From positions 1,024,404 to 1,088,403 of the forward strand of contig QPGO01000001.1 of assembly GCA_008632985.1 (NCBI GenBank): a stretch of 64,000 nt of DNA. Reading direction: 5' to 3'. The DNA is from Psammoneis japonica. Its lineage: Eukaryota. Under the pieces are notes generated by a model. That model did not search any database. It was not told where the DNA came from and saw only the letters and a program-made list of their open reading frames with translations. Numbering within the stretch: position 1 is the first letter of the stretch; every line of letters begins with the position of its first letter. Below, piece by piece: positions 1 to 64,000 of the stretch. Both the position numbers and the translations under genes were made by a program.

Positions 1-960
1 GTTGCAATGGAGTCATGATTCAGATGGCCACTGAGGCACAATCGCCACAGTTGAAATGAGTGCACAGATGTCGCTGCTCCTCTGGAAATTGCTCTGGGCT
101 TCTGCCAAAGCTGCAGCAGTCAGCTCCAAGAATTGGGTTTGAGCTGCTTTGCCAATTGTTGTGATGAACCACCCAGCAAACAACTGCAAACACTTAGAGA
201 TGTCCATTGTGCCCAGCCTTTGAGCTCTCTTGTGTGTGAAAACAGCTCGCGTCTCTGCAGCTTTGCAAGAGGAGTCATCCACAGCCATCAGAGTGACAAT
301 GAGTGCAACAACCTGCTCAGTGCAGTTGCCTGCATGGCACCTGACCACCAGGTGACTCAGGTGCAATGCCGCGCCAATGCAAAGTCAGCTCAAATTGCCA
401 AAGTCACATCTGCTGGCAAGGCCATCCAGCTCTTGCGCCACTGTGTTGCATCTGGTGCCATGAAGAAACAGCTGCACTCAAGGTCATTGAAGACAAGCAT
501 GTTTCTGCCTTGCAACACAACTTTTTCATGCACTTTCCAGCAAACCCACTCCAAATTTTGACTTGTCTCATTGACGACTGTGCAGCATTTTGTTGGTGCT
601 TTCTTGGGGTGCTTGACGCCAGCAGGCAGTGACCGAGTGCTCTCTGCCTGATGATTGTGTGATGGCTCGCAAGTTTTGCACATGTGCACATTGCTCAAGT
701 TCCATGTGGACCTCATGGCAATTGAAAAAAAGATTCATGTTTGCAAAAGCCAGCTGAGCAAACACTGCAGATGGCTTTTGTGTGTGGGCACAGCCTTGCA
801 AAACAAAAGCGCCAGACACCACCACACTCTCTCGAGGGTTTTGCCATTCAAAAGCATCAAGCTCCAGCTGCCAGGAATGGTTCAAACCACCCTTCTGATT
901 CACACCTGTGCGCACCACCACTTCTGGTCCCACACAGACCCATGCCTCCAAATCGCGAAT
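1..960. other. Degenerate TpA/CpG-depleted, TG/CA-rich block of unidentifiable origin
   Basis: Almost no TA dinucleotides; overlapping Cys/His-rich, Tyr-free ORFs in many frames; normal composition resumes at about 1000. Confidence 0.6.
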
Positions 961-1329
961 GAACTTCAAGGTCAGGCAAAATCATCCTGAATCGATCTGG
1001 GTGTGATTGACGTCACGACGGTTTTCCGCGGTTGAGTGCCATGCATTTTTATTTAACGCCTCCATTGAAGTTGACGACAGAATCCTATCCGTCCATCCGA
1101 CGAAGACATTGTGAGCTAATACAGTGGTATGTTTGCACAGGATTCCCCTGTAGAATAGTCACTGTTGGGTGTCAAGCACTGAGCCCACGCCATGGCGTGT
1201 GTATGCAGCGTTTTGACCCTTTGCACGTACCGGTGCTACTTGTACTGTGTAGGGAAGATCCAAGATCCAAGGACTTCCCGTTACTGCACACCTTCTCTTT
1301 GCGATTGATCCTTTCTTACATCAAGCATC

Positions 1330-2373
1330 ATGTTGCGTCGTGCCACGGACTACTTTACCGGTCGAGCTTCCATTGCTATTGTCAACGAAGCGCGTGGATT
1401 GCCGTATCAGATTGTCAATCTTTTATTCGCCTTCCCATGGGTTATGAATGGACTCCGTTGCTTGCTGGACTGCCATTACATTTTCCCCTACGAAGATAAC
1501 ACTGTAGCTGATTCCTTGGAGGCGGCCTTTCCGGATTGCGTCAACAATCCTTGGACTGCTTTGGCGGCAGCCTATGAAGGACACTTTTCCATCTTTCTTG
1601 CAGTGGTCCGCATCTACATGGCAACGACTGGTCATGTCGCCAACTTTTACAGCGCCATGACCTTTGTTGTCCTCGTCGATGCTTCGATTATCTTCATCAT
1701 GTTTCGTATGAAGGGTGGATGGGATCAAACGCATCGCTATGATGTGTTTGTTATTACGTGCTTGATGTACGAATTGTACGTTATGTTGGGTGCCCGTCGG
1801 GCGTATCAAAAGCGCACGAAACAAGCCAAACAAGCTGGCCTTTTTGTCTACCACCCAGCTCCCATGAAAGAAATCTCGCTTGCTTTGGCGGTGGTTTATG
1901 TGTCATTGAGCGTGCGGGCCTTATTCTTCTGCGACACTACCATTCCGGTGTTGGAAGGAGATGCCATGAAAGATATCATTCAAGGCATGTATCCGGATTG
2001 CAGGACGGAGAAATGGCAGGTAAGGCGATCTTTGTTCTCCAAAAGGTGAATTGACCCATGCTTCCTATCGTTCTCTTCTTTACACCGAAACATGCAGGAG
2101 TTTTCCAGTGGTTTTGTTGGTTTGGTCTTTTTCAATCTCAGTGCATTGGAATTGAATACTTTGCTAGCCACGGATCTTGCGAAATTATATCATGCTTCCA
2201 TCTTGACGGTCTTTAGTGCCGCGGTGCATCTTGCCATTTCCGTCCGGGCCGGCTTTACCGAGCTGCCCTTGTTTCACCAAGTCTTGCTAGTCGGAGCTCT
2301 AGTCTGGGATTCTTTTATTTTAAAAGAGTGTTTCGAAGCGAATCAAAATAGTATCAAGGCCAAGGCAGATTAG
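1330..2373 (+). CDS. Multi-pass membrane protein of unknown function, 2 exons (1330-2019, 2098-2373), about 321 aa
   Basis: ORFs 1330..2049 and 2092..2373 join in frame across a phase-0 intron 2020-2097 (CAG|GTAAGG...CATGCAG|GAG); several hydrophobic segments; Tyr/TA content normal. Confidence 0.8.
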
Positions 2374-3004
2374 AGAACGAAAAGAACTGAGGAACAGTTG
2401 AGTTGGCTTATATGTTGCGTGGTGTGGTTTTTGTTTTCTATTTCTTCATTTCTCTCTCTAATAGTCAGGCTCTCTAGAGAGAGTCGACTCAGGGTAACTA
2501 AACATAACATCAATCTTTTAAAATTATTGAATAGATTTCATTCGATATGGGATGATATAGGCCTACGGTAGCTTCGAAGTCGTCGTCATTCCATAAACAG
2601 AGATTGGGCTGATATATGGTGTGAGAATGATCTCTCAGCTAGCAAAGATGCTCGAAATAGCTTTTGGTGAGCTTTGATTGTGCACCATGATCGACCCCCG
2701 TCCAATTCTCTCAAGCTCTCTAAAGAGTCTTCTGCCGAATAAAACTCAAAATCCAGAAGAAATCAGTTTGCTATCTTAAATATTCTCTAGCTAGCTTAGG
2801 TAGTTAGATTAGGCAGCCTTTTCTGCCTTTGTTGCAGTGCATTGTAAAGCAAGGAGCACTCTGAGAGTATGTTTCCGTCAATCCATTTCTGTTTTCCGCT
2901 CCTGCGGATTGAAATCATCACGCAAGGTCATTAAAACTATTGTCAATACACAGTGATACTCTTCTTCATCCAGAAAGGTCAATCACAGCGCACCGAACTA
3001 TGTG

Positions 3005-3540
3005 TCAGTGCACAGATCTCAAAAAAAAGGTGTGGCAGAAAACAGCGAGACAGAACAGGGCGCAGAGTGGATGAAGTGCCAATGACAAGGATGCCACTGA
3101 CGATCCACCATCATCATGAAGAGAAATGATGTTCTCCGCAACTGCACGGCCACTCATGGCGGCACTGTGCGCATGTCCCCAGCCACATGCATCTCCATCA
3201 AAAGGCACAGCTTCTCCCGCAAAAAAGAGCTTGTTGTCGCCGACAGGTCTCTTCGCATTAGATCAACGGCACAGTCGCGAGAATCTCTCACCTTTGCCCA
3301 ACGATTGTAGCCCATCTGAATGTGTGGTTCCTCAACCCAGTTCTGAACAATGCAGTCGACAAGCGTTGCCGAAGCTTGTCCATCAAATATTTCATCCAAG
3401 TCTGCCAAGACGCCATCCACAACTTCCCGATCGCTGGCTTCATCGACGCATTGATCCGCAATGGCTCCATGAACAAAGAGCCCCAAGATGCTGGTGTTTG
3501 CAGTTAGTTTGGCCAAAAGTCTCATCATGGCATTCTGCAA
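3005..3540 (-). pseudogene. 3' fragment of a flavin-containing amine oxidase
   Basis: WVEEPHI...LFFAGEA...WGHAHSAAMSGRAVAE C-terminal motifs, frameshifted; homologous to 9610-10110; ends at a G-run (3540-3555). Confidence 0.75.
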
Positions 3541-3689
3541 GGGGGGGGGGGGGGGAGTTTTTCTGTTCATCATTCGTTCATGTGGTCGATCCAAACCAGT
3601 CGGGTGACCACTTCTGGGACAGCTTTGGGCGATGCAAAAGCCATTTGGTGGTGCAACAAGCGGCAATCTTTGAGTCATTTGTTTGTCAT

Positions 3690-6479
3690 TGTAGCTTGAA
3701 GCGATCGCAGTCATCTCGGAAACGAACAAAAGGGATCGTGGCAAGTGTGAGGAAAGCTAAATTCCATTGTAGGCGCAGAACTACATGCCGGCGTGAGCTG
3801 TGAGTGTCCATGGCAGCAGTTGTGTGCTCTTTGCTCCAGACCCTCCTTGCCTTCATTGCAGAATTCTGCATCAGCTGCGCACTCTTGACAACAGCACCAA
3901 CCATCATAAGAAGTGGGCCCTGGACATGCTTCACAAAACCAGAAGTCGCAGCCTTCACAAAAATGCATGCCCCCGCATTCTTCGCACAATTCTCTGTTGC
4001 AAGTCCCGCACCTCTGCATGAGACTGAAAAGGTCTAAATTGCGACTCGAACAAAATGCTTTTCACAGCCTTCACAAGAAAACCAGCCGAAGACGCACGCT
4101 TCGCAAAACTGTTTGTCGCAATTCGCACAATGTCCTACGAATCTGCACTCATCACAGTGTTTTCCCATGCAGGTGTGGCAACACTTTGCCCCTTCACTGC
4201 AAACGCTGCAATGAAGTTCCTTGCATTCACTGCAAAACGACATTGGTCCACGCCGCTCAAAGTCGTCTTCGTCAATGGCACCAACGATTGCTCGTAGCAC
4301 TTTGAAGCCTTTCATAAAAGCCGTCAATCGGGTGGTCAAACAAAGAGAGAAAGTTCTTGTTTTCATGCCACCTTTGAAACTTGACAACTTTCAGTCCAAT
4401 GACGACACCCGGATGAGGCGTGAGGTTGGTGTTGATTGGGGGCACACTCTTCAGCACCGCAATCACAAAGGAGTTGTCAAGACCTGTTTGGCCACAACGC
4501 TCAATGTAGCTCCTCTTTCAAAGATCAATCTCTTCCAGGCGACGCGAGTGCTGCAGGTGTGCGCCCTGTGCACTTGTGGAGCCCGACGAGGAGGGTTCGG
4601 CCCCACCGAACCCGACGAGAAGGGTCCAAGCAACGAGGTGGAGACCGACGAGGCGGGTTGCACAATGGCGAGAACGACCCCAGCGAGGAGGGTGGACGAC
4701 GAGGAGGGCTCACATGTGTGTTCATCACAGCACCTGAAGCCGTTGTTACGATCGAAATTTAAAAAAACGTTGGTGGGATTGATTCAAATCCACCACGTAG
4801 AATTGTGCATGCTGGCACAGTTTGACGGCAGAATCCTCGTAGTCCACAGAGAGACAGCAAGTTTCTGCTTACACCCCTTCTGCACGATTTTTATGCTGAC
4901 GTACACTTGTGCACATTTTGCACCGAGAAATTCTGTGCGACTCCAAACGGTGCGCGGTCGGGTTGATGGCTCATAATTTTTCCGAGCGGCCGATCGACAA
5001 CCACCGCTCCCTCCGACAATGGCGCTTTTGGCCGATTTGACCGGTGCGACACCGCCTCCCGACCCCTGCCTTGCTTGACAGTGTTGCAAGCCATTGGGTC
5101 GTGCCATGTGAGTGAGTCCTGGCTCTAGAATGGGTCAGAATGACTCAAAATGTGGTGAGTTCTGATTCTCGTGGAATCATGCGTCTTTTTCCCCGTTCTC
5201 GTTCGCAATGGCGCTCACCTTGAACCTCCTTGTCCCGCATCTTGATGTGTGGGAATCGAAGATGGGGATGTCTAAGTCCACGGGTCTGCGCCATCGCCGT
5301 CACCATTTTTGGCTCCGTCGCCATTCCACGCCGTTCCGCCGCGGCACTTCTTCTCTCCCCGGTCCATGCCGCACCACCATGGCACTGCCTCCGTTCTCCA
5401 AGCTTCTGCCATGATTTGCATGGACCGGACCAGTCACTCGATCCCAAGCTCCGACTTTCTACCATTGCTCATGCCGATTTGCTGCCTGCTTTTGTCGTCC
5501 TGCTCCGTGGAACCACCAGACTGCCTCTCTTCCATCTGTCCTCCCTGCCCGCCGTTGACGATCCAGGCACCCCAAGTTTTGACCCCACTGGTGAGTTTAC
5601 ATTGGTCGTTTGCTCATTGTTGCTTTGTGTTTGTAGAAAAGCATGTTCTCACCTCCTTGTGTTGTTCCATTTCACCACAGATGTGGTCATTTTTCAGGCG
5701 CTGGTGCCGTGCTTCTCTGTGCAAGTTTTTGTGCACACCAATGTTGTCTTGCTTTGTTCTTTTTATTGAAGATGTGGCACCAACTCAAACAGATCTTTTC
5801 TCTCTTTTGCGCCCTCTTGCAACATCGTTGGATTGCTGTCTTTGCATCTCTCTCCGGCACTTGCATCATTGTCGGTCTCTTCGCTCGTGCTTCGCTCGCG
5901 TCGTCTCTTCTCCACGCTCGCTTCCCCTGTCAATTGTACGCACGTAATTTCTACATAAATGCCTCATGTGCAGAGCACCAAAATGCTGCCAAATTACATG
6001 GCAACGGCCGTTGACGGTTTTTAGAATTACTTGGGGCCACCCACACTCGAGCAGTGGGAGTCCATTGGAGCTGCTAGTCCACGGCCTCGAACCGAGGTAC
6101 AGCCCATAAGTGAGAGGGAACTCGTCACGTTTTGAGCGTCGACATTCTTGAGCAAGTTGAAGAGATTGGCGTCAGTGATTTTACTCGCATTTCGTACACC
6201 CCCAAAACCAATCTTGGCCCATGCACTGGGGCATTCTCGGTGCACCAAGTGTCTCAGCCAAGACGAACACGCCGCAAGCCGCACGTTTGATTCAAGGTCG
6301 AGAAACGATGCAACCATGCGTGAAACCACCGTTGGAAGCAGACGAAGCGCGCATCGTTCCGCCATCATGGGTTCTAAAATGCCATGTGGGGGGCTCGCGT
6401 CGACAACAGCACCCGCCATGGTTGCGGCACTCGAGTGTTGAATGTCAGCCGTCATTGTGGCTGTGCCGGCATTGAGCAT
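3690..6479 (-). pseudogene. F-box-like gene with Cys-rich (CxxC) C-terminus, interrupted by a 1.5-kb insertion
   Basis: N-part LLPTVVSRMVASFLDLESNVRLAACSSWLRHLV (F-box-like) ...SLMGCTSVRGRGLAA continues as LQHSRRLEEIDL*KRSY after removing 4557-6068; CxxC repeats at 3710-4250; in-frame TGA and frameshifts. Confidence 0.6.
4557..6068. mobile_element. Unclassified insertion of about 1.5 kb splitting the F-box-like gene
   Basis: Reading frame of the flanking gene is restored when it is removed; no convincing TIR or TSD seen. Confidence 0.45.
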
Positions 6480-8029
6480 GTAGGGCCCTACGGCACGGTG
6501 AGGTTATGTGCTGAATGACGAATCTTTCAGGCGCACGTTTGCATCGCATTCCACGTACAAAGACACAGCGTGACTTTTGGCGCGAGGGAGTGGTCCTCCC
6601 GTCGTCCGTTTCAGGAATGCAGCTGGAAAGTTTGCCATGGTGGCAAAGTTTGTTGGGTGCAAAGGGATGGGGAAAGCCAACACATCTGTCATTGCCTTTC
6701 AGAGGCATTGGCAAATGCCTCTGTAAACTCTCACAACCATGGCAAAATGTGGGGGACAGGTCCCTCCGCTGTTTTCCAACACACTCTCTCCTTTCTTTTC
6801 TTTTTCTGCCTTGCCCACAACGCAAACCTTTCTCACAAATCTTGCCAGATCAAAGGGCGCCCAATTGGCGCTGGAGCATTTGCCAGTTGAAGCCAACTCT
6901 GCCATGGCTTGTCCACATGAAGTCACTCATGCTGTTGGGATTTCACGGCTCACCAACTGTGATCTGCTCTTGTCTCGTGCGCCGACTCCCAAACTCGCCG
7001 TGTGTGGAGGATCCCAAGCACATTTCCAGTGCTGCCAGCACTGCCATTTGCCATGTCAACTGGGTGCAAAAACTAAAAAAGTGAGAGCAAGACCCATCTT
7101 TTGGTGGGAGTTGTGAACACAAACTCTTGCCATGTCCTCAACAGCCATCATCATGTCATCTGCGCTGCGGCGCCAAAAAGCCACCTCACACCCTGATGTT
7201 CCAACACATTCCTTCACACAAGGGGTCAATTGATTGGCCGCCCGCCTTGTCTGTGCTGATCCAAGGAGGGTGGCATCTCTTGCTTGGGTGATGATGGAGC
7301 AGAGCCGAGCTTCAGCTGTCTCATCCTCGGTTGCTGTCAGACCAATCTCCTTGAGCAAAAACTTTCTCATGCCACCATCATTTGGTGTTTGTGTTTTCCA
7401 GCCTTTTTGTTGCTGCCGGCTTCAACACAGTGGGTGCCGGAAATCAGGCCAGTGGTGGGCATGCAGAGAATTGGCACAAATGTGCATCTCGAAATGGACG
7501 ATTGCAAGGGTGTGTTGATGAGGGTCCATTTTGCCCTCTTGATGTCGTCATTGGCTCCAACGGGTTTTTGACAAGTCCTCTGTGTTGTCACTGCGGTGAT
7601 GGTCTGCACACTCACCCAGAGTGTGCCTGCCATGCCAGTTTGATGTTGCTCAAGGCCTGGGTCTCACAGCTGCTTTGGAGGCTGCAAGCACCACCTGGGG
7701 AGCTGTGGCAATCTCATTCTTTTCTTTCATCAATGCTGTGCTGCACATTGATGAGTCAAAAGCAAGTTTTTGCTTGCAGCCCATGCCGCCCACCGTCTGC
7801 AGCTCTCCAGCAAGAGCTCCAATTCTGGGTTCCTGCTGAGGGCTGCTGGAGTTGCAAGCCCCAGCCAAGGTCTGGTGCTCATGGCTTGTGCCACAACCAA
7901 CCAAAGTGCTCAGTCAGGAACATCAGCCACCAGAGAAGTGCAGAGCCAGAGAATGACAGATGGCAATGAACCAGCAATTGTGTGTGGAATGCAGCCAGAT
8001 GATTTTCCATCAAATGCTCTGCTTCCTTC

Positions 8030-8240
8030 CACCATTCCATCATGTGACCAATTTTCATTCTGGGTGCAGTTGTGTGCAAGTCCCAACAAGTGCACTGCAC
8101 CTTGTGAGTGACACGCTGCACCTGTTTTTTCTTCATTGGATGCAAGATGCAGCAATGCAAGAGTTGCTGAATTTGGCATGGAAGGCACCAGCAGCAGTGG
8201 CTGGATGGCAAAGTGGGGGAACTGTGACTCTGCTCAAACA
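8030..8240. repeat. Dispersed degenerate repeat, second copy at about 13150-13340
   Basis: agtcccaacaagtgcactgcaccttgtgagtgacacgctgca vs agtcccagcaagtgtgctgcaccttgcgagtgacatgctgca. Confidence 0.7.
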
Positions 8241-8619
8241 CACAGAAATGCTCATCTTGCACCACACTTCTGCACCAGCATGTGAGTTCAAAGATGTTGG
8301 CAAGTGGATTTGACAAAAGGCGCCACAAGATTGGACATGTTGGTGATGCAAACAGTGGCCACAGCTTTTGACACTCAGCGTTGGCACGCCAGATGTTTTT
8401 TTTTTCTGAGAAAGTCCCATGTTCTCATGTGCAGCATGGTGTGGCATGCAGAATGAGGCTCTGAGGCAAAAATGTGATCACAGGTCTCTGCATGACTTCA
8501 GCGCCAGGGAGCTGTTTGCACATTGTCACATGTGGCCAGCTCAAGACTTGGAGCAACTCTGGGCATCAGAAGATTTGTCATTGCAGTCATTCAGAGTTGT
8601 CTGTTGCGCCACTCTGCTT

Positions 8620-10110
8620 TCCAGCATGTTGGAATTGAGCACTTTCCTGGCCATGGATCTTGCAAAATTATGTCATCATGCCTCCATCTTGACCATCTTT
8701 AGTTCCATGGTGCATCTTGCCATTCCCGTTTGGGCTGGCTTTGCCGAGCTGCCCTTGTTTCTCCAAGGCTTGCTTGTTGGAGCTCCAGAGTCTAAGATTC
8801 TTTCATTTTTTAAATGAATGTTTCGAAGTGCATCAAAATGGCATTGAGGCCAAGGCTGATTAGAGAACAACAAGAGCTGATGAACAGTTGAGTGGGCTTG
8901 TGTGTTGCATGATGTGATTTTTGTTTTCAGTTTCTTCATTTGTCTCTCTGATGATCAGGCTCTCTAGAGAGTCAACTCAGCATGAATGAACACGACATTG
9001 CATTGAACAGGAGCAGATCCTCTCGGGAGGGGATGATTTCAAGAAGCCCAGAAACAGAGACTGGGCTGATGCATCTCTCAGCTGGCAAAGATGCTCGCAA
9101 TGGCTGTTGATGAGTTTCAGCTTTGTGGACAATGATCTCAGCTCAACTGCAGTGTAAACCGAGAGGACCACAGTCCAAATCTCCCAATCTGTCTATGGAG
9201 TTTTCTGATGAATGGAACTCAAAATCCAGAAGAAATCAGTCTGCCATCTGCTGCACTCTCTAGCTGGGTGTTTAGATTTGCCGACGACTCATGGCTCTCT
9301 TGAGTCTCAATGTGTGCAAATTGTGCACTCCGACGGAGGTGAGGCAAGCCATTCTGCGTTTGCTGCAGTGCAAAGCAAGGAGCACTGTGACAGCATGCTT
9401 TCGCCAAACCGTTTTCGTTTGCCACTGCTGTGGACTGAAATCATCACTCTGGGTGATCAAATCTACTGTCAATTCACACCAATGCTCTTCTTCATGCTGG
9501 AATCATCACTCTGGGTGATTGAATCTGCTGTCAATTCACAGTGATGCTCTTCTTCATCCAGAAAGGCCAATCACAGGGCATTTTAAATTTATGTGTCAGT
9601 GCACGGATCTCAAAAGAGATGAAAAACAGCGAGGTAGACCAGGGCACAGAGTGGATGCAGTGCCAATGACAATGATGCATCTGACGATCCATCATCTTCC
9701 TGAAGTGCAATGATGCTCTCCGCAACCGCACGGCCGCTCATGGCAGCACTGTGCGCATGTCCCCAGCCATGTGCATCTCCATCAAAAGGCATGGCTTCTC
9801 CCGCAAAAAAGAGCTTGTTGCCGCCAACAGGTCTTCGCATTGCATCAATGGCACAGTCACGAGAAGCTCCCTCCTTTGCCCAACGAGCACAAGCCGTCTC
9901 AATGTACGGTTCCTTGTGCCAGTTCTGAACAACGCAATCGACAAGCTTTTCCGAAGCTTGTCCATCAAACATTTCATCCAAGTCTTCCAATGCGCCATCC
10001 ACAACTTCCTGATCGCTGGATGCATTGACATGTTGATCCGCGATGGCTCCACAAACAAAGAGCCCCAAGATGCTGGTGTTTGAATTTTGGCCAAATGTCT
10101 TGTCACAGTG
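8620..10110 (+). repeat. Degenerate segmental duplicate of about 2140-3530 (exon 2 and 3' region of the membrane gene, intergenic DNA, amine oxidase 3' end)
   Basis: LELSTFLAMDLAKLCHHASILTIFS vs LELNTLLATDLAKLYHASILTVFS; collinear UTR/intergenic matches such as ggctctctagagag and aactcaaaatccagaagaaatcagt. Confidence 0.85.
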
Positions 10111-10820
10111 TAGCCTGTTGCCAAAAGCACTCGACGACAGGTCTTCCGCGTCGAATTCAACACAGTCACGTTCAATCACAAGCGCCAAAGGATAAAACGT
10201 GTCTGTAAATTTGCAGAACACCTTGATCCCAGGGCCATTTCACAGTCATCAATGGCCTGGGCATGACTTTTGGGCAAGTCTGGAACAAAGGAAATGGCCT
10301 TGTTTTGCAGCATTTGCATGGATGCCATCACAATGACACGCGACGCCTGAAGCGAGTCTCCGTTTTCGCATGTGGCTTTCACGGGCATGATGCTGTAGTC
10401 TGCTTGCATCACGGGACAGTCGAGAGTGATGTCTTCTGGATTCAAAGTCGACGCTAGTTGGTCATTGAGAAAGTCCCACCAGGTTGAATTGATCCACTTG
10501 CAGTCGTTTCCCGATGGTGTAGATTCAGCATAAATCAAAGAACCACCCCATGTGGATGCCTCCGACACGTCGTGCTTTGCTGCAGAAATGGTGCTTGCGA
10601 CATCTCGATCCACAATGGGATTCAAAATGGATGCTGGATCACCGTGAATCCACGCTCCACCGACATCAAGGGGAAAATCAGCCAAGGTGTCGACTTTTTT
10701 CAGCCGACCGCCGATGCGATCCGACGCCTCGAGGATCGCATGGGAAAGACCCGCTCGTTCCAAGCAGTTGGCCGCTGTCAAACCAGCCGCACCCGCTCCA
10801 ACAACAAGAACGTTCGTCAT
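9610..10820 (-). pseudogene. Flavin-containing amine oxidase (MAO/PAO family), near full length, frameshifted
   Basis: MTNVLVVGAGAAGLTAA (GxGxxG), LEASDRIGGRL, DVGGAWIHG, LFFAGEA motifs; split between ORFs 10176..10952 and 9610..10221. Confidence 0.85.
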
Positions 10821-11749
10821 GTTCAGCACCGCAATTGTGAAGGGCAGGGCCCCACTGTTGTGCCGGCAGAAGTTTGGTGTCGACTGATGACGAATGCACC
10901 TGATCACGACTGAACACGTCATCTGATGCGTCATCATTGCAAGACTCAGCACGTCATTTCCGAACCCCCAGTGATGTGGAACAAGTCTGCGTCACCAACT
11001 GCACTCCACTTTCGCACTCGCATTTCAATGCTTGCTGAGAATTTGTTGTGATCTTGTCATTTTGAACAGACATTTTGACCTTGTTGCAGTTTCAGGTGTC
11101 ATGATGTTTGCCTTTTTTCATGACATCATTCATGCAGTGGACAGGTGAAAAATGATGTGGAGAGAAAAGCATGGTGTGGGGGGGCACACACACTTGTTTG
11201 TCGCCATTGTGGCTGCTTTTTTGCAGGTCAGACAGCTTCAAAAAGGTTTGATCAAAGATGTTGCAGAGCAAACAGTGGGTGCAATGCAGCAAGCCCAGAA
11301 AGATCAAGCTTGCTGAGGAGAGGCTGTGGCGGCAATGCTGCTTTGGTGGGGGGGTCCTCCACTCCCCCCTCAAGCAAGCAGAAAAGGCGATGGGAGCAAG
11401 CCACCAAGTTGTTGGCTGCAGCTTTCACAGTGGTGGTGCAGAAAAAAACAACAACCTGGCCAAATTTCCATCAGGAACATCATGGCAGGCAGACCAGCAA
11501 GCATGAGAGGCTGCCCTTTCCCAGCACCAAGCACCGCCACAAATGCCAAAGCAAAAGTCAGCTCTGCTTTCTAGATCAGCAGGGGTGATGGCCATGGGTG
11601 AAGCCTTTCCATGCAGCAGCATTGCGGAGGCTTTGCAGCTTGATTTGGTGGCTGAGCTTTCTTCTCAGCAAAAGCAAAGGTTCAAAAAGTGGCACATGTT
11701 TCTGTTTCCTTCAATGCTGGCATGGGCAAGGACCTGCTGAAGGTCAATG

Positions 11750-12964
11750 TAGAGAGGTGAAAAACGGCAAGGCAGACCAGGGTGCAGAGTTGATGCAGTG
11801 CCAATGACAAGGATGCAACTGATGATCCATCATCTTCCTGAAGTGCAATGATGCTCTCCGGACAGCCGCTCATGGCGGCACCGTGCGCACATCCCCAGCC
11901 ATGGGCATCTTCATCAAAGGGCATGGCTTCACCCTCAAAAAGAGCTTGTCAATGCCAACAGGTTTTTGGACAACATCAAAGGCACAGTCATGAAAAGCTC
12001 CTGCTTTTGCCCAACAAGCACAACCTGTTTGAATGTGTGGTTCCTTGACCCAGTTCTGAACAATGCAGTTGACAAGCATTGCTGAAGCTCGTCCATCAAA
12101 CATTTCATCCAATTCTGTCATGATGCCATCTGCAACTTCCTGATCACTGGCCTCATTGATGCATTGATCCACAATTGCTCCACAAAGAAAGAGCCCCAAG
12201 ATGCCAGTGCATGTTGTTTGGCCAAAAGTCTCATCTCTCACAGCCTTCCCTCTTGCAAAAAAAAACTCAATGAGAGGTCTTCCAATTCGAATTCTTCAAA
12301 GTCACGTTCAATCACAAGCTTCAAAAGAAAGAAGTTGTCAGCAAATTTACAAAACACCTTGATCCCAGGGGCCATTTCACAGTCATCAATGGCCTCGGGT
12401 GTGACTGTCGGGTGAATCTGGAACAAAGGAAATGAATGGCCTTGTTCTGCAGCATTTGCAAGGATGCCATCACAATCACACACGATGCTTGAAATGAGTC
12501 TCTGTTTTTGCATGTGGCTTGGACTGGCATGATGCTGCAGTCCACTTCCATCACTGGACAATTGAGACCAACATCTTCTGGCTCAAAGTTGATGCCAGTT
12601 GGTCATTGAGAAAGCCCCACCATGTTGAATTGACCCACTGCTTGCAGTCATCTTCCAATTCAGATGCAGCACAAATCAAAGAACCATCAAAGACAGACAT
12701 CTCTGAGAAGTCATGCTTGACTGTGGAAATGGTGCTTGTGACATCTTCATCTGCAATGAGATTCAAAAGTGGTGCTGGATCACCCCCCGTGAATTCACTC
12801 TCCACCAACATCAATGAGAAAGTCAGCAAAGGTGTCATTTTTTTCAGCTGACTGCCAATGCCATCCAATGCCTCAAGAATCGCACAGGAAAGACCCGCTT
12901 GTTCCAAGTGGCAGGCTGCTGTCAAACCAGCTGCACCCGCTCCAACAATGAGAATGTCCATCAT
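11750..12964 (-). pseudogene. Third, more degraded amine oxidase copy
   Basis: MMDILIVGAGAAGLTAA...LEALDGIGSQL; APGIKVFCKF; WVKEPHIQ; multiple frameshifts; essentially TA-free. Confidence 0.8.
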
Positions 12965-13473
12965 GTTCAGCCTGACATCGCATCACATTGAAGAGAAGAA
13001 AGCAGAAAAACATCATGCCAAGTGCAGCAGATCTGTCTTCTGCATTCCGCTGCAATGTGCACAACTGACGCAAAGTGCAACTGACTCAGCATCTGAACAT
13101 TTCACACAGCATGCCAGACAACAATCTGTCAAACACAACGAATGCAACATTGCATTCATTCTGCCATTCCGTGATGCAACCACTTTCTGGACACACTTTG
13201 CATGATGCGAGTCCCAGCAAGTGTGCTGCACCTTGCGAGTGACATGCTGCATCTCTTCTCTTCTTCATTGGAAGTGAGATGCAGCAACACAGTGACAGCT
13301 GGCTGGCAAAGCAGGGAAACTGTGTTTCTTCTTGCTCAGAAGCACCCCCTGTGGTTGTTTGAGGGCTGGCGGGCTGAGCACAGAAAACTGCTTCTCTGAG
13401 TTGCTGGTCAATTCTCATTGACAAAGTCAGCTGGCTTCACAAACTGCTGAGATGGGCAAAGAAAGAGAAGTGC

Positions 13474-13530
13474 AAGAAGAAGAAGAAGAAGAAGAAGAAG
13501 AACAGGAAGCAGAGCAAGAAGAAGAAGAAA
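13474..13530. repeat. (GAA)n microsatellite
   Basis: aagaagaagaag... run with a second shorter run. Confidence 0.9.
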
Positions 13531-14714
13531 AAGAGTTTGCTGTCTCTGTGGGGCAACCAGTGTGCTGTCTCCAGCACTGATGCCACTCACCACTTGGGTG
13601 GCAGGGCTCCACCCTCCATGGAATGCTGGCTGTGCAATTTTGCCTTGATTTGTCCTTGTGCCTTTTCTCACTGCCAATGTGCACCTGCAATGGATTGCAC
13701 AAGAAATGTGCTCTCTTTGTGTGATGCTTTGTTTGACATCATCTCAAAGCATCAAAACACTGCCATGGTTTCTTCCAATCATTGATGAGACAATGACATT
13801 GAATGCAAAGAATGATGTGGGGCTTTTGACCCACCAGGTGGTTGGCAGGTTAGATGCAGCAAAATCACCTGATTTTGGTGAATTAAGAACATGCACATCT
13901 GGGTTCCTTTGGTCAGTTTAGACTGCCACACATGTTGAGTGTCATCACCACATGTCTAAAAAGCTGTGTGTTTTCATGGCATGTGATGTCACAACTTGAA
14001 TTTGCATCCAATGCAATGCACAAAACAAGCAAACAACAAAAAAACTGCATCTCTCACCATGGGGCTTGTTTGTTTGCATGTCTGTGGCAACATTGTCCAT
14101 CAAGGTGAGAGCATCATCACACAACAATCAGACAGTGCTTGATTTGATGGTTGTGTTAAATTTGTTCTTGTTGATGCTTGCTGGCATGCTGCATTTAGAC
14201 ATGCAAACAAGCAAAGTGCCAGCTAACTTTTCTGTTGTTCTCATGACCGTGATGCACATGTGATGAGTCTGCAAGCACTGAGTTCATTTTCAATTTAGAT
14301 GGCTGCATGCACATCCAGTGAAAAAAGACATTTTGGTTTCCAAGTGAGGCAACAGTTTCATCAACAATGCACTGTCTGTAACTTTTAGCAAGGAGTGATG
14401 ACATGTCCTTGTTGACACACATCTGAGATGGCAACATCAGATCTGTTGTGTCAAGCTGGTCTGTTGCATCATTGCTCGTCACTTTAGAAGCCTTGTGCTT
14501 GTTGCTTTTTCAACCAACACTTCAGCTGAATTTTTTGTTCCTCTGTTGACTGCATGCCACAGCAAATGCAATGCACCCCATGCTTTGTCATGGGACAATG
14601 CGGGAAACCAAACTGTGCAATGGACTGGAGGAGCTCTGAGCCATTGGCAACCAGATCTGTGGCTGCTGGCAATGGTCTTTTCATGTGACAGATTTGTGAG
14701 TCAGCTGCCATCAT

Positions 14715-15305
14715 CATCCGTTGGCACTCAAGGTGGTGAGAGCCTTTTCGCTGCTTGTGAGGGCAGTGGTGGGAGTCTTTGTGTGGTTGGAGCCTGTGTG
14801 CCACTGCCAGCACCATCTTTGCATGGTTGGAGCCTGTTTGCTGCTGGCACTCAAGGTGGCGGAAGCCTTTTTGCTGCTTGCGCTGGCGGCAGTGGTGGCG
14901 GGAGTCTTTTTTTGCAGTTGGAGCCTGTTCACCACTGGCACTCAAGGAGGTGGGAACCTTTTTGCTGCTTGCGTGGACAGCGGCAGGAGTCTTTGTGTGG
15001 TTGGAGCTGCTCCAGGAGGTGGGAACCTTTTTGCTGCTTGCGTGGACAGCGGCAGGAGTCTTTGTGCGGTTGGAGCCTGTGTGCTGTGCCAGCACTGTCT
15101 TTGTGTGGTTGGAGCCTGTTCACTGCTGGCACTCAAGGTGGTGGGAGCCTTTTTGCCACTTGCACTGATGATGGTGTGAGTCTTTGTACAATTGGAGCCT
15201 GTGCACCGCTGGCACTTGAGGCGGTTGGAGCCTTTTTGCTGCTTGCACTGGTGATGGGAGTCTTCTTTGCACCACTTGCACTGGTGGCGGGGTTGGAGTC
15301 TTTGC
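14715..15305 (-). repeat. Degenerate coding-like tandem repeat (ASSKKAPT / SASGEQAPT units)
   Basis: Recurrent gtggttggagcctgt and ggagcctttttgctgcttgc motifs; minus-strand peptides TSASSKKAPT, HASSKKVPTS. Confidence 0.65.
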
Positions 15306-16160
15306 ACTTTAGATCATTGGCGTAGACTAAATTGAAGGTAATCTCTTCTCTCTTTATATTCTTTTCAATGATGTGGTGCAACAGTGTTTGGCCTTTCTAG
15401 AGTAGAGCATCGCGGCCGATTACAGTGTTCACCGCACTTGCACCGCAATCAGATCATCAGATTTCTCCAAGGATGCCTGGCGATGGACGGACAGTGCGAC
15501 CATTTTTTCCGAATTCCACAGTCCACAGTCTAAAGTCCACAGTCCATTGCATTGATTCACTCTCTTGCGGTGGTTGAGGTGAACATCTCTTAGCTCTTAG
15601 ACGCGACCGCATTTCATTCAGCGTTCAGCGTTACAACAAGAGCAGTTAGACTCTGGGGTGTAAGTCGAAAGGGAAAATTCAGCTGTCATTTTAATGCATC
15701 GCTCGACCCGCAATACACCATGACGTCCTTGCGCATGCGCCGTGTACCCAACGTCAAGGCCAATGACCATGACAATAATCTGTCGCTCCCCCAACATGCC
15801 TCAAAAAATGATGAACTTGATGGTGTCAAGAAGAAACGAACCAGACTACCGGTGGCATTCTTTTACTTGAGCGCCTCATGGACTCAAGTACAGAGCGACA
15901 CGGCTTTGGCGATTCATCTTGCTGATTCTAGTCCATCATGAAGACTTCCATATGCAAATGCGGTACGTAGATAGAAGTAACGACTTACGCATAATGCCCC
16001 CGACGACACGTGGGTGTCTTTTCTGGATTCCGATCGATGCTGACGTCTTTCGCTCTCCATAATGCCCGCTATCAGATTTCTACATGCTCAAAGAACTGTT
16101 CATATAGCAGCCTATACAAACGCCATCATCTAAAAGTCTGCACAGTATAAAATAGTCGTT

Positions 16161-17264
16161 TCACAGTTCAAAGGCATCGTGAATGGGAGTCGCGTGAGCC
16201 GTGGGTATATTCATCGAATGCCTCGTTGCGTCGTTCTGATCGGGCGTGCCAATTGCCACAGGTGCCACGGGTGCCGACGGCACTGCGTAGGTGGGGATGC
16301 CGGTATTATTCTCTTTCTTCTGTAGAGAGTCACGCCACGCCTCTCCCACAATCTCGGTCTTTAACCCGTCCAATTGCGCCTCCAAGAGTTTGTTCACTGC
16401 TTCAATTGTCATGGCACAAGCCGCGTAGCTGTTCCTGATGGGCAGAAGACTGTACTTGCTGTCACCAAACGCGAATTTTAGCCGCTTATCCCAACCGGTA
16501 TCATCCACATAGAGCTGCGTCTGGTAATCAAGCTTGGCTGTAGCAATACATTCGCGTGCAGCGATTCTAATGGTGGTTGCATCCGTCTTTTTGACCGCCG
16601 TATAACAGGGTTCGCCTTCCACTGTCGGGTGTTTCTCTGCATGTTCCAAAACGTAATCATGCAAGCTTTCCATACTCACGCAATACAAGACGAGTGACTT
16701 GGCATTTCGGGCGGCATTCAACTGTTGCTCATCGGCTTGCTCCGGTTTCCAAACCGGCACCCCATTGACAGCCAACACGACATCGCCTTTCCGCAGACGC
16801 GTGTTGTTAAGATCTGCAATGAAGATGTCACCCACCATAACCATGGTACGGTTGCAGCAACTATCAAAGGAGACGCCCGGATTGATGCGTGACGTCGGTG
16901 CGACTTCGACGTAACAAAACGGCGGCAGACGTTGGACATTGTGATCAAAGGTGGTGAATTCGACTTGGCGGTTGTCTTGAATCTCATGGACAATTTGGTT
17001 TGGTTGATGGACCGCTTTTCCGTTTACAGCCAAGATCTCTTGACCCACCTCCATGTTTGTGTTGGCAATAAGTGACCCGGGAGTCAATCCCGACACCAAC
17101 ACGACACCACACTGTGACTTCACATCTTCGCGGACTTTGATGCCCACTCGTTCGTAATGATAAGACTTGGTGACCCTCACGGTCCCAACTGAGGGCATCG
17201 GATATGGATTGCCAATGGGCCGAAGGTCGACGGCAACGACGGTCGGTGCTGCAGGAGAACTCAT
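16161..17264 (-). CDS. PDZ-domain protein (two PDZ-like modules), 367 aa
   Basis: VGIKV...VLVSGLTPGSLIANTNMEVGQEILAVNG and LRKGDVVLAVNG PDZ signatures; intact ORF, normal composition. Confidence 0.85.
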   Translation of the reverse strand: MSSPAAPTVVAVDLRPIGNPYPMPSVGTVRVTKSYHYERVGIKVREDVKSQCGVVLVSGLTPGSLIANTNMEVGQEILAVNGKAVHQPNQIVHEIQDNRQVEFTTFDHNVQRLPPFCYVEVAPTSRINPGVSFDSCCNRTMVMVGDIFIADLNNTRLRKGDVVLAVNGVPVWKPEQADEQQLNAARNAKSLVLYCVSMESLHDYVLEHAEKHPTVEGEPCYTAVKKTDATTIRIAARECIATAKLDYQTQLYVDDTGWDKRLKFAFGDSKYSLLPIRNSYAACAMTIEAVNKLLEAQLDGLKTEIVGEAWRDSLQKKENNTGIPTYAVPSAPVAPVAIGTPDQNDATRHSMNIPTAHATPIHDAFEL

Positions 17265-18218
17265 CTTGAAATGATGAAATCAAGTGATTGCGTTGCGAGT
17301 TGAGACATTTACTACACCATTTTTACTCCGAGTGTAAGGTTTTATACCGGTACATTTTACAGTACATGTATTTTACTGCTTGCTTGCTGCGCTGTCGCGG
17401 AATTTTGTGACGTTGCATGCCTGACGTCATCGCGGAGTACGGGGTGCGGTTTCCTACAGCATCTGCCGGCCGGCACTGTGATGCACTGTCTGTCTCATCG
17501 CTGCTACATCTGCAGTGTAACAAAACATCATGTGCGTCAAGCATGTTGTTTGATGTCAGAAGCATGCATGGGGGAAAGCACAACAATTTCTGCCACAATG
17601 TCGCTGCAGAAGTCGGCCGATTTAGACATGCAATTGCGCCCACCACTCAGAGGTCATGATCTCAGCACTCACTGCCAACAAACTCTCACATCATGAGCAC
17701 CTGGAAAAGCCATTTCCTCCAAGGAAATCTTGTTGCTGTGCAGCTCAGGTGGCCAATGGCCAATGGCAAGGGAAAAAAACAGCAGGCAACACAAACTTTT
17801 CAATGGGAACCTCAAATTTGCCCTCTGACTTGCCTGTCTCATCAGCCATCAAGTGAGACAACCACACACAGGAGCACTCTGAAAGGTTGTGTGCCGGCCA
17901 TGGCAAAGCTGTCACAGCATGATTTCTCAAAAAGCAGCCTCCAAAGGGAAACAAGCACTCAACAAACTTGTGACATGCAAAGCCCTCTTGAATGGCTTTG
18001 GATGTTCTGGCAATTTCATCATTGAACACATTGAAAAGAGGTTGTGGGTGCAATTTGCAGGTCGTTGGCCCATGTGCAGCTGCAGCATTTGCTGCTGCTG
18101 GAGTTGAAGGTGGTTGTCTTTTGATGCTCTGCAGAGCTCTCAACCAAAACAAAAATGGAGACATCAGCAGCAGGGCAGAGTGAAGCAAAGTTCTCAGCAT
18201 TTGTTCGGTTGCCAAGTG

Positions 18219-18476
18219 GCCTGTTCCAGCTCCAGGTGCTCCGCGCGGGTTCGATTCCCATCATTTGGAAATTTGTGCATTCAGCGCAATCAACTTTTTC
18301 CAAATCCGTTTTTTGCCAAATCGAAGGGTGAGTGCACACTTTACATGCATTTTCGGGTGTACACTCACCTTTCGATTTTCGAAACGATCAAAATTGAAGG
18401 AGTTAATTGCGCTAAACTGCGCAGAAAATCGGCCTCTCGCGTGATAAAAAGCAGAGCACCTGGAGCTGGAACAGGC
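18219..18476. mobile_element. MITE-like element, 258 bp
   Basis: Perfect terminal inverted repeat gcctgttccagctccaggtgctc / gagcacctggagctggaacaggc flanked by direct repeat CAAGTG (18213-18218, 18477-18482). Confidence 0.8.
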
Positions 18477-18658
18477 CAAGTGCTGTTGCAAGCCAGCCAG
18501 CCATGTGACAGAAACTGCAGCTTGGCTTTGGTGAGAGAGTTTTCTGCATTGGATCAATCATTTGGTGTTGGCACTGCATCCTGTGCTCTGGTTCATCAAC
18601 AGGATGCCAGACAGAAGAAAAATCAAACCATGAAGAGCATTCTCTTGCTTGTTCTTGG

Positions 18659-18934
18659 TGACAGAAATTGAAGGCAAATGGCAAGAATTCAAACAATGAC
18701 TCCTTGCTGCTGTCTAAACAGCAGATGAGTCTCCGCTCAGAGACCGTCACAGGAGCCGAAAGACGTGCAAGTCGGTGTGATCGGGCTGCTGTTGTCATCC
18801 TTGTGAGCCTTGTGGCTCGAAAGCAAACTACATCGCGCGTGAACGCGCGGAACTAAAGCACACAAAACTGTGCGCGGCAAACTAAACTGCGCGTGACACT
18901 TCGCGCGCACCCAAATCCTGTTCAAATCCTGTCA
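18659..18934 (-). repeat. 3' LTR of outer Copia
   Basis: tgacagaaattg...aaatcctgtca, adjacent to PPT. Confidence 0.95.
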
Positions 18935-20254
18935 CTCCCCAGTTTGCTTGAGGAGTCACAGAAACAGATTCAACTTCGGATGGAATGAAGTTCCAGAACA
19001 TGAGGGGGCGGAGAAGGTCCCAGATTTGGGAGCAACCCCAATGCTTGCTGAGAATGTCAGCAGGGTTGCGGGAGCCTTCGATGAAGTGGAACTCAAGGTG
19101 GCCAGAGGCAATTGCCTCACGCACACGGTGGAACGACAGTGCGGTGTGTCGCTTGTGCAACTTGGAGTGCGGGATGGTGGCACTGTCTACAACCGACTTG
19201 TTGTCACCGAACATGCAACTGACATTGCGGATTGGGACGCCAAGGTGGCGCAGGGTGATGCGCAGGTCGACAATCTGCTCAACACAAGTCCTTGCGGCAA
19301 CAAATTCAGACCCGCAGGTCGCAGTCTCCACGGTGGCTTGCTTCTTAGAGAACCAATCAGCCGGGAATTTGTTGAGGAAGTGGAGCATTCCCATGACAGA
19401 GCGTCCGGTGAGCATGCAATGGCACAAGTTTGCATCGACGTAGTGGGTGGCAGTGACGAACTTGCCAAGGGGCGGTGGAGCGTCCTTCGGGATCATCTCT
19501 TCTGCTTCGCCATGCACGGAATGCATCCATTCACAGGCCGGAGCAGGGAGATCCGAACAGTCGGGCTCTTCCGTGCGAACGTGGAGAGCACCGTGTCGCA
19601 TCTTGGAGAGGTGCCCACAGACGCGTTTGGCATGATCCAAGTGGCCTTGACGGGGCGCAGCTCGGAAGCCAGAGAGTGACATGACGGCCGTGGCAATGTC
19701 AATTCGACCAAGGGACACTGCCCATTGGAGTGAACCAACAAGAGACTGGAACTTGTGAATGCCATCGGGTCCCAGCAGTTCGGAAGTGTCCAGTTCGGGG
19801 TGGTCACCCTTCTCCAGAGGTGACAGGGCATTGGTGGTGGGTTTCTCCCCAAACAGTCGGGCGCAGCTGTCGACCATGTGCTCGATGTACTTGCGCGGAG
19901 ACAGGCACAAGGTTCCGTCAGGATCCCGGGAAAAGTCGCAACCCAGATGGAACTCAATGGGTCCCGCACCCTTGAGCTTGAACTTGTGCTTTTCCGTGAG
20001 AGTGTCGACGAAAGATTGAGGGTCCTTCATGGCAATGGCGAGGTCATCCACATAAACGGCAATGTGTTCACAGTGGTCGCCGTTCCTGCGCATCCAAATG
20101 TCGGGTTCGGCGCAGCAGGGGAAGAAGCCTTCAGCTCGCAGGCAGTCGGCGAAGCGCTCGTGCCAGCGGAGACCGGAGCTGCGCAGTCCATGCAGTGCCT
20201 TGTGGATGACAAGGATGTGTCCTTCGAGTTTGCCAAATTCGGGTCCGGCTGCAA
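18935..20254 (-). pseudogene. RT (3' part) and RNase H of outer Copia, Tyr-depleted
   Basis: HKALHGL, AVYVDD, YVDAN, SEFVA, FGDN, ADILSK; matches 20531-21850 at an offset of 1596. Confidence 0.9.
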
Positions 20255-20530
20255 TGACAGAAATTGAAGGCAGGTGGCAAGAATTCAAACAATGACTCCT
20301 TGCTGCTGTCTAAATGGCAGATGAGTCTCCGCTCAGAGACCGTTGCAGGAGCCGAAAGACGTGCAAGTCGGCATGGTCGGGCTGCTGTTGTCATTCTTGT
20401 GAGCCTTGTGGCTCGAAAGCAAACTACATCGCGCGTGAACGCGCGGAACTAAAGCACACAAAACTGTGCGCGGCAAACTAAACAGCGCGTGATGCTTCGC
20501 GCGCATCCAAATCCTGTTCAAATCCTGTCA
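20255..20530 (-). repeat. 3' LTR of inner Copia
   Basis: 276-bp copy of the same LTR, PPT adjacent. Confidence 0.95.
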
Positions 20531-23500
20531 CTCCCCAGTTTGCTTGAGGAGCCACAGAAACAGATTCGACTTCGGATGGAATGAAGTTCCAGAACATGAG
20601 GGGTCGGAGAAGGTCCCAGATTTGGGAGTGACCCCAATGCTTGCTGAGAATGTCAGCAGGGTTGCGGGAGCCTTCGATGAAGTGGAACTCAAGGTGACCA
20701 GAGGCAATTGCCTCACGCACACGGTGGAACGACAGTGCGGTGTGTCGCTTGTGTAACTTGGAGTGCGGGATGGTGGCACTGTCTACAACCGACTTGTTGT
20801 CACCGAACATGTAACTAACATTACGGATCGGGACGCCAAGGTGGCGCAGGGTGATGCGCAGGTCGATAATCTGCTCAACACAATTCCTTGCGGCAACAAA
20901 TTCAGATCCGTAGGTTGCAGTCTCCACGGTGGCTTGTTTCTTGGAGAACCAATCAGCCGGGAATTTGTTGAGGAAGTGGAGCATTCCCATGACATGGCGT
21001 CCGGTGAGCATGCAATGGTGCAAGTTTGCATCGACGTAGTGGGTGGCAGTGACGAACTTGCCAAGGGGCGGTGGAGCGTCCTTCGGGATCATCTCTTCTG
21101 CTTCACCACACACGGAATGCATCCATTCATAGGCCGGAGCAGGGAGATCCGAACAGTCGGGCTCTTCCATGCAAACGCGGAGAGCACCGTGTCGCATCTT
21201 GGAGAGGTGCCCACAGACGCGTTTGGCACGATCCAAGTGGCCTTGACGGGGTGCAGCTCGGAAGCTAGAGAGTGACATGACGGCCGTGGCAATGTCAATT
21301 CGACCAAGGGACACTGCCCATTGGAGTGAACCAACAAGAGACTGGAACTTGTGAATGCCATCGGGTCCCAGCAGTTCGGAAGTGTCCAGTTCGGGGTGGT
21401 CACCCTTCTCTAGAGGTGACAGGGCGTTGGTGGCAGGTTTCTCCCCAAACAGTCGGGCGCAGCTGTCGACCATGCGTTCGATGTACTTGCGCGGAGACAG
21501 GCACAAGGTTCCGTCGGGGTCCCGGGAAAAGTCGCAACCCAGATGGAACTCAATGGGTCCCGCACCCTTGAGCTTGAACTTGTGCTTTTCCGTGAGAGTG
21601 TCGACGAAAGATTGAGGGTCCTTCATGGCAATGGCGAGGTCATCCACATAAACGGCAATGCATTCACAGTGGTTGCCGTTCCTGCACATCCAAATGTCGG
21701 GTTCGGTGCGGCAGGGGAAGAAGCCTTCAGCTCGCAGGCAGTCGGCGAAGCGCTCGTGCCAGCGGAGACCGGAGCTGTGGAGTCCATACAGTGCCTTGTG
21801 GATGACAAGGATGTGTCCTTCGAGTCTGCCAAATTTGGGTCCAGCTACAATGTAAAGCTTCTCCTTGGTGGTGGCTTCAAGGTAGGCATTGCCAATGTCG
21901 GTGGCCCATGTCTCTAGCTCGTTGAGTTCGGCCAGGAAAATCATCAGCCGAAGGCCACGGAGGGAGACTACTCCGGAGTAGACACTGTCGATAGGTACGT
22001 CCGTGAGGTGCCCGTCGGCTACGAGTCGTGCCTTGTGGCGACCGTCGTGTTTCACGTCGTACACCAGGTGCACTCGGATCTTCTTGTGTCCCGCAGGAGG
22101 AGTGGAAGACTTGAAGGGCCCGCAGTCATGGAAGACTTCGTATTCGTCGAGTTGGTCCATCTCGAGATTAGTTGCGTCTCCCCACTTGCGGTTGCCGTTG
22201 CGTTCGTCTAGTGACATGGCGTGTTTGTAGTTCCGGGGAACTTCGTGTCCGTGCTTGCAGTGAGGTGCAGTGCAGAAGGAGCGAAGCTTGGCTTGGTTGG
22301 CCATGCGAAACAGCTTCTTTTGGCGCCTCGCGATGGTGCGGAACCGCTTCCAGCCATCCGTGTCGAGGAGTCCGTTCTCTCGTGCATAGATGGCACAGGT
22401 GACGGGGTCGTCCTTGGCGATGATGGCAAGAGGCTCGGACGTGATCTCCCCACTTTCCCATTCAAGCATGATGTTGTAGCTTGAGCCTTTCCAGGTTGGG
22501 TCGTGAGGCTTCAGAGGTCCTTCGTGTGACACGATGCGTCGAAATTTCCAAATGGTGGTGTCTTCGTCTTCTTGCTCAATGTGATTCATGATGTCATTGT
22601 GGGCAAGGACTTCCTCGTATTCGTCATTGTTGACAGAGCAGACGAACTTAGTGAGCTCGGGATTGCCGTTCACTTTCCATTCGTGGTCTTCGACGGCCTT
22701 GACGATGCGAGCTCTGTGGCGTTGTCCGTCCTCTTGTGGCTGCATGAGGAAGGTACGTCCAATGATGTCTTGCGGATCGAAAACTGGCATCTTGGGTGTC
22801 CTGATCTCCCCATCAGGAGAATCGACGGGGTTGTCGTCATGGCGAGATTTGATGATGGGTTCAGGTGGCTCCCCATCAGGAGGATCAAGACGCAGGTTTC
22901 GAACGGCAGGATCGGGGGTGGCGGAGCGAACGTTGGACCGGCAGAGGATCTTCTGAGTCTCGTCAGATAGAATCTTGAAGGTCATCTGGTGGCCGACGTG
23001 CTCAGCAATGCCAACGAAGCGTCCACGCAACTCACGGGATTCGGACGGCCAATCGGAGTCATCGAGGTGGAAGTGCACTGGTTCCCACCAGTGAAAGCGA
23101 AGCAATGGGCTGATGTCCGGGGTGGATCCAGTGAGAGTCTCGAGGGGCGTGCGCCAGTGGAGACGTGGGGACGCTGCATGGTTGAGCATGAAGCACACGT
23201 GCATGAGCGCCAGCAGCCATGTGTGGGCGGGCGAACCAAAACGGTCCATGACAGTGTTCGCCATGCGCTTCACAGTCTGGTGTCGACGCTCGGCAAAGTT
23301 TTGGTGTTGCTGGTGAGGCTCACTTTGCCAGCTGGAGATGAAGAGGGCACGTAGGATCCCGAGCACTTTGTTGCTGATCTCAACTTGAGCACGGTCGCCA
23401 ATGAGTTTGGATGGGGCACCACGTTCACGGATCTGATCCTCGAGTGTGTTGACAAACTCTTTGTCCGTCTAGTGCCGCAGACGTCAGTGACGTAGACTCG

Positions 23501-26500
23501 GTGCCAACAAACAGTTGGGCGCTGGTGCAACCAGAGTCAACGGCCGGGGTGTCGGCACAAACGGTGTCAGTGGCGACAGGCTCGTTGCGGCGGTGCACAT
23601 TAAGGGCGGGGTTGGGTGATTTGCAGGCCTTGCGAAGGTGTGTACCGGCGGGCATGCGGGCGCACTGCGTGGTGCAGTCAAAAGTACGACGGACCGCATC
23701 GGCAGGTAGGAAGCCAAAGCAAGGCCGAAGAGACTCGAAGGGGGGGTCCTTGGGCTGTACAGTGCGCTCCGGAGGTGGAACGTCATCGCCCTTGGGGTCA
23801 ATCGCATGCAGATGACACTCGTAGAACACGTCGTCGTTCGGAATGAGGTGATCATCGAGGGCGGACGCGTGATCGGCAGACAAGGAAGCGGACAAGATGG
23901 TCTCGTTGACAACGACACGGTGACGGTAGTTGCCGCATTCGTCAAATGGGTTGGCAGTGGGATCGTCCTGCAGGTCAGAGATCGCGTCGTACCACTGGTC
24001 GTCGTCAGTGACAGAGTGATCGAGGACGGAAGGGTCCCATGTGTCATCACCGGTGAGGATGACATGGGGCAGGGTGTCCCATTCGGCGTCAGTGCAAGGT
24101 CGCATGGCAACACAAGGCAGGCCAGCCTTGATGTCAATGGGGATGACATGGCCATCAGGAGTGGCAACACGTTGCAAGCCGTTGGGCACCTTGACAGAGC
24201 GATCGTTGACATCCTGTTTGTACCATTCGAGCTGGCCGCAGGAATGGATGGTCTTGCCCTTGCCCGTGTGTGCGCACTGATGGAGGATGGCGATGACGGG
24301 ACCACGCTGGGTCTCAATGACGGCACCAGCGGTGACAACAGGGATGTCCACCAATTGATGATCGTCAATGCCCTGAACGTTGACTTGGCGAGAGGTGCGT
24401 GCAATGACGCAAACGTCGTCGCCAGCAATGCCGCCGTTGGCCCCACGATCAACTAGAGCGCCAGTGCGTGTGGAGCGATGAGCAGAGGCAGAGCAAATGA
24501 CATTGTGGTTGTCAACGCGGCGGCAAGTGCGGCCGTTAAGTTCCATGTCATCTGCAGAAGCTGGCGGGGTAGAGGAAGCGGCGGATGGCCCTGGTCGACT
24601 GGCATTGGGGGCTTGGTTAGGAGACAACAGACGTTGCAGATCACCGGGTGGCAGTGGCTTGCGCTTGGTGAGGTGCGCCAGGATGGGATTGTCTGAAGTG
24701 GCGTCAACATGTGGAGCAGAGTCACCAGAGTCAGCAGGAGTCGTGTTGGACAAGTTGACATCACCGTCACTCCCAAGGCGTTGGTCGTGAAGGTTGGCCG
24801 TAACAGACTCATGGTAGTTGCTGGCTCGCGGGTTGCAGGGAGGCGGACGAGAATGCTCAAGGATGATCGCCTTGGAGGAATCGGGCAATGAATCCCAGAG
24901 CCGTTGGTGGTCGGGAGGGAGACGTCTCCATTGGACACCGGCGAGGCTGGGACCGCGGGTGCAGGCAGCATTGGCTTGAAGGACGTCAACGTCGCTGTCA
25001 ATGTCGTAGAACACATCGTCGGACAGTTCCTCGGAGTGGACGTCGTGTGCGTGTGTGGCGCGTCGGGGAGCTCGAGGTGTCGTCTTGGGTTGAAACGTGC
25101 TGTCGCACTGAGCTGCCGCGGAGAGGAGCAAGCCACAGCATTGATCGCATGTGAGGCTCTTGCCACTCTGCGTGCGATGCTGATCAGCTTGGTTCTTGAC
25201 AGCACGGAGTTCCTCGACAGGGTGCACGGCATTCTCGAGCATGACGCGCTTCTGTCCTTCAGAGAAGTGGTCACTGGCCGGGATGAGTGCCTTGTACTTG
25301 CGCAACTGATCTTGCCAATGAAGGATGAACCCGTGGGTCGGACCTTTCCAAGTGCCATCACCAAGACGTGCGGTGGTGAGGTGCGTGAGCAGGGTGGAGG
25401 ACTCGACAGATGCGCGGGTGGAGGCAAGCGCGTGCTCAGACAAGGAGCGGTAGACGGTCTGTGCGTCAGAAGACCCCACATTTTCGCGAATGAGAGCCTT
25501 GCCCTTGTCGGTGAGAAGGATGCGTTCGAAGACGGCGAACATGTACTTTTGCTGTTCAGCAAAGAGCAGTTTGTCTTCGGGGCTGGTCGGTTTGTACGAC
25601 GAGTCTAGAATGCACTCGACGTCTTGGGCACGGGCTTGTGCCACAAGTGAGGTGTGCCAAGTTTGCCACTGCTTGTCGGATTTGAGGGCCGTGAAAGCGG
25701 TGGGATCACGCTTGATGCCTCGCTTGAAGTCCCGCACCGGGTCGCGTGCCTTGGTCGGGTTGGTGACATGTGGAGGTGCAAGGGGTGAGCTGCCGATGGA
25801 CACAGAAGACATGTGGTCGGGGCTGAGGCGGCAGGCAAGGAACTCGTCATGCGTGAACAAGGAGGAGTCGTTGGCAACGTCAAGACCTTTGTGTGCTTTG
25901 ACAATGTACAGACTGACTAGTGCTGCTAACATGTTCTTATAACCACGGGGCAAAGGGATTGCATCAGTGCCGTTGTCGTACTCAAGCGAGTCGATTTGGG
26001 ACGGTATGAACGTGAATAGTTCCTGATGCGAGTCCGTGCCGTCTTGGGCCAAAGCCAAACGAAGAGGACTCCCAGCACCTTGGGCAAGCACGGTTCCAAC
26101 AACGTGCTCGAAACCATCGGTTTGTTGCTGACGAGTGAGAACCATGGTAGACAAAAGTGGTGTCAGGACAATCAATTCTGGTTGGGAAGCGAAGGTAGAC
26201 TCGAAACTTGGGTGAGAATAGACTTGACGTGAAACAGACTTGACTTGAAATCTTGAACTATCTTAAAATCAGAAGTCACCGGGCTTTGTTATCCCGTTCG
26301 TTGTCAAGTGCTAAACTTCCTATCCGGTCCGTAGAGTTGTGCCGGCACGTCCGAACCCGCAGCTGGTGGCGCTTTGGGTTGCTTACGAGCAGAGTAGCGG
26401 GTTGTAAACCCCTGCAGGTAAGCTGACTAGAGGTGGACAAGACCCCGAACCGTTCTTATTTTATATCGGTTGGATTTCCCGATCAGGCTGGCCAGTTGAC

Positions 26501-26852
26501 GTGGGCGTCAGGCGCTGTGAACGAACGAACAAACGCGGGAAAGCACCCTCGCCCCAACGTAGGCTGTAATCACGGCTACTTGCTCTCACAGTCGTCCTCG
26601 TGGACCTAGTAGAACTGTAGAGCACCAGCAGTCCGGGGTAGATCAGGTGCAATGGACTCGGTGTGCTTGTAGAGTGGCAGCAAAACCGCAGTCCGAAGAG
26701 TGGATAAAGGTTCTTGGCCGTGAAGACATGCATGCACACACACATGTCTTCAGCGACTAAGATCCTTGAATGTGTAGGGTTCTTGACCGTTAACCGAGGA
26801 ATGGGCACGTCAAGGGATGTTGATCAAGGACAGACTTGGATGTGACCGTTGA
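20255..26852 (-). mobile_element. Inner Copia copy (UTR-gag-pol-3' LTR; 5' LTR missing)
   Basis: ORFs 23425..26175 and 20478..23366 (split by two 1-bp deletions near 23470-23495); LTR 20255-20530 abuts the outer RT. Confidence 0.9.
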
Positions 26853-29800
26853 CAGTTGCGTCTCCCCACTTGCGGTTGCCGTTGCGTTCGTCCAGTGACA
26901 TGGCGTGTTTGCAGCTCCGGGGAACTTCGCATCCGCACTTGCAGCGAGGTGCAGTGCGGAAGGAGCGAAGCTTGGCTTGGTTGGCCATGCGAAATGGCTT
27001 CTTTTGGCGCCTCGCGATGGTGCGGAACCGCTTCCAGCCATCCGTGTCAAGGAGTCCGTTCTCTCGTGCGTAGATGGCACAGGTGACGGGGTCGTCCTTG
27101 GCGATGATGGCAAGAGGCTCGGACGTGATCTCCCCACTTTCCCATTCAAGCATGATGTTGTAGCTTGAGCCTTTCCAGGTTGGGTCGTGAGGCTTCAGAG
27201 GTCCTTCGTGTGACACGATGCGTCGAAATTTCCAAACAGTGGTGTCTTCGTCTTCTTGCTCAATGTGATTCATGATGTCATTGCAGGCAAGGACTTCCTC
27301 GTGTTCGTCATTGTTGACAGAGCAGACGAACTTAGTGAGCTCGGGATTGCCGTTCACTTTCCATTCGTGGTCTTCGACGGCCTTGACGATGCGAGCTCTG
27401 TGGCGTTGTCCATCCTCTTGTGGCTGCATGAGGAAGGTGCGTCCAATGATGTCTTGCGGATCGAAAACTGGCATCTTGGGTGTCCTGATCTCCCCATCAG
27501 GAGAATCGACGGGGTTGTCGTCATGGCGAGATTTGATGATGGGTTCAGGTGGCTCCCCATCAGGAGGATCAAGACGCAGGTTTCGAACGGCAGGATCGGT
27601 GGCAGCGGAGCGGATGTTGGACCGGCAGAGGATCTTCTGAGTCTCGTCAGATAGAATCTTGAAGGTCATCTGGTGGCCGACGTGCTCAGCAATGCCAACG
27701 AAGCGTCCACGCAACTCACGGGATTCGGACGGCCAATCGGAGTCATCGAGGTGGAAGCACACGGGTTCCCACCAGTGAAAGCAAAGCAATGGGCTGATGT
27801 CCGGGGTGGAGCCAGTGAGAGTCTTGAGGGGCGTGCGCCAGTGGAGACGTGGGGACGCTGTGTGGTTGAGCACGAAGCACACGCACATGAGCGCCAGCAG
27901 CCATGTGTGGGCGGGCGAACCAAAACGATCCATGACGGTGTTCGCCATGCGCTTCACGGTCTGGTGTCGACGCTCGGCAAAGTTTTGGTGTTGCTGGTGA
28001 GGCTCACTTTGCCAGCTGGAGATGAAGAGGGCGCGTAGGATCCCGAGCACTTTGTTGCTGATCTCAACTTGAGCACGGTCGCCAATGAGTTTGGATGGGG
28101 CACCACGTTCACGGATCTGATCCTCGAGTGTGTTGACAAACTCTTTGTCCGTCTTAGTGCCGTAGACGTCAGTGACGGTAGACTCGGTGCCAACAAACAG
28201 TTGGGCGCTGGTGCAACCAGAGTCGACGGCCGGGGTGTCGGCACAAACGGTGTCAGTGGCGACAGGCTCGTTGCGGCGGTGCACATTGAGGGCGGGGTTG
28301 GGTGATTTGCAGGCTTTCCTAAGGTGTGCACCGGCGGGCATGCGGGCGCACTGCGTGGTGCAGTCAAAAGTACGACGGACCGCATCGGCAGGTAGGAAGC
28401 CAAAGTGAGGCCGAAGAGACTCGAAGGGGGGGTCCTTGGGCTGTACAGTGCGCTCCGGAGGCGGAACGTCATCGTCCTTGGGGTCAATCGCATGTAGATG
28501 ACACTCGTGGAACACGTCGTCGTTCGGAATGAGGTGATCATCGAGGGCGGACGCGTGATCGGCAGACAAGGAAGCGGACAAGATGGTCTCGTTGACAACG
28601 ACACGGTGACGGTAGTTGCCGCATTCGTCAAATGGGTTGGCAGTGGGATCGTCCTGCAGGTCAGAGATCGCGTCGTGCCACTGGTCGTCGTCAGTGACAG
28701 AGTGATCGAGGACGGAAGGGTCCCATGTGTCATCACCGGTGAGGATGACATGGGGCAGGGTGTCCCATTCGGCGTCAGTGCAAGGTCGCATGGCAACACA
28801 AGGCAGGCCAGCCTTGATGTCAATGGGGATGACATGGCCATCAGGAGTGGCAACACGTTGCAAGCCGTTGGGCACCTTGACAGAGCGATCGTTGACATCC
28901 TGTTTGCACCATTCGAGCTGGCCGCAGGAATGGATGGTCTTGCCCTTGCCCGTGTGTGTGCACTGATGGAGGATGGCGATGACGGGACCACGCTGGGTCT
29001 CAATGACGGCACCAGCGGTGACAACAGGGATGTCCACCAATTGATGATCGTCAATGCCCTGAACGTTGACTTGGCGAGAGGTGCGTGCAATGACGCAAAC
29101 GTCGTCGCCAGCAATGCCGCCGTTGGCCCCACGATCGACTAGAGCGCCAGTGCGTGTGGAGCGATGAGCAGAGGCAGAGCAAATGACATTGTGGTTGTCA
29201 ACGCGGCGGCAAGTGCGGCCGTTAAGTTCCATGTCATCTGCAGAAGCTGGCGGGGTAGAGGAAGCGGCGGATGGCCCCAGTCGACTGGCATTGGGGGCTT
29301 GGTTAGGAGACAACAGACGTTGCAGATCACCGGGTGGCAGTGGCTTGCGCTTGGTGAGGTGCGCCAGGATGGGATCATCCGAAGTGGCGTCCACATTTGG
29401 AGCAGAGTCACCAGAGTCAGCAGGAGTCGTGTTGGACAAGTTGACATCACCGTCACTCCCAAGGCGTTGGTCGTGAAGGTTGGCCGTAACAGACTCATGG
29501 CAGTTGCTGGCTCGCGGGTTGCGGGGAGGCGGACGAGAATGCTCAAGGATGATCGCCTTGGAGGAATCGGGCAACGAATCCCAGATCCGTTGGTGGTCGG
29601 GAGGGAGACGTCTCCATTGGTCACCGGTGAGGCTGGGACCGCGGGTGCAGGCAGCATTGGCCTGAAGGACGTCAATGTCACTGTCAATGTCGTAGAACAC
29701 ATCGTCGGATGGTTCCTCGGAGCAGACGTCGTGTGCGTGTGTGGCGCGTCGGGGAGCTCGAGGTGTCGTCTTGGGTTGAAACGTGCTGTCGTGCTGAGCT

Positions 29801-30861
29801 GCCGCGGAGAGGAGCAAGCCACAGCATTGATCGCATGTGAGGCTCTTGCCACTCTGTGTACGATGCTGATCAGCTTGGTTCTTGACAGCACGGAGTTCCT
29901 CGACAGGGTGCACGGCATTCTCGAGCATGACGCGCTTCTGTCCTTCAGAGAAGTGGTCACTGGCCGGGATGAGTGCCTCGCACTTGCGCAACTGATCTTG
30001 CCAATGAAGGATGAACCCGTGGGTCGGACCTTTCCAAGCACCATCACCAAGACGTGCGGTGGTGAGGTGCGTGAGCAGGGTGGAGGACTCGACAGATGCG
30101 CGGGTGGAGGCAAGCGCGCACTCAGACAAGGCGCGGCAGACGGTCTGTGCGTCAGAAGACCCCACATTTTCGCGAATGAGAGCCTTGCCCTTGTCGGTGA
30201 GAAGGATGCGTTCGAAGACGGCGAACATGTGCTTTTGCTGTTCAGCAAAGAGCAGTTTGTCTTCGGGGCTGGTCGGTTTGTACGACGAGTCTAGAATGCA
30301 CTCGATGTCTTGGGCACGGGCTTGTGCCACAAGTGAGGTGTGCCAAGTGTGCCACTGCTTGTCGGATTTGAGAGCCGTGAAAGCGGTGGGATCACGCTTG
30401 ATGCCTCGCTTGAAGTCCCGCACCGGGTCGCGTGCCTTGGTCGGGTTGGTGACATGCGGAGGTGCAAGGGGTGAGCTGCCGATGGACACAGAAGACATGC
30501 AGTCGGGGCTGAGGCGGCAGGCAAGGAACTCGTCATGCGTGAACAAAGAGGAGTCGTTGGCAACGTCAAGACCTTTGTGTGCTTTGACAATGTGCAGACT
30601 AACTGGTGCTGCTAACATGTTCTTATGACCATGGGGCAAAGGGATCACATCAGTGCCGTTGTCGCACTCAAGCGAGTCGATTTGGGACGGCATGAACGTG
30701 AATGGTTCCTGACACGAGTCCGTGCCGTCTTGGGCCAAAGCCAAACGAAGAGGACTCCCAGCACCTTGGGCAAGCACAGTTCCAACAACGTGCTCGAAAC
30801 CATCGGTTTGTTGCTGACGAGTGAGAACCATGGCAGACAAAAGTGGTGTCAGGACAATCAA
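26853..30861 (-). pseudogene. gag-PR-IN of outer Copia, truncated before RT
   Basis: 1345-aa ORF: LVDRGANGG protease; VATDTV / LIGDRAQVE / NFAERR integrase core; homology breaks at ...WGDAT where the inner UTR begins. Confidence 0.9.
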
Positions 30862-31770
30862 TTCTGGCTGGGAAGCGAAGGTAGACTCGAAACTTGGGTG
30901 AGAACAGACTTGACTTGAAATGGACTTGACTTGAAATCTTGAACTATCTTAAAATCAGAAGTCGCCGGGCTTTGCCATCCCGTTCGTTGTCAAGTGCTAA
31001 ACTTCCCATCCGGTCCGTAGAGTTGTGCCGGCACGTCCGAACCCGCAGCTGGTGGTGCTTTGGGTTGCTTGCAAGCGGAGCAGCGGGTTGCAAACCCCTG
31101 CAGGTGAGCTGACTGGAGGTGGACAAGACCCCCGAACCGTTCTCATTTTATGTCGGTTGGATTTCCCGATCAGGCTGGCCAGTTGACACAGGCGTCAGGC
31201 GCTGTGGACGAACGAACAAACGCGGGAAAGCACCCTCGCCCCAATGCAGGCTGCAATCACGGCTGCTTGCTCTCACAGTCGTCCTCGTGGACCCAGTGGA
31301 ACTGCAGAGCACCAGCAGTCCGGGGTGGATCAGGTGCAATGGACTCGGTGTGCTTGTAGAGTGGCAGCAAAACCGCAGTCCGAAGAGTGGGTAAAGGTTC
31401 TTGGCCGTGAAGATGTGTGTGTGCATGCATGTCTTCAGCGACTGAGATCCTTGAACATGCAGGGTTCTTGACCGTTAACCGAGGAATGGGTGCATCAAGG
31501 GATGTTGATCAAGGACAGACTTGGATGTGACCGTTGAACACATGTCTTCAGCGATCAAAGGTGGCACAATCAATCCAGACATCCAGCGGCAAGGAGACTT
31601 GACGGTGACGTTAACTTCCTGCCGATGCCCTGGCATTGAATGCGCGTGGACTTGCCGATGTATGTAGAACATGTGCGGAGGTCCACGTGGGATTGAAATG
31701 GCGTCGTTGGTAAATCAACGACGACGATGGCGGTTGCTCAATGGGTTGACAATGAGCAAGACTGTCAATC

Positions 31771-32046
31771 TGACAGAAATTGAAGGCAAACGGCAAGAAT
31801 TCAAACAACAACTCCTCACTGCTGTCTAAACAGCAGATGAGTCTCCGCTCAGAGACCGTCACAGGAGCCGAAAGACGTGCAAGTCGGTGCAATCGGGCTA
31901 CTGTTATTATCCTTGTGAGCCTTGTGGCTCGAAAGCAAACTACATCGCGCGTGAACGCGCGGAACTAAAGCACACAAAACTGTGCGCGGTAAACTGAACA
32001 GCGCGCGATACTTCGCGCGCACCCAAATCCTGTTCAAATCCTGTCA
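31771..32046 (-). repeat. 5' LTR of outer Copia
   Basis: 276-bp LTR followed by TSD cttgg. Confidence 0.95.
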
Positions 32047-32849
32047 CTTGGCTTCTTTTTGCAACGACAAGAAAATCTGACAATCTGCACCCCCCGCAAC
32101 ATGTCAGCACATGTTTTGGTGCAGGGGCTCCACCAGCACACTCATGCCAGATCAGATCAGCCATTTTGTCAGGTGGAGTTGAGATCTGTCACCTCTCCTT
32201 CCTGAGCTGGCTGCCATGCAGAGGCTTGGCAAAAAAACCAGCAAGATCATTTCCTCTGCAGGGCAGCACTCTGCTCTGGCTTCCCCTGCCTTGTTGGTGT
32301 TGCCAGCAACAAGAAAGTGTGAGGTGTCAACACACTGAGTGTGGCGCCTGCTTAAAGCTCAGTTTTTTTTTGTTCCAACAACATGGTGCTTTGGCTGTTC
32401 TGGAATGATCTGCTGTCATTGACCCCACGCCCCCCCCCCAGCCACATTGGAACATTTCTTGTTTCCATGCTGCCAGGGCATGCTGCCATCCAATCAGTCC
32501 AGTTTGCTGGCCCCAGTCAGTTGAGTTCTCTCAGCGCTGAGCTTTTGTTCAGCAGAGAGTGAGTTTTGTGAGCTTGGTGCACGGCAAATGAAGCATCAGC
32601 CCATTGCCATGGCTGCATCATCATTGGCCTCAAGGGCAGGTGTCAGGTGTCCATCCCATCTCCCCCACACAAGTGTTGGTTGCACTGCCCAAGCCTTTTC
32701 CAGTCATTCTTGTTGCGGGCTTGGCTGCCCCAGTGGAGAAGAAAGACACCACCATCTGCATGTGTCCGGCTTTCTGCCCTGAGCAACAGGTGCGGCAACC
32801 CAGCTGTGAAGTGACAACAATGCCCAACCTTGTCAGAGTGGATCATTGA

Positions 32850-33700
32850 GAGCTGAGTCCAGGGCAAAGGCCGCCAATGTCATCTGGCGAACCACCTCCA
32901 TTTTGCAAAAGATGCAGCCCTTTATGACAAACTTGACCTTGCCACCTTCAGAGAAGTCTCTGATCATGCCTTTCATTGAGCAAGTTGGAAACCCCTTGTT
33001 TCAACATCACTTGCACTGTGAAGGACATCTTCACATGATGAGTGTCGTCCATGTGCCACATGAGATGACACGCTGCTTGCCATTGGTGGTTTTGCTTGCC
33101 ACACACTGCAGCCACAGGGGTCAATTTCAAATCCAAAGTCATCACATGGGAAACAGGAGAACAGGTTTTTCTGGAGAAGCAGGGCTCCCTCCTGCAGGCA
33201 CTGCAAAGCTCCTTTTTGAGTTCCACATGCAGTGTGAGGGCTTTCCATTTGCCCCCCCCCCCCCATGCTTGCAGCACCTCTCAAAACAAACCCTGCAGAG
33301 GGTCAGTCACTGCATGGGTTCACAAGGAACATCAGCAGCTGAGACCTTCTGTCTTTTCCACATGTCAACATCTGACAACAGGAACAATGCCTGGTTGTCA
33401 ATGGTGGGAGCCAAGATTTCCTCCTTGGTCTTGTGTGGTTGCTGTTTTCCGCCATCAGCACAACCTTGGCTCTTCATTGCATCATCTCATTTCTGAATGA
33501 GGTGTGTGGGTGTCTCAGAGCATCCTTCTTCTGCTCTTCAGTGACATCCATGACAAAGAGCTGCAGGTTGAACAACTTCCTGTGGCCAAGCTGTTTCAGC
33601 TCCTTGACAACCACATCTGCTCCAGCCTGGCCAAACATCTTGCTTGAAGCCTTGTTTCTTGATGGGCTTCTGTTCCACGAGGAACGCAGGACTCCCACAT
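32850..33700 (-). mobile_element. Older, heavily degraded Copia RT relic of a different family
   Basis: FGQAGADVVVKELKQL, VTEEQKKDALRH, LHVELKKELC (cf. LYVxLKKALY), GFEIDPC (cf. GFxxNPYD), WHMDD (cf. WHVDD); both TA and CG nearly absent. Confidence 0.7.
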
Positions 33701-34866
33701 GTGAGGCAGGTTTTGAAATGCCAGAGGACCAGGCACAACTGCTGGTCTGTCTCCCTGACAAGTTGGTGGCTGCAGCCACTCTCCCCACAGTCTTGGAGAG
33801 GATGCAGGTGTGTGGGGTTTTCTTTGTCCACAGGTGCCTTCCTTGTGTTCTGCTGAGCCCAGGTTCTTTTTGGGCTTTTCATTGTTGTCTTGGCATTGGA
33901 GTCCAAGTCAGAGTCACATTTGGCCTTGTTCAGATTGGGCACAGAGCTGCATTGTCCAAATTGTCATCTGGCATGTTGTGAACAGGTTTTGATTTGCTGT
34001 CTTTGAGCTGTTGTAACACTCTGTTGTCTTCAACATTTGCCTGCCACTTGGGCTCATCATTGTGATGGTCACTTGGCTCTTTATCTCCTTTGGCATCTCC
34101 CAGCACTCCTGTGTCATTGCATTTGCAGCTGCCATTCTCCTGCAGGCCAAAGTGGAAAGGGTGAGGAGACAGGCTCTGGCAAGTCTTGGAAGGCAGTCTG
34201 TGCCACTTGTTCAGGTTGGGTGTTGCACAATTGACAGCACTGCTCAAGAGCACATCAGCAGCCTTCAGATTTTTCTGGGTTGTCTGGGCTGTCTGGGAGG
34301 AATTGTTTTGTGAAAAGAAAGCCTCTTTTGGTTTCAACTGTTGCAGAAAAAGAAAGAGGCCTGATCATCTCTTCTTGACTCTCTCTCTCTCTCTCTCTCC
34401 CTCGAACGAACGAACGATCAAAATTGGCGAAGCCAATTTTCCGTCAAATGTGACAAACAATGGCAATACAAGTAGCTAAGGTAGAGCTACTTATTCGGAT
34501 ATTTATCCAACTATTTCAGTAATGGCAGGCACAACAACGTTGGCCGAAGTCAGGAGAATGAGACTTTCGCGGTGGCTTCATCAGCGGCCGGCTGTTGTTG
34601 TTAAGAATCGGCACACCCGTGATGGCATGGTTAACAGTTTTAGGGGATGAGGACAAGTGCCAGTCTACTGTCAAACTACTTTGACCACAAGTGTCGTAGA
34701 TTCAGCTACATGTACAATTGATTTTAGTAGAGATAGCACCGCCATCACCGCTAGCTTGTTTGTCGCTGGCTGGACGTGTAGCGGACACATGCTAAGTGGT
34801 TAACAGAACAGGTGAAATTAGAAATTTATCTGTGTAGAGCACCTTGTTTAGAATCTATCCAGTGCG

Positions 34867-37028
34867 TCATGACATTTTAAGCTCCTCGGAAAAGTACTTA
34901 ATAAAGTCCGACTGCATCAGATGTTTGCTCACAAATGACGAATTGTACATGCTCGTAATGATCTTCTTCCACTTGTCACGATCCCCTTCCGTCAGTGATT
35001 CAATACAGCGTTCGCCGGAGTTGGTGCAATTGCCATAATGCAGCAGACTCAACGCCGTCTTCTGTCTAAATTTCTTGTAATATATGGTTTCCTCAGCATT
35101 GGATATGGCTGCAAGCCTACACGTTCCTTTAGGGTGGGAAATTGTATTCCACGATAAGGCCACTCGATCGTCGGATATTCGGGTGCTCATCAAGTCCTGT
35201 CCTGATATACAGTCTTCCAGCTCTTCATCTACATGAAAAGCCATGCTTTTATTTCTTTCCTGTGATGTAGTCTTTGAGTCACCCCCATAGAGAATGTTTT
35301 GAATGGTAGGATAGAGATCTAACGTTGATATCATGCGGTTTTGATTTTCTTTCAGAATTTCCCTTGCTTCCTTTGTTGAGAACCACTGCTTTGGCACGTA
35401 CATGTACGTCAGAGGGTGCAAGATGTAAGAGTTTAAGTTTGAAAGACGAGTGTATTTTTGGCGTGTCAAATGCTCCCCGTGATCGCCACTTGCAATAATC
35501 ACAGTATCGTCGAGCTTGCCCGTCTTGTTGAGAAACTGAACTATGTCACGCAAATTTCCATCGGTGGTTTCCATGGACGAGTAATAGCGATGAGGAGCCG
35601 ACGAATCCTTGTCTTGTACATATGGCCAATGAGTATTGAACTGATAGAACTGCGCGAAAAATGGCAACTCTTCATCTGTGTTATTGCTAACCCACTCCTT
35701 GAAGAGCGGAACAAACGACCTGTCGTCCGCTCCTTCAGCATTCGTTCTTGGTAAGTTCTGACTTAAAGGGTCGTACACAACATCAAAGTTCTTGGTCAGA
35801 TAATTTTGAAGCATAAACCATTTCGTTCTTGCTAGATCAAGTGTTCGAGATGAGAAGGATCCTGTACGATAACCTTGTCGCTTAAACTCAGTAGCGACTG
35901 ACCTACCAAACGACTTTTCCTTCCCGTTGTCTGTAAAGGCAAGGCAGCCAGTAACGATAGCCGTCATAGCATCAGTGGTATCTCCAGAGACTGATCGTGA
36001 GTTCTCAAACAAGAACCAGTCATCATTGTGTTTAATTTGTTCCTGTAGGAACCGAAATGCTCGTTTGCCGTGTTCATCAAGAGCATAAGCTCCCGACAGT
36101 GACTCATGCATCAGCAAAATGACATTGGGACGTTTTCCCGTGGACTCAAGGTTCTTTATCACGGACCCACTTGCAAACTCAGTATTGAAGCCATCTGGAA
36201 CAAATACAAAGCTTCCGTAAAAACACAAGTATGCGTGAAGCACAGGTGACCAAGCCCCAGCTCCATAAAAGACAACTGCCGTCTTTGTTGCTCTTGTCAA
36301 ATGCTGGTACCGCATTCCCCAAAAAGTATGATCTGTTTCATAACAATAGATCTGTCCAGCAGCGTAGATAAGTACAGAGAGAACTAAGCAGAGAATTGTC
36401 TGAAGGATGCGTGCCATCATGGATCCATCTCTTGCAAATTGTGCCTCGGCATGCTCTGCCGCGTGTTGGATGCCCTCTACAACTACCCACATGCTAGGCG
36501 ACAAACCTCCCGACATTGTTTGAAACGTGTAGTCAGCTACCGAAAACACCACAAAACTCACAACCAAAATAGCCAAGAGGGCTAAAGCTAACAATAGCTT
36601 CATTGTAGTGAAGGACCAAAATCCTTCTTGCCGGTGCGCTCGTACTAGGTCACGAAGAAGCACATTTTCACTGGTTTTCGTTCTTGTCTGAAAGGTGCTG
36701 GGAATGCACAAGGATACAGCCTTGCTGAGTAAAATGAAGAACAAGAATCCTTCGGTAATAGCTCCAATCAATGCACTGAGTACTGCAAGTACTCCGCCGC
36801 TGTAACGAATTTTGGTCGATAATCCTGGAGCATGCAGTACAAGAGCTGCAATGGTTGTGCACGCCAACGGAAATCGACGACCGACGTGAAGAGCCGGAGG
36901 TAAATGTTTGTCCTACATTTAGCACGAGAAACAAGAGAAGAATATGGAGTGATATGGGCAAAGTATGCTCCTGCAACTTGAGTAAAGGTTTCAGTCAATC
37001 CTTTGATGATGATACGTACAACAAACAT
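34867..37028 (-). CDS. Membrane-anchored sulfatase / alkaline-phosphatase superfamily protein (LtaS/EptA-like architecture)
   Basis: N-terminal TM helices then RPNVILLMHESLSG, SGDTTDAM, FNTHWPY, SGDHGE motifs; main exon 34867-36912 preceded by an acceptor (gctaaatgtag); tentative 9-nt first exon 37020-37028. Confidence 0.75.
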
Positions 37029-37678
37029 TATGGGCAGGCTGGATCGCTGACAAAAAGACGGTGGAGCTGATAAAGGTGGTGAGATTCGATAAAGGAGGTG
37101 AGATTCGACTGTATTGCAGGCCCAGACGAAAATACGAGATCAGGCTTGAACTTGCGGTGTTGAGAGTTATTGATGAACAACCTTCTGGAATTTCCCAACG
37201 CATCCTTTTCAAAAAAATTGTGAGGAGCGGCCTAACGGTTCCATTTTACTATATTGGGGATATGAATTTATTTAGATCGAAAAAGTGCATATTTATTAAT
37301 TGCTAAATTACCTCAATGCTTTAAGATTTGTTATCGGTGATAATTAAAATTGAATTAACAGGATTATATCAAAAATTTCAAAAGCATATTGAAAAATTAT
37401 ATAGCATCATGCCTATACTCGAAATACGGTGCATTTTTTGTGATAGCGAATGGGAGTTTTGATGAAGTATCAAAATAATACAAGGATATATCATATATTA
37501 AACTCTGAGCAGTCTGAAAACGGCCATGATGATAAAATACGCTGAATGTCGAACGGCATTGAAACCTTCTCGACACTTTCAAGGCACGGAAGAATGAAAT
37601 CCAAGTACAAAATAAAGAAGGACCACTCAGTGGTCACAAAAAATCGCTTGCGGCATCTGCAAGAAATATCATCACGCC

Positions 37679-40600
37679 ATGATAAAGACGGTTGCTTCTA
37701 TTGTTCTGCAATACAGTTTTGCATCCCTGCTGAAGGAAGCGGTTGCAATTAACCCTCATCAACGGGTCCACGGTGAGGTGGTTCGCTACGACTTTCTCCC
37801 GAGCAGTTGCAAACACGGCGAATTTCCCAATTTGATACCTTCAGATACTCTATCATCCCTCAAGCGTCAGGTCGCTACTACTGTTTGCCCTCAAGGTCTC
37901 GGAATCCAAAATACCAAACACTCTTTTGAATCAGAATTACCCCTGCTAGCCACAACCACAACCACTGATGTTTTGCTTTACCATCTTGGTGAAGTTAGCA
38001 ATGGTGTTACTTTTGAACTCTGGTTCAAGCCGCACGCCGTCAACTCAACACAAGGCTTGCAACCGATCTTTGCTCTTGGCCAACCTGCAGAAACACCTCA
38101 AGGTGACGAAGAAGACCTTTCCAGTTGTGGACGTGCAGATCTCCAAGTCAGTCAGCATGGTCAGTACCTCCAAGTCAATTACAGAACCAGTGACGGACTG
38201 TTTCATTGCAACAACCCTATCCTTGTTCAGAATCCATTGGTGGCCGATCGTATGGTTCATTTTGTGTTTGCACTCGAGGACGGGCGACAGCATTTCTATA
38301 TCAATGGCAAGGCCAATCCATTCAACCACGAGCTCAAGGAACAATTCGGTGCTCGTCTGGATCACTGGCATTCGGATTACAATCTCCAATTCTTTCCGCG
38401 TAACCTTGTCAACCACGTACGAGATGGAGGCTTGTGGGATGGAACACTATACCGATTTGCAATCTATGACAAGTTCTTATCCAAGTCTCAGGCACGACAG
38501 ACTTTTGCTGCGGGCGTAGCTCCAACGCCTCCCTTTGCCATTAACCGTACCGTGGAGATTAACGAGGACGCAGAGGACGTGCCTGGCTCTCACGAAGCAG
38601 CCTGGTACAAACAAGAACGGAACGCAAGTGATCCAACGTTGCCGCAGATTGAGTTATTGTTGGGTCATGTTGATGCTGAAGTGTATGAATTGCAAAAGGC
38701 AAACGGTATCGAGGATGCGTATGAACCCGAGATACCGGGACTCTTTATCACGGCCCTCCCGGATCGCGGAAGACTCTATCAGAGTGACGGGACGCCAATT
38801 CAGTTGGGCTCTTATGGACACGCTCTGGTGCAACACAACTCTTCAGTCATTTACATTCCCCGTCTGAACGGGTACTCCATTTTTGGCGCCTATACTGAAT
38901 TCTCCTACTGTGTAGCAGAATCAACCGTGCTCGACTCCGACTCGCCGTGCGATCCTGGTCAAGTGGAAATTGTTGTTCTCGAAGTCAACGATCCCCCGAC
39001 TCTAGTCCAGTTACCGGTCTTCAATGTGACGCCTGGTCTAGACGACAATGCTCTTATTTTTCTACATGGAATGGACGATGATGTGGGCGATGATGTGTTT
39101 GGAGTTGTCGTGACTCGCTTTCCAGCGTATGGCAACCTGCATTACACCAACCGCAACCATAGCTACGGAAGAGCCATGGATGCCCTTCTTGATAATTCCA
39201 CGATGGATGCACCAGCAATCATGGGTTATCGATACACGGGTCCAGAGAATAACGTTACTGCAGATGGCTTTGTCAATGTGGATTACTTCAAGTACAAGGC
39301 GTTTGACACCTTTGGAGCCTTTTCTGAGGAAGGTGTCATTGAGATTCACATTCGGACATCGTTGAGTGCCGAAAATTCAACCGTGACTGTCCGTGAGAAC
39401 AACGTGTCAGAATTGGTATTTTTTGGCAATGACACATCGGGCCTTCAGCGGCGACTCGGGTTTCAAATCATTTCGATACCACCGTCCCGTACAGGTCGCT
39501 TTTCTGATGTCCAGAGTCCCGACACACCTCTAGAGACAGGATCGATCCTGATGGACGCAGATATTTCTCCGTATAACAATGGAGTCAAAATTCAGTACGC
39601 ACCAGAGTTGTACTTCTTCAATTACCCCACTTTGGACAACATTACGGAACCCATGGAGATCGTATTCAGGGCGGTCGTGTTAGATGAGATGGGTATCATC
39701 GTTGCTGCCTCTGGTGAAGCCTACATGAAGGTGCTGGTTCAAAACGTAAACGACGAGCCCACTCTAACTATTCCATCCAACTTCAGCCATACTGTTGAAG
39801 TGAAGAGAGTTCTGAACTGGGATGCTGAGCTCTGCCCTAATGATGCCATTCATAACGCTACAATGAAAGGAGAGCCTCATGGATGCAAAACAGTAACTTT
39901 GTTGAACGGAATAACTCTGGATGATCCAGATTTGTATATTGATAGAGTGAGAGTGGATGTCAGGTGCAACATTGGTGTGTTTTCACTGAATCTCGAGCAC
40001 ATGGACAAGGCTGAATTTGTGAGCTGTGGGAACAGAAGTAGTACCTGGAATTGTACTGGAAACCCTTTCGGAGCTGACCAGGCTTTAACCTTTTTGGCAA
40101 TACCGGGGGATGTCACCGACATTCTAACAAACCTCAATTATTGGAGCCATGTTGTCGGTGACGATAATGTTACTGTTACCATTTACGATGGGATTGGACA
40201 TGAATGCCCAACGAAACGTGAGCAAAGCTTTCATCGGCTAAGAGGAGATATGGAAGAGACGCTCAATGAACACGGATGTTATGTGGTGTCCAAGACGTTT
40301 CCTATCAAAGTCACTCCGTTTGAGTTCCGGAAAATTTACAAAGTCAAGAGGAAATTTCCTCAAGATTTGAAGGAAGCACCAGCCGATATTTGGGTTGTTG
40401 CCGCTATTTGCGTCCTTGTTTTGCTCTTCCTTTGTCGGCGTGGTGGAGTACCCGATGAATTCTACGAAGATGACGAACAGGAGGATAAGAACGCTACAAC
40501 TTCGGACACCAAAAAGGATCCAAATTCCGACAAGAGTGCTTTCCCGGATGCTCTCATGCAGCAATCCTTTGGTGATACGATTCCGGATAGAGAAACGTTT

Positions 40601-41203
40601 GACCAACAAGCTCAGCACGACCATGATGATGCGAGCCTGTTTTCTAACATGGGCACAAGTCGTCAACACGAACGCCCCACAGCAAGTGAAGTTCCTGATC
40701 TATTCCCTGAGGTTAGCCGCGACGAATGGGAAGACGAGATGACGGTCGAGCGCGACTCTCGCAGTCTAAACGAGGAGTCTTCCTACTTCACAAGCACTAC
40801 ACAGAGTATAATGGATCCCCTCAGCAGCGGTAGTCAACAAGACTCTCCCACCATCAACACGGTCCAGGATGAAATGAATGTCGATAGAGCAGCAGCCTTT
40901 AGGCGGGGAAGCGACTTTTCTAGTCCATATGAGGAATCTGTCTTTTCTTCGGGTTCTCTGCAAAATCCGTTTGATGCCCTGACTACCAGCTCGGAGCCAA
41001 CTGCCGGCAACTCTACTCAGGATTGGACAAGTATCTTTTCTCCATCTTCAAGTGCTGAAACCGCTCAAACAGTAACGTCACGGGCAAGCGTATGGAGGAG
41101 CTACTTGGATCCAAACACTGGCAATCCTTACTACCACAACACAGAAACAGGTCTCGTGACCTGGGAACAACCGGATCAGTTCGAAGAGCCCAGTTCTCGT
41201 TAG
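37679..41203 (+). CDS. Single-pass receptor/adhesin-like protein: LamG/ConA-like domain, cadherin-like repeats, TM helix, Ser/acidic tail, C-terminal WW domain (1174 aa)
   Basis: VTFELWFKP...HFVF...FYING...WDGTLYRFAIYD (LamG); EVNDPP and NVNDEP (cadherin-like); IWVVAAICVLVLLFLC-RR; WRSYLDPNTGNPYYHNTETGLVTWEQP (WW). Confidence 0.85.
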   Translation: MIKTVASIVLQYSFASLLKEAVAINPHQRVHGEVVRYDFLPSSCKHGEFPNLIPSDTLSSLKRQVATTVCPQGLGIQNTKHSFESELPLLATTTTTDVLLYHLGEVSNGVTFELWFKPHAVNSTQGLQPIFALGQPAETPQGDEEDLSSCGRADLQVSQHGQYLQVNYRTSDGLFHCNNPILVQNPLVADRMVHFVFALEDGRQHFYINGKANPFNHELKEQFGARLDHWHSDYNLQFFPRNLVNHVRDGGLWDGTLYRFAIYDKFLSKSQARQTFAAGVAPTPPFAINRTVEINEDAEDVPGSHEAAWYKQERNASDPTLPQIELLLGHVDAEVYELQKANGIEDAYEPEIPGLFITALPDRGRLYQSDGTPIQLGSYGHALVQHNSSVIYIPRLNGYSIFGAYTEFSYCVAESTVLDSDSPCDPGQVEIVVLEVNDPPTLVQLPVFNVTPGLDDNALIFLHGMDDDVGDDVFGVVVTRFPAYGNLHYTNRNHSYGRAMDALLDNSTMDAPAIMGYRYTGPENNVTADGFVNVDYFKYKAFDTFGAFSEEGVIEIHIRTSLSAENSTVTVRENNVSELVFFGNDTSGLQRRLGFQIISIPPSRTGRFSDVQSPDTPLETGSILMDADISPYNNGVKIQYAPELYFFNYPTLDNITEPMEIVFRAVVLDEMGIIVAASGEAYMKVLVQNVNDEPTLTIPSNFSHTVEVKRVLNWDAELCPNDAIHNATMKGEPHGCKTVTLLNGITLDDPDLYIDRVRVDVRCNIGVFSLNLEHMDKAEFVSCGNRSSTWNCTGNPFGADQALTFLAIPGDVTDILTNLNYWSHVVGDDNVTVTIYDGIGHECPTKREQSFHRLRGDMEETLNEHGCYVVSKTFPIKVTPFEFRKIYKVKRKFPQDLKEAPADIWVVAAICVLVLLFLCRRGGVPDEFYEDDEQEDKNATTSDTKKDPNSDKSAFPDALMQQSFGDTIPDRETFDQQAQHDHDDASLFSNMGTSRQHERPTASEVPDLFPEVSRDEWEDEMTVERDSRSLNEESSYFTSTTQSIMDPLSSGSQQDSPTINTVQDEMNVDRAAAFRRGSDFSSPYEESVFSSGSLQNPFDALTTSSEPTAGNSTQDWTSIFSPSSSAETAQTVTSRASVWRSYLDPNTGNPYYHNTETGLVTWEQPDQFEEPSSR

Positions 41204-41785
41204 AAACAGAAGAAAGTATGTCTTTAGATTCCATTGTCACTGCTAATCACCTTAATTTAGCTTTTATAGTGGTGTACATTAAAATTTTAGACCTTGTCGA
41301 AAATGCGGTCCTCCAAAAAGCTAGAAAAATACAGTACAGACGTAAACATCATGACTACTCATTCAAAGCGAATGAGTCTTCGGATCCAGACGATTCGCCG
41401 TTGACATGACGAAATTCGGCTGTATTGCCATAATAATCCAGCGATGAATCCACATTCAAGGCGCGCAGCTAACCGTAGACTTAGTTTGAACAATAGATGT
41501 ATTACAACATGATTTAGAGATCGTTTTTTCCCTTCCTCTCTCTCGGTATGGAACATAGGATCCAGCACGAGTATCTCAAAGCGCGTTGCTAATTATTAGT
41601 GAACAGGTTCCGCTCGTAATATTGAGAGAAAGAGTAGTGGTAAGTTCTGGTAAGCTATATACTTTTTCCACAAGTTTCTACACTGTCATTTCTGCCGCCA
41701 AAAACAGTATAGGCTCGCCCGACACAAACTCTATCAGCCTTTTCGAATTATGCCGTTCCTTCTACCGTCCGATACTGTAAATTTC

Positions 41786-42691
41786 TTATCCCCCCGGTAC
41801 AAATCTGTCAGGCCTCTTCCTTTTCCTACAGTTCTTGAAATCAAAAAGGTCCGGCTTGTTACAAAGCAAAGAGTATACCGCAGAAATCCTTGTAGGATTC
41901 GTGGTGTCTTTGCCGATTTTGGCCAGCGCGTGGGCCCACACGTCTGGGTGCAAGTCATTGCGAGCCAGCAGCTGCTGACTGAGATGCTCCAACAAGATTT
42001 TGCCATAGGGTAGGTCACTGCTCTCAAGAGCACAATCCAGTGGCGTTTCCCCCCATCTGTCCAATGCGTTTAAATCGGCCCCATTCTTCAAGAGCAGCTT
42101 CAAGATTCCGACGGCACTCTCTCTCCTGCAACTCCAACGGGCCCAGGCATGAAGAGGCGTGAAGCCCTGATTGTCCATGGCATTGATGGCCGCACCATTC
42201 TCCAAGAGAACTTGCACAACCTCCGAGTGCTCCTTGTACACTGCATAAAAAAGAGGTGTTTCCCCAATGCGATTTTTTGCATCCACGTCAGCATTGTTCT
42301 GCAGCAGTAACACGCACATTTCCCTTGAAACAACACAATGCAATGGCGTATTTCCAACACCGGACGCCAAATTGACTGGAGCGCCGCGTGACACCAGCAT
42401 TCGAGCAACGGGCACAAGGTCCTTGAAGCATGCCTTGTGGAGTGCTGAGAAACCGCCTGAATCCGCCGTTGCGCTTGCCCCTGCGTCAAGTAACAGCTGG
42501 ACTTTGCGATCGCGGTCGGCAACAGTGTGACGAGCAATCGTCCAAAATAGGATGCTCTTGTAATTCACGACTGCATTTGCGTCAACGCCGCTTTGCAACA
42601 ACTGTTCAACCTGCTCGGCTGTGCCACTTTCCACAGCTTGTAGGAGCCGACGAGCTGCTGCGTTGATCTCATCATCAACCTGCTCGTCCAT
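41786..42691 (-). CDS. Ankyrin-repeat protein, 301 aa
   Basis: Repeated GxTPLH/TPLF...LLxxGAD/INA motifs; intact ORF with Tyr retained. Confidence 0.9.
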   Translation of the reverse strand: MDEQVDDEINAAARRLLQAVESGTAEQVEQLLQSGVDANAVVNYKSILFWTIARHTVADRDRKVQLLLDAGASATADSGGFSALHKACFKDLVPVARMLVSRGAPVNLASGVGNTPLHCVVSREMCVLLLQNNADVDAKNRIGETPLFYAVYKEHSEVVQVLLENGAAINAMDNQGFTPLHAWARWSCRRESAVGILKLLLKNGADLNALDRWGETPLDCALESSDLPYGKILLEHLSQQLLARNDLHPDVWAHALAKIGKDTTNPTRISAVYSLLCNKPDLFDFKNCRKRKRPDRFVPGG

Positions 42692-42876
42692 TTTTTCTAC
42701 TCCAGATCAAAGCCAACGTCATGCACGTTCAATCACTCAACGCAAGGAGTTTCAAGGGGTTGGAGACGAAACCTTACTGTGATGCGTGATGGTGTGTTGA
42801 TGATGATGTTGTTGTGATTATGCTGAAAGCGGCGCGCCGCGGGCATTGCTGTGGGCGGAAAATCCACAGGCGCGCG

Positions 42877-45800
42877 CTGCTGGGCAAAGACTTCATGATC
42901 GTGGCTGAATAACGATAAGCCCATAACCCAAACTCGACATTTGACTTCAAGTCAAAGTAAGCTAAATGAATAGTGTAAAACGTTAAGTGTCATTTCCACT
43001 TCGACACAGAGACAGCTATATGATTAGTGCAAATCGTTAAGTGTCATTTACACTTCGACACAAAGAAAGCTAAATGCTTAACGGCAGTGGTCAGATTTCA
43101 AATTCTGAGCAATACAGAAATGTCAATGATGAATAAGGATTTTAGATCCCTTCTGCCCTTAATGTCATTATTCCAATGCCACTAATGAATACACAAAAAA
43201 TGAATTTGTATTCCATCCTTTTCGTAAACTTTGATCTATCGGCATTTTCAATACGAGTGCGCGATGACAACAATAAAGCATGCTTGTATGTGTCATGGTC
43301 ATAAGCTGTAAGGCATACCGTCACATTTGGATTGAACTCGGGGATGTTGGTGTCGAAAGTAGCCATTTGTTTGACATTCGTGATTTTTCATCGCCCACAA
43401 ATTGGGATTTCAACTGAGTCGAGTTGATGTTGGACGTGTGCAAAGCACTGCGTTTGATGAAACAATTGAGGGCTCTGGGCTTGTGGCATTTTATGCCATG
43501 GAGACTTAAAATGGTGAATGGGTTGACAATCAAGCCAGTGATCGGGTTTGCCAACATTTCCAAAAATGTGACAACAAAAATTGCATCACTCAACAACCAA
43601 CAACCCCTCAAGAGAAAGAAACAAGAAAAGTGATTCCTCTTTGCACTTGAATTAAAAGAGACAACAATGCACAACAAATGTTCAAGAAGGACAAGAAGCT
43701 CTTGAATGCATGAAACAAGAAGAGAGTCAATGAACCACTCTTGTTTCGAACCTCTTGCCCTGTTCTCTCCTCCATGGTGGTTGGTTGAAAGGTTGGTGGT
43801 GGTTTTTTGTGAGACTTGCAGCTTGATGCATGTTGATGCATGAACAAATGGCCCATGTGTGGTGTCACCTTTGGAATGTGCCACTTGTGGAGCTTGAGTG
43901 GACAGCTCTCTGTGCTCAAGCTTTGTCCGCCAAATGCTCCGTCAAAGTCCAGATGCTGCCCCATCCCACCCAACCATTGAAAAAAAAACAGTTCTTGCAA
44001 AATGCTGTTGCCTGTTTCCCTCTTCCTCTGCAGAGCAGCTCTCTTGGTGACAGTGCCACCCACACACCAGACTGTGCTCAAGAATGCTTTCCAACCTGCC
44101 AGCCAAGACACCCAGCTCGGGGCTGTGTGGGCTCGAATCTCTCTCAAGACACAAGCTGCTGAGCATGTTTCTGGCACTGGCGGCAATGCTGAGCCCTCCT
44201 TCCTGTTTGACTTCCCAGGGGTGTGCCCAGACTGCCTGCATGCTGGCCCAACCACAAGAGTTGCTGTTTTGCCAGTTTTGTCAGCAGGATGTGCCAAGGC
44301 TGCTCTGGCCATGTGTGCCTGGCTGGCACCACAATGCAAAGACAGGTGCGACAGCACTTTCTGCTGTCAGCAAAGAGTGTGAGCTGGCTGGACTGCCCAA
44401 CCCCACACTTCACAGTTCCTTGGCAGTCACTCCAAATCAAGTGCCAGCTTGGGACCAACTGCACCTGGCTGGTTGCAATGCAAAGACAGCTGTGACAGCA
44501 ATTTGTGACAACAAGAGAGAGTGTGAGCTGGCTGGGCTCCTGACCCCAGCACAGCCACTTCACAGCCCCTCAGCACTGGCTCCCAATCAAATGCCAACTT
44601 GGTGCCAACAGCCACAAAGCCATTGTTGCAGATCTCTGCACCTGGCCCCTCACACAACATGTGTGGCCTTTGCCAAATGGGCCCCTGGCCAACTGCAGAC
44701 TCCTCATGGCTTGCAACAAGCCACCACAACACAGAGCATTGTGGGGTGAATGCAGCACAGCTTGAGCAAGCAAGCCATGCTGGGAGCACCAAGAGCTGGC
44801 TGCTGTCCTGGAGCTCCATTCAAAGCTGAGCTGGGCTGCTTGACTCCTTGGTGGGTGGCACATGCTTGCTTGGCATCACATTGTTGCCAAGCAGAGCCAC
44901 ATGGCATGTGCCCACCATTTGTGCCTGCAACAGTGATCCCTGGCCACAAAAAAGCCAACAAAAAGTTGAGCCTGCTTTTGTGGTTGAAGGGTGAAGAAAT
45001 TGTGAGTGAGGTTGGGTTCAAGAGTTTGTTGGCAATGCCAAGTGGGCAGCCAAAGAGAGGCGCCAAAAATGACTGTGTGAAGTGTCTCTCACTCATTTCT
45101 CAAGAGGAGCTTGTGCTCATGATGCGGGGTCTGAAGCAAGCACCAGTCAAGAGGACAACAATTCTTTCCCTCTCTGTTCCACCCAAAACACAGCCTTTGA
45201 GTCAATGTGGTGCTCCTTCAACAATTGATGCACACACTGGGAGGAGCAGCTGTGGAGCCAGGGCAGCAGGCCTGGCAGGGCTTGGCTCACAACCAAGCTG
45301 GGCTTCTCAGCTTGGCAGCACACACTCAGAGTCACATTGTTGCCCTCCTGCAGCTGCAATGTGCCCCACTCTTTGCACCTGCAGCAACCACCCTGGACCA
45401 AAAGAAGCCAGTGCAACTCTGGCCCTGGTTGCATGGTCAAATTGTGTGTGTGTTCAACTGTCGGAATCCCCTCCTTTTTTCCCTTTTCCTTTAAACCGGC
45501 CACGAATATGAAAAAATTGCCCTGCTGGGCAAAGACTTCATGATCGTGGCTGAATAACGATAAGCCCATAACCCAAACTCGACATTTGACTTCAAGTCAA
45601 AGTAAGCTAAATGAATAGTGTAAAACGTTAAGTGTCATTTCCACTTCGACACAGAGACAGCTATATGATTAGTGCAAATCGTTAAGTGTCATTTACACTT
45701 CGACACAAAGAAAGCTAAATGCTTAACGGCAGTGGTCAGATTTCAAATTCTGAGCAATACAGAAATGTCAATGATGAATAAGGATTTTAGATCCCTTCTG

Positions 45801-48800
45801 CCCTTAATGTCATTATTCCAATGCCACTAATGAATACACAAAAAATGAATTTGTATTCCATCCTTTTCGTAAACTTTGATCTATCGGCATTTTCAATACG
45901 AGTACGCGATGACAACAATAAAGCATGCTTGTATGTGTCATGGTCATAAGCTGTAAGGCATGCCGTCACATTTGGATTGAACTCGGGGATGTTGGTGTCG
46001 AAAGCAGCCATTTGTTTGACATTCGTGATTTTTCATCGCCCACAAATTGGGATTTCAACTGAGTCGAGTTGATGTTGGACGTGTGCAAAGCACTGCGTTT
46101 GATGAAACAATTGAGGGCTCTGGGCTTGTGGCATTTTATGCCATGGAGACTTAAAATGGTGAATGGGTTGACAATCAAGCCAGTGATCGGGTTTGCCAAC
46201 ATTTCCAAAAATGTGACAACAAAAATTGCATCACTCAACAACCAACAACCCCTCAAGAGAAAGAAACAAGAAAAGTGATTCCTCTTTGCACTTGAATTAA
46301 AAGAGACAACAATGCACAACAAATGTTCAAGAAGGACAAGAAGCTCTTGAATGCATGAAACAAGAAGAGAGTCAATGAACCACTCTTGTTTCGAACCTCT
46401 TGCCCTGTTCTCTCCTCCATGGTGGTTGGTTGAAAGGTTGGTGGTGGTTTTTTGTGAGACTTGCAGCTTGATGCATGTTGATGCATGAACAAATGGCCCA
46501 TGTGTGGTGTCACCTTTGGAATGTGCCACTTGTGGAGCTTGAGTGGACAGCTCTCTGTGCTCAAGCTTTGTCCGCCAAATGCTCCGTCAAAGTCCAGATG
46601 CTGCCCCATCCCACCCAACCATTGAAAAAAAAACAGTTCTTGCAAAATGCTGTTGCCTGTTTCCCTCTTCCTCTGCAGAGCAGCTCTCTTGGTGACAGTG
46701 CCACCCACACACCAGACTGTGCTCAAGAATGCTTTCCAACCTGCCAGCCAAGACACCCAGCTCGGGGCTGTGTGGGCTCGAATCTCTCTCAAGACACAAG
46801 CTGCTGAGCATGTTTCTGGCACTGGCGGCAATGCTGAGCCCTCCTTCCTGTTTGACTTCCCAGGGGTGTGCCCAGACTGCCTGCACGCTGGCCCAACCAC
46901 AAGAGTTGCTGTTTTGCCAGTTTTGTCAGCAGGATGTGCCAAGGCTGCTCTGGCCATGTGTGCCTGGCTGGCACCACAATGCAAAGACAGGTGTGACAGC
47001 ACTTTCTGCTGTCAGCAAAGAGTGTGAGCTGGCTGGACTGCCCAACCCCACACTTCACAGTTCCTTGGCAGTCACTCCAAATCAAGTGCCAGCTTGGGAC
47101 CAACTGCACCTGGCTGGTTGCAATGCAAAGACAGCTGTGACAGCAATTTGTGACAACAAGAGAGAGTGTGAGCTGGCTGGGCTCCTGACCCCAGCACAGC
47201 CACTTCACAGCCCCTCAGCACTGGCTCCCAATCAAATGCCAACTTGGTGCCAACAGCCACAAAGCCATTGTTGCAGATCTCTGCACCTGGCCCCTCACAC
47301 AACATGTGTGGCCTTTGCCAAATGGGCCCCTGGCCAACTGCAGACTCCTCATGGCTTGCAACAAGCCACCACAACACAGAGCATTGTGGGGTGAATGCAG
47401 CACAGCTTGAGCAAGCAAGCCATGCTGGGAGCACCAAGAGCTGGCTGCTGTCCTGGAGCTCCATTCAAAGCTGAGCTGGGCTGCTTGACTCCTTGGTGGG
47501 TGGCACATGCTTGCTTGGCATCACATTGTTGCCAAGCAGAGCCACATGGCATGTGCCCACCATTTGTGCCTGCAACAGTGATCCCTGGCCACAAAAAAGC
47601 CAACAAAAAGTTGAGCCTGCTTTTGTGGTTGAAGGGTGAAGAAATTGTGAGTGAGGTTGGGTTCAAGAGTTTGTTGGCAATGCCAAGTGGGCAGCCAAAG
47701 AGAGGCGCCAAAAATGACTGTGTGAAGTGTCTCTCACTCATTTCTCAAGAGGAGCTTGTGCTCATGATGCGGGGTCTGAAGCAAGCACCAGTCAAGAGGA
47801 CAACAATTCTTTCCCTCTCTGTTCCACCCAAAACACAGCCTTTGAGTCAATGTGGTGCTCCTTCAACAATTGATGCACACACTGGGAGGAGCAGCTGTGG
47901 AGCCAGGGCAGCAGGCCTGGCAGGGCTTGGCTCACAACCAAGCTGGGCTTCTCAGCTTGGCAGCACACACTCAGAGTCACATTGTTGCCCTCCTGCAGCT
48001 GCAATGTGCCCCACTCTTTGCACCTGCAGCAACCACCCTGGACCAAAAGAAGCCAGTGCAACTCTGGCCCTGGTTGCATGGTCAAATTGTGTGTGTGTTC
48101 AACTGTCGGAATCCCCTCCTTTTTTCCCTTTTCCTTTAAACCGGCCACGAATATGAAAAAATTGCCCTGCTGGGCAAAGACTTCATGATCGTGGCTGAAT
48201 AACGATAAGCCCATAACCCAAACTCGACATTTGACTTCAAGTCAAAGTAAGCTAAATGAATAGTGTAAAACGTTAAGTGTCATTTCCACTTCGACACAGA
48301 GACAGCTATATGATTAGTGCAAATCGTTAAGTGTCATTTACACTTCGACACAAAGAAAGCTAAATGCTTAACGGCAGTGGTCAGATTTCAAATTCTGAGC
48401 AATACAGAAATGTCAATGATGAATAAGGATTTTAGATCCCTTCTGCCCTTAATGTCATTATTCCAATGCCACTAATGAATGCACAAAAAATGAATTTGTG
48501 TTCCATCCTTTTCGTAAACTTTGATCTATCGGCATTTTCAATACGAGTGCGCGATGACAACAATAAAGCATGCTTGTATGTGTCATGGTCATAAGCTGTA
48601 AGGCATGCCGTCACATTTGGATTGAACTCGGGGATGTTGGTGTCGAAAGCAGCCATTTGTTTGACATTCGTGATTTTTCATCGCCCACAAATTGGGATTT
48701 CAACTGAGTCGAGTTGATGTTGGACGTGTGCAAAGCACTGCGTTTGATGAAACAATTGAGGGCTCTGGGCTTGTGGCATTTTATGCCATGGAGACTTAAA

Positions 48801-50808
48801 ATGGTGAATGGGTTGACAATCAAGCCAGTGATCGGGTTTGCCAACATTTCCAAAAATGTGACAACAAAAATTGCATCACTCAACAACCAACAACCCCTCA
48901 AGAGAAAGAAACAAGAAAAGTGATTCCTCTTTGCACTTGAATTAAAAGAGACAACAATGCACAACAAATGTTCAAGAAGGACAAGAAGCTCTTGAATGCA
49001 TGAAACAAGAAGAGAGTCAATGAACCACTCTTGTTTCGAACCTCTTGCCCTGTTCTCTCCTCCATGGTGGTTGGTTGAAAGGTTGGTGGTGGTTTTTTGT
49101 GAGACTTGCAGCTTGATGCATGTTGATGCATGAACAAATGGCCCATGTGTGGTGTCACCTTTGGAATGTGCCACTTGTGGAGCTTGAGTGGACAGCTCTC
49201 TGTGCTCAAGCTTTGTCCGCCAAATGCTCCGTCAAAGTCCAGATGCTGCCCCATCCCACCCAACCATTGAAAAAAAAACAGTTCTTGCAAAATGCTGTTG
49301 CCTGTTTCCCTCTTCCTCTGCAGAGCAGCTCTCTTGGTGACAGTGCCACCCACACACCAGACTGTGCTCAAGAATGCTTTCCAACCTGCCAGCCAAGACA
49401 CCCAGCTCGGGGCTGTGTGGGCTCGAATCTCTCTCAAGACACAAGCTGCTGAGCATGTTTCTGGCACTGGCGGCAATGCTGAGCCCTCCTTCCTGTTTGA
49501 CTTCCCAGGGGTGTGCCCAGACTGCCTGCATGCTGGCCCAACCACAAGAGTTGCTGTTTGCCAGTTTTGTCAGCAGGATGTGCCAAGGCTGTTCTGGCCA
49601 TGTGTGCCTGGCTGCACCACAATGCAAAGACAGGTGCGACAGCACTTTCTGCTGTCAGCAAAGAGTGTGAGCTGGCTGGACTGCCCAACCCCACACTTCA
49701 CAGTTCCTTGGCAGTCACTCCAAATCAAGTGCCAGCTTGGGACCAACTGCACCTGGCTGGTTGCAATGCAAAGACAGCTGTGACAGCAATTTGTGACAAC
49801 AAGAGAGAGTGTGAGCTGGCTGGGCTCCTGACCCCAGCACAGCCACTTCACAGCCCCTCAGCACTGGCTCCCAATCAAATGCCAACTTGGTGCCAACAGC
49901 CACAAAGCCATTGTTGCAGATCTCTGCACCTGGCCCCTCACACAACATGTGTGGCCTTTGCCAAATGGGCCCCTGGCCAACTGCAGACTCCTCATGGCTT
50001 GCAACAAGCCACCACAACACAGAGCATTGTGGGGTGAATGCAGCACAGCTTGAGCAAGCAAGCCATGCTGGGAGCACCAAGAGCTGGCTGCTGTCCTGGA
50101 GCTCCATTCAAAGCTGAGCTGGGCTGCTTGACTCCTTGGTGGGTGGCACATGCTTGCTTGGCATCACATTGTTGCCAAGCAGAGCCACATGGCATGTGCC
50201 CACCATTTGTGCCTGCAACAGTGATCCCTGGCCACAAAAAGCCAACAAAAAGTTGAGCCTGCTTTTGTGGTTGAAGGGTGAAGAAATTGTGAGTGAGGTT
50301 GGGTTCAAGAGTTTGTTGGCAATGCCAAGTGGGCAGCCAAAGAGAGGCGCCAAAAATGACTGTGTGAAGTGTCTCTCACTCATTTCTCAAGAGGAGCTTG
50401 TGCTCATGATGCGGGGTCTGAAGCAAGCACCAGTCAAGAGGACAACAATTCTTTCCCTCTCTGTTCCACCCAAAACACAGCCTTTGAGTCAATGTGGTGC
50501 TCCTTCAACAATTGATGCACACACTGGGAGGAGCAGCTGTGGAGCCAGGGCAGCAGGCCTGGCAGGGCTTGGCTCACAACCAAGCTGGGCTTCTCAGCTT
50601 GGCAGCACACACTCAGAGTCACATTGTTGCCCTCCTGCAGCTGCAATGTGCCCCACTCTTTGCACCTGCAGCAACCACCCTGGACCAAAAGAAGCCAGTG
50701 CAACTCTGGCCCTGGTTGCATGGTCAAATTGTGTGTGTGTTCAACTGTCGGAATCCCCTCCTTTTTTCCCTTTTCCTTTAAACCGGCCACGAATATGAAA
50801 AAATTGCC
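42877..50808. repeat. Tandem triplication of a 2645-bp unit (42877-45521, 45522-48166, 48167-50808)
   Basis: Near-identical units; each has about 0.5 kb of TA-containing ankyrin-upstream DNA followed by about 2.1 kb of TA-depleted DNA. Confidence 0.95.
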
Positions 50809-50809
50809 G

Positions 50810-53800
50810 CCTTGTGTGCGCAAGTGTGCGTACTGTAGAATTTGTACCGGCATGTGCGGCAATGAAAAAAAGTCTGTCAATCAATGCGTTTTGTGGTTTT
50901 GGTGAACGCTGGACAGACTGGATTTCGTTCTCGTGCTCCAAACGCACTGAAAGGCAGACTTCTTTCAGCAAGCAGCTCGCTCGCTGACTCTCTCTACTAG
51001 CTGCCGGCAGGGAGAAGAGGCGGCCCACATGTCGCAGTTGTTCTGCTGACAACCACATTGGCAAACCCCTGTCCCAACAGAATCCGTTGTTCCCATCAGT
51101 TGCAGCAAAAGAGAGATGAAATGGGGCCCCAGAGTCACAACCACTGTCTCCTGCTTTTCCATTGACCCTCGCTGGCCACTTGCAGGGCCACTGAGCAAAG
51201 GTGTGTGCACTGCCTCTTTGTCTGTCACAGCTGGTGGGGCACATAGAGCAGTGCCAATTCTGACACATCCAGTTTTTGGTGGAGCTGTCAGCACATGGCA
51301 GCTCATCAGGGAACGTCGTTGTTGCAGCGCACTTGCTCTCTGCACATTCAAAGGGTGCCACGTGCCACAGCAAAGACATCAAAGATTTTCTCTTTCTTGT
51401 CACAGTGGACACCTGTGTGCTGAAAATGCACTCTTGACTCTTGCTCTGTGCTGTTGGGTGGCAACTCGCAACTCAGTCATGCTTCTGCCAGTGTGACTGC
51501 CTTGGTGCGGAGCACTGGAGAGCAAGAATGGTGTTGCTCTGTGTGCGCTCTTCTGGGGATCATGACCTGTGCAGACGAGCACACAAAAAGTCAGCATCTC
51601 CCCCTCATCCAACACTTGCCATTGATGTTTGGTTGGTTGCAGGCAGCTGTTTTTCTGAAAATGCAGAGCCAAGGTTCCATTGTGGTCAAGGGCATGATGT
51701 TGCGGCATCATTGTTGACAGCTCAGGTGCAGAGGCAACAGCTTTGTTGGATGTTCTGTCAAGCAACAAGTGCTGCTCTTGAGTGACAGACTTGCTTGAAG
51801 CTGCAAACAGCTTTGAACATTGTCAAAACCACACCCGTCAACCTTGAGGCTTCTCTTCTGCCAGCCAACACAAGAGGAATGCTGCCGCCATTGTTTGCTC
51901 ACTTTCACCTGTGATGACAATCTCCTTTTTGCCAGCAAGTTCATTTTCACAGTTCTTGTGAATGGTGCCCATCTGTTGGCCAAGTTTGTCTGTTGTGCCC
52001 AATGCATCATGGGCATCCACAGCTTGTTTTGTGCTGGTGTCAGGAGCACATGAGCCAAGATCAGCAGTGATGTCCTCGGGCTTTTTCTCGATGCACCAAA
52101 TGATGGCAGCCTCAACAGCTTGTGCATGTGGCTCAATTTCATGGTTGAGAGCATCAAAAAATCAGTCATCCTGCTTGGTGACAGCAGCTCAAGCTGTCTG
52201 CTTGAAGAGCAGTACCCACATGGTGTGGCGCTGGAGAGTCTCAAGCTGTTGCACCATCTGGCTCCCTGAGGCAGCAGCCAACAACCATTGTTGGCATGTT
52301 TGAAGCTCCTCACTTGGCACTGACAGCTTTTCCACATGATCAACAGCCTGTGCACAGAGAGCATTGTGAGTGCCTTGGAGATCCCTTGTCTCCGAGAGCG
52401 GTGTTTGGTCTCCAAAAGACGTGCGAGATGACTCTCTCTCTCACAGGGGTGGTGCTTCAGAGCTGCTGGCACATTCATGAGTTTTGTTGTGAGCACAGAT
52501 CCAGAGACACACCAAACAAAAGGGGGCTGTTGCTGCAAACCACTCTTTTGTGTGGTCACTGCTTGGTCTGCAGCAATGTGTGCACTGGACTTGCCGCTCT
52601 CAGCACAGGAGGTTTTTTTGTTGCACAGAGGGGGTCTTGTGCATTGTGCATTGCCCAAAAGCAGCACATTTCAATGAAAAATGATGTGGCAATGCATCCA
52701 ATGTTTTCAGCATGATTTTACATTGAGTGTCTTAGACTCACCCTTGCAAAGTTTGGTGGAGGCAAGCAAGGCTGTCAATGGGAGTCACTGCGGCTCTCAG
52801 AGTCATTGCGCAGAAATTGTGCAGAAGAGTGCCAGAAAAAATTGTTGTCAGTCTGTCTGCCCATCCATGTTCGCTTGTCTCAACTTCTCGGGAAATCAAT
52901 TGAAATGTTGTCTGACCAAAGGCACTGCTCTTCACCATGTAAATCAGAGTGCCTTTGGTCAGATGACATTTCAATTGAGTTCCCGAAAAGTCACTAGCTC
53001 CAATCACCCTCTCGCATGACATTGTGCACATGTTTTCTACACAACTTGGCACCTTTCCTCATGTGAAAATGCCAATTATGACTCTTGCAACATTTTTTCG
53101 AATGATTCCCATTTTGTGCTGTCCACTTGCTGCAAATTGCCAATCACTTGGCAAAACTGCACGCAAAGCTCCTTCGTTCGCCTCTGAAGGGAAAATTTCT
53201 CTTCGTTGCGATTTTGCACCAGATCCCTGTAGAAATGTGCAGCGCAAAGTCTTGCCGCTTGGCGATGACTCACAAACTCCCCCAGACACAATGCAACATG
53301 GTGAAGCACGGGAATGCATCCAACAATGGCGGCATCCATTGTCGTCAATTCCGCAGCTCTCAACCACGCTTCCTTGCTTCAGCATGATCTTAACGGCAAC
53401 AAAACAGAGCTTTGGTGCTTGCTTTGTTTCCGTTGGCACTTTCACTCACATTTGTTCTCTGTCTGCGTCATTTTGACACCCCAACCAGAGCGTTTCGCAC
53501 AGTGTTTGCTTTTGTTCAGTGGCGCTGAGGCTTCAGTTGTCTTTCAACAACCAAAGCTTGTGAAAGCTGTTCAAATGTTGATTACATGGTGTTGCAGTGT
53601 GGGTGTTCGAGGTGATGGAAGGGCCACAAATGGCTTGCACTTGAGAAAAACAGATCGCGTGACTTGTCATTCTCATGAGTGGGATCTTGAACCAGGGAAC
53701 GTAGCCCATTGAGCAAAATGTTGCATGACAGATAGATGCGCCAGAAGGCAGAGTTTGATTTTGTTGATGAAATTGAATGCATGGCACGCAGCAGTGCAAA

Positions 53801-55100
53801 CACAACCTTTTTTCTATCGGCAGAGCCAGTGGCTCGCTCTCAACTCTCAATGGCGCAAAGCGAAGAAGAGAGCAGAAGCTTTGGTCTTCCATTTCTAAAG
53901 GCAACACATCCAAGAATTGTGGTGGCATTGTTGAATTGTTGACTAGAATGGTTGTCATCGACAGAGTTTAAAAATGCAGCATTGTTGCATTTGCGACACC
54001 CAACACCGATCGAACATTGTCCTCTTGTGGCATTGCAGTGCTGCACCCTGCAACTCCTTGCTGTCAACATTGGGCTAAAGATTTCACAAAATTTCTTTCA
54101 TCAGAGAGGGAACCTCTGCAGCATCCGAAGAGAAACATCAAAGACAGATGCGTTCCAGCTCTGGGTGGGACCTCGCAGCACTGAACTGTGACATCAACAG
54201 TTTTTTGGATCACGCCGCATGTCGCGCACGTAGATGGCTACGTGTGACATTCTACAAAATTGTTTCATGCTTCCTATTTTGCGAAGCCAAAGGCTTTCTA
54301 TTTTCAACATTTGTGACAATGAAAATGCGCTGGGCACATTCTTTAATGTCTGCAGAACACACCCATGCAAACTGTCATTCATGTGCTGCAAGTGTGAAGG
54401 AGGAGATACGTTCGTAAAATTGCCTCTTTTTCTGTTGGCGATTGTGTGCATTTAAATTGATTCACAATTTTAATGCAAAGCTCGCACGCAGAATTCTATG
54501 GGCCCAATGTCACATGGAGTCCCACCTGGGATTGGAACCCGTCGACACCTTTTGTGCATCCAGCTTTCATCTGACTTTTGTCTTCTGGTTTTGCTTCCCA
54601 TTTCTCAGATTCTCATGAGCAGATGCCATGCTTGCCTCTACATGTTCAAGTGCAAAATGGCTTGCAGTCACATCATTGATTTATCAACAGCACTCAACTC
54701 AGCAATCATTTGCAACCCGCAGCCGGCAAAAAGGGTGGTGAAACAATCACACACGAAGCAACCTCCTGAAGGAGTCTCCAACTGGTCCACTGCCAACTTT
54801 TTGCACCTGCATCCAATGAACCGATTGTCCCGGGAATGGTGTGATTGAATTGAGCTTTCATCAGCAAGTCACGACAACAGTGCAACGTTTCCCTTGTGAC
54901 ACTGGCAAGAGGAAACCCACGATGCTTTTTTGACTTGGACCTCATCTTCAATGCAGTTGCTTCGATCAAAGCCACATCACCTGTCACACATGCAGGTCTA
55001 ATTGACCGCACTGCATGATCGCAGTGACAGAAAGTGCGGCAAAGGGTGGCGCCATCATCGCAAACTGCTGATGGTGTTTCACTCATTGTGCCTCGTGTTG
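50810..55100 (-). other. Degenerate TA-depleted coding relic, probably transposon-derived, not classifiable
   Basis: Fragmentary protein-like minus-strand ORFs with no recognisable motif; hairpin-rich right flank. Confidence 0.35.
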
Positions 55101-56006
55101 TTTAGTGAAAGGCGCGGATGACGCGTCGGAGGGAGTTTCTGTAGAATTCTGCGTGGACTGGCACAAGCGTTCAATGAATGGAAATTTTCCTTTCAGCACG
55201 CGATAACCCTGCTTGTCCCTGCTTAGCCCCTGAGGCGCGCAGAGAGCCTCAGGGGCATTCTGATGCCCCTGAGGCCTCTCAGGAGCCTCAGGGGCAGCTG
55301 CGCATGAGGCTGCGCATTTTGCACCAGACAAATCAGCGCACAACTCTGGCGTTGTTTCGCCGCAGGCATGTTGCGATCCCAGAAGAAATTCACACACAAA
55401 ATTCTTGATGCAGCAACAAACACACACAAGATGTTGCGAAACACTTCTTGGAGCATGCAGCTGCATTAAATTCTACGTGTTTGCACCAGGAAAATGTGCC
55501 TCCAACCCATCCGGCAGGCGTGAGCAACATTTTGTGTGTGAGAAAGAGTTCGTTGGGGCAGGCGAACAACATCACTCTACGATGCGACTGGTACAAAATC
55601 TACGTAAATGCACAGACACGCTCTGGAGCATGTCTGTGCAAATTCGAGTTCGTAAATAATAAGCAGGGATAAAGCACCTTTACGCGAGTTTTTGCCAACA
55701 AGTGTTCAGCAATTTGTAGTAACATCCGGGTTTTACACACATTTTCACACGACTGAAACGCGACCAGAAAGCCCACGTCACAATTTCAAATTTCTGCCCT
55801 GACTCACCACTCGAACTCACCAGCCCGGGTCTCGGGTCTCCCGATGCCACTGCCTCCATTTGCATTAAATCGAAGCGTATTGTGCGAAGGGTGCACCCCA
55901 CTACTGTAGAGAAAAGCAGTCTGTGCAAATCCATATTTCCGACGATAAGGTTGTCACTTGATTCTAACCCGCTTTACCGGCATTCAAACACGACCCATTT
56001 CCAAGA

Positions 56007-57535
56007 ATGAAGACAACACTCGTTGCGGCGGGATATTTTCTCGTCATAACGGCAGCTTCCGCTTTCCAGGCTTCGTCTCCTGCCGCCTTTCGTGCTGCAT
56101 CTCGTCATGATTCCGCTCCTAAACTGTTTTCCACCATATCGACGGTTCTCGACATTACGGAAAACGCTCAGCGGGACACATACACCATGGAGGAATGGGC
56201 CAGAAACTTCGGCGTGCAAACTTCGGATGGCTTTGAGATCACCACGAACGATGGAGAGGACTACAGCGTCATGACAACGCAGGATGTTGCCGCTGGAAGT
56301 CCCGTACTTTACGTACCTGCCCAGATGATTCTATCATCAGAAAGCGTCGCAGAGGAATATGGATATGTTCTACAGGAAGCCGAGGAGAAACTTGTCAAGG
56401 GTGGCCTGGGAACCCATCTACCGCTTTTTCGTCTGTTTTTCAAAATCCTGGTCGAGTACGATTTAAGGGATCAGTCGCCTTACTTTCCATGGCTAAACTC
56501 GTTGCCGAGGCGGTAAGAAAAGTAGCTGTGCAGCGCTTTGCCCCATGTTTCTGTATTAAGATGGATGTTGCTAACCTGACGTTTCGGTCCCAATATCTTC
56601 TTTCACTTCAGATTCTACAACGGAGCCTCCATGACATACAAGTGTTTCGAATGTCTCCCTCCCTATGTTGCGTGGCTCTCCATGAAGGAGCGCGACAACT
56701 TTTTCAACTTCTACAAGGCGTTGAAATCTATCCCCTCCGGAGTTCTCAGCGAAGCGTCGATGATATCGTCCGATCGTCAAAAGTGGGCATACAATATTGC
56801 GCTTACGCGGTCTACTGTGCTTGCCAATGGAGAACGCAGAATCGCTCCAATGGCTGATATGGTATGTGTCTCAATAGCGTCATCCTAGCTGCCAGGTGTA
56901 TTCATCGTCTTTGAACAAAAAACTTACACGACGCCTTGCTCGTTACTCTTGTTTAGTTTAACCACGGAGCAGAGCCTGAGGTGGAACTCCAATATGACGA
57001 GGAGGGACAATGCATGGCTTACGCCACAAAAGATATCGCAGCGGGATCCCCACTTAGGATATCTCTCGGTGACCCCACAAACCCTTCTCCTCTGTTTGCA
57101 ACCTATGGATTTCTCGATGATTCGTCTCCCGGAGTGTTCAGCAAGCTAATGCATTTGCAGAAAGAAATGAAGGATTTGAACTATGAATTTAGCGATTTAC
57201 TTTTTTACGACAATGGCGAGATTTCACCCGCGAATTGGGATGTTATCTTGTACAGATTACTCGCTGGGGATGAGAATCTACCGGGGTTCTACGATGCGTG
57301 CATTAATGGCGACGAGGAGACGAAGAATAGCTATCACGAACACTATTTTCCGTACACGTTGGAGGCGATGAAAGAACATGTGGACAAAACTCTTGCAAAC
57401 GTCGAGTCTTTATCGGCAAAGGCGAGGACGATGGACGTATACAACCATCCTCGGGTCCCGGTCATATTGCAGCACAATGATTTTGTCATGAATACCTTCT
57501 ACAAGGTCAAGGCAAATCTCGACGCCATGGGCTAG
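56007..57535 (+). CDS. Plastid-targeted SET-domain protein lysine methyltransferase (LSMT/SETD3-like), exons 56007-56512, 56612-56861, 56957-57535
   Basis: Signal peptide with ASAF motif; SPYFPWLNSLP, WAYNIALTRS, PMADM|FNH, LFATYGF SET motifs; two GT-AG introns keep the frame. Confidence 0.9.
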
Positions 57536-57951
57536 ACAAGACTAGCTAACCATTTTTGAATTTCGCTGTCTCATTATTCCGTAGAGCTATTTATTCCATA
57601 ATGCTTTGATAATTTAGCCGGACGCTTTGCACCCATTTTACGTAATGATGCCCGGAATTCCATACCCGTCCCTTACCTTGAAGAACAAGTCGTGGCACAC
57701 TCGTGGCACACTCGTGGCAAGATTACAATACGCGACCAATCCCTATATAAAAAATGTCGTCACGCATCCACGTCACCGCACCCGCGCTCCGTTTCCAGTT
57801 TCGAAAAATTGGGACGGGTGGTGGGTGGTCCGCAACCTGACTGTTCGTTGGGCTCGTCCACATCATCGATGTGATTGCGTCGGTGTCACGCTATCTCTCC
57901 CTATTAGTCGCCTATCGACAAGATCTGAAATTCGACCCAAGCGGAAGCAAA

Positions 57952-59486
57952 ATGACTGTCTTTCCTGTTTTGACGGCGACTTTTCTCTTCATAGCGGCGT
58001 CTTCGGCTTTCCATGCGTCATCTCCTGCAGCCTGTCACACAAAGTCTCGTCATGTTTCAGTTTCTCCCTCTGGTCTACCTTATCGGCGGTCGACATTACC
58101 GACAATGCTCAAAGAGATATTTACACAATGGAGGAATGGGCCAGGAACTACGGTGTACAAACTTCTGATGGCTTCGAGATCACCACCAACGATGGGGAGG
58201 ATTACTTCGTCATGACAACACAGGATGTTGCCGCTGGTAGTCCCGTGCTTTTCGTTCCCTCTGAAATGATTCTTTCTTCTGAGATGGCCGCAGAGGAACT
58301 TGGCGGTGTGCTCCAACCTGCGGAGGAGAGGCTTGTCAAGGGTGGCATGGGAGACCAGCTGCCACTTTTTCGTCTGTTTGTCAAGATTTTGGTCGAGTAT
58401 GAATTTGGTGATCAGTCTCCTTATTATCCCTGGCTAAACTCTCTGCCAAGACGGTAAGCACTTACTGCTGAACTCTGTGTTGCAATTCTCGAATTTGTAT
58501 GATTGGCGAACATCCTGCTAACTACATCTATCGGGTCGAACTTGTTCACACATTAGTTATTACAATGGAGCGTCGATGACATACAAATGCTTCGATTGCC
58601 TCCCTCCCTACGTGGCATGGCTCTCGATGAAGGAGCGAAGCAACTTTTTCAATTTCTTCAAGGCTCTCAAATCTGCACGTCCTGATATACTCAGCAAAGA
58701 AACAATTTTTTCATCGGATCTTCAAAAGTGGGCTTACAACGTGGCACTCACGCGGTCCACTGTGCTTGCCAATGGAGAACGCAGAATCGCTCCCATGGCT
58801 GATATGGTATAAACTTCTCAACACCGGCATGCCTTGCTGCAATGCGTAATTGTCTTCCTTAGTATTAGTAGTGCGCAAAACTCAAACTCGCTTTTTGGTT
58901 TGTATAGTTTAACCACGGTGCTGAGCCTGAGGTGGAACTCCAATATGACGAGGACGGACAGTGCATGGCTTACGCCACAAAAGATGTCCCAGCCGGATCT
59001 CCGCTTAGGATATCGCTCGGGGATCCCACAAACCCCTCTCCTCTGTTTGCAACCTACGGCTTTCTAGATGATTCGTCTCCCGGAGTGTTCAGTAAGCTCA
59101 TGCATTTACAGAAAGAAATGAAGGATTTGAATTATGAATTTAGTGATTTGCTCTTTTACGACAATGGCGAGATTTCACCGGCGAATTGGGATGTCATGTT
59201 GTACAGATTACTCGCTGGAGATGAGAACCTGCCGGGGTTCTATGATGCGTGCATCAATGGTGACGAAGAGACGAAAAATAGCTATCACGAACACTACTTC
59301 CCCGTCACGCTAGAAGCGATGAAAGATCATGTGGACAATACTCTCGCCGACGTCGAATCGTTGTCCGCACAGGCGAGGACCATGGACGTATCACAGCATC
59401 CCCGCGTCCCCGTGATTTTGCAGCACAATGATTTTGTCATGAATACATTTTACAAGGTGAAGGCAAACCTCGACGCCATGGGCTAG
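57952..59486 (+). CDS. Tandem paralog of the SET-domain gene (exons 57952-58453, 58557-58806, 58908-59486), apparent frameshift near 58068
   Basis: Same intron positions and motifs; SSAF presequence in one frame and mature protein in another; Tyr/TA intact. Confidence 0.75.
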
Positions 59487-60444
59487 AGATGTCGTTATGG
59501 TCAGCGGGATCCGGGGGTAGGAAGCAAGCTCTGAAGCCACAGTTTACATCTAGATGAAAGAGAAATCTGTACTACTGCTTTTGCTACTACTGCTGCTGCC
59601 TTGCTCTTCCTGCCATGCAATTCATTCCCTTTTGTCTCGACATTGTCGAAGATTCAGCCACACCCGGGCCCGGATGGCTGCACTCTCAGCAATGAAAAAT
59701 CCGAAAAATGCATTCCCGCCACATGCCGCACCAGGGCCTGTTGGTGTTGCCACTAGCTCCTTTGCGAGGAGCAAAAAGCCACTGGTCGGACACACAGCAA
59801 TCGTGAAACAAACGAGTTTTATCCACAACCTCCAATGTTTGAATGCACTTTGTTGCGTGGCTTTTTGAATGGGCGTCATTGCTTACATCATTTTTTTGGA
59901 TGCTTGTTTTGATTCACAATCTACATGGCCCCAAGACAGATTGAGAATCTGAGCACTCTTTGACAAGCTGGCTGCTGCACCACAACAAGAAAACAAGAAA
60001 TCTGTCTTGCAGCAGCACCACACACACTCTCTCTTTTTTTGGCTGGCAGGGTCCAACACAAATTAATGAGCTGCTCACCCACACCAAACAAAATCAAGAG
60101 TGCCAACACAAACACAGCATGGAACCATGTGTTGGTGATGAGGAAAAAAAACAGTTGTGGCAAAAGCACGCCATTTGAAGGGCAATCATTTGCAACATTC
60201 ATGATGGTGTCATTTGATGGGGGAGCATTCACAACAGTCATGGTTTCAGTCTCGCACCAGCCAGCACAAAAGTCACTTTGCCCAAGTTTTGTGACAAAAC
60301 TGCTGGAACAAGCATCTGTCCAAATCAAGGTTGTCTTGGGAACATGTGCGGGAGTGGAGACAAAGGTCATGAATGATTGCAGGCAAATTGCAGGCACGAC
60401 CATGATTCTCCTGACAGCACTGCCAAGATGACCAAAGAAGCAGA

Positions 60445-62565
60445 TGTGCGCTGTGATCGAAGAACGAGTGTAAACGAAAGTAGAACAGAGTGCGAAAAGT
60501 GGAAATTATGAGATTGAATTTCACTCTGTGATTTTTGGTTTCTCCGAATGAGTTCTCAATGGCCCAAAGCTTCTGCACTGCTTCTGCAGACAAAAAGGCC
60601 TTTCAGAGAACATGACCGTGACAACAGACAGTCCAGGTGCGATTGGCATTGACACACAAGATGTCAGCACCGTCTGTTGATCGCATTTGAGATTTTCGAC
60701 TTCCAATCAACTCTGTGTGATCATTCTGTCCTTCGCACGCATCCACGACTGTGGCACGATTGACGTGGAAACATCATGTCACAGTCGCATGCTGCACTCG
60801 CCTGCCCAATTGCACATTGGAGTCATTTGTTAAGTGGATCATTCGATGAACATTGACAGCGTCAATGATGTCTCCACGTTCACTGCATTGTGCCATTGGT
60901 GATGACTGTTGTTGTTTTGCATGGGCCACACAGGGCCGTTCCAATTTCCGAATGTCTTTTGAGAGTGACATCGTTTGTTTCTCACTTGGCATGCACACAC
61001 ATGGCACTGCGTCGAGTGTTCTCATTGACATTCTTTGTTGATGTGAACACAAGGACCAACTGTCCTGCAGTGTCTTTCATGATGTCGATTGCACACAGCA
61101 TCATGCCCAGTGCTCAATGTGCACTCACAATTGTGGCATTCTTTGTTCGAAGAACTCGCTTTGAGCATTTTTTGAACTGCTCAGAGACTGCCACAGCATT
61201 CAACTCTTCTTTGCGAGTGGCATCATCGTCATTGCGACACGACCACATGCGATTGCCATTTGAACGGCACCGTTTTGGATCACATTCATTCTGTCCACAG
61301 CGTTCATTTGCTGGTTCATTTTCAAAACAGCTTCAACCCATGATGCAGGCATTCTTTTTTCAAAGATTGGACATTTTGTTCACTTTGGATTGTTCTGGCA
61401 CCATGTGGGAGACCATTTTAGGAACCAAATTTGGAGCCATTTTGGTTTTGGAATCAACTTTGCTGTCAGAGCTTGATTTGCTGCACTCTTTTGTCACAGG
61501 CATCATCGCTGACCTCTGGACAACTCAAACCTCAATCAGCTCATCAAGGGTGTGATCCAATGGCTTGGTGTTTTGGACAGTGAACTGATGCTGCCATCCT
61601 TGTGGTGCAAGTGACACCTGATGTCTCAGTGCTTGGTTTCCCACTGGATTTGACCCAGAATCGATTTGAGGGTCATGTGGATGCTCGTCATTGACCTCTT
61701 GGGTCCAACAGAGACTTTCTTGCTGTCAAGCTGCTCTGGTTTCTTCAGATTGTCTCAAAAATAACATTTCTGATTCTGAAGTGCATTTCTTTGGAAGACA
61801 TGAGTTGAGAGACACTTGGGGCACTTTTCAACGGTTCCTTCTTGCTCTTTGGACTCAAGGCTTGTTGATTCGGTCTCAAAAAACTCTCCAATGGTCTCTC
61901 CTTGCACAGCAGATGCATTTCTTGGACCTGATTGACTCGGGACTTGCACTCTCTGCAACCATGACTTGGTGCAGATTTTTTGACAATGCTGCATGCTTGT
62001 AGAGTCCTTGATCCTCAGGTGCTTGGAGTGAATCACATTGGAACAAATCTTCTCATTTGGCAGACAAAAAATGGTGTTCCATCTTGAGGCACTGCTCGGA
62101 CTGAGCTTCTTCCACTTGGAAATCAATTCCAGCAGAACTGATGCAATTTGTTCCTGTTCATGGAAGAATGTGCAAAGGCACATTGGTTGAAACTTTCACT
62201 TTCTACATTTTTGCCTTCTGTGATGTGTGTGCACAATGCACCATGCTCAAAGAACAAGTGCAAACGAAAGCAGAACGGAGTGCAAAAAGTGGAAATTGTG
62301 AGAATGAATTTTGCTCTGTGATTTTTGGTTTCTCCGAACAAGTTCTCAATGGCCTGAAGCTTCTGCGCTGCCCCCACAGACAAAAGGCCTTTTGGAGAAT
62401 CTGATTGTGACAACAGATGGTCCGAACGCAATTGGCATTGACGCGTGAGATGTCAGCATCATCTGTTGATCACATTTGAAATTTTTGACTTCCGATCAAC
62501 TCTGTGTGATTGTTCTGTCCTTTGCATGCATCCACGACTGCGGCACACTTGACACACAAACAATG
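60445..62565. repeat. Pair of degenerate direct repeats of about 330 bp (about 60445-60775 and 62240-62565) within a TA-depleted block
   Basis: gtgtaaacgaaagtagaacagagtgcg...ttatgag vs gtgcaaacgaaagcagaacggagtgca...ttgtgag. Confidence 0.75.
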
Positions 62566-62866
62566 ATGTGCAATCATGTGTGTGCATGCAACAGCCACAT
62601 GCTGCAGATGCTGCAGTGATCTCTGTGCCCTTGGTCATGCACAGCTGAATGGTGGTCTTGACAGCTCAGCTCAGCTCCCCATGGAATGTGCTGAGAGTCC
62701 CAGCATTGTTTGGAAAAAGTCAGAGAATGATGAGGTTGGCAGAGCTGCACACTTTTGTGAGCTCACTGCTGGTTTTTGCACTTGACTTCATCTGGTGTTT
62801 CTGTCTTGCAGCCTCCCTTCTTTGCCTTTCTTTTTGTGCTCAGCAGAAGCCCACCCTCATCCAGAT

Positions 62867-63349
62867 TGCAACACACAGCTGCTGACAAGAGCCAGTGTAT
62901 CACGGCGACGTGTCACAGCCTTTAAATGTCACAAAGGGTGTGACAAAAACAACCTTTTGTCTGCATGCATGCTGCATTGTGAATTCACAGCGGAGTGGTT
63001 CATCGCAACCATCAGGCAGGAGGCCAGGGGTTCGAAACCCTGAGTGGGAGTTGTCTGCAGCAACGTTGATCACTGTCGAACGGGTAAAACTCTGTGCAGT
63101 TCTGTGTGTTCCTTCGCACGCACCCACACTGTTCCACCAAAACCGTGCAGTGTCAGTGCACGTCAGTAAAGAGCCGCATGGATGTGCGACACATGGGGAG
63201 GAGTGCAGTGTGCAGCTGCCAATGAGAGCCAATGAATCACGGCGACGTGTCACAGCCTTTAAATGTCACAAAGGGCGTGACAAAAACAACCTTTTGTCTG
63301 CATGCAAAGGGCATGACAAAAACAACCTTTTGTCTGCATGCATGCTGCA
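62867..63349 (+). mobile_element. TRIM-like miniature LTR element (LTRs 62867-62976 and 63204-63349)
   Basis: 110-bp TG...CA direct repeats (second has an internal 36-bp duplication); PPT ggggaggag before the second LTR; 4-bp TSD AGAT. Confidence 0.7.
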
Positions 63350-64000
63350 AGATGCCACAATTTGAATTTGCAGCATTGGCAGCTCTGACTGCATTCCCAA
63401 GGAGGTGATGTGCAATTGGGTGCTTTTTCTGGAAATGTTTGATGCCAAGGAAAAACCCATGATGTGGCAGATGAAGTGGTGAGCCAGACAGAGTCCAGGC
63501 ACACATGAGACCATGTCTGCTGGATGCCGCACAACACATGGGCCATGCTCCAGGATGTGAGGGTGTGCACCCAGCAGCATGGCACACACACACACACACA
63601 TGAGCACAGAGGAGCACAGCTGCTGCTGGGAAGCAGTGTGTGTTGAAACATTGGGCGAGAGATGGCTTTTGAGGACAAACAGACAATGTTGCAGTCAACA
63701 AAACACTGATGACTGTTGAGAATGTGGCAAATTTGTGCTTGCAACTCCTGATGAATTTTGTTCTTGCTCCCACTTTTCAGTTTCTGCACCTGGTTGACAC
63801 AGCAAATGGCCATGACAGCATCAGAAAAGTGTGCTGTGATCCCCACATGGTGAGTTCAGGGACCGGTGAGACTGGAGTGGATTGTTCAGCAAGCCATGAA
63901 AACAGAAGACAAAAAGTGTCAAGGCAGACATGGCATGACACTCAAAAAAGTGGCATCAATCGAAGGTTGAGAAACAGTCTCTGGAGGACATTGCTGCAAG

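Follow-up and report, generated by a model that had tools for sequence, protein, structure and literature searches.

Probable regional hypermutation of TpA to TpG or CpA in the repeat DNA of a 64-kb window, with the signature described in Bigelowiella natans

The window, by which we mean the whole 64-kb stretch of DNA that was analysed, carries genes in long frames without interruption, while about 70% of it is repeat DNA in which nearly all TA steps have become TG or CA. An unaffected gene island at 34467-41893 (TA observed/expected ratio, o/e, 0.67; CG o/e 0.89), which with 1050-2999, 15310-17518 and 55578-59588 provided the internal control, holds a sulfatase gene (34870-36912, minus strand), whose best protein match is 45% identical, and a gene for a LamG/WW protein (37616-41200, plus strand). 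The first-pass annotation had ascribed normal TA and Tyr contents to the genes next to the depleted blocks, and this holds in general for the genes adjoining blocks (TA o/e 0.62-0.68; Tyr 3.2-4.1%), but not for the ankyrin-repeat gene that adjoins a tandem array (41902-42906, minus strand), where an intermediate TA o/e of 0.25 possibly reflects spill-over from the array.

Depleted blocks were called with a two-state HMM of TA versus TG/CA steps, and lie at 3-1044 (unannotated and repeat-like; TA o/e 0.02, CG o/e 0.34), 3001-5935 (TA o/e 0.17) and 6197-15305 (TA o/e 0.08), the last two forming a domain with a spared patch at 5937-6195, then at 17521-21842, 22246-25905, 26802-34464, 43364-45459, 45959-48104, 48604-55573 (TA o/e 0.11, CG o/e 0.36), of which the remainder at 50809-55573 is unannotated and poor in both TA and CpG, and 59591-63997 (unannotated; TA o/e 0.06, CG o/e 0.39). 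Block edges are sharp beside genes and small spared patches occur inside the blocks, and the block coordinates proposed in the first-pass annotation agree with these to within about 100 bases. The pooled depleted DNA (45,486 bp, 324 TA) has a TA o/e of 0.12 as compared to 0.63 in the gene-like DNA (16,877 bp, 756 TA), the values for CG, TG and CA being 0.55, 1.58 and 1.66 in the former and 0.95, 1.18 and 1.19 in the latter. A recount likewise bore out the claim that TA is absent from about 43660-45490, as none was found in 1,831 bases for which 101.7 are expected from base composition. Within the block at 26802-34464, the part at 31538-34464 is poor in TA and CpG and includes an LTR-like repeat (31771-32070), and in the 1-kb windows of 32001-34000 TA o/e is 0-0.05 and CG o/e 0.08-0.25.

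The Copia elements of the window all lie on the minus strand. A fragment (RVT_2) at 18990-20258 matches approximately residues 1261-1683 of full-length relatives, and polyprotein copy A at 20586-25569 matches in two blastx segments, residues 1-710 and 720-1683; neither has a stop codon, and His or Cys stands in 10 of 14 conserved Tyr columns of the fragment and in 13 of 27 of copy A. Copy A has a TA o/e of 0.14-0.18 with a CG o/e of 0.74-0.95, and spared patches lie at 21846-22228 and 25907-26791. Copy B (26854-31537) is 96.5% identical to 22170-26852. For polarisation, the outgroup consisted of 23 long homologues out of the 120 matches listed, and four window segments were pooled. In this comparison 29 of the 52 Tyr columns conserved in the 23 outside relatives read His or Cys (13 and 16, respectively) and 6 another residue, as against 64 changes in 1,031 other conserved columns (Fisher p of approximately 1e-19, although the four segments share ancestry and their events are thus not independent). 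The polarised codon changes comprise 24 of TA to TG and 13 of TA to CA with none in the reverse direction, 8 of CG to CA and 7 of CG to TG, 6 other A to G or T to C changes, no other G to A or C to T change, and 22 transversions, with 17 changes left unresolved and 2 ambiguous. Two motif changes that had been reported for the Copia reverse transcriptase were found to be exact: KALYGL (21780-21797) reads KALHGL at 20184-20201, and ETATYGSEF (20898-20924) reads ETATCGSEF at 19302-19328, while among the 120 homologues listed KALYGL occurs in 105 and ETATYGSEF in 96, and the derived forms in none. At a given Tyr codon one copy may read CAY while a second reads TGY. Polarised in this manner, TG and CA do not appear ancestral, and the direction of change as read from the homologues is from TA to TG or CA.

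The 4.7-kb Copia pair differs by 158 substitutions, 146 of which are transitions: 43 oppose TA to TG or CA, 56 lie in 28 dinucleotides with TG in one copy and CA in the other, 35 oppose CG to TG or CA, and 24 are of other kinds. TG opposite CA, which accounts for 28 of the 31 dinucleotides with a double difference, requires a TA ancestor struck independently in each copy. The claim that copies differ mostly by TA versus TG or CA therefore stands once such double hits are counted (99 of 158 substitutions being TA-derived), but not by single differences (43 of 158). At separation the pair would have held approximately 129 TA as compared to 139 expected at the gene-like level, and 47% and approximately 74% of them were lost since, the higher value in copy B; the comparison thus indicates that the loss of most TAs from the two adjacent copies is independent and later than their separation. 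Of the 39 TAs retained by copy A alone, 24 fall in 25770-26669, opposite which the losses specific to copy B cluster, and loss of TpA is shown by this alignment as patchy and tract-like. From the copy comparison the per-base rate at TpA in the Copia pair is estimated at about 100-200 times background and that at CpG at about 8 times, while a control gene pair gave 1-2 times; per base, the TpA process outpaces CpG decay approximately 10-25 fold in this young pair.

As had been maintained earlier, the changes are not confined to retroelements, since amine-oxidase duplicates and a 2,645-bp tandem array also carry TA versus TG or CA differences. Degenerate amine-oxidase gene segments are present in three copies (2910-3522; 9613-10991, minus strand; 11753-12982, minus strand), in which 21 of 68 double differences are of the TG/CA type and, as for the Copia copies, TA content at separation was near normal. 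When the three copies within the window are polarised by majority rule, the direction seems to be reversed (in 3039-3526, for example, 7 changes of TG or CA to TA and none of TA to TG or CA), which we read as parallel loss at saturated hotspots and which is no independent proof; polarisation against protein homologues at most 54% identical covers three conserved Tyr columns, with one Tyr kept and two changed to Asn or Leu. A duplicated pair, 2146-2792 and 8629-9265, shows 22 changes of TA to TG or CA and one in the reverse direction, and the first partner retains 41 TA while the second has 9. The tandem array (42874-50808) consists of three 2,645-bp units that are 99.7% identical, each with about 2.1 kb holding 0-3 TA at a CG o/e of 0.11-0.13, and a 0.46-kb AT-rich patch of normal TA (42910-43360, 45492-45954 and 48137-48599). 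The units differ by nine substitutions, five of which oppose TA to TG or CA, and all five fall in the AT-rich patch, the sole part with TA left, so that signs of recent activity of the TpA process may be seen among them.

As the first-pass annotation had proposed, both strands are affected, given that 8 of 10 depleted segments show a balance of TG and CA and that Tyr to Cys changes (16) and Tyr to His changes (13) are about equally frequent in the Copia Tyr columns. These observations support, at the level of sequence, a process that acts on DNA and on both of its strands.

Many blocks are in addition strongly CpG-poor (CG o/e 0.03-0.25), a point not stressed in the first-pass annotation, and changes of CG to TG or CA are polarised by Arg to Cys, Arg to His and Thr to Met replacements. 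Decay of CpG to TpG or CpA is what cytosine methylation usually brings about in repeats, and CpG methylation of diatom transposons has been documented (PMC9998398).

Taken as a whole, the window probably represents a regionally targeted, DNA-level hypermutation of TpA to TpG or CpA in silenced repeats, with the same signature as that reported for the chlorarachniophyte B. natans (Mettrop et al., bioRxiv 10.64898/2026.01.13.699255). In this scheme TpA would be converted to TpG or CpA in Copia LTR retrotransposons, the tandem array, duplicated host-gene fragments and unannotated repeats, by A:T to G:C transitions on either strand at a rate some two orders of magnitude over background, with neighbouring genes spared and a second, slower process of CpG to TpG or CpA superimposed. 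Loss of TpA together with decay of CpG would leave old blocks without TA or CG, in which every pyrimidine-purine step is TG or CA. TA is never created and TAA and TAG are destroyed, so the TpA process would never make a stop codon, and proteins would be disabled by missense (Tyr to His or Cys, and changes across codons such as Ile to Val) while long open frames are left in all six phases. Whether the process serves as defence we consider evenly balanced.

We infer that the TpA process is enzymatic. A deaminase of the TadA/ADAT kind, proposed in the first-pass annotation, is still the candidate we favour most and is slightly strengthened by a preference for TAC, as within one TA the A preceding C was chosen for conversion 37 times versus 14 (p 0.0018), although among the pooled contexts of residual TA it is TAT, and not TAC, that is the most depleted. 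The natural site of TadA is UACG, which this preference resembles, and the tRNA A34 deaminases have the invariant context U33-A34. As the agent we put forward, at somewhat less than even confidence, an adenine deaminase of the ADAT2/3 or TadA kind that would act on DNA. A scan of 125 of the window's 181 open reading frames of at least 110 aa yielded no deaminase domain. More tentatively again, TpA hypermutation might be an ancient and widespread genome-defence chemistry of SAR, and possibly beyond, shared by a stramenopile (probably a diatom) and the rhizarian B. natans. On this wider reading the TpA process would here be chiefly responsible for inactivating LTR retrotransposons, satellites and duplicated host DNA, would set in after duplication or heterochromatinisation, and would depend on a DNA-acting adenine deaminase of the ADAT/TadA type that prefers T-A-C.

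As TA is palindromic, deamination of A on one strand is indistinguishable by sequence from a T to C lesion on the other, and the first rival to a deaminase is a modified thymine. A JBP/TET-like thymine hydroxylase active on TpA in silent chromatin would generate 5-hydroxymethyluracil or 5-formyluracil, and mispairing of the oxidised base with G would give T to C, yielding CA from TA on one strand and TG on the other. The dinucleotide and trinucleotide data can equally be read as G-T-A to G-C-A, strand symmetry is compatible with any lesion of double-stranded DNA, 5-formyluracil is mutagenic towards T to C, and the hydroxymethyluracil of dinoflagellates is enriched at TpA. We nevertheless hold this explanation to be unlikely, as the U-A context is intrinsic to the A34 deaminases and an ADAT2 homologue is the only published candidate for the signature in the preprint (10.64898/2026.01.13.699255).

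Error-prone repair of the polymerase-eta type (WA to WG), coupled to methylated chromatin, was a further candidate of the first-pass annotation, and is considered here as patch repair set off by the T:G mismatches that arise when 5mC deaminates in methylated repeats. Polymerase eta makes A to G changes at WA, and losses of TA and CpG coincide in many blocks; ApA, however, is spared, the 87 isolated transitions of the Copia pair being distributed as 42 at T[A/G], 34 at C[A/G], 6 at G[A/G] and just 5 at A[A/G], despite approximately 930 A[A/G] sites as compared to about 99 T[A/G] sites. Moreover, the Copia blocks lost most of their TA while CG o/e was still 0.74-0.95, which makes the loss of TA independent of prior CpG deamination, and this mechanism is now highly improbable.

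A-to-I editing of retrotransposon transcripts by an ADAR- or ADAT-like enzyme, fixed through reverse transcription, would suit the Copia elements, which are the best-characterised targets in the window, and the typical preference of ADARs for a 5' U (Discussion of preprint 10.64898/2026.01.13.699255). It is very doubtful in view of the near equality of the strands, including that of the sense changes (24 of TA to TG, 13 of TA to CA), the involvement of the non-retroelement amine-oxidase duplicates and tandem array, and the differences at TA sites between near-identical tandem units of one locus.

It is hardly credible that modified bases in heterochromatin were miscalled, with TA read as TG or CA, and that the error was carried into the assembly. 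Contigs built from reads with 31-mers, at a word depth of 51-56, reproduced the TA-free stretch 32019-34438 with one differing letter and the flanking genes with none, although the run, of one sample and of a platform not on record, may be the assembly's own source. Exact contigs at this depth are beyond what raw noisy long reads could give, and reproduction of the TA-free block at about 51-fold word depth speaks against a base-calling artefact of such reads. The changes are also coherent with evolution (CAY and TGY alternatives, depletion graded by block, superimposed CpG decay), and one outside homologue, P0093, encoded on a different public contig, has His or Cys at 9 of 21 conserved Tyr, as compared to at most two in the other 119 homologues listed. 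Finally, functional selection against TA in the elements, or their arrival from a TA-poor donor, is scarcely tenable. Most genomes are slightly short of TpA, and genes here are already at a TA o/e of 0.63, but the depletion is equal in all three codon phases and in non-coding DNA (the Copia ORFs having low TA in each phase and 0.4-1.6% Tyr, with His and Cys raised), conserved Tyr in catalytic motifs is replaced, TA was near normal when the copies separated, and a distant metagenomic Copia relative has a TA o/e of 0.60.

Among known systems, ADAR hyper-editing and ADAT2/3 of the TadA family resemble the process seen here in that an A preceded by U or T becomes I and is read as G, but those enzymes act on RNA, whereas the changes here are in both DNA strands and in DNA that never passes through RNA. 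In common with 5mC deamination of methylated transposons there is a second component that lowers CG o/e to 0.03-0.25 in old blocks, yet TpA is removed, which is impossible for 5mC decay. RIP, in Neurospora and other fungi, changes C to T at CpA, whereby TpA and stop codons arise; the likeness lies in DNA-level transitions in a dinucleotide context that ruin repeats, non-transposon duplicates included, and that are patchy and may spill over. Chemistry and direction are reversed here, as A to G at TpA destroys TpA and never makes a stop, and the statement of the first-pass annotation that neither RIP nor 5mC decay explains the loss is upheld. The fungal RIP signature was considered and rejected, the depleted DNA having a TA o/e of 0.12 with CA and TG enriched and no other polarised G to A or C to T change. 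The near-normal TA of the Copia and amine-oxidase copies at separation, and the hits that now fall on the TA-bearing patch of the amplified array, would suit a trigger by duplication. The description of the process as repeat-targeted and RIP-like nevertheless lacks clear support, as one partner of the duplicated pair (2146-2792) is untouched, with its 41 TA against 9, and as the main target in B. natans is single-copy according to the preprint (10.64898/2026.01.13.699255). If the wider reading is true, genes would be killed without stop codons, unlike in RIP, and hypermutated elements would stock protein databases with open but dead ORFs.

The closest likeness is to B. natans, and the first-pass annotation, which knew of no description of such a process, is superseded by the report of Mettrop et al. 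(10.64898/2026.01.13.699255). According to that preprint, A:T to G:C hypermutation at TpA only was measured in integrated viruses, arising de novo in mutation-accumulation lines and active in some lines only; the rate in the two viral insertions, of which one is single-copy, was approximately 6e-7 per site per generation. Its authors report that reverse-transcriptase and DDE domains are over-represented among TpA-depleted coding sequences, propose an ADAT2-like deaminase as the enzyme, and cite amphioxus and Trypanosoma as cases in which ADAT2 edits DNA. The signature has so far been described only in this 2026 preprint on an unrelated alga, and the window probably comes from another lineage, to judge from its genes in long frames and the 45% identity of the best match to its sulfatase; a weak lead points to diatoms, as the nearest Atlas cluster lists Bacillariophyta, with one member of known phylum. 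A pattern shared in this way may be a widespread means of disabling invading DNA. Both cases have TpA alone as the target, with A:T to G:C transitions giving TpG or CpA by strand, regional confinement, a rate orders of magnitude above background and a footprint of low TpA with high CpA and TpG. They differ in that the rate was measured de novo in B. natans and is inferred here from copy comparison (about 100-200 times background), and in that the targets there are viral insertions and here LTR retrotransposons, a tandem array and duplicated fragments of host genes. The CpG decay that overlies the TpA process here finds no mention in the preprint, and the spectrum of the Copia pair mixes two processes (99 of 158 substitutions TA-derived, 35 CpG-type and 24 other) where that of B. 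natans is almost exclusively A:T to G:C. Both preprint cut-offs are passed by 29 of the 64 one-kb windows here, as compared to 124 clusters in the 95-Mb B. natans genome, and depletion here reaches saturation, with no TA in 1.8 kb, whereas Rho TpA in the NCLDV region of B. natans is still 0.45.

The TA depletion of repeat blocks reported by the first-pass annotation was confirmed, as two kinds of DNA could be distinguished across the window in a 1-kb scan, and a two-state HMM of TA versus TG/CA steps placed the depleted blocks at 3-1044, 3001-5935, 6197-15305, 17521-21842, 22246-25905, 26802-34464, 43364-45459, 45959-48104, 48604-55573 and 59591-63997, in close agreement with the blocks originally outlined. 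The signature thus delimited spans ~70% of the 64-kb window. The depleted blocks (45,486 bp) retain 324 TA dinucleotides, corresponding to an observed/expected ratio (o/e) of 0.12, as compared to 756 (o/e 0.63) in 16,877 bp of gene-like DNA, with corresponding o/e values of 0.55 and 0.95 for CG, 1.58 and 1.18 for TG, and 1.66 and 1.19 for CA. At its most extreme, the interval 43660-45490 contains no TA at all over 1,831 bases, as against 101.7 predicted from base composition. Two grades of depletion are apparent: a milder one in the Copia elements, where TA is mostly gone at CG o/e 0.74-0.95 and a GC content of 53-58%, and a stronger one in older blocks which lack both TA and CpG (CG o/e 0.03-0.25). 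Apart from those straddling a border, no 1-kb window was CpG-poor without also being TA-poor.

Block identity was established by Pfam and by blastx against outside homologues. Minus-strand Copia (RVT_2) copies lie at 18990-20258, 20586-25569 and 26854-30255, and LTR-like repeats of this cluster at 18659, 20255 and 31771; an amine-oxidase segment is present as three degenerate copies at 2910-3522, 9613-10991 (minus strand) and 11753-12982 (minus strand), while a tandem array of three 2,645-bp units, 99.7% identical, occupies 42874-50808. Several kb of the blocks had no content recognisable by Pfam or blastx, and no Rfam match was obtained in the window. The interval 31600-32030, which lies over the LTR-like repeat at 31771-32070, has a summed word depth of ~196,000 in sequencing run X1, as compared to ~51 for unique DNA, and represents a repeat of very high abundance or else a low-complexity portion of one. 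The tandem-unit family is represented in the same run by single short contigs at a word depth of 575-900 versus 51-56 for unique DNA, and is therefore multi-copy in the genome; every unit retains a 0.46-kb AT-rich patch of normal TA content which matches DNA directly upstream of the adjoining ankyrin-repeat gene. The ordinary genes of the window, namely a sulfatase, a LamG/WW protein, a PDZ protein and two paralogues of unknown family, appear to be long uninterrupted frames and have a TA o/e of 0.62-0.68 and 3.2-4.1% Tyr, bearing out the earlier remark that genes next to the blocks are normal in both respects. The Copia frames contain 0.4-1.6% Tyr, 4.3-6.5% His and 2.1-3.8% Cys, and their TA is low in each of the three codon phases. 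The ankyrin-repeat gene (41789-42706, minus strand) is intermediate (TA o/e 0.25, Tyr 1.6%), which could be hypermutation spill-over or merely ankyrin composition. The best protein match of the sulfatase, in a collection including NCBI, UniRef and JGI sources, is 45% identical, which speaks against Bigelowiella natans, or an annotated model genome, as the source of the window. An Atlas search with the sulfatase returned bacterial clusters only; the nearest Atlas cluster to the Copia protein lists Bacillariophyta, a weak lead, the phylum being known for a single member.

Base-calling error had been named as an outcome that would undo the observation, and the bases were accordingly checked against runs of one sample, possibly the assembly's own source; among these, no RNA run was listed as carrying the stretch. 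Contigs built from 31-mers of run X1, at a word depth of 51-56 in unique DNA, recovered the gene stretch 34575-41938 without a mismatch and differed from the TA-free block at 32019-34438 by a single letter. Since raw error-prone long reads cannot yield such contigs, it is very unlikely that modified bases were miscalled in long reads.

The direction of change was established with outside protein sequence as the outgroup, for which 120 Copia relatives of ~61-70% identity were listed and the 23 of at least 1,300 aa aligned, with P0001, P0002 (two listed homologues) and shorter ones set aside. When four window segments were pooled, which share ancestry and hence do not supply independent sites, 29 of 52 conserved Tyr columns carry His or Cys (13 and 16, respectively) and 6 another residue, as compared to 64 changed among 1,031 other conserved columns (Fisher p ~1e-19). 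Single-step codon inference at the conserved columns polarised 24 changes as TA>TG, 13 as TA>CA, 8 as CG>CA and 7 as CG>TG, against 6 other A>G/T>C, 0 other G>A/C>T and 22 transversions, with 17 unresolved and 2 ambiguous; no TA-creating change was seen by this inference at these Copia columns. Both motifs from which the first-pass annotation had derived the direction proved exact: KALYGL, replaced in the window by KALHGL, occurs in 105 of the 120 listed homologues and ETATYGSEF, replaced by ETATCGSEF, in 96, while neither replacement occurs in any. When metagenomes were scanned, the Copia protein matched one locus, which at 49% identity was too distant for polarisation at the DNA level.

The two adjacent Copia copies, which form a 4.7-kb pair (copy A, 22170-26852; copy B, 26854-31537), provide a second, independent argument for a TA ancestor. 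TG lies opposite CA in 28 of the 31 dinucleotides at which they differ in both positions, a configuration that implies ancestral TA (rarely here CG) given one transition per lineage, and that accounts for only 3 of 87 double differences in a control pair of tandem paralogues. Majority-rule polarisation among three in-window copies yielded the opposite apparent direction, TG/CA>TA; this naive reading is the one result that runs counter to the conclusion, and the method was rejected since most TAs have been lost in parallel at saturated sites, which inverts the majority. The direction TA to TG/CA, as first proposed, is thus decided by the protein outgroup and the double differences. For the amine oxidase, homologues from PDB and from 1.84 billion representatives (best 30 of 150 listed aligned) are at most 54% identical. 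At one site shared by the copies at 9613-10991 and 11753-12982, one copy has His and the other Cys, where the best solved homologue and a third of the relatives have Tyr; this may be one TAY codon resolved both ways, although CGY is an alternative ancestor.

The Copia pair also dates the loss. Transitions make up 146 of its 158 substitutions, 43 of the substitutions being TA versus TG/CA, 56 falling within the 28 double differences, 35 being CG versus TG/CA and only 24 lying elsewhere. If parallel hits are assumed to be equally frequent whether or not their outcomes agree, the element had an estimated ~129 TAs when the copies separated, compared with 139 at a gene-like o/e, and the two copies have since lost an estimated 47% and 74% of them. 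Per base, this is ~100-200 times background divergence, as compared to ~8 times for CpG and 1-2 times in an ordinary tandem gene pair. Near-normal TA at separation combined with so high a rate indicates that most of the loss took place afterwards, in each copy separately. The losses are clustered, with 24 of the 39 TAs retained in copy A alone lying within 25770-26669. The three tandem units differ by 9 substitutions, 5 of them TA versus TG/CA and 2 CG versus TG, and all five TA changes fall in the TA-retaining 0.46-kb patch; to judge from these differences, the process may be recent or still active. The control paralogues (56036-57536 and 57981-59487; 79% identical) are normal in both TA and CpG content and have an ordinary spectrum, with transitions forming 141 of 310 substitutions; duplication alone did not attract the mutator to them.

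Taken together, the copy and outgroup comparisons show a regional and patchy process of A:T>G:C transitions restricted to TpA and acting on DNA, accompanied by ordinary CpG decay. Since TA is its own reverse complement, either A or the opposite T could be the damaged base as far as sequence can decide. The first-pass annotation, which had put forward a candidate RIP-like, repeat-targeted defence, was right on direction, DNA level and non-RIP chemistry; a 'repeat-induced' label is unproven. Within a single TA the A preceding C was converted 37 times versus 14 for its sister A (p 0.0018), the figures for a following A, G and T being 9/15, 18/31 and 9/13, a TAC preference which is tentative because pooled residual TA contexts rank differently. 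The invariant context of tRNA A34 deaminases is U33-A34, and the natural site of TadA is UACG. As the T-A step matches both, an ADAT2/3- or TadA-like adenine deaminase acting on DNA is the agent we favour, albeit with rather less than even confidence. Polymerase eta (WA>WG), a type of agent also put forward earlier, does not fit, as it would strike ApA too: among the 87 isolated Copia-pair transitions, counted where both neighbours are identical in the copies (the other 59 also differ at a neighbour), T[A/G] accounts for 42, C[A/G] for 34, G[A/G] for 6 and A[A/G] for only 5. GC-biased gene conversion would ignore dinucleotide context and was dismissed, as ApA, GpA and ApT sites show no effect. 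Editing of retro-intermediate RNA fails, being incompatible both with strand symmetry, as asserted at the outset and seen here in balanced TG and CA counts in 8 of 10 depleted segments and in Copia changes of Y>C (16) and Y>H (13), and with the non-retroelement targets likewise claimed, namely the amine-oxidase duplicates (TG/CA in 21 of 68 double differences) and 8629-9265, which has lost 22 TAs versus 1 in reverse relative to its partner in normal DNA at 2146-2792.

A:T>G:C change at TpA never creates stop codons and removes TAA and TAG, and open frames in the window are consequently no sign of selection. In the four Copia segments, which together amount to 3,210 codons, there is no stop, and the six frames of the window hold 181 stop-free frames of at least 110 aa, most of them within TA-free blocks since TGA is the sole stop left; inside the blocks, the 125 of these 181 frames that were scanned gave Pfam matches to Copia and amine oxidase only. 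Gene finders will over-call the many long spurious ORFs, and hypermutated elements that remain 'open' will mislead both gene prediction and transposon dating.

The process is not undescribed, as literature searches for TpA loss in repeats gave one precedent, a preprint on TpA hypermutation in the chlorarachniophyte Bigelowiella natans (Mettrop et al., bioRxiv 10.64898/2026.01.13.699255). According to that preprint, 231 of 302 nuclear point mutations in mutation-accumulation lines fell in integrated giant-virus and virophage regions at a rate of ~6e-7 per site per generation, the GC-biased ones all at TpA; reverse-transcriptase and DDE domains are enriched among TpA-depleted coding sequences, and an ADAT2 homologue is named as candidate enzyme. 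A term search of its whole text found no mention of diatoms or CpG. A Rhizoctonia paper was rejected as a second description, as it deals with ordinary RIP indices, and a P. tricornutum mutation-accumulation paper gives a GC>AT bias under a coverage cap that leaves out repeats. One outside Copia relative, P0093 on a 10.4-kb public contig, has His or Cys at 9 of 21 conserved Tyr, as compared to at most 2 in each of the remaining 119 listed homologues, so that at least one further public contig seems to bear the signature. The distant Copia relative from the metagenome scan lies on a 2,352-bp contig and has a TA o/e of 0.60 and a CG o/e of 0.24; with CpG decay but no TpA loss, it indicates that the signature is not a general Copia trait.

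If the window belongs to a lineage other than B. natans, TpA hypermutation is no curiosity of a single chlorarachniophyte and would represent a broader eukaryotic route for degrading unwanted DNA. The finding would add both transposons and a further lineage to the range of a recently described hypermutation, and it offers concrete tests of mechanism, as the TAC preference is checkable against the B. natans de novo mutations and the defined TA-retaining patches are expected to mutate next. New relative to the preprint are saturated end-states in the form of kb blocks without TA or CG, clear action on transposons and duplicated host DNA, and a copy comparison which places the loss after copies separate. 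The chemistry of RIP and APOBEC is opposite to that of TpA hypermutation, while the B. natans system bears the same signature as the window, which differs from it in that retrotransposons, duplicated host fragments and a tandem array are hit, saturation has been reached, ~70% of 64 kb is covered, and CpG decay is combined with the TpA loss.

Follow-up and report, generated by a model that had tools for sequence, protein, structure and literature searches.

The window analysed here, the whole stretch of 64,000 nucleotides from Psammoneis japonica, is poor in the dinucleotide TA, with an observed/expected ratio (o/e) of 0.29 overall and of as little as 0.00 locally. Blocks of 0.75-4 kb with TA o/e of 0.00-0.1 have sharp edges against genic DNA at 0.6-0.77. 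The TA sites were classified by their flanking bases as YTAR, RTAY or mixed. The main features are listed below, with the strand where assigned.

6676..8775: old depleted block, TA o/e 0.03, CG o/e 0.25, four residual TA
9610..10991, minus strand: flavin amine-oxidase gene copy in two frames, TA o/e 0.13, paralog of 11753-12971 and 2910-3522
10376..15125: old depleted block with 18 TA (YTAR 12, mixed 6, RTAY 0)
11753-12971: decayed amine-oxidase pseudogene copy, the left part of block 10376..15125
13801..14500: piece of the same block, TA and CG nearly erased, 11 residual TA, ten of them YTAR
18659..32048, minus strand: Copia-type retrotransposon with internal tandem duplications, TA o/e about 0.1-0.3, CG near 0.9
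32126..34275: old depleted block, TA o/e 0.03, CG o/e 0.10, four residual TA
34476..41975: genic control (sulfatase gene, WW/laminin-G gene), TA o/e 0.6-0.77
42874..50808: triplication, 3 x 2645 bp, 99.7% identity, not a retroelement, five TA-site changes among the copies
51026..53725: old depleted block, TA o/e 0.07, 12 residual TA
59776..64000: old depleted block, TA o/e 0.06, 17 residual TA

Residual TA in the old depleted blocks

The 700 bases at 13801-14500 contain 91 TG, 85 CA and 2 CG in addition to the 11 TA. The initial annotation had described ten of these TA as TTAG, TTAA or CTAA, and the recount gave the same figures (TTAG 6, TTAA 2, CTAA 2 and GTAA 1). The 11 sites are not mutual copies, as the best ungapped match between their flanks was 21/42 (mean match 12 for random TG-centred 42-mers), and no tandem repeat was found to cover them. 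Pfam search of the open frames of the old blocks, including 13000-15125, gave no match. The probability of ten or more YTAR among 11 sites is 2e-7 if the genic YTAR share (126/727) is assumed, and 0.002 with that of all old blocks (25/57). Since this piece was picked by the initial annotation, a fair test has to use the remainder of the window: the old blocks without 13801-14500 hold 15 YTAR, 29 mixed and 2 RTAY sites against 126/386/215 in genic DNA (chi2 16.1, p 3e-4).

For the complete comparison, the old-block set covered 18,775 bp, with copies 2 and 3 of the triplication dropped, and the genic baseline 15,450 bp in total, 34476..41975 included. The NTAN check proposed with the initial annotation showed that within the 64-kb window depleted DNA differs from genic DNA, from its own flank composition and from the flanks of TG and CA. 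A total of 57 TA remain in the old blocks, 25 YTAR, 30 mixed and 2 RTAY (chi2 32.3, p 1e-7 against genic DNA), whereas 17.9/28.1/11.0 are expected from the flank composition of the same blocks (p 0.006) and the TG and CA flanks there are 23/52/25% YNNR/mixed/RNNY. These flank-class comparisons are robust because R/Y classes are unaffected by transitions or G+C content. The YTAR share along growing depletion was 0.20, 0.18, 0.37 and 0.42.

A Poisson model fitted to the old-block survivors with one hazard per 3' base class gave 0.86 for R and 2.05 for Y (likelihood-ratio p 3.6e-9). By single 3' base the fitted hazards were T 2.54, C 1.74, G 1.10 and A 0.70, TAT being the most depleted. The most frequent mixed class among the residual TA was TTAT/ATAA. 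Outside the tetranucleotide, the survivors more often carry T at -3 and A at +2 (56% vs 30% genic); in the young copies described below, T at -3 likewise had the lowest rate of change, 15/71 vs 20/42 for A (p 0.03 uncorrected), and this outer effect is suggestive only. Part of the residual TA in the old blocks may be newly created rather than surviving.

TA changes in the young Copia copies

The Copia element at 18659..32048 was the source of the young polarised events. Its duplicated parts, all on the minus strand, are the following.

18659-20256/20255-21852: tandem pair, 95.8% identity
22170-26852/26854-31537: tandem pair, 96.5% identity
at 18659, 20255 and 31771: LTR copies of 278 bp

Across these young pairs the mutated fraction was 12/26 for YTAR, 35/57 for mixed and 14/18 for RTAY sites, a trend not significant alone (p 0.11). 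When the events were counted per strand, 39/93 sites with a 3' pyrimidine had changed against 22/109 with a 3' purine (Fisher p 0.0012); the flank 5' of T had no effect (24/93 vs 37/109, p 0.22), nor did flanks affect CpG decay in the same copies, used as a control (33/497 vs 23/485, p 0.22). By single 3' base the per-strand rate was C 32/69, T 7/23, A 10/41 and G 12/67 (p 0.003). Changes at mixed sites followed the TAY-predicted direction in 25 cases and the opposite in ten (p 0.017). Divided by base, the direction was 21:4 for TAC and 4:6 for TAT, and the bias in direction of recent events comes from the TAC sites. The ranking of C and T is thus inconsistent, TAC leading in recent events and TAT being the most depleted among old survivors. 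The RTAY sites ended as TG in eight cases and as CA in six, both strands alike. At 40 sites hit twice, one copy carrying TG and the other CA, the contexts were RNNY 20, mixed 19 and YNNR 1, against a background of 23/53/24% (RNNY vs YNNR p 1e-5). Exceptions such as ctag>ctgg had been pointed out in the Copia copies, and the YTAR context CTAG was indeed changed at six of eight sites there and kept at two.

Other neighbour contexts define what does not change. A/G differences were found at 55/1100 positions after T (5.0%), 54/1854 after C, 9/1315 after A (0.7%) and 13/1709 after G (0.8%), so that AA>AG, for which an elevation was to be checked, is at background. The second class, at CpG (2.9%), is without flank effect and is best read as ordinary 5-methylcytosine decay. 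Transversions were scarce in the copy pairs.

Contigs of one sequencing run, which contains the stretch and may be the one behind the assembly, were also mapped on 26854-45518 at 80% likeness. The summed depth of the Copia unit was about 1e5 vs about 55 for single-copy DNA, and 653 variant places were recognized, mostly transitions. Among the 40 of these places that were listed, three concerned TA sites, all TAR>TGR of the window copy, and these probably coincide with events already counted in the Copia copies.

Triplication and gene duplicates

Each unit of the triplication at 42874..50808 consists of about 650 bp still with TA (o/e 0.6-0.7) and about 1850 bp fully depleted, and all five recent TA changes sit in the TA-rich 650 bp. 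They are ATAC>ATGC (twice), GTAT>GTGT, GTAC>GTGC and GTAG>GCAG, the last being CTAC>CTGC on the minus strand; four of the five are TAC. All five are therefore TAY>TGY on one strand, as the initial annotation had stated, with P = 0.02 when 46% of the strand contexts of the 38 TA sites of the unit are TAY. Five changes at about 105 TA sites compare with one at other non-CpG sites in about 7.9 kb. An onset of the TA changes after the triplication fits these data, without being proved by them.

The amine-oxidase copy at 9610..10991 is depleted, and host-type gene duplicates are therefore also targets. For the tyrosine test on the amine-oxidase pseudogene, 150 homologs were fetched and 47 aligned, giving four conserved-Tyr columns of which one was mis-mapped; of the three usable columns, one kept Y, one had H after a purine and one had C after a pyrimidine, numbers too small to serve as a second test. 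In the oldest pair, 2146-2792 vs 8629-9265 (72% identical), YTAR was kept at 5/10 sites vs 1/14 for the other classes, and the direction at mixed sites was three for and six against the TAY rule. A genic paralog pair showed no excess of TG/CA at TA sites.

Conserved tyrosines and Copia relatives

Loss of TA from coding sequence was followed in the two open frames of the Copia element given below.

20478..23468, minus strand: open frame with RVT_2 reverse transcriptase domain, of which 20478-22169 was used in the tyrosine test
26824..30948, minus strand: N-terminal part of the Copia polyprotein, open frame of 1374 codons, used in the conserved-tyrosine test

In the frame at 26824..30948, Tyr makes up 0.44% of residues vs 3.84% in homologs, and Cys 3.13% vs 0.91%. 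A total of 62 columns with at least 50% Tyr among the homologs were examined. Tyr codons after a pyrimidine were kept in 13 cases and replaced by Cys in 14 and His in three, while those after a purine were kept in three and replaced by Cys in 11 and His in nine (Cys vs His at Y-preceded sites p 0.013; kept p 0.033). The replacements at conserved-Tyr columns among 120 homologs were F 477, H 98 and C 42, as against C 16 and H 5 in the window (p 1e-4). Residues other than Tyr were kept at about 80-100% of their conserved columns. Conserved His was kept at 15/16 columns and Gln at 20/21, neither having turned into Arg, and CA>CG is therefore outside the process.

Metagenome scanning with the single Copia protein as query gave no relatives, and with the Copia alignment as query 73 loci, in none of which hypermutation was detected. 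One locus had a TA o/e of 0.17 over 601-3500, yet 12/17 of its tyrosines were kept, for which reason it was not counted as a replicate and was omitted from the same-family baseline. The other 72 loci pooled carried Y 2179, C 14, H 18 and F 240 among 2570 conserved-Tyr positions, and gave a baseline of 4112/11259/7610 YTAR/mixed/RTAY sites. One copy of each window Copia part (7,112 bp) holds 22/43/11, which corresponds to survival relative to these relatives of 0.33 for YTAR, 0.235 for mixed and 0.089 for RTAY (p 9e-4).

Proposed process and alternative explanations

The process erasing TA has a strict requirement for a 5' T, depends on the 3' base, hits both strands, and is independent of CpG decay. 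In the polarised tests it is the base following A that matters, not the one preceding T, and a pyrimidine after A gives about 2-5 fold the rate of a purine. The earlier proposal of a TAY preference and not a rule is supported by both the survivor and the polarised tests, firmly for TAC and more weakly for TAT. The events were all collected in a single 64-kb window, most of them in one element, and the other counts are from fetched relatives. The bias of TAY over TAR is probably a real property of the process.

The data are best explained by a DNA-level transition process that turns 5'-TA-3' into TG, or into CA if the other strand is hit, and whose targets in this genome are repeats, transposons and duplicated pseudogenes. 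The base after A on the changed strand sets the rate, with pyrimidine about 2-5x purine, C being clearly and T probably favoured. RTAY, a fast context on both strands, is the first to vanish, and mixed sites, fast on one strand only, change mostly that way. YTAR is the last left, and remains in old blocks such as 13801-14500, because it is a slow context on both strands. As to the chemistry, we tentatively suggest a TadA/ADAT-like enzyme directed at silenced DNA that would deaminate adenine, the resulting hypoxanthine being read as G. A fuller version, which we hold rather doubtful, would be a natural TadA/ADAT-derived adenine deaminase working on chromosomal DNA, keeping a U33-A34-C35-like recognition, serving as a genome defence by being targeted to DNA that is silenced or duplicated ("reverse RIP") and active in at least two distant algal lineages. 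No gene of the TadA/ADAT family was found among the searched open frames of the window.

In fixed mutations, A>G on one strand is indistinguishable from T>C on the other. A slim chance is given to a chemistry of thymine, in which T in 5'-R-T-A-3' would be modified, for instance by TET/JBP-type oxidation to 5-hydroxymethyl- or 5-formyluracil or by O4-alkylation, and read as C, the preference being for a purine before T. TAY>TGY is RTA>RCA on the other strand, and the triplication, tyrosine, per-strand and double-hit data fit equally; the enrichment of dinoflagellate 5-hydroxymethyluracil at TpA also counts for it. Against it, we know of no thymine-modifying enzyme that gives near-pure T>C at such rates. 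In addition, the only published case, TpA hypermutation in Bigelowiella natans, is discussed by its authors, in the part of the preprint used here, as adenine deamination (Mettrop et al., 2026, bioRxiv 10.64898/2026.01.13.699255). The bias might also come from repair, the attack on TA being uniform and a lesion such as hypoxanthine opposite T being better removed before a purine. This is unlikely: every test measures fixed mutations and cannot part lesion formation from removal, and the window holds no direct counter-evidence, but an extra context-dependent step is required and sequence preferences of deaminases are well documented, as far as the cited portions go (PMC10661471, PMC7056309).

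It is very improbable that the YTAR excess reflects only the origin or ancestry of the residual TA (back-mutation from YTGR/YCAR, transversions in T- or A-runs, or ancestral composition) with no target preference. T at -3 together with A at +2 could mean birth at T-run/A-run junctions, and the lead of TTAT/ATAA among mixed sites points the same way, but with TG and CA flanks at 23% YNNR and 25% RNNY unbiased back-mutation would not yield 25:2; survivor-independent polarised tests (kept/changed, direction, double hits and tyrosines) agree with the bias, and this account is largely refuted. Error-prone synthesis of WA motifs by a pol-eta-like polymerase, known from the A:T phase of somatic hypermutation, is hardly conceivable as the source. 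A>G at TA does belong to the WA signature, but AA>AG stands at background in the counts given above and transversions are rare in the copy pairs, and the pol-eta signature was rejected. ADAR-like editing of double-stranded retrotransposon RNA, then copied into DNA by reverse transcription, has next to no probability. ADARs favour a 5' U according to the review table (PMC10661471), and the parallel is raised in the discussion of the B. natans preprint (Mettrop et al. 2026), but the ADAR hot spot in the same table is 5'-UAG (PMC10661471), whereas in this window a 3' G is the least favoured of the four bases (12/67). TA differences are also found in copies duplicated in place, in LTRs, in the non-retroelement triplication and in gene pseudogenes, and the strands of RTAY sites are hit alike (TG 8, CA 6; Cys 11, His 9). 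With no AA>AG, 3' G least favoured and both strands hit, pol-eta-type synthesis and ADAR-type editing are therefore ruled out.

Relation to known mutators

RIP of Neurospora and other ascomycetes is a transition hypermutation limited to repeats and duplicated genes; its target is a dinucleotide, with a graded preference for certain neighbours, and it destroys transposons and skews the dinucleotide composition. The process described here shares with RIP the repeat and duplicate targets, the dinucleotide target and the neighbour preference. RIP is, however, C>T mainly at CpA and makes TpA, whereas here TpA is lost and TG/CA made, the opposite shift in composition. RIP is triggered by duplication, for which the triplication is a hint only.

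The changed A directly after U/T is a likeness to TadA and the early TadA-derived adenine base editors. TadA/ADAT targets have C directly after A (UAC of tRNA-Arg, YAC of the early base editors); here C leads in recent events, and the old survivors point to T no less than to C. In most eukaryotic ADAT2/3 tRNA substrates A34 is followed by a purine, from which TAY would not be expected. The TadA-type YAC differs from TAY here in that the 5' T is obligatory, CA>CG is absent, and TAT is seemingly hit too. The natural targets of TadA/ADAT are tRNA loops; the changes described here fall on both strands of chromosomal DNA. The TAC preference of recent events (32/69) may be likened to the TadA/ADAT2 motif, given as 5'-ACG in the review table (PMC10661471), as a resemblance only. 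APOBEC3 and ADAR are antiviral or anti-retroelement mutators in which a short motif in the footprint identifies the deaminase; the motifs in that table are 5'-TC for APOBEC and 5'-UAG for ADAR (PMC10661471), but APOBECs change C, and ADARs act on double-stranded RNA and favour 3' G, the least favoured 3' base here.

The closest case is integrated giant-virus and virophage DNA of B. natans, where, in the part of the preprint used here, changes are almost only A>G/T>C and all at TpA, leading to TpG or CpA by strand, only foreign or repeat-type DNA is affected, and ordinary genes keep TA, as in the present window. TpA-depleted coding sequences are there enriched for reverse transcriptase and DDE domains, and the hypermutation, on in some lines only, runs at about 1000x the genome baseline per generation (Mettrop et al. 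2026). Rates in this chlorarachniophyte come from mutation-accumulation lines, with 231 de novo mutations listed, while footprints only are available here, in another lineage; CpG decay runs alongside TA loss here, unlike the B. natans case. TpA hypermutation itself is thus already published, and the main text of the preprint does not report the 3'-base preference. Full-text literature search on TpA depletion in diatom transposable elements gave nothing relevant by title or abstract.

Implications

The neighbour preference is the main clue linking a mutator footprint to an enzyme, and the APOBEC and AID signatures were assigned in this way. The footprint is now narrowed to 5'-T-A-Y, with no role for the base before T, no AA>AG and equal strands, which narrows the search for the enzyme. 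For any candidate deaminase the prediction is that TAC, and probably TAT, should be hit 2-5x more than TAA and TAG. If the TadA/ADAT-derived reading is true, the footprint could single out the enzyme among candidates, and this enzyme would be a natural A:T-to-G:C DNA editor.

For annotation of this genome, LTR divergence overstates the age of transposons, the erasure of TAA and TAG makes long open frames in depleted DNA unreliable, and Tyr-to-Cys changes mark dead copies.

TA-depleted blocks in the window

The 64-kb window is eukaryotic, with sulfatase, WW/laminin-G, ankyrin and PDZ genes and a Copia-type reverse transcriptase. The observed/expected ratio (o/e) over the whole window is 0.29 for TA, 0.65 for CG and about 1.5 for TG and CA. 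Depleted blocks of 0.75-4 kb (TA o/e 0.00-0.1, CG o/e mostly 0.05-0.4, TG/CA about 1.9) adjoin genic DNA (TA o/e 0.6-0.77) at sharp edges. In the intermediate Copia cluster TA has fallen to 0.1-0.3 with CG remaining about 0.9, indicating that CpG loss lags TA loss. Besides transposons, host-type gene duplicates are also affected, namely a polyamine-oxidase-like gene present in three copies at differing stages of decay, the best of which is already broken into two frames.

Features of the window
2910-3522, flavin amine-oxidase gene copy, TA o/e 0.23
9610-10991, minus strand, flavin amine-oxidase (polyamine-oxidase-like) gene copy, TA o/e 0.13
11753-12971, minus strand, flavin amine-oxidase gene copy, TA o/e 0.01
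13474-13534, (AAG)20 microsatellite within an old block
14941-15076, two copies of a 69-bp unit (97% identity) within an old block
18659-32048, minus strand, Copia cluster
26824-30948, minus strand, 1374-codon frame of the Copia polyprotein
42874-50808, triplication, 3 x 2645 bp, 99.7% identical

Loss of TAA and TAG leaves long open frames on both strands of the depleted blocks, and gene callers would over-predict there; in depleted DNA of the whole window 39 ORFs reach 200 aa or more, on either strand, many mutually overlapping.

The Copia element is odd in structure, with the LTR plus 1.3 kb, and also the internal 4.7 kb, tandemly duplicated. Pfam analysis of its 1374-codon N-terminal frame and reverse-transcriptase frame detected RVT_2 only (E up to 0.01), with no gag, protease or integrase model; the 1374-codon frame nonetheless has hundreds of full-length relatives. 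At 80% likeness, 12,346 contigs of run X1 matched 26854-32460 with a summed depth of about 1e5, against about 55 for single-copy DNA, and the summed depth on the triplication unit was about 5,000. Both families seem to be very abundant in the genome.

Sequence context of surviving TAs

The segment 13801-14500 contains 11 TA, 91 TG, 85 CA and 2 CG. The residual TAs are six TTAG, two TTAA, two CTAA and one GTAA, in agreement with the initial annotation, which had counted 10 of 11 in the first three contexts and proposed a TAY target preference; flank comparison and a tandem-repeat check indicated that the 11 sites are mutually independent. For a wider survey, old blocks with both TA and CG erased were collected (18,775 bp, 57 TA), with the triplication represented by copy 1, since copies 2 and 3 are not independent of it. 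TAs were grouped by purine (R) or pyrimidine (Y) flanks rather than by single tetranucleotides, because transitions and G+C content leave these classes unaltered.

Flank classes of TA
Old blocks (57 TA): YTAR 25, mixed 30, RTAY 2
Genic DNA (15,450 bp, 727 TA): YTAR 126, mixed 386, RTAY 215; chi2 32.3, p = 1e-7
Null from the old blocks' own flank composition: YTAR 17.9, mixed 28.1, RTAY 11.0; p = 0.006
Flanks of TG and CA in old blocks: YTAR-type 23%, mixed 52%, RTAY-type 25%

The contexts thus differ between depleted and genic DNA as had been anticipated, and the difference holds after removal of 13801-14500 (15/29/2, p = 3e-4). The YTAR share climbs with local depletion (0.20, 0.18, 0.37, 0.42). 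A Poisson model, in which the hazard per strand is set by the base 3' of A, put this hazard at 0.86 when that base is a purine and at 2.05 when it is a pyrimidine (likelihood-ratio p = 3.6e-9), and in its four-base form at 0.70 for A, 1.10 for G, 1.74 for C and 2.54 for T. Relative to a same-family baseline of 72 metagenome relatives (22,981 TA), the Copia element of the window has retained 33% of its YTAR sites, 23.5% of the mixed sites and 8.9% of the RTAY sites (p = 9e-4).

Old-block survivors are also enriched in T at -3 from the A and A at +2 (56% versus 30% in genic DNA), giving the pattern T-Y-TA-R-A, as at the TTTAGA sites within 13801-14500; in young copies the rate of change is lowest with T at -3. 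Recognition may extend beyond the tetranucleotide.

Polarised changes in young copies

Because survivor counts could mirror the birth of TAs, the change events themselves were examined. The triplication copies differ at five TA sites, all TAY>TGY on one strand, as the initial annotation had correctly counted. Given 46% TAY among the strand contexts of the 38 TA sites of the unit, 5/5 has P = 0.02; four of the five are TAC.

The Copia cluster provides LTR copies and young tandem copies, the latter at 95.8% and 96.5% identity. Where at least one copy has TA, change was seen at 12/26 YTAR, 35/57 mixed and 14/18 RTAY sites. With every event counted on its A>G strand, the per-strand rate was 39/93 with a 3' pyrimidine and 22/109 with a 3' purine (p = 0.0012); split by single 3' base it was 32/69 for C, 7/23 for T, 10/41 for A and 12/67 for G (p = 0.003). 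The base 5' of T had no effect on the rate in these copies (24/93 vs 37/109, p = 0.22), nor did the flanks affect CpG decay in the same analysis (33/497 vs 23/485, p = 0.22). Mixed sites discriminate between the two models, as the 3'-base model predicts YTGY and RCAR and the 5'-of-T model the reverse; the direction was 25 to 10 in favour of the 3' base (p = 0.017). At 40 sites one copy reads TG and its partner CA, so that both copies must have been hit independently; these comprise 20 RNNY, 19 mixed and 1 YNNR, against a background of 23/53/24%. A process that is fast at RTAY and slow at YTAR, on either strand, would give this pattern.

Tyrosine codons of the Copia polyprotein

The Copia polyprotein, i.e. 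the 1374-codon frame plus the reverse-transcriptase frame, has hundreds of relatives at 41-56% identity. The window's frame contains 0.44% Tyr and 3.13% Cys, compared with 3.84% and 0.91% in 60 homologs. A Tyr codon always reads TAY on the coding strand, and the opposite strand reads TAY only when a purine precedes the codon. Where Tyr makes up 50% or more of a column (62 columns), 13 pyrimidine-preceded codons were kept, 14 had become Cys and 3 His (Cys over His, p = 0.013); among purine-preceded codons 3 were kept, 11 had become Cys and 9 His (p = 0.82), and the kept fractions differ (p = 0.033). Rough per-strand hazards from these counts are about 0.7-1.0 for TAY and 0.15 for TAR. Ordinary family evolution replaces Tyr by F 477, H 98 and C 42 times, compared with C 16 and H 5 in the window (p = 1e-4).

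Hypermutation was not found in the 73 fetched metagenome relatives, which provide a baseline rather than a replicate. One of them, L009, has TA o/e 0.17 and CG o/e 0.45 at 601-3500, yet keeps 12/17 conserved tyrosine codons; avoidance of codons or dinucleotides looks a better account of its low TA than this hypermutation. One of 120 homologs, P0046, has Cys at 8 and His at 6 of 52 columns of conserved Tyr; it could represent mild hypermutation in a copy from another data set.

Strength of the preference

Survivors, young copies, direction, double hits and tyrosines altogether support the proposed TAY preference as one of 2-5 fold, the TAY:TAR rate ratio being 2.1-2.7 from survivors and pairs and about 5 from tyrosines, with the majority of events coming from one element in one window. 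TAC is firmly preferred, TAT probably so. The direction bias in young copies rests on TAC-type sites (21:4; TAT-type 4:6), and TAT stands out among old survivors only, for which the baseline is uncertain, as they may include newly born TAs. In the oldest pair (72% identity), the mixed-site direction is 3:6, against the TAY rule, and YTAR was kept at 5/10 sites compared with 1/14 for the remaining classes. CTAG, a YTAR context, was altered at 6/8 sites.

Nature of the process

The transitions are restricted to TA, prefer a 3' pyrimidine, occur on both strands, and are confined to repeat, transposon and pseudogene DNA. Per site, TA changes several-fold faster than CpG decays in the same DNA (61/101 TA versus 56/491 CG sites changed). 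A/G differences after T amount to 55/1100, and those after A (9/1315) and G (13/1709) are at background; the WA signature of pol eta, raised earlier as the alternative, is ruled out by this lack of AA>AG elevation. No conversion of His or Gln to Arg was found at conserved, homolog-polarised positions; CA>CG therefore lies outside the process, whose motif is TAY rather than YAC.

RTAY sites alter equally on the two strands (TG 8, CA 6 in young copies; Cys 11, His 9 among tyrosines). The affected DNA includes in-place duplicates, LTRs, the non-retroelement triplication and amine-oxidase pseudogenes, and the least favoured 3' base is G, in contrast to the ADAR hot spot, listed in a table of PMC10661471 as 5'-UAG. 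Motif, 3' base, affected DNA and strand equality together indicate a DNA-level process acting after integration, which is neither RNA editing nor tied to transcription.

As the most economical chemistry, we infer deamination of adenine to hypoxanthine by a candidate enzyme reading T-A-Y. A thymine-directed chemistry at R-T-A would account for the same counts, as would a lesion made uniformly and repaired in a context-dependent manner; the former is considered improbable, and the latter is given an equally small chance. For adenine deamination, the natural target of TadA is the U33-A34-C35-G36 loop of tRNA-Arg, and a purine follows A34 in most eukaryotic ADAT2/3 substrates; the TAC preference would therefore fit a TadA-like pocket better than the typical ADAT2/3 repertoire.

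The sole published precedent comes from Bigelowiella natans, where TpA>TpG/CpA hypermutation affecting foreign or repeat DNA was described in 2026; its authors discuss an ADAT2-like candidate (Mettrop et al., bioRxiv 10.64898/2026.01.13.699255). The terms "context", "trinucleotide", "tetranucleotide" and "flanking" are absent from the main text of that preprint. Full-text search of the literature gave no relevant paper on TpA depletion together with diatom transposable elements. TpA hypermutation itself is thus already known, and the window adds another lineage and a measured 3'-base preference.

Each 2645-bp triplication unit consists of about 1850 bp of completely erased DNA (TA o/e 0.01-0.03, CG o/e 0.08) and about 650 bp with TA o/e 0.6-0.7, and all five recent TA changes fall within the latter. 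An onset of hypermutation in the 650-bp part only after the triplication fits this arrangement, and there are hints of duplication or spreading silencing as the trigger.

Follow-up and report, generated by a model that had tools for sequence, protein, structure and literature searches.

TpA dinucleotides are lost to TpG and CpA in a Copia-type retrotransposon and other repeats of a probable diatom

In a 64-kb window, by which we mean the whole stretch of DNA analysed, a regional process acting at the DNA level has probably turned TpA into TpG or CpA within islands of repeated or silenced sequence, sparing genes and spacers, with CpG decay proceeding more slowly alongside. Such a process would yield the reciprocal Cys/His differences seen between two copies of a Copia-type polyprotein, which the original prediction had attributed to independent hits on ancestral TAY tyrosine codons, TA>TG or TA>CA. 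All 17 peptide pairs listed for this claim were recovered at homologous coordinates, and the attribution is supported by the residues found in homologous proteins.

The Copia-type locus lies on the minus strand, and self-BLAST revealed two duplicated blocks, A and B. The block A pair (20255-21852 vs 18659-20256) is 95.8% identical with 67 mismatches in 1598 columns, and the block B pair (22170-26852 vs 26854-31537) is 96.5% identical with 158 mismatches in 4686 columns. The parts of the locus, with observed/expected ratios (o/e) of dinucleotides, are:

18654..18658, no strand: target-site duplication CTTGG, left copy; bases read off, the same five bases lying beyond the other LTR
18659..18934, minus strand: outer 3' LTR, 276 bp, with TGACAG...CTGTCA termini in element sense; TpA o/e 0.26
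18935..20254, minus strand: block A1, C-terminal part of the outer polyprotein with partial RVT_2; TpA o/e 0.08
20255..20530, minus strand: inner LTR, the third LTR copy, from self-BLAST and LTR comparison
20531..21852, minus strand: block A2, C-terminal part of the inner polyprotein; TpA o/e 0.23
21853..22169, minus strand: segment x, single in the locus and without self-BLAST partner, encoding the N-terminal part of the RT domain; TpA o/e 0.67, 10 TA
22170..26852, minus strand: block B1, inner polyprotein over its N-terminal two thirds (ORFs 23425-26175 and 20478-23366); TpA o/e 0.31, CpG o/e 0.95
26854..31537, minus strand: block B2, the same region of the outer copy, ORF 26824-30861 of 1345 aa; TpA o/e 0.16, CpG o/e 0.92
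31538..31770, minus strand: segment y, single by self-BLAST, leader between the 5' LTR and block B2; TpA o/e 0.30
31771..32046, minus strand: outer 5' LTR, separated from the outer 3' one by 15 differences, of which 14 fall in YpR
32047..32051, no strand: target-site duplication CTTGG, right copy, read directly

With diatom Ty1/copia retrotransposons the element shares an RVT_2 reverse transcriptase, TG..CA LTR ends and a 5-bp target-site duplication, which here is perfect and bounds the outer element. Its polyprotein of about 1900 aa compares with 1862-2070 aa in metagenomic relatives. CoDi, the label used for the element in the original prediction, is a candidate assignment. Pfam identified RVT_2 in the inner copy (residues 423-635 of ORF 20478-23366, E 2.6e-28) and, as a partial match, in the outer copy (ORF 18882-20288, E 7.4e-13, profile positions 110-229). 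Integrase and gag gave no Pfam match in either copy or in the intact relatives, for integrase up to a threshold of E = 1. The N-terminal 916 aa of the polyprotein had 7269 homologs at E<=0.001. The architecture of the locus is odd, as a 5'-truncated inner copy stands in place of 317 bp of the outer one.

Comparison of the inner and outer copies over blocks A and B revealed 225 substitutions, of which 208 are transitions; 183 fall inside aligned YpR dinucleotides and 42 outside. Where one copy has TA and the other TG or CA, TA was kept by the inner copy at 50 sites and by the outer copy at 5. Adjacent TG-versus-CA doublets numbered 37, compared to an average of 1.11 and at most 6 in spectrum-preserving shuffles (n=2000). 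The TG and CA outcomes were balanced (outer copy 50:37, inner copy 17:25, 67 TA>TG vs 62 TA>CA pooled) and interleaved along the copies, with 44 runs observed and 43.4 expected. Over the whole element TpA o/e was 0.24, with TpG at 1.32 and CpA at 1.45. In the Copia copies CpG o/e was still 0.83-0.95 while TpA o/e was 0.12-0.31; 415 CpG sites are common to the two copies, and single losses to TG or CA amounted to 26 and 28.

A frame-corrected walk along 1791 aligned codons of the two copies identified 15 Cys/His pairs, all CAY versus TGY (11 with His in the inner and Cys in the outer copy, 4 the reverse). Tyrosine of the inner copy faced Cys or His of the outer copy at 16 sites and the opposite, inner Cys versus outer Tyr, occurred once, in agreement with the earlier claim that the inner copy usually keeps the tyrosine. 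Altogether, the inner copy has 24 Tyr codons and the outer copy 9, with 8 common to both. Arginine faced Cys or His at 12 sites, 6 in each direction. The alignment with homologs proposed in the original prediction was carried out: the expected tyrosine dominated, being the commonest residue in 11 of the 15 Cys/His columns, and the arginine majority that would have spoken for another origin was absent (0 of 15). In the RT half, tyrosine was commonest in 8 of 9 columns compared with 120 homologs, the remaining column having Phe (57) followed by Tyr (47); among the 6 columns of the N-terminal half, compared with 150 homologs, tyrosine was commonest in 3, one had His ahead of Tyr, and two were led by hydrophobic residues. 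True arginine columns, where homologs have Arg or Arg/Lys, carry Cys or His in one copy at 7 positions of the RT half. These replacements indicate that CpG decay is a second, slower process.

The direction of change is from TA to TG or CA, in the context TpA. In 33 columns with conserved tyrosine, homologs showed 3317 Tyr, 25 Cys and 126 His among 3888 residues; the inner copy had 13 Tyr, 6 Cys and 9 His at 32 positions and the outer copy 4, 12 and 6 at 27, so that Tyr>Cys/His changes affected 15/32 and 18/27, respectively. Tyrosine accounted for 4.4% of homolog residues, compared to 1.7% for the inner copy and 0.6% for the outer copy. The RT region of 80 metagenomic relatives had a median TpA o/e of 0.71 (range 0.27-1.12) at a GC content of 0.48, and here it had 0.26 in the inner and 0.09 in the outer copy at a GC content of 0.56-0.57. 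Finally, the most decayed repeats contain no TA over up to 1839 bp, which is only possible as an end state.

The LTRs date these mutations relative to integration. Identical when the element integrated, the two outer LTRs now differ at 15 sites, 14 of them in YpR; the changes were therefore acquired in DNA after integration. Among the differences are 6 of TA versus TG/CA, 3 TG/CA doublets, 2 of CG versus CA and 1 transversion, and one site reads TA, TG and CA across the three LTRs.

The signature covers most repeats of the window beyond the element, an observation overlooked in the original prediction. When the window was divided into 500-bp bins, 83 were depleted and 33 normal. Three regions outside the element stand out:

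7074..13851, no strand: left depleted island including duplicated amine-oxidase-like pseudogene pieces, from dinucleotide profile, Pfam and self-comparison
32353..34014, no strand: right flanking repeat island, two adjoining TA-free runs of 570 and 1091 bp with 8 and 5 CpG; TpA o/e 0.00-0.05, CpG o/e 0.08-0.25
43653..50779, no strand: three 2645-bp tandem units, each with a TA-free block of 1836-1839 bp containing 0 TA, 10 CG and 426 TG+CA

In the islands a TpA o/e of 0.00-0.05 is accompanied by TG/CA values of 1.8-2.0. The amine-oxidase-like duplicates, which are not retroelements, differ by 19 TG/CA doublets, and a single doublet was seen among the 259 substitutions (119 transitions) of a host tandem gene pair with 80% identity. 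Spacers beside host genes have TpA o/e values of 0.74-0.98 and CpG o/e values of 0.79-1.35. The host genes themselves are mildly short of TpA (o/e 0.5-0.8), and TA at codon position 3|1 is plentiful in them (37 and 60). Boundaries are sharp: the TA-free run stops near 34.0-34.5 kb, and the adjoining gene has normal TA. Pfam returned no match for 37 of the 46 ORFs tested outside the element, and the matches obtained there all lie in normal regions except for the amine-oxidase pieces. Within the 64-kb window, the process is thus confined to repeat islands, and genes and spacers are spared. Destruction of TAA and TAG leaves the hypermutated repeats with long open reading frames, which persist in all six frames and can mislead gene prediction.

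The loss of TA was uneven. The inner copy contains near-normal patches at 25909-26852 and in segment x, and the two locally single segments differ from each other, x being the sole locally unduplicated coding piece and far richer in TpA than y, in a family which as a whole has a high copy number. The diverged host gene pair, though duplicated, was spared. A simple clock-like process fails to explain the strong asymmetry of TA loss despite symmetric CpG loss, together with these patches. The proposal that the inner copy is the younger one was borne out in part: its retention of TA at 50 versus 5 sites agrees with it, whereas the symmetric CpG losses speak against it, as does the inner LTR, in which derived states missing from the outer 5' LTR are found in common with the outer 3' LTR. 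The locus could have arisen by nesting, by local duplication or through gene conversion.

Copies of this family are very abundant, with 12480 contigs found in runs X1-X4, which represent one sample and from which the assembly may itself derive. These contigs were built separately and reach 315 kb; 3374 of the 12480 are at least 99% alike to the window copies. Family copies in them show mixed states at TA sites, and many of the inner copy's private changes are CpG>CpA/TpG, where about 99% of the family depth differs from that copy; majority-rule polarisation by family copies is ambiguous at some sites. Among the 80 metagenomic relatives, 2 (L057 and L062) have Cys or His at 63% and 39% of tyrosine positions, and protein P0078 shows the same Tyr>Cys/His pattern. 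The signature therefore reaches beyond a single assembly.

We propose that an A:T>G:C transition could occur at either position of the palindromic TpA, which would convert TAY tyrosine codons into TGY cysteine or CAY histidine codons independently in each copy and produce reciprocal Cys/His pairs. Ordinary CpG>TpG/CpA decay, slower and in the same islands, would leave old repeats with TG and CA as almost the sole YpR dinucleotides. By analogy with the proposal made for Bigelowiella natans, the chemistry may be enzymatic deamination of adenine in DNA to inosine, which is read as G. As TpA is palindromic, A>G is indistinguishable from T>C on the other strand, and thymine-directed chemistry fits equally well. 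The process may have a defensive role, with chromatin or repeats as its guide.

Other origins of the pattern have to be weighed. Ancestral CGY arginine codons could give Cys and His by methyl-CpG deamination on opposite strands, the tyrosine pairs then reflecting further C>T changes in a RIP-like GC>AT direction. CpG>TpG/CpA change does happen, as the seven arginine columns and the many inner-private changes at CpG demonstrate, but arginine was the commonest homolog residue at none of the Cys/His columns, and with 415 CpG kept and so few single losses CpG ancestors explain only about 1 of the 37 doublets. In addition, CpG is close to expectation in the Copia copies while TpA is strongly depleted, and GC>AT change would enrich TpA, yet the oldest repeats are without TA. 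We consider this origin exceedingly improbable; CpG decay as the main cause is refuted by the homolog residues and the doublet count and remains a minor second process. A genome-wide neutral bias or GC-biased gene conversion, with purifying selection rather than targeting preserving TpA in genes, would agree with the unconstrained appearance of the depleted regions, which yielded no Pfam domains apart from the amine-oxidase pieces, and with the slight TpA shortage in genes. However, TpA is retained in non-coding spacers by genes and TA is abundant across codon position 3|1 of host genes; the spectrum of the diverged host gene pair is ordinary and the island boundaries are sharp. A gene conversion bias would reach beyond TpA and work against the accompanying CpG>TpG change. 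This explanation is unlikely.

ADAR- or ADAT-like A-to-I editing of retrotransposon RNA before reverse transcription and integration would fit the preference of ADARs for a 5' U described in a preprint (bioRxiv 10.64898/2026.01.13.699255), and a high-copy family implies many retrotransposition cycles. It predicts A>G alone, yet sense-strand TA>TG and TA>CA changes are nearly equal in number; 14 YpR differences separate the LTRs of a single integrated element, and non-retroelement repeats bear the same signature, which makes RNA editing very unlikely. An artefact of sequencing or assembly, such as systematic miscalling of modified heterochromatic bases or the joining of family copies into chimeras, might be suspected from the very high copy number and the odd structure of the locus, where the inner copy replaces 317 bp. 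Against it, the long contigs of runs X1-X4 with at least 99% likeness imply accurate reads, the independent metagenome contigs and the protein P0078 show the same Tyr>Cys/His change, and the pattern follows gene/repeat boundaries and the matching target-site duplication. We therefore regard an artefact as highly improbable.

The preferred reading, DNA-level conversion of TpA in repeat islands, suggests that such a process is widespread among marine protists as a RIP-like silencer of selfish DNA working in the opposite direction. Its Tyr>Cys/His signature provides a simple protein-level screen of metagenomes, positive in the two relatives named above, and the putative enzyme responsible would be of interest to the base-editing field. 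A more far-reaching and somewhat doubtful possibility is that diatoms own a dedicated, chromatin- or repeat-guided DNA-editing genome defence which hits TpA in double-stranded DNA, by adenine deamination or thymine-directed chemistry, and is shared with or convergent on the Bigelowiella natans system. Together with CpG decay, it would leave silenced repeats without TA and CG and with TAA/TAG stops erased, and would represent a mirror image of RIP that is widespread across SAR protists and offers a natural, context-specific DNA A-to-G editor.

One of the known systems is methyl-CpG decay of silenced transposons; diatom transposons are reported to be CpG-methylated through DNMT5a (PMC9998398). 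It resembles the present case in the CpG>TpG/CpA losses between the copies and in the nearly CpG-free oldest repeats, but accounts for a minor share of the differences only and is incapable of generating Tyr-derived Cys/His pairs. The animal ADAR (A-to-I) and APOBEC (C-to-U) enzymes likewise cause deaminase-type transitions with a nearest-neighbour preference, a 5' U in the case of ADAR; they act on RNA or reverse-transcription intermediates and leave strand-specific runs, whereas here both strands changed equally, after integration and without runs. ADAR-type RNA hypermutation was rejected on the grounds of this strand equality and of LTR divergence after integration. Fungal RIP is similarly a transition-only hypermutation of repeated DNA in a dinucleotide context which ruins transposon coding sequences and spares genes. 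It converts C:G to T:A mostly at CpA, enriches TpA and creates stop codons, whereas here A:T>G:C change at TpA makes TpA vanish and removes TAA/TAG stops. Fungal-type RIP was rejected, because TpA is depleted rather than enriched and outgroups place the change away from TA. Mutation bias is near-universally GC-to-AT, and AT-to-GC change at TpA runs opposite to it.

Our literature search found TpA-limited AT-to-GC hypermutation reported for one chlorarachniophyte only, in a 2026 preprint, and for no diatom. As described in that preprint, de novo mutations in Bigelowiella natans are almost exclusively A>G/T>C, at TpA only, in integrated viral regions, and the TpA-depleted coding sequences show an enrichment of reverse-transcriptase and DDE domains (bioRxiv 10.64898/2026.01.13.699255). 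The likeness is close: A>G/T>C at TpA giving TpG or CpA by strand, TpA depletion with an excess of CpA and TpG, and a regional distribution with the remaining genome normal, here tested in the 64-kb window. According to the same source the host is a chlorarachniophyte (Rhizaria), the targets are NCLDV and virophage insertions and mutations were measured de novo, whereas here the host is a probable diatom (Stramenopiles), the targets comprise tandem repeats and pseudogene duplicates alongside an LTR retrotransposon family, and the changes are known from standing sequence differences. The NCLDV region is given a TpA o/e of 0.45, compared to 0.00 over 1.8 kb with near-complete CpG loss here. The same signature is thus found in a probable diatom, on an abundant LTR family and on other repeats, and it is carried to completion.

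The Copia element was recognised by an RVT_2 match (E 2.6e-28 in a profile search), 276-bp LTRs with the termini TGACAG...CTGTCA and a target-site duplication, and two of its parts, blocks A and B, are present twice:

18659-32046, minus strand: Ty1/copia-type element
18654-18658 and 32047-32051: perfect 5-bp target-site duplication CTTGG, flanking the element on both sides
18659-20256 and 20255-21852: block A with LTR, two copies, 95.8% identical in self-comparison of the sequence
22170-26852 and 26854-31537: block B, two copies, 96.5% identical in self-comparison of the sequence
21853-22169: segment x, single copy in the locus
31538-31770: segment y, single copy in the locus

We refer to 20255-26852 as the inner copy and to the rest of the element as the outer copy. 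No further copy of the element was found in the window. The element family is very abundant in the sequencing runs of the organism, with 12480 contigs of one run (X1) matching the 6.6-kb inner copy.

The original prediction held that reciprocal Cys/His differences between the two copies arose from independent strikes on ancestral Tyr codons, and all 17 peptide pairs quoted for it were present at homologous positions of both copies. Among 1791 aligned in-frame codons we identified 15 Cys/His pairs, each of them TGY versus CAY, together with 16 sites where Tyr of the inner copy faces Cys or His of the outer copy, a single site of opposite polarity and 12 sites with Arg versus Cys or His. Transitions account for 208 of the 225 substitutions between the copies, and 183 of the 225 lie inside an aligned YpR dinucleotide (TA, TG, CA or CG). 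TG/CA doublets, i.e. adjacent substitution pairs with TG in one copy and CA in the other, numbered 37, as compared to 2000 spectrum-preserving shuffles that averaged 1.11 and never exceeded 6.

Table. States of aligned dinucleotides in the inner and outer copies (number of sites)
TA in both copies: 37
Inner TA, outer TG or CA: 28 + 22
Inner TG or CA, outer TA: 2 + 3
TG versus CA between copies: 15 + 22
Inner CG, outer TG/CA: 26
Inner TG/CA, outer CG: 28
TA versus CG between copies: 0

Loss per lineage in the Copia pair amounted to ~48–75% of TpA (simple model) versus ~6% of CpG, an order-of-magnitude gap. The base following the mutated A was C at 55% of 55 lost sites versus 29% of the kept sites of this pair; window-wide, TpA survival was lowest in ATAT and ATAC/GTAT and highest in TTAA, CTAG and CTAC/GTAG. 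An extended flanking motif is not claimed, since the pair and window-wide views are not readily reconciled and survival varies as much as 2-fold between reverse-complement classes.

Alignment with homologs, 120 of 45–67% identity for the RT/RNase H half and 150 representatives for the N-terminal half, bore out Tyr as the ancestral residue: it is the commonest homolog residue in 11 of the 15 Cys/His columns, and not one of them is led by Arg. Of nine such columns in the RT/RNase H half Tyr leads in eight, the ninth having Phe (57) ahead of Tyr (47), while the six columns of the N-terminal half are led by Tyr (three), by His followed by Tyr (one) and by hydrophobic residues (two). At 33 Tyr-conserved columns (at least 60% of homologs with Tyr), Tyr, Cys and His number 13, 6 and 9 of 32 residues in the inner copy, 4, 12 and 6 of 27 in the outer copy, and 3317, 25 and 126 of 3888 in the homologs. 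Tyr content is 4.4% in homologs, 1.7% in the inner and 0.6% in the outer copy. The RT regions of 80 metagenomic relatives showed, at the DNA level, a median TpA o/e of 0.71 and a GC of 0.48; the corresponding values here are 0.26 (inner) and 0.09 (outer) at a GC of 0.56–0.57. Three intact-looking relatives (P0123, P0308 and P0327; 1862–2070 aa) matched only RVT_2 in Pfam; at E values up to 1 there was no match to integrase, protease or gag models. Thousands of database proteins share the conserved N-terminal 900 aa of this Copia-type lineage, a stretch that no Pfam model describes.

Polarisation by majority rule among the family, i.e. the element's copies in the sequencing contigs, was helpful but fell short of decisive, and the TA sites were mixed. 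The family share of the state differing from an inner-copy TA was 20–91% at eight of the nine sites listed and 100% at one (25295). Some sites occur in three states, such as position 23990 with TA in the inner copy, TG in the outer copy and CA in 80% of family depth. Such intermediate shares and three-state sites fit recurrent independent hits. Where ~99–100% of family depth departs from the inner copy, the site is mostly CpG in the family and CpA/TpG in the inner copy, a CpG loss private to the latter (40 listed of 271 variable places).

The process is not specific to the Copia element. Large parts of the window, analysed in bins of 1 kb, have a TpA o/e of 0.00–0.15, a CpG o/e of 0.03–0.3 and a TG/CA o/e of 1.7–2.0, and TA-free runs extend up to 1839 bp at ~50% GC as compared to 47 TA per kb in genic DNA. 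A Pfam search of 46 ORFs outside the element revealed no transposon domains in these depleted islands. Three further regions were compared:

9613-10991 (minus strand) and 11753-12971: amine-oxidase-like ORFs (Pfam Amino_oxidase, E 5e-22)
42874-50808: 2645-bp unit repeated three times in tandem, at 99.7% identity
55968-59487: two adjacent host genes with introns, a tandem pair at 80% identity, used as internal control

Each tandem unit comprises a block of 1836–1839 bp with 0 TA and 10 CG, and the adjoining ~800 bp retains TA. For two of the three possible unit pairs, TA versus TG/CA makes up 10 of the 18 differences, which suggests that the process is still active. The amine-oxidase-like ORFs lie inside a TpA-depleted island and contain 0.7–1.4% Tyr and 3.3–3.8% Cys; a more decayed duplicate is 80% identical, with 19 TG/CA doublets and CG versus TG/CA at 42 and 5 sites. 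They are a host-type gene fragment that was hypermutated as the transposon was. Repeats at 60.4 and 62.2 kb show eight TG/CA doublets. Imperfect 83-bp tandem repeats, 63–78% identical to the reference copy, border a depleted island (15010-15295). Translation of 18000-32000 in six frames yielded many long ORFs on either strand, with 40 reaching 100 aa or more in 16 kb. Because TA loss removes TAA and TAG stops, long ORFs in depleted DNA are no evidence of genes.

Judged within this window, a genome-wide bias masked by selection is an unlikely explanation. Host genes at 34–42 kb and 56–60 kb have a TpA o/e of 0.5–0.8, the non-coding spacers beside them reach 0.74–0.98 with a CpG o/e of 0.79–1.35, and the tandem host gene pair, whose tested exons had no Pfam matches, shows an ordinary spectrum (119 transitions among 259 substitutions, one doublet). 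As genes, spacers and control pair are all normal, the process is regional. For two host genes the only homologs with a named source come from diatoms, Cyclotella atomus (35% identity) and Striatella unipunctata (30%), and a sulfatase-like host gene matched only bacterial sulfatase clusters. The window also contains long intronless genes, which fits a diatom. These features are suggestive of a diatom host and make the chlorarachniophyte Bigelowiella natans an unlikely source.

Under the established mechanism of LTR retrotransposition, the two LTRs of one element are identical at integration. Those of the outer element now differ at 15 positions, namely six TA versus TG/CA, three TG/CA doublets (six positions), two CG versus CA and one transversion. 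Editing of the genomic RNA is argued against by sense-strand outcomes that are balanced (TG 50 versus CA 37 in the outer and 17 versus 25 in the inner copy) and interleaved at random (44 runs versus 43.4 expected). The same runs test, showing no clustering, speaks against long single-strand tracts and yields no evidence of processive single-strand events. Descent of the doublets from CpG is a minor contribution: seven Arg (or Arg/Lys) columns of the RT half do have Cys or His in one copy, but with 415 CpG retained and 26 + 28 single losses, an outgroup-free calculation assigns only ~1 of the 37 doublets to such ancestry. CpG>TpG/CpA change is thus real but minor. CpG methylation of diatom transposons is known (PMC9998398) and would account for the slower CpG decay in TpA-depleted islands. 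The predominant change acts on integrated DNA and on both strands, in TpA context and A:T>G:C direction, and is regionally restricted.

TpA loss is strongly asymmetric between the copies, whereas CpG loss is symmetric. The proposal that the inner copy is younger holds in part: it kept TA at 50 sites versus 5, but the CpG symmetry and nine derived states common to the inner and outer 3′ LTRs, absent from the outer 5′ LTR, speak against it. The inner copy may have been duplicated locally or converted from another copy instead of having inserted more recently, and the locus may have arisen by nested insertion, by gene conversion or by a pair of local tandem duplications. Of the 50 sites where only the inner copy kept TA, 26 fall in 25755-26852, where its TA density is near-genic; at 25909-26852 there are 5–12 TA per 250 bp, the outer homolog and the surroundings being depleted. 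Segment x has a TpA o/e of 0.67 amid depleted surroundings, and this sparing of an unduplicated segment is no more than suggestive of a RIP-like dependence on duplication. The uneven loss, the TA-rich patches and the LTR derived states suggest episodic, patchy activity as reported for B. natans.

Two of the 80 metagenomic relatives showed the Tyr>Cys/His pattern, the median Cys/His share being 0 over 83 sequences tested. These two, 57–64% identical to the element at the amino acid level, have Cys/His at 63% (L057, 1-1800, TpA o/e 0.27) and 39% (L062, 634-2759, TpA o/e 0.31) of Tyr positions, and P0078, a protein from the database, has Cys or His in 12 of 33 Tyr columns. Because relatives combine Tyr>Cys/His with low TpA, the process is present in other environmental genomes or elements.

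The reciprocal Cys/His differences are confirmed and their reading as hits on Tyr codons is supported; the underlying cause is TpA-directed hypermutation of repeats. Enzymatic deamination of adenine may be responsible, presumably guided by silent chromatin or repeat recognition; because TpA is palindromic, thymine-directed chemistry is a possible alternative. In the literature searched, no report of TpA hypermutation was found besides that on B. natans, and none for diatoms. Fungal RIP, a C>T change at CpA that raises TpA content, is opposite to the process described here. A further difference separates this process from the editing of retroelements by ADAR or APOBEC, which acts before integration and strand-specifically. 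The B. natans preprint reports that two integrated viral regions acquired 231 mutations in mutation-accumulation lines, nearly all A>G/T>C and every one at TpA, at ~1000 times the background rate, and proposes an ADAT2-like DNA adenine deaminase as their cause (10.64898/2026.01.13.699255). The signature it describes matches the Copia and repeat pattern observed here (10.64898/2026.01.13.699255), and the window adds a new case to a phenomenon that entered the literature only very recently.

Follow-up and report, generated by a model that had tools for sequence, protein, structure and literature searches.

Five TA-type differences in a young tandem array of Psammoneis japonica as possible recent footprints of a regional TA-to-TG/CA process

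RESULTS

A three-unit tandem array lies upstream of an ankyrin-repeat gene

We analyzed a window of 64,000 nucleotides of Psammoneis japonica (GenBank assembly GCA_008632985.1, contig QPGO01000001.1, positions 1,024,404 to 1,088,403), in which a tandem array stands upstream of an ankyrin-repeat gene, 185 bp from the in-frame ATG of its open reading frame (ORF; ATG at 42691-42689). BLAST and MAFFT place exactly three full units in the array (3.000), in agreement with the 2645-bp triplication proposed by the first-pass annotation, and pairwise identities of the units are 99.7 to 99.8% (BLAST). A gapless comparison at a lag of 2645 had given 2.53 units with an LTR-internal-LTR structure, which was rejected; by alignment, the break is a 1-bp deletion. 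The features of the locus, numbered from the first letter of the window, are the following:

41786 to 42706, minus strand: ankyrin-repeat ORF (Pfam Ank, E = 5e-33)
42877 to 45521, plus strand: array unit 1, 2645 bp (BLAST and MAFFT)
45522 to 48166, plus strand: array unit 2, 2645 bp, with 5 substitutions relative to unit 1 (BLAST and MAFFT)
48167 to 50808, plus strand: array unit 3, 2642 bp, with three 1-bp deletions and three unit-specific substitutions
42877 to 43360: TA- and CG-normal island of unit 1 (TA o/e 0.67, CG o/e 0.91)
45492 to 46005: TA- and CG-normal island of unit 2 (TA o/e 0.68, CG o/e 0.94)
48137 to 48650: TA- and CG-normal island of unit 3 (TA o/e 0.63, CG o/e 0.92)
42953 to 43076: internal 54-bp tandem repeat, 2.3 copies, inside the island and found in every array unit
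43145 to 43366, minus strand: putative ORF of 74 codons, spanning all five variable TA-type sites
43655 to 45491: TA-free stretch of unit 1, about 1.8 kb (0 TA against 102 expected, 10 CG against 127 expected)
46300 to 48136 and 48945 to 50778: TA-free stretches of units 2 and 3 (likewise 10 CG against 127 expected in each)
50809 to 51000: right flank, a short TA/CG-normal patch, followed by a TA-/CG-poor domain to about 55400

Pfam families were found neither in four long ORFs of the array unit nor, at E values up to 1, in four ORFs of the island region, and the whole 64-kb window yielded no Rfam family and no tRNA. The 74-codon ORF has a single match among 1.84 billion proteins (E = 4e-6), which is weak and repeat driven: the similarity stems from a motif that occurs five times in a 1478-residue protein, the variable Tyr/His codon lies outside it, and no polarity was gained from it. 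Inverted repeats in the unit are limited to two, both short and imperfect, and the array junctions with their 11-letter filler lack a clear target-site duplication and ends of the Helitron type.

The three units differ almost only at TA and CG

The units differ by eight substitutions, every one a transition, and by three 1-bp deletions, all in unit 3, in runs of T4, G2, and A6 (MAFFT). The substitutions, with positions and letters in the order unit 1, unit 2, unit 3, are the following:

43191/45836/48481: A, A, G; TA versus TG/CA
43210/45855/48500: A, A, G; TA versus TG/CA
43259/45904/48549: G, A, G; TA versus TG/CA
43317/45962/48607: A, G, G; TA versus TG/CA
43360/46005/48650: T, C, C; TA versus TG/CA
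44241/46886/49531: T, C, T; TG/CG/TG, in the TA-free part
44303/46948/49592: C, C, T; neither TA nor CG type, in the TA-free part
44349/46994/49637: C, T, C; CG/TG/CG, in the TA-free part

Seven of the eight thus fall on TA or CG. The five TA-type sites span 43191 to 43360 in unit 1 (offset by 2645 in unit 2 and by 5290 in unit 3), all inside the island. The first-pass annotation had claimed that every substitution of the TA-containing segment is at TpA, that unit 3 has the TG/CA state at all five sites, and that two differences of the depleted part are CpG/TpG; the alignment bears out each of these to the letter, the last at 44241 and 44349. Errors of the assembly or of base calling could in principle leave such a pattern in a repeat beyond the reach of short-read polishing, perhaps where TA and CG bear modified bases, and unit 3, the most deviant unit, carries the three deletions in short runs and has 6 of the 11 differences (substitutions plus deletions) to itself. 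Between units 1 and 2, however, there are three TA-type and two CG-type differences and not a single indel.

In the window as a whole, TA o/e is 0.00 to 0.15 in the affected domains versus 0.6 to 0.8 in gene regions, and it passes from one level to the other in the space of a few hundred bases. CA/TG o/e reaches 1.7 to 2.0 where TA o/e falls below 0.1, the GC content of the TA-free repeats is about 0.5 to 0.55, and the borders of TA loss are also those of CG loss. The affected DNA includes copia elements.

The TA-type differences exceed chance and occupy one edge of the island

Ordinary neutral transitions could fall on TA, TG, or CA by chance: the substitutions number just eight, no other dinucleotides are as common here as TG and CA, and 24 to 29% of possible transitions are of the TA type. 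At offsets 0 to 500 of the unit, a change between TA and TG/CA would result from 145 of the 500 possible transitions, and it is what all five observed ones produce (P = 0.002); over the whole unit, the probability of at least five TA-type changes among eight is 0.024. Of 38 TA sites, five vary; the roughly 7500 bases of the array outside TA and CG hold a single change. Together with the sequence context (P = 0.005) and the TA bias of an older duplication, both described below, these counts make chance a highly improbable explanation.

The five sites also lie close together (within at most 170 bp among the 38 TA sites, P = 0.02; all at offsets of at least 313, P = 0.006; both tests chosen post hoc). 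Part of the earlier claim that hits cluster by the depleted DNA stands with this, but the TAs nearest to the TA-free part, at offsets 615, 630, and 776, are intact in all three units. Variable TAs are confined to one edge of the island, with those at the opposite edge untouched, and no island CG varies, although 8 CGs stand among the variable TAs. The strand bias in the array (4 to 1) is not significant.

Older duplications and copia codons point from TA to TG/CA

With three copies, each site splits 2:1, so the direction of change is unreadable from the array itself. Majority rule gives two TA losses (in unit 3) and three TA gains (in units 1 and 2); a history of losses only needs at least 6 events, compared to 5 when direction is left free, and implies one or more parallel hits at 43259/48549. 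Unit 1 likewise matches unit 3 at the CG site 44241/49531. Direction was therefore read from other parts of the window, including two tandem duplications:

18659 to 21852: first duplication, copies 18659-20256 and 20255-21852, 95.8% identical, copia RT region
22170 to 31537: second duplication, copies 22170-26852 and 26854-31537, 96.5% identical

Their divergence is 3.5 to 4.2%. The first has 12 TA-type differences among 45 classified (41 transitions), with a skew between copies of 11:1, and the second has 42 among 99 (87 transitions), with a skew of 38:4 and a TA-type excess at P = 7e-7 versus 24% expected. Young duplications free of TpA bias had been named beforehand as evidence that would count against a TpA mutator; the second duplication shows the bias, and a gene duplicate in normal DNA stands at the baseline (18 of 81 TA-type). 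Strand bias is absent from both (5:7 and 20:22).

Polarity was obtained from codon columns at which 20 copia homologues keep Tyr. One copia copy retains Tyr at 8 of 17 conserved columns (the rest being 5 Cys, 3 His, and 1 Phe) and the other at 3 of 14 (5 Cys, 5 His, and 1 Phe), whereas conserved Cys (4/4) and His (16/16 and 13/13) never turned into Tyr. Comparison of the copies shows Tyr lost in one of them at 4 columns and lost independently in both at 3, with one copy going to Cys and the other to His, so that parallel hits at one site are common. In all, the polarized events comprise 10 Tyr losses and no gain. Changes of Arg to His or Cys also occur in the copia copies. As read from duplicates and codons, the process runs from TA to TG/CA at the level of the window, and it acted after the other young duplications had arisen.

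The opposite direction would be that of RIP (repeat-induced point mutation) of Neurospora and other ascomycetes, which converts CpA to TpA and makes DNA AT-rich and TA-rich. If C to T changes at CpA (G to A at TpG) had created TA in units 1 and 2, this would agree with majority rule, by which TA is derived at 3 of 5 sites, and with the most parsimonious history of 5 events. The window speaks the other way, by 10 polarized events to none and by Cys and His codons that stay as they are; its repeats are TA-free, not TA-rich, and family copies in the reads appear to have TA at two of the five sites (see below). We consider a RIP-like origin very unlikely.

The changing adenine prefers the context TAC

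On the strand of the changing A, four of the five array sites are TAC and one is TAT, although TAC makes up only 14 of the 76 contexts (P = 0.005). The same preference is found in the two older duplications, in which TAC was hit at 30 of 66 sites versus 24 of 120 for other contexts (P = 0.0004). That the array shares its context with duplicates whose divergence is far beyond error rates argues against base-calling errors as the source of the differences. A G at +2 is present at only 1 of the 5 array sites.

Read contigs reveal a high-copy family and an array-less form of the locus

The reads (four runs of one sample) were used as contigs, which resolve neither copy number nor unit-specific letters. 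A 1269-base contig (depth 52.4) joins 42875 to 50809, so the locus also occurs without any of the array; the two forms may differ by insertion of a trimer, by local amplification, or by loss from the other form. The array interior has a summed depth of 1000 to 4600, compared to 52 for the flank, which places the unit, itself devoid of any recognizable protein or RNA, in a high-copy repeat family. Altogether, 311 contigs matched the array region, 114 of them only 90 to 95% alike. By BLAST, there is no outgroup copy of the unit elsewhere in the 64-kb window, and searches with two degenerate 32-letter patterns found no match in metagenome contigs, nor did the first pattern in prokaryote genome contigs and viral contigs.

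Two abundant, diverged family contigs (depths 1902 and 3043), about 8% different from the array units, include 43191 and 43360 at a distance of over 30 letters from the contig ends and have no difference there among the matches listed, which implies that the family state at both sites is TA. The TA-free DNA inside each unit is common to such abundant diverged copies; it was thus erased before the array existed and came to the array as inherited sequence, and the 1.8 kb of each unit apparently lost their TA before the family spread. The island of this high-copy family retains normal TA, which suggests that being repeated is not enough to attract the process. This bears on the proposal that the mutator spreads inwards from silenced DNA, for which we find little in its favor: the depleted DNA appears to be inherited, a single island edge is hit, and the three TAs nearest to the depleted part are untouched.

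Among the matches listed, no contig difference confirms a unit-specific letter at any of the five TA-type sites, a point on the side of an assembly artifact; other short-read contigs, on the contrary, match the TA-free sequence letter for letter, over 155 and 173 bases, and on balance we hold it to be improbable that the differences are errors. A rather unlikely alternative keeps the same mutator but not its action in place: the array would derive, by copying or conversion, from family members in which these TA sites were different beforehand. The depth and diversity of the family fit this, one family variant in the reads has CA at another island TA (45954), and the conflicting groupings of the array sites (units 2 and 3 at two sites, units 1 and 3 at two sites) fit conversion or a mosaic origin. 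Units that are 99.7 to 99.8% alike contrast, however, with abundant family contigs that are about 8% different, and exactly three units fit local amplification of one defined unit. Under copying or conversion, the differences would predate the triplication and be silent on present activity at the locus.

DISCUSSION

The near identity of the units, together with the array-less form in the read contigs, shows the array to be young, and the evidence supports the view that its differences bear the signature of the process that emptied the neighboring DNA of TA. We give about an even chance to the reading that the five differences are recent footprints of this regional process, left in a three-unit array that is missing from another form of the locus. 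One process would have acted throughout the silent, CG-poor DNA of the window, turning TA into TG/CA (A:T to G:C at TpA), and its five hits in the array would have arisen recently at one edge of the TA- and CG-normal island that each unit carries, in an array of a high-copy repeat family just upstream of the ankyrin gene. The sites would originally have been TA and would have changed in place after the array formed. Of the suggestion in the first-pass annotation that the process is recent or ongoing, recent activity is plausible given the age of the array, but three copies give the five sites no polarity.

The process resembles RIP in that it is regional, consists of dinucleotide-specific transitions, kills repeats and transposons while sparing genes, and hits duplicate copies unequally; unlike RIP, it destroys TA, leaves GC at 0.5 to 0.55, and thus runs in the opposite direction. 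The duplication trigger of RIP would fit the young duplications hit here, yet the high-copy island keeps a TA o/e of 0.63 to 0.68. CpG decay, the deamination of 5-methylcytosine in methylated silent DNA, is matched by the loss of CG to TG/CA within the borders of TA loss and by 2 of the 8 array substitutions. It does not explain the TpA changes, and methylation is here presumed from sequence.

As to chemistry, the likeliest agent would be an enzyme that deaminates adenine to inosine, prefers 5'-TAC-3', and works in the domains of CG decay, presumably methylated silent chromatin. Base editors have been derived from the TadA/ADAT2 tRNA adenosine deaminases, whose A-to-I chemistry gives A to G. 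The natural substrate of these enzymes is given in a review as the motif UACG, with U before and C after the target A (PMC10027721), as in the TAC preference found here; in nature they are RNA enzymes, and G at +2 is rare among the array sites. The context preference may therefore resemble TadA/ADAT2-like specificity, which is not proof of the enzyme. A further possibility, which we put forward only tentatively and think more doubtful than not, is a chromatin-guided DNA adenine deaminase of TadA-like TAC specificity that is active today in the alga and edits TA to TG/CA at the edges of unmethylated islands inside a structural variant of one form of the locus.

The same signature is already published for Bigelowiella natans. 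A full-text literature search on the signature found a preprint on that species and nothing on loss of TpA in diatoms. The main text of the preprint describes hypermutation, restricted to TpA, of giant-virus and virophage DNA integrated in the genome. Mutation-accumulation lines allowed it to be observed as it happened, the targets being two viral insertions still holding 3.3% TpA; the text also reports reverse-transcriptase and transposase domains to be enriched among TpA-poor genes and proposes an ADAT2/TadA-like adenine deaminase (Mettrop et al., bioRxiv 10.64898/2026.01.13.699255). In both systems, TpA is the only site of the changes, which are A to G and T to C, neighboring regions are normal, and TpA is lost in the long term with gain of CpA and TpG, and the proposed deaminase would fit the TAC preference found here. 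Besides the host, the systems differ in that our process is deduced from sequence copies, not followed in real time, and in that transposon and repeat DNA is here erased to zero TA over kilobases, with CG loss. The main text of the preprint gives no +1 base preference and names no diatom (10.64898/2026.01.13.699255). Relative to that text, two points are new: the TAC preference, pointing to a TadA/ADAT2-like enzyme, and the coincidence of TA-loss with CG-decay borders, pointing to silent, methylated chromatin as the guide.

The array also carries a warning: a repeat family that goes on spreading after erasure can pass its TA-free DNA on to new copies. If the five sites are fresh hits, the array would be a rare place to watch a TA-erasing genome defense at work, with three near-identical targets, a known edge, and the array-less form of the locus as a control. 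If the deaminase is active today, its rate and spread would be directly measurable, and the same defense would exist in two distant algal lineages.

The array and its compositional setting

The window (TA observed/expected [o/e] ratio of 0.29 overall) is a patchwork of gene regions, with TA o/e of 0.6 to 0.8 and CG o/e near 1, and large depleted domains, with TA o/e of 0.00 to 0.15, CG o/e of 0.05 to 0.3, and CA/TG near 1.8 to 2.0. The sulfatase-like, Laminin_G_3/WW, and ankyrin ORFs are host-type genes in the TA-normal parts.

Features assigned with Pfam
18.9-23.5 kb: copia reverse transcriptase (RVT_2), TA-poor DNA
34867-36912: sulfatase-like ORF, TA-normal DNA
37616-41203: 1195-residue ORF with WW domains and Laminin_G_3 (the latter under the Pfam cut-off), TA-normal DNA
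41786-42706, minus strand: ankyrin ORF, TA-normal DNA

On both strands of the TA-poor DNA (20478-30948 and other TA-free DNA), frames also run open for as many as 1374 codons without matching a Pfam family. Since TAA and TAG are lost and TGA is the sole stop left, a long ORF there does not count as a sign of a gene.

The array starts 185 bp upstream of the ankyrin ATG (42691-42689) and has exactly three units in the assembly by BLAST and MAFFT. A gapless comparison at lag 2645 gave 2.53 units, an artefact caused by a 1-bp deletion.

Array units and their parts
42877-45521: unit 1
45522-48166: unit 2
48167-50808: unit 3
Each unit: island (TA/CG-normal part), 480-510 bp, TA o/e 0.63-0.68, CG o/e 0.91-0.94, GC 0.38-0.39
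Each unit: TA-free stretch, 1834-1837 bp, 0 TA versus 102 expected, 10 CG versus 127 expected

A TA/CG-normal patch of ∼200 bp (50809-51000) separates the array from the next TA-poor domain (about 51000-55400), which places the array in normal promoter-side DNA and not within erased DNA.

Differences among the three units

When aligned, the units differ by eight substitutions, every one of them a transition; unit 3 alone also has three 1-bp deletions. The five island substitutions (43191, 43210, 43259, 43317, and 43360 in unit 1) are all TA versus TG/CA (TA type), and unit 3 carries TG/CA at every one, both as described in the first-pass annotation; its two CpG/TpG differences in the depleted part were likewise recovered as two CG-versus-TG substitutions (CG type) among the three in the TA-free part, the third being of neither type. 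With 145/500 of the possible island transitions able to interconvert TA and TG/CA, five TA-type changes out of five have a P value of 0.002. The pattern itself is genuine, and chance is an unlikely source of it. The proposed clustering beside the depleted DNA held in part: the five sites span 170 bp among 38 TA sites (P = 0.02, in a test picked post hoc), but all units keep the TAs along the island's other edge and at offsets 615, 630, and 776 within the unit.

A 74-codon ORF (43145-43366, minus strand) spans all five variable sites, with the differences Thr/Ala, Tyr/His, Val/Ala, and two synonymous; its sole database match is weak and repeat driven, to a 1478-residue repeat protein.

Other young duplications

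At 18659-31537, copia DNA carries two tandem duplications in a nested arrangement, one of 1.6 kb (95.8% identity) and one of 4.7 kb (96.5%).

18659-20256 and 20255-21852: dupA, copia reverse transcriptase copies
22170-26852 and 26854-31537: dupB

A lack of TpA bias in other young duplications, named in the first-pass annotation as grounds for refuting its reading, was not observed. The classified differences in dupB numbered 99 (42 TA type, 34 CG type, 11 other transitions, and 12 transversions), with the TA state favoring one copy 38:4, and those in dupA numbered 45 (12, 19, 10, and 4, respectively), with an 11:1 skew; differences adjoining another difference were skipped (59 in dupB and 22 in dupA). 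TA erosion is thus far heavier in one copy of each. A baseline duplicate in normal DNA (56036-57536/57981-59487, a gene, 79% identical) had an ordinary spectrum of 81 transitions, 18 of them TA type, and 90 transversions.

Direction of change

With three sequences, every variable site splits 2:1, so the array is unable to polarise itself. Majority rule yields two TA losses (unit 3) versus three TA gains (units 1 and 2), while at least six events, including a parallel hit at offset 382, are needed if every change is a loss. Units 1 and 3 agree with each other at that offset and likewise at the CG site at offset 1364.

Polarity was therefore taken from copia, by aligning the two tandem reverse transcriptase copies (a and b) with 20 of the 2191 homologues found; columns were considered conserved when ≥80% of the 20 agreed on Tyr. 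Copy b kept the conserved Tyr in 8/17 columns and copy a in 3/14, the remainder being Cys or His and one Phe per copy; at conserved Cys and His columns, neither copy ever had Tyr. In four columns, Tyr was gone from just one copy. In three others (19865-22178, minus strand), it was gone from both, with Cys in one copy and His in the other, indicating that, once duplicated, the same TA was struck independently on one strand or the other. The polarised tally, in which the 13 leading differing columns at the ragged beginning of copy a were not counted, was ten Tyr losses and zero gains.

Three copia relatives (P0001, P0002, and P0111; 53-58% identity), carried by contigs 1.3-2.4 Mb long, out-scored, in bits, metagenome matches of higher identity, and may be eroded copies from the window's or a related genome.

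Sequence context of the changes

Read on the strand whose A changes, the hit rates in dupA and dupB together were 30/66 for TAC, 5/20 for TAT, 7/36 for TAA, and 12/64 for TAG (TAC versus the remaining contexts, P = 0.0004). The array sites comprise four TAC and one TAT, with TAC making up 14/76 of the contexts on offer (P = 0.005), so the array shares a fine-scale habit with older, independent events in the window. In old erased DNA, the remaining TAs are scarcest in ATAT and ATAC/GTAT, a count confounded by back-mutation.

Read contigs

Read data came as contigs from four runs of one sample, which may be that of the window assembly. A 1269-base contig (depth 52.4) bridges 42875 and 50809 with 11 other letters in between, showing that a form of the locus lacking the whole 7.9-kb array exists; seven of the 11 letters match bases straddling the left junction of the array. 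This contig is equally compatible with a trimer having been inserted, with amplification at the locus, and with loss from the other form. Position 42761, at which a contig from another run ends exactly, reads C in this contig and T in the window, which would fit two haplotypes within one sample.

Summed depth in the unit interior was 1000-4600 versus 52 in the flank, and 114 of the 311 contigs matched to the window were just 90-95% alike, which makes the unit a member of a high-copy, diverged family. In the TA-free part, the abundant family contigs and the window disagree at numerous positions; just 2/31 of the changes listed there bring TA back, and at no site does TG face CA. Erasure of this part thus apparently preceded the spread of the family, and the array inherited it in that state. 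Differences in the island are mostly of other kinds and TA is kept, so that repeated sequence stayed TA-normal across ∼8% divergence. Positions 43191 and 43360 fall within two abundant family contigs, ∼33 letters from the contig ends, and no difference is listed at either, weakly suggesting that TA is the family state at both; unit 3 would then have lost TA at the first site, and units 2 and 3 at the second.

A candidate mutator

In the window, A:T-to-G:C change at TpA is limited to CG-decaying domains with sharp borders; this shared confinement suggests that the mutator is guided by silent, probably methylated chromatin and not by repetition itself. Because TpA is self-complementary, A to G is indistinguishable from T to C. 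The putative enzyme, with its TAC preference, would resemble TadA/ADAT2, whose natural target has A in a U-A-C setting; the context preference of TadA base editors is also in line with TAC. A review gives the motif of the natural target as UACG (PMC10027721).

The process runs in reverse of fungal RIP, and the literature searched held no account of a TA-erasing signature in diatoms. The signature is that of two viral insertions in Bigelowiella natans, where, according to the main text of a preprint, 230/231 new mutations are A-to-G or T-to-C changes, every one at TpA, and an ADAT2-like DNA deaminase is put forward on other grounds (bioRxiv 10.64898/2026.01.13.699255); neither diatoms nor a preference for the +1 base is brought up in that main text. 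In the array, the five sites may have changed in place. The first-pass annotation took the process to be recent or ongoing and to spread inwards: an inward spread is weakly suggested, whereas recent action of the same mutator is the best reading of the five differences, at roughly even odds of being right.
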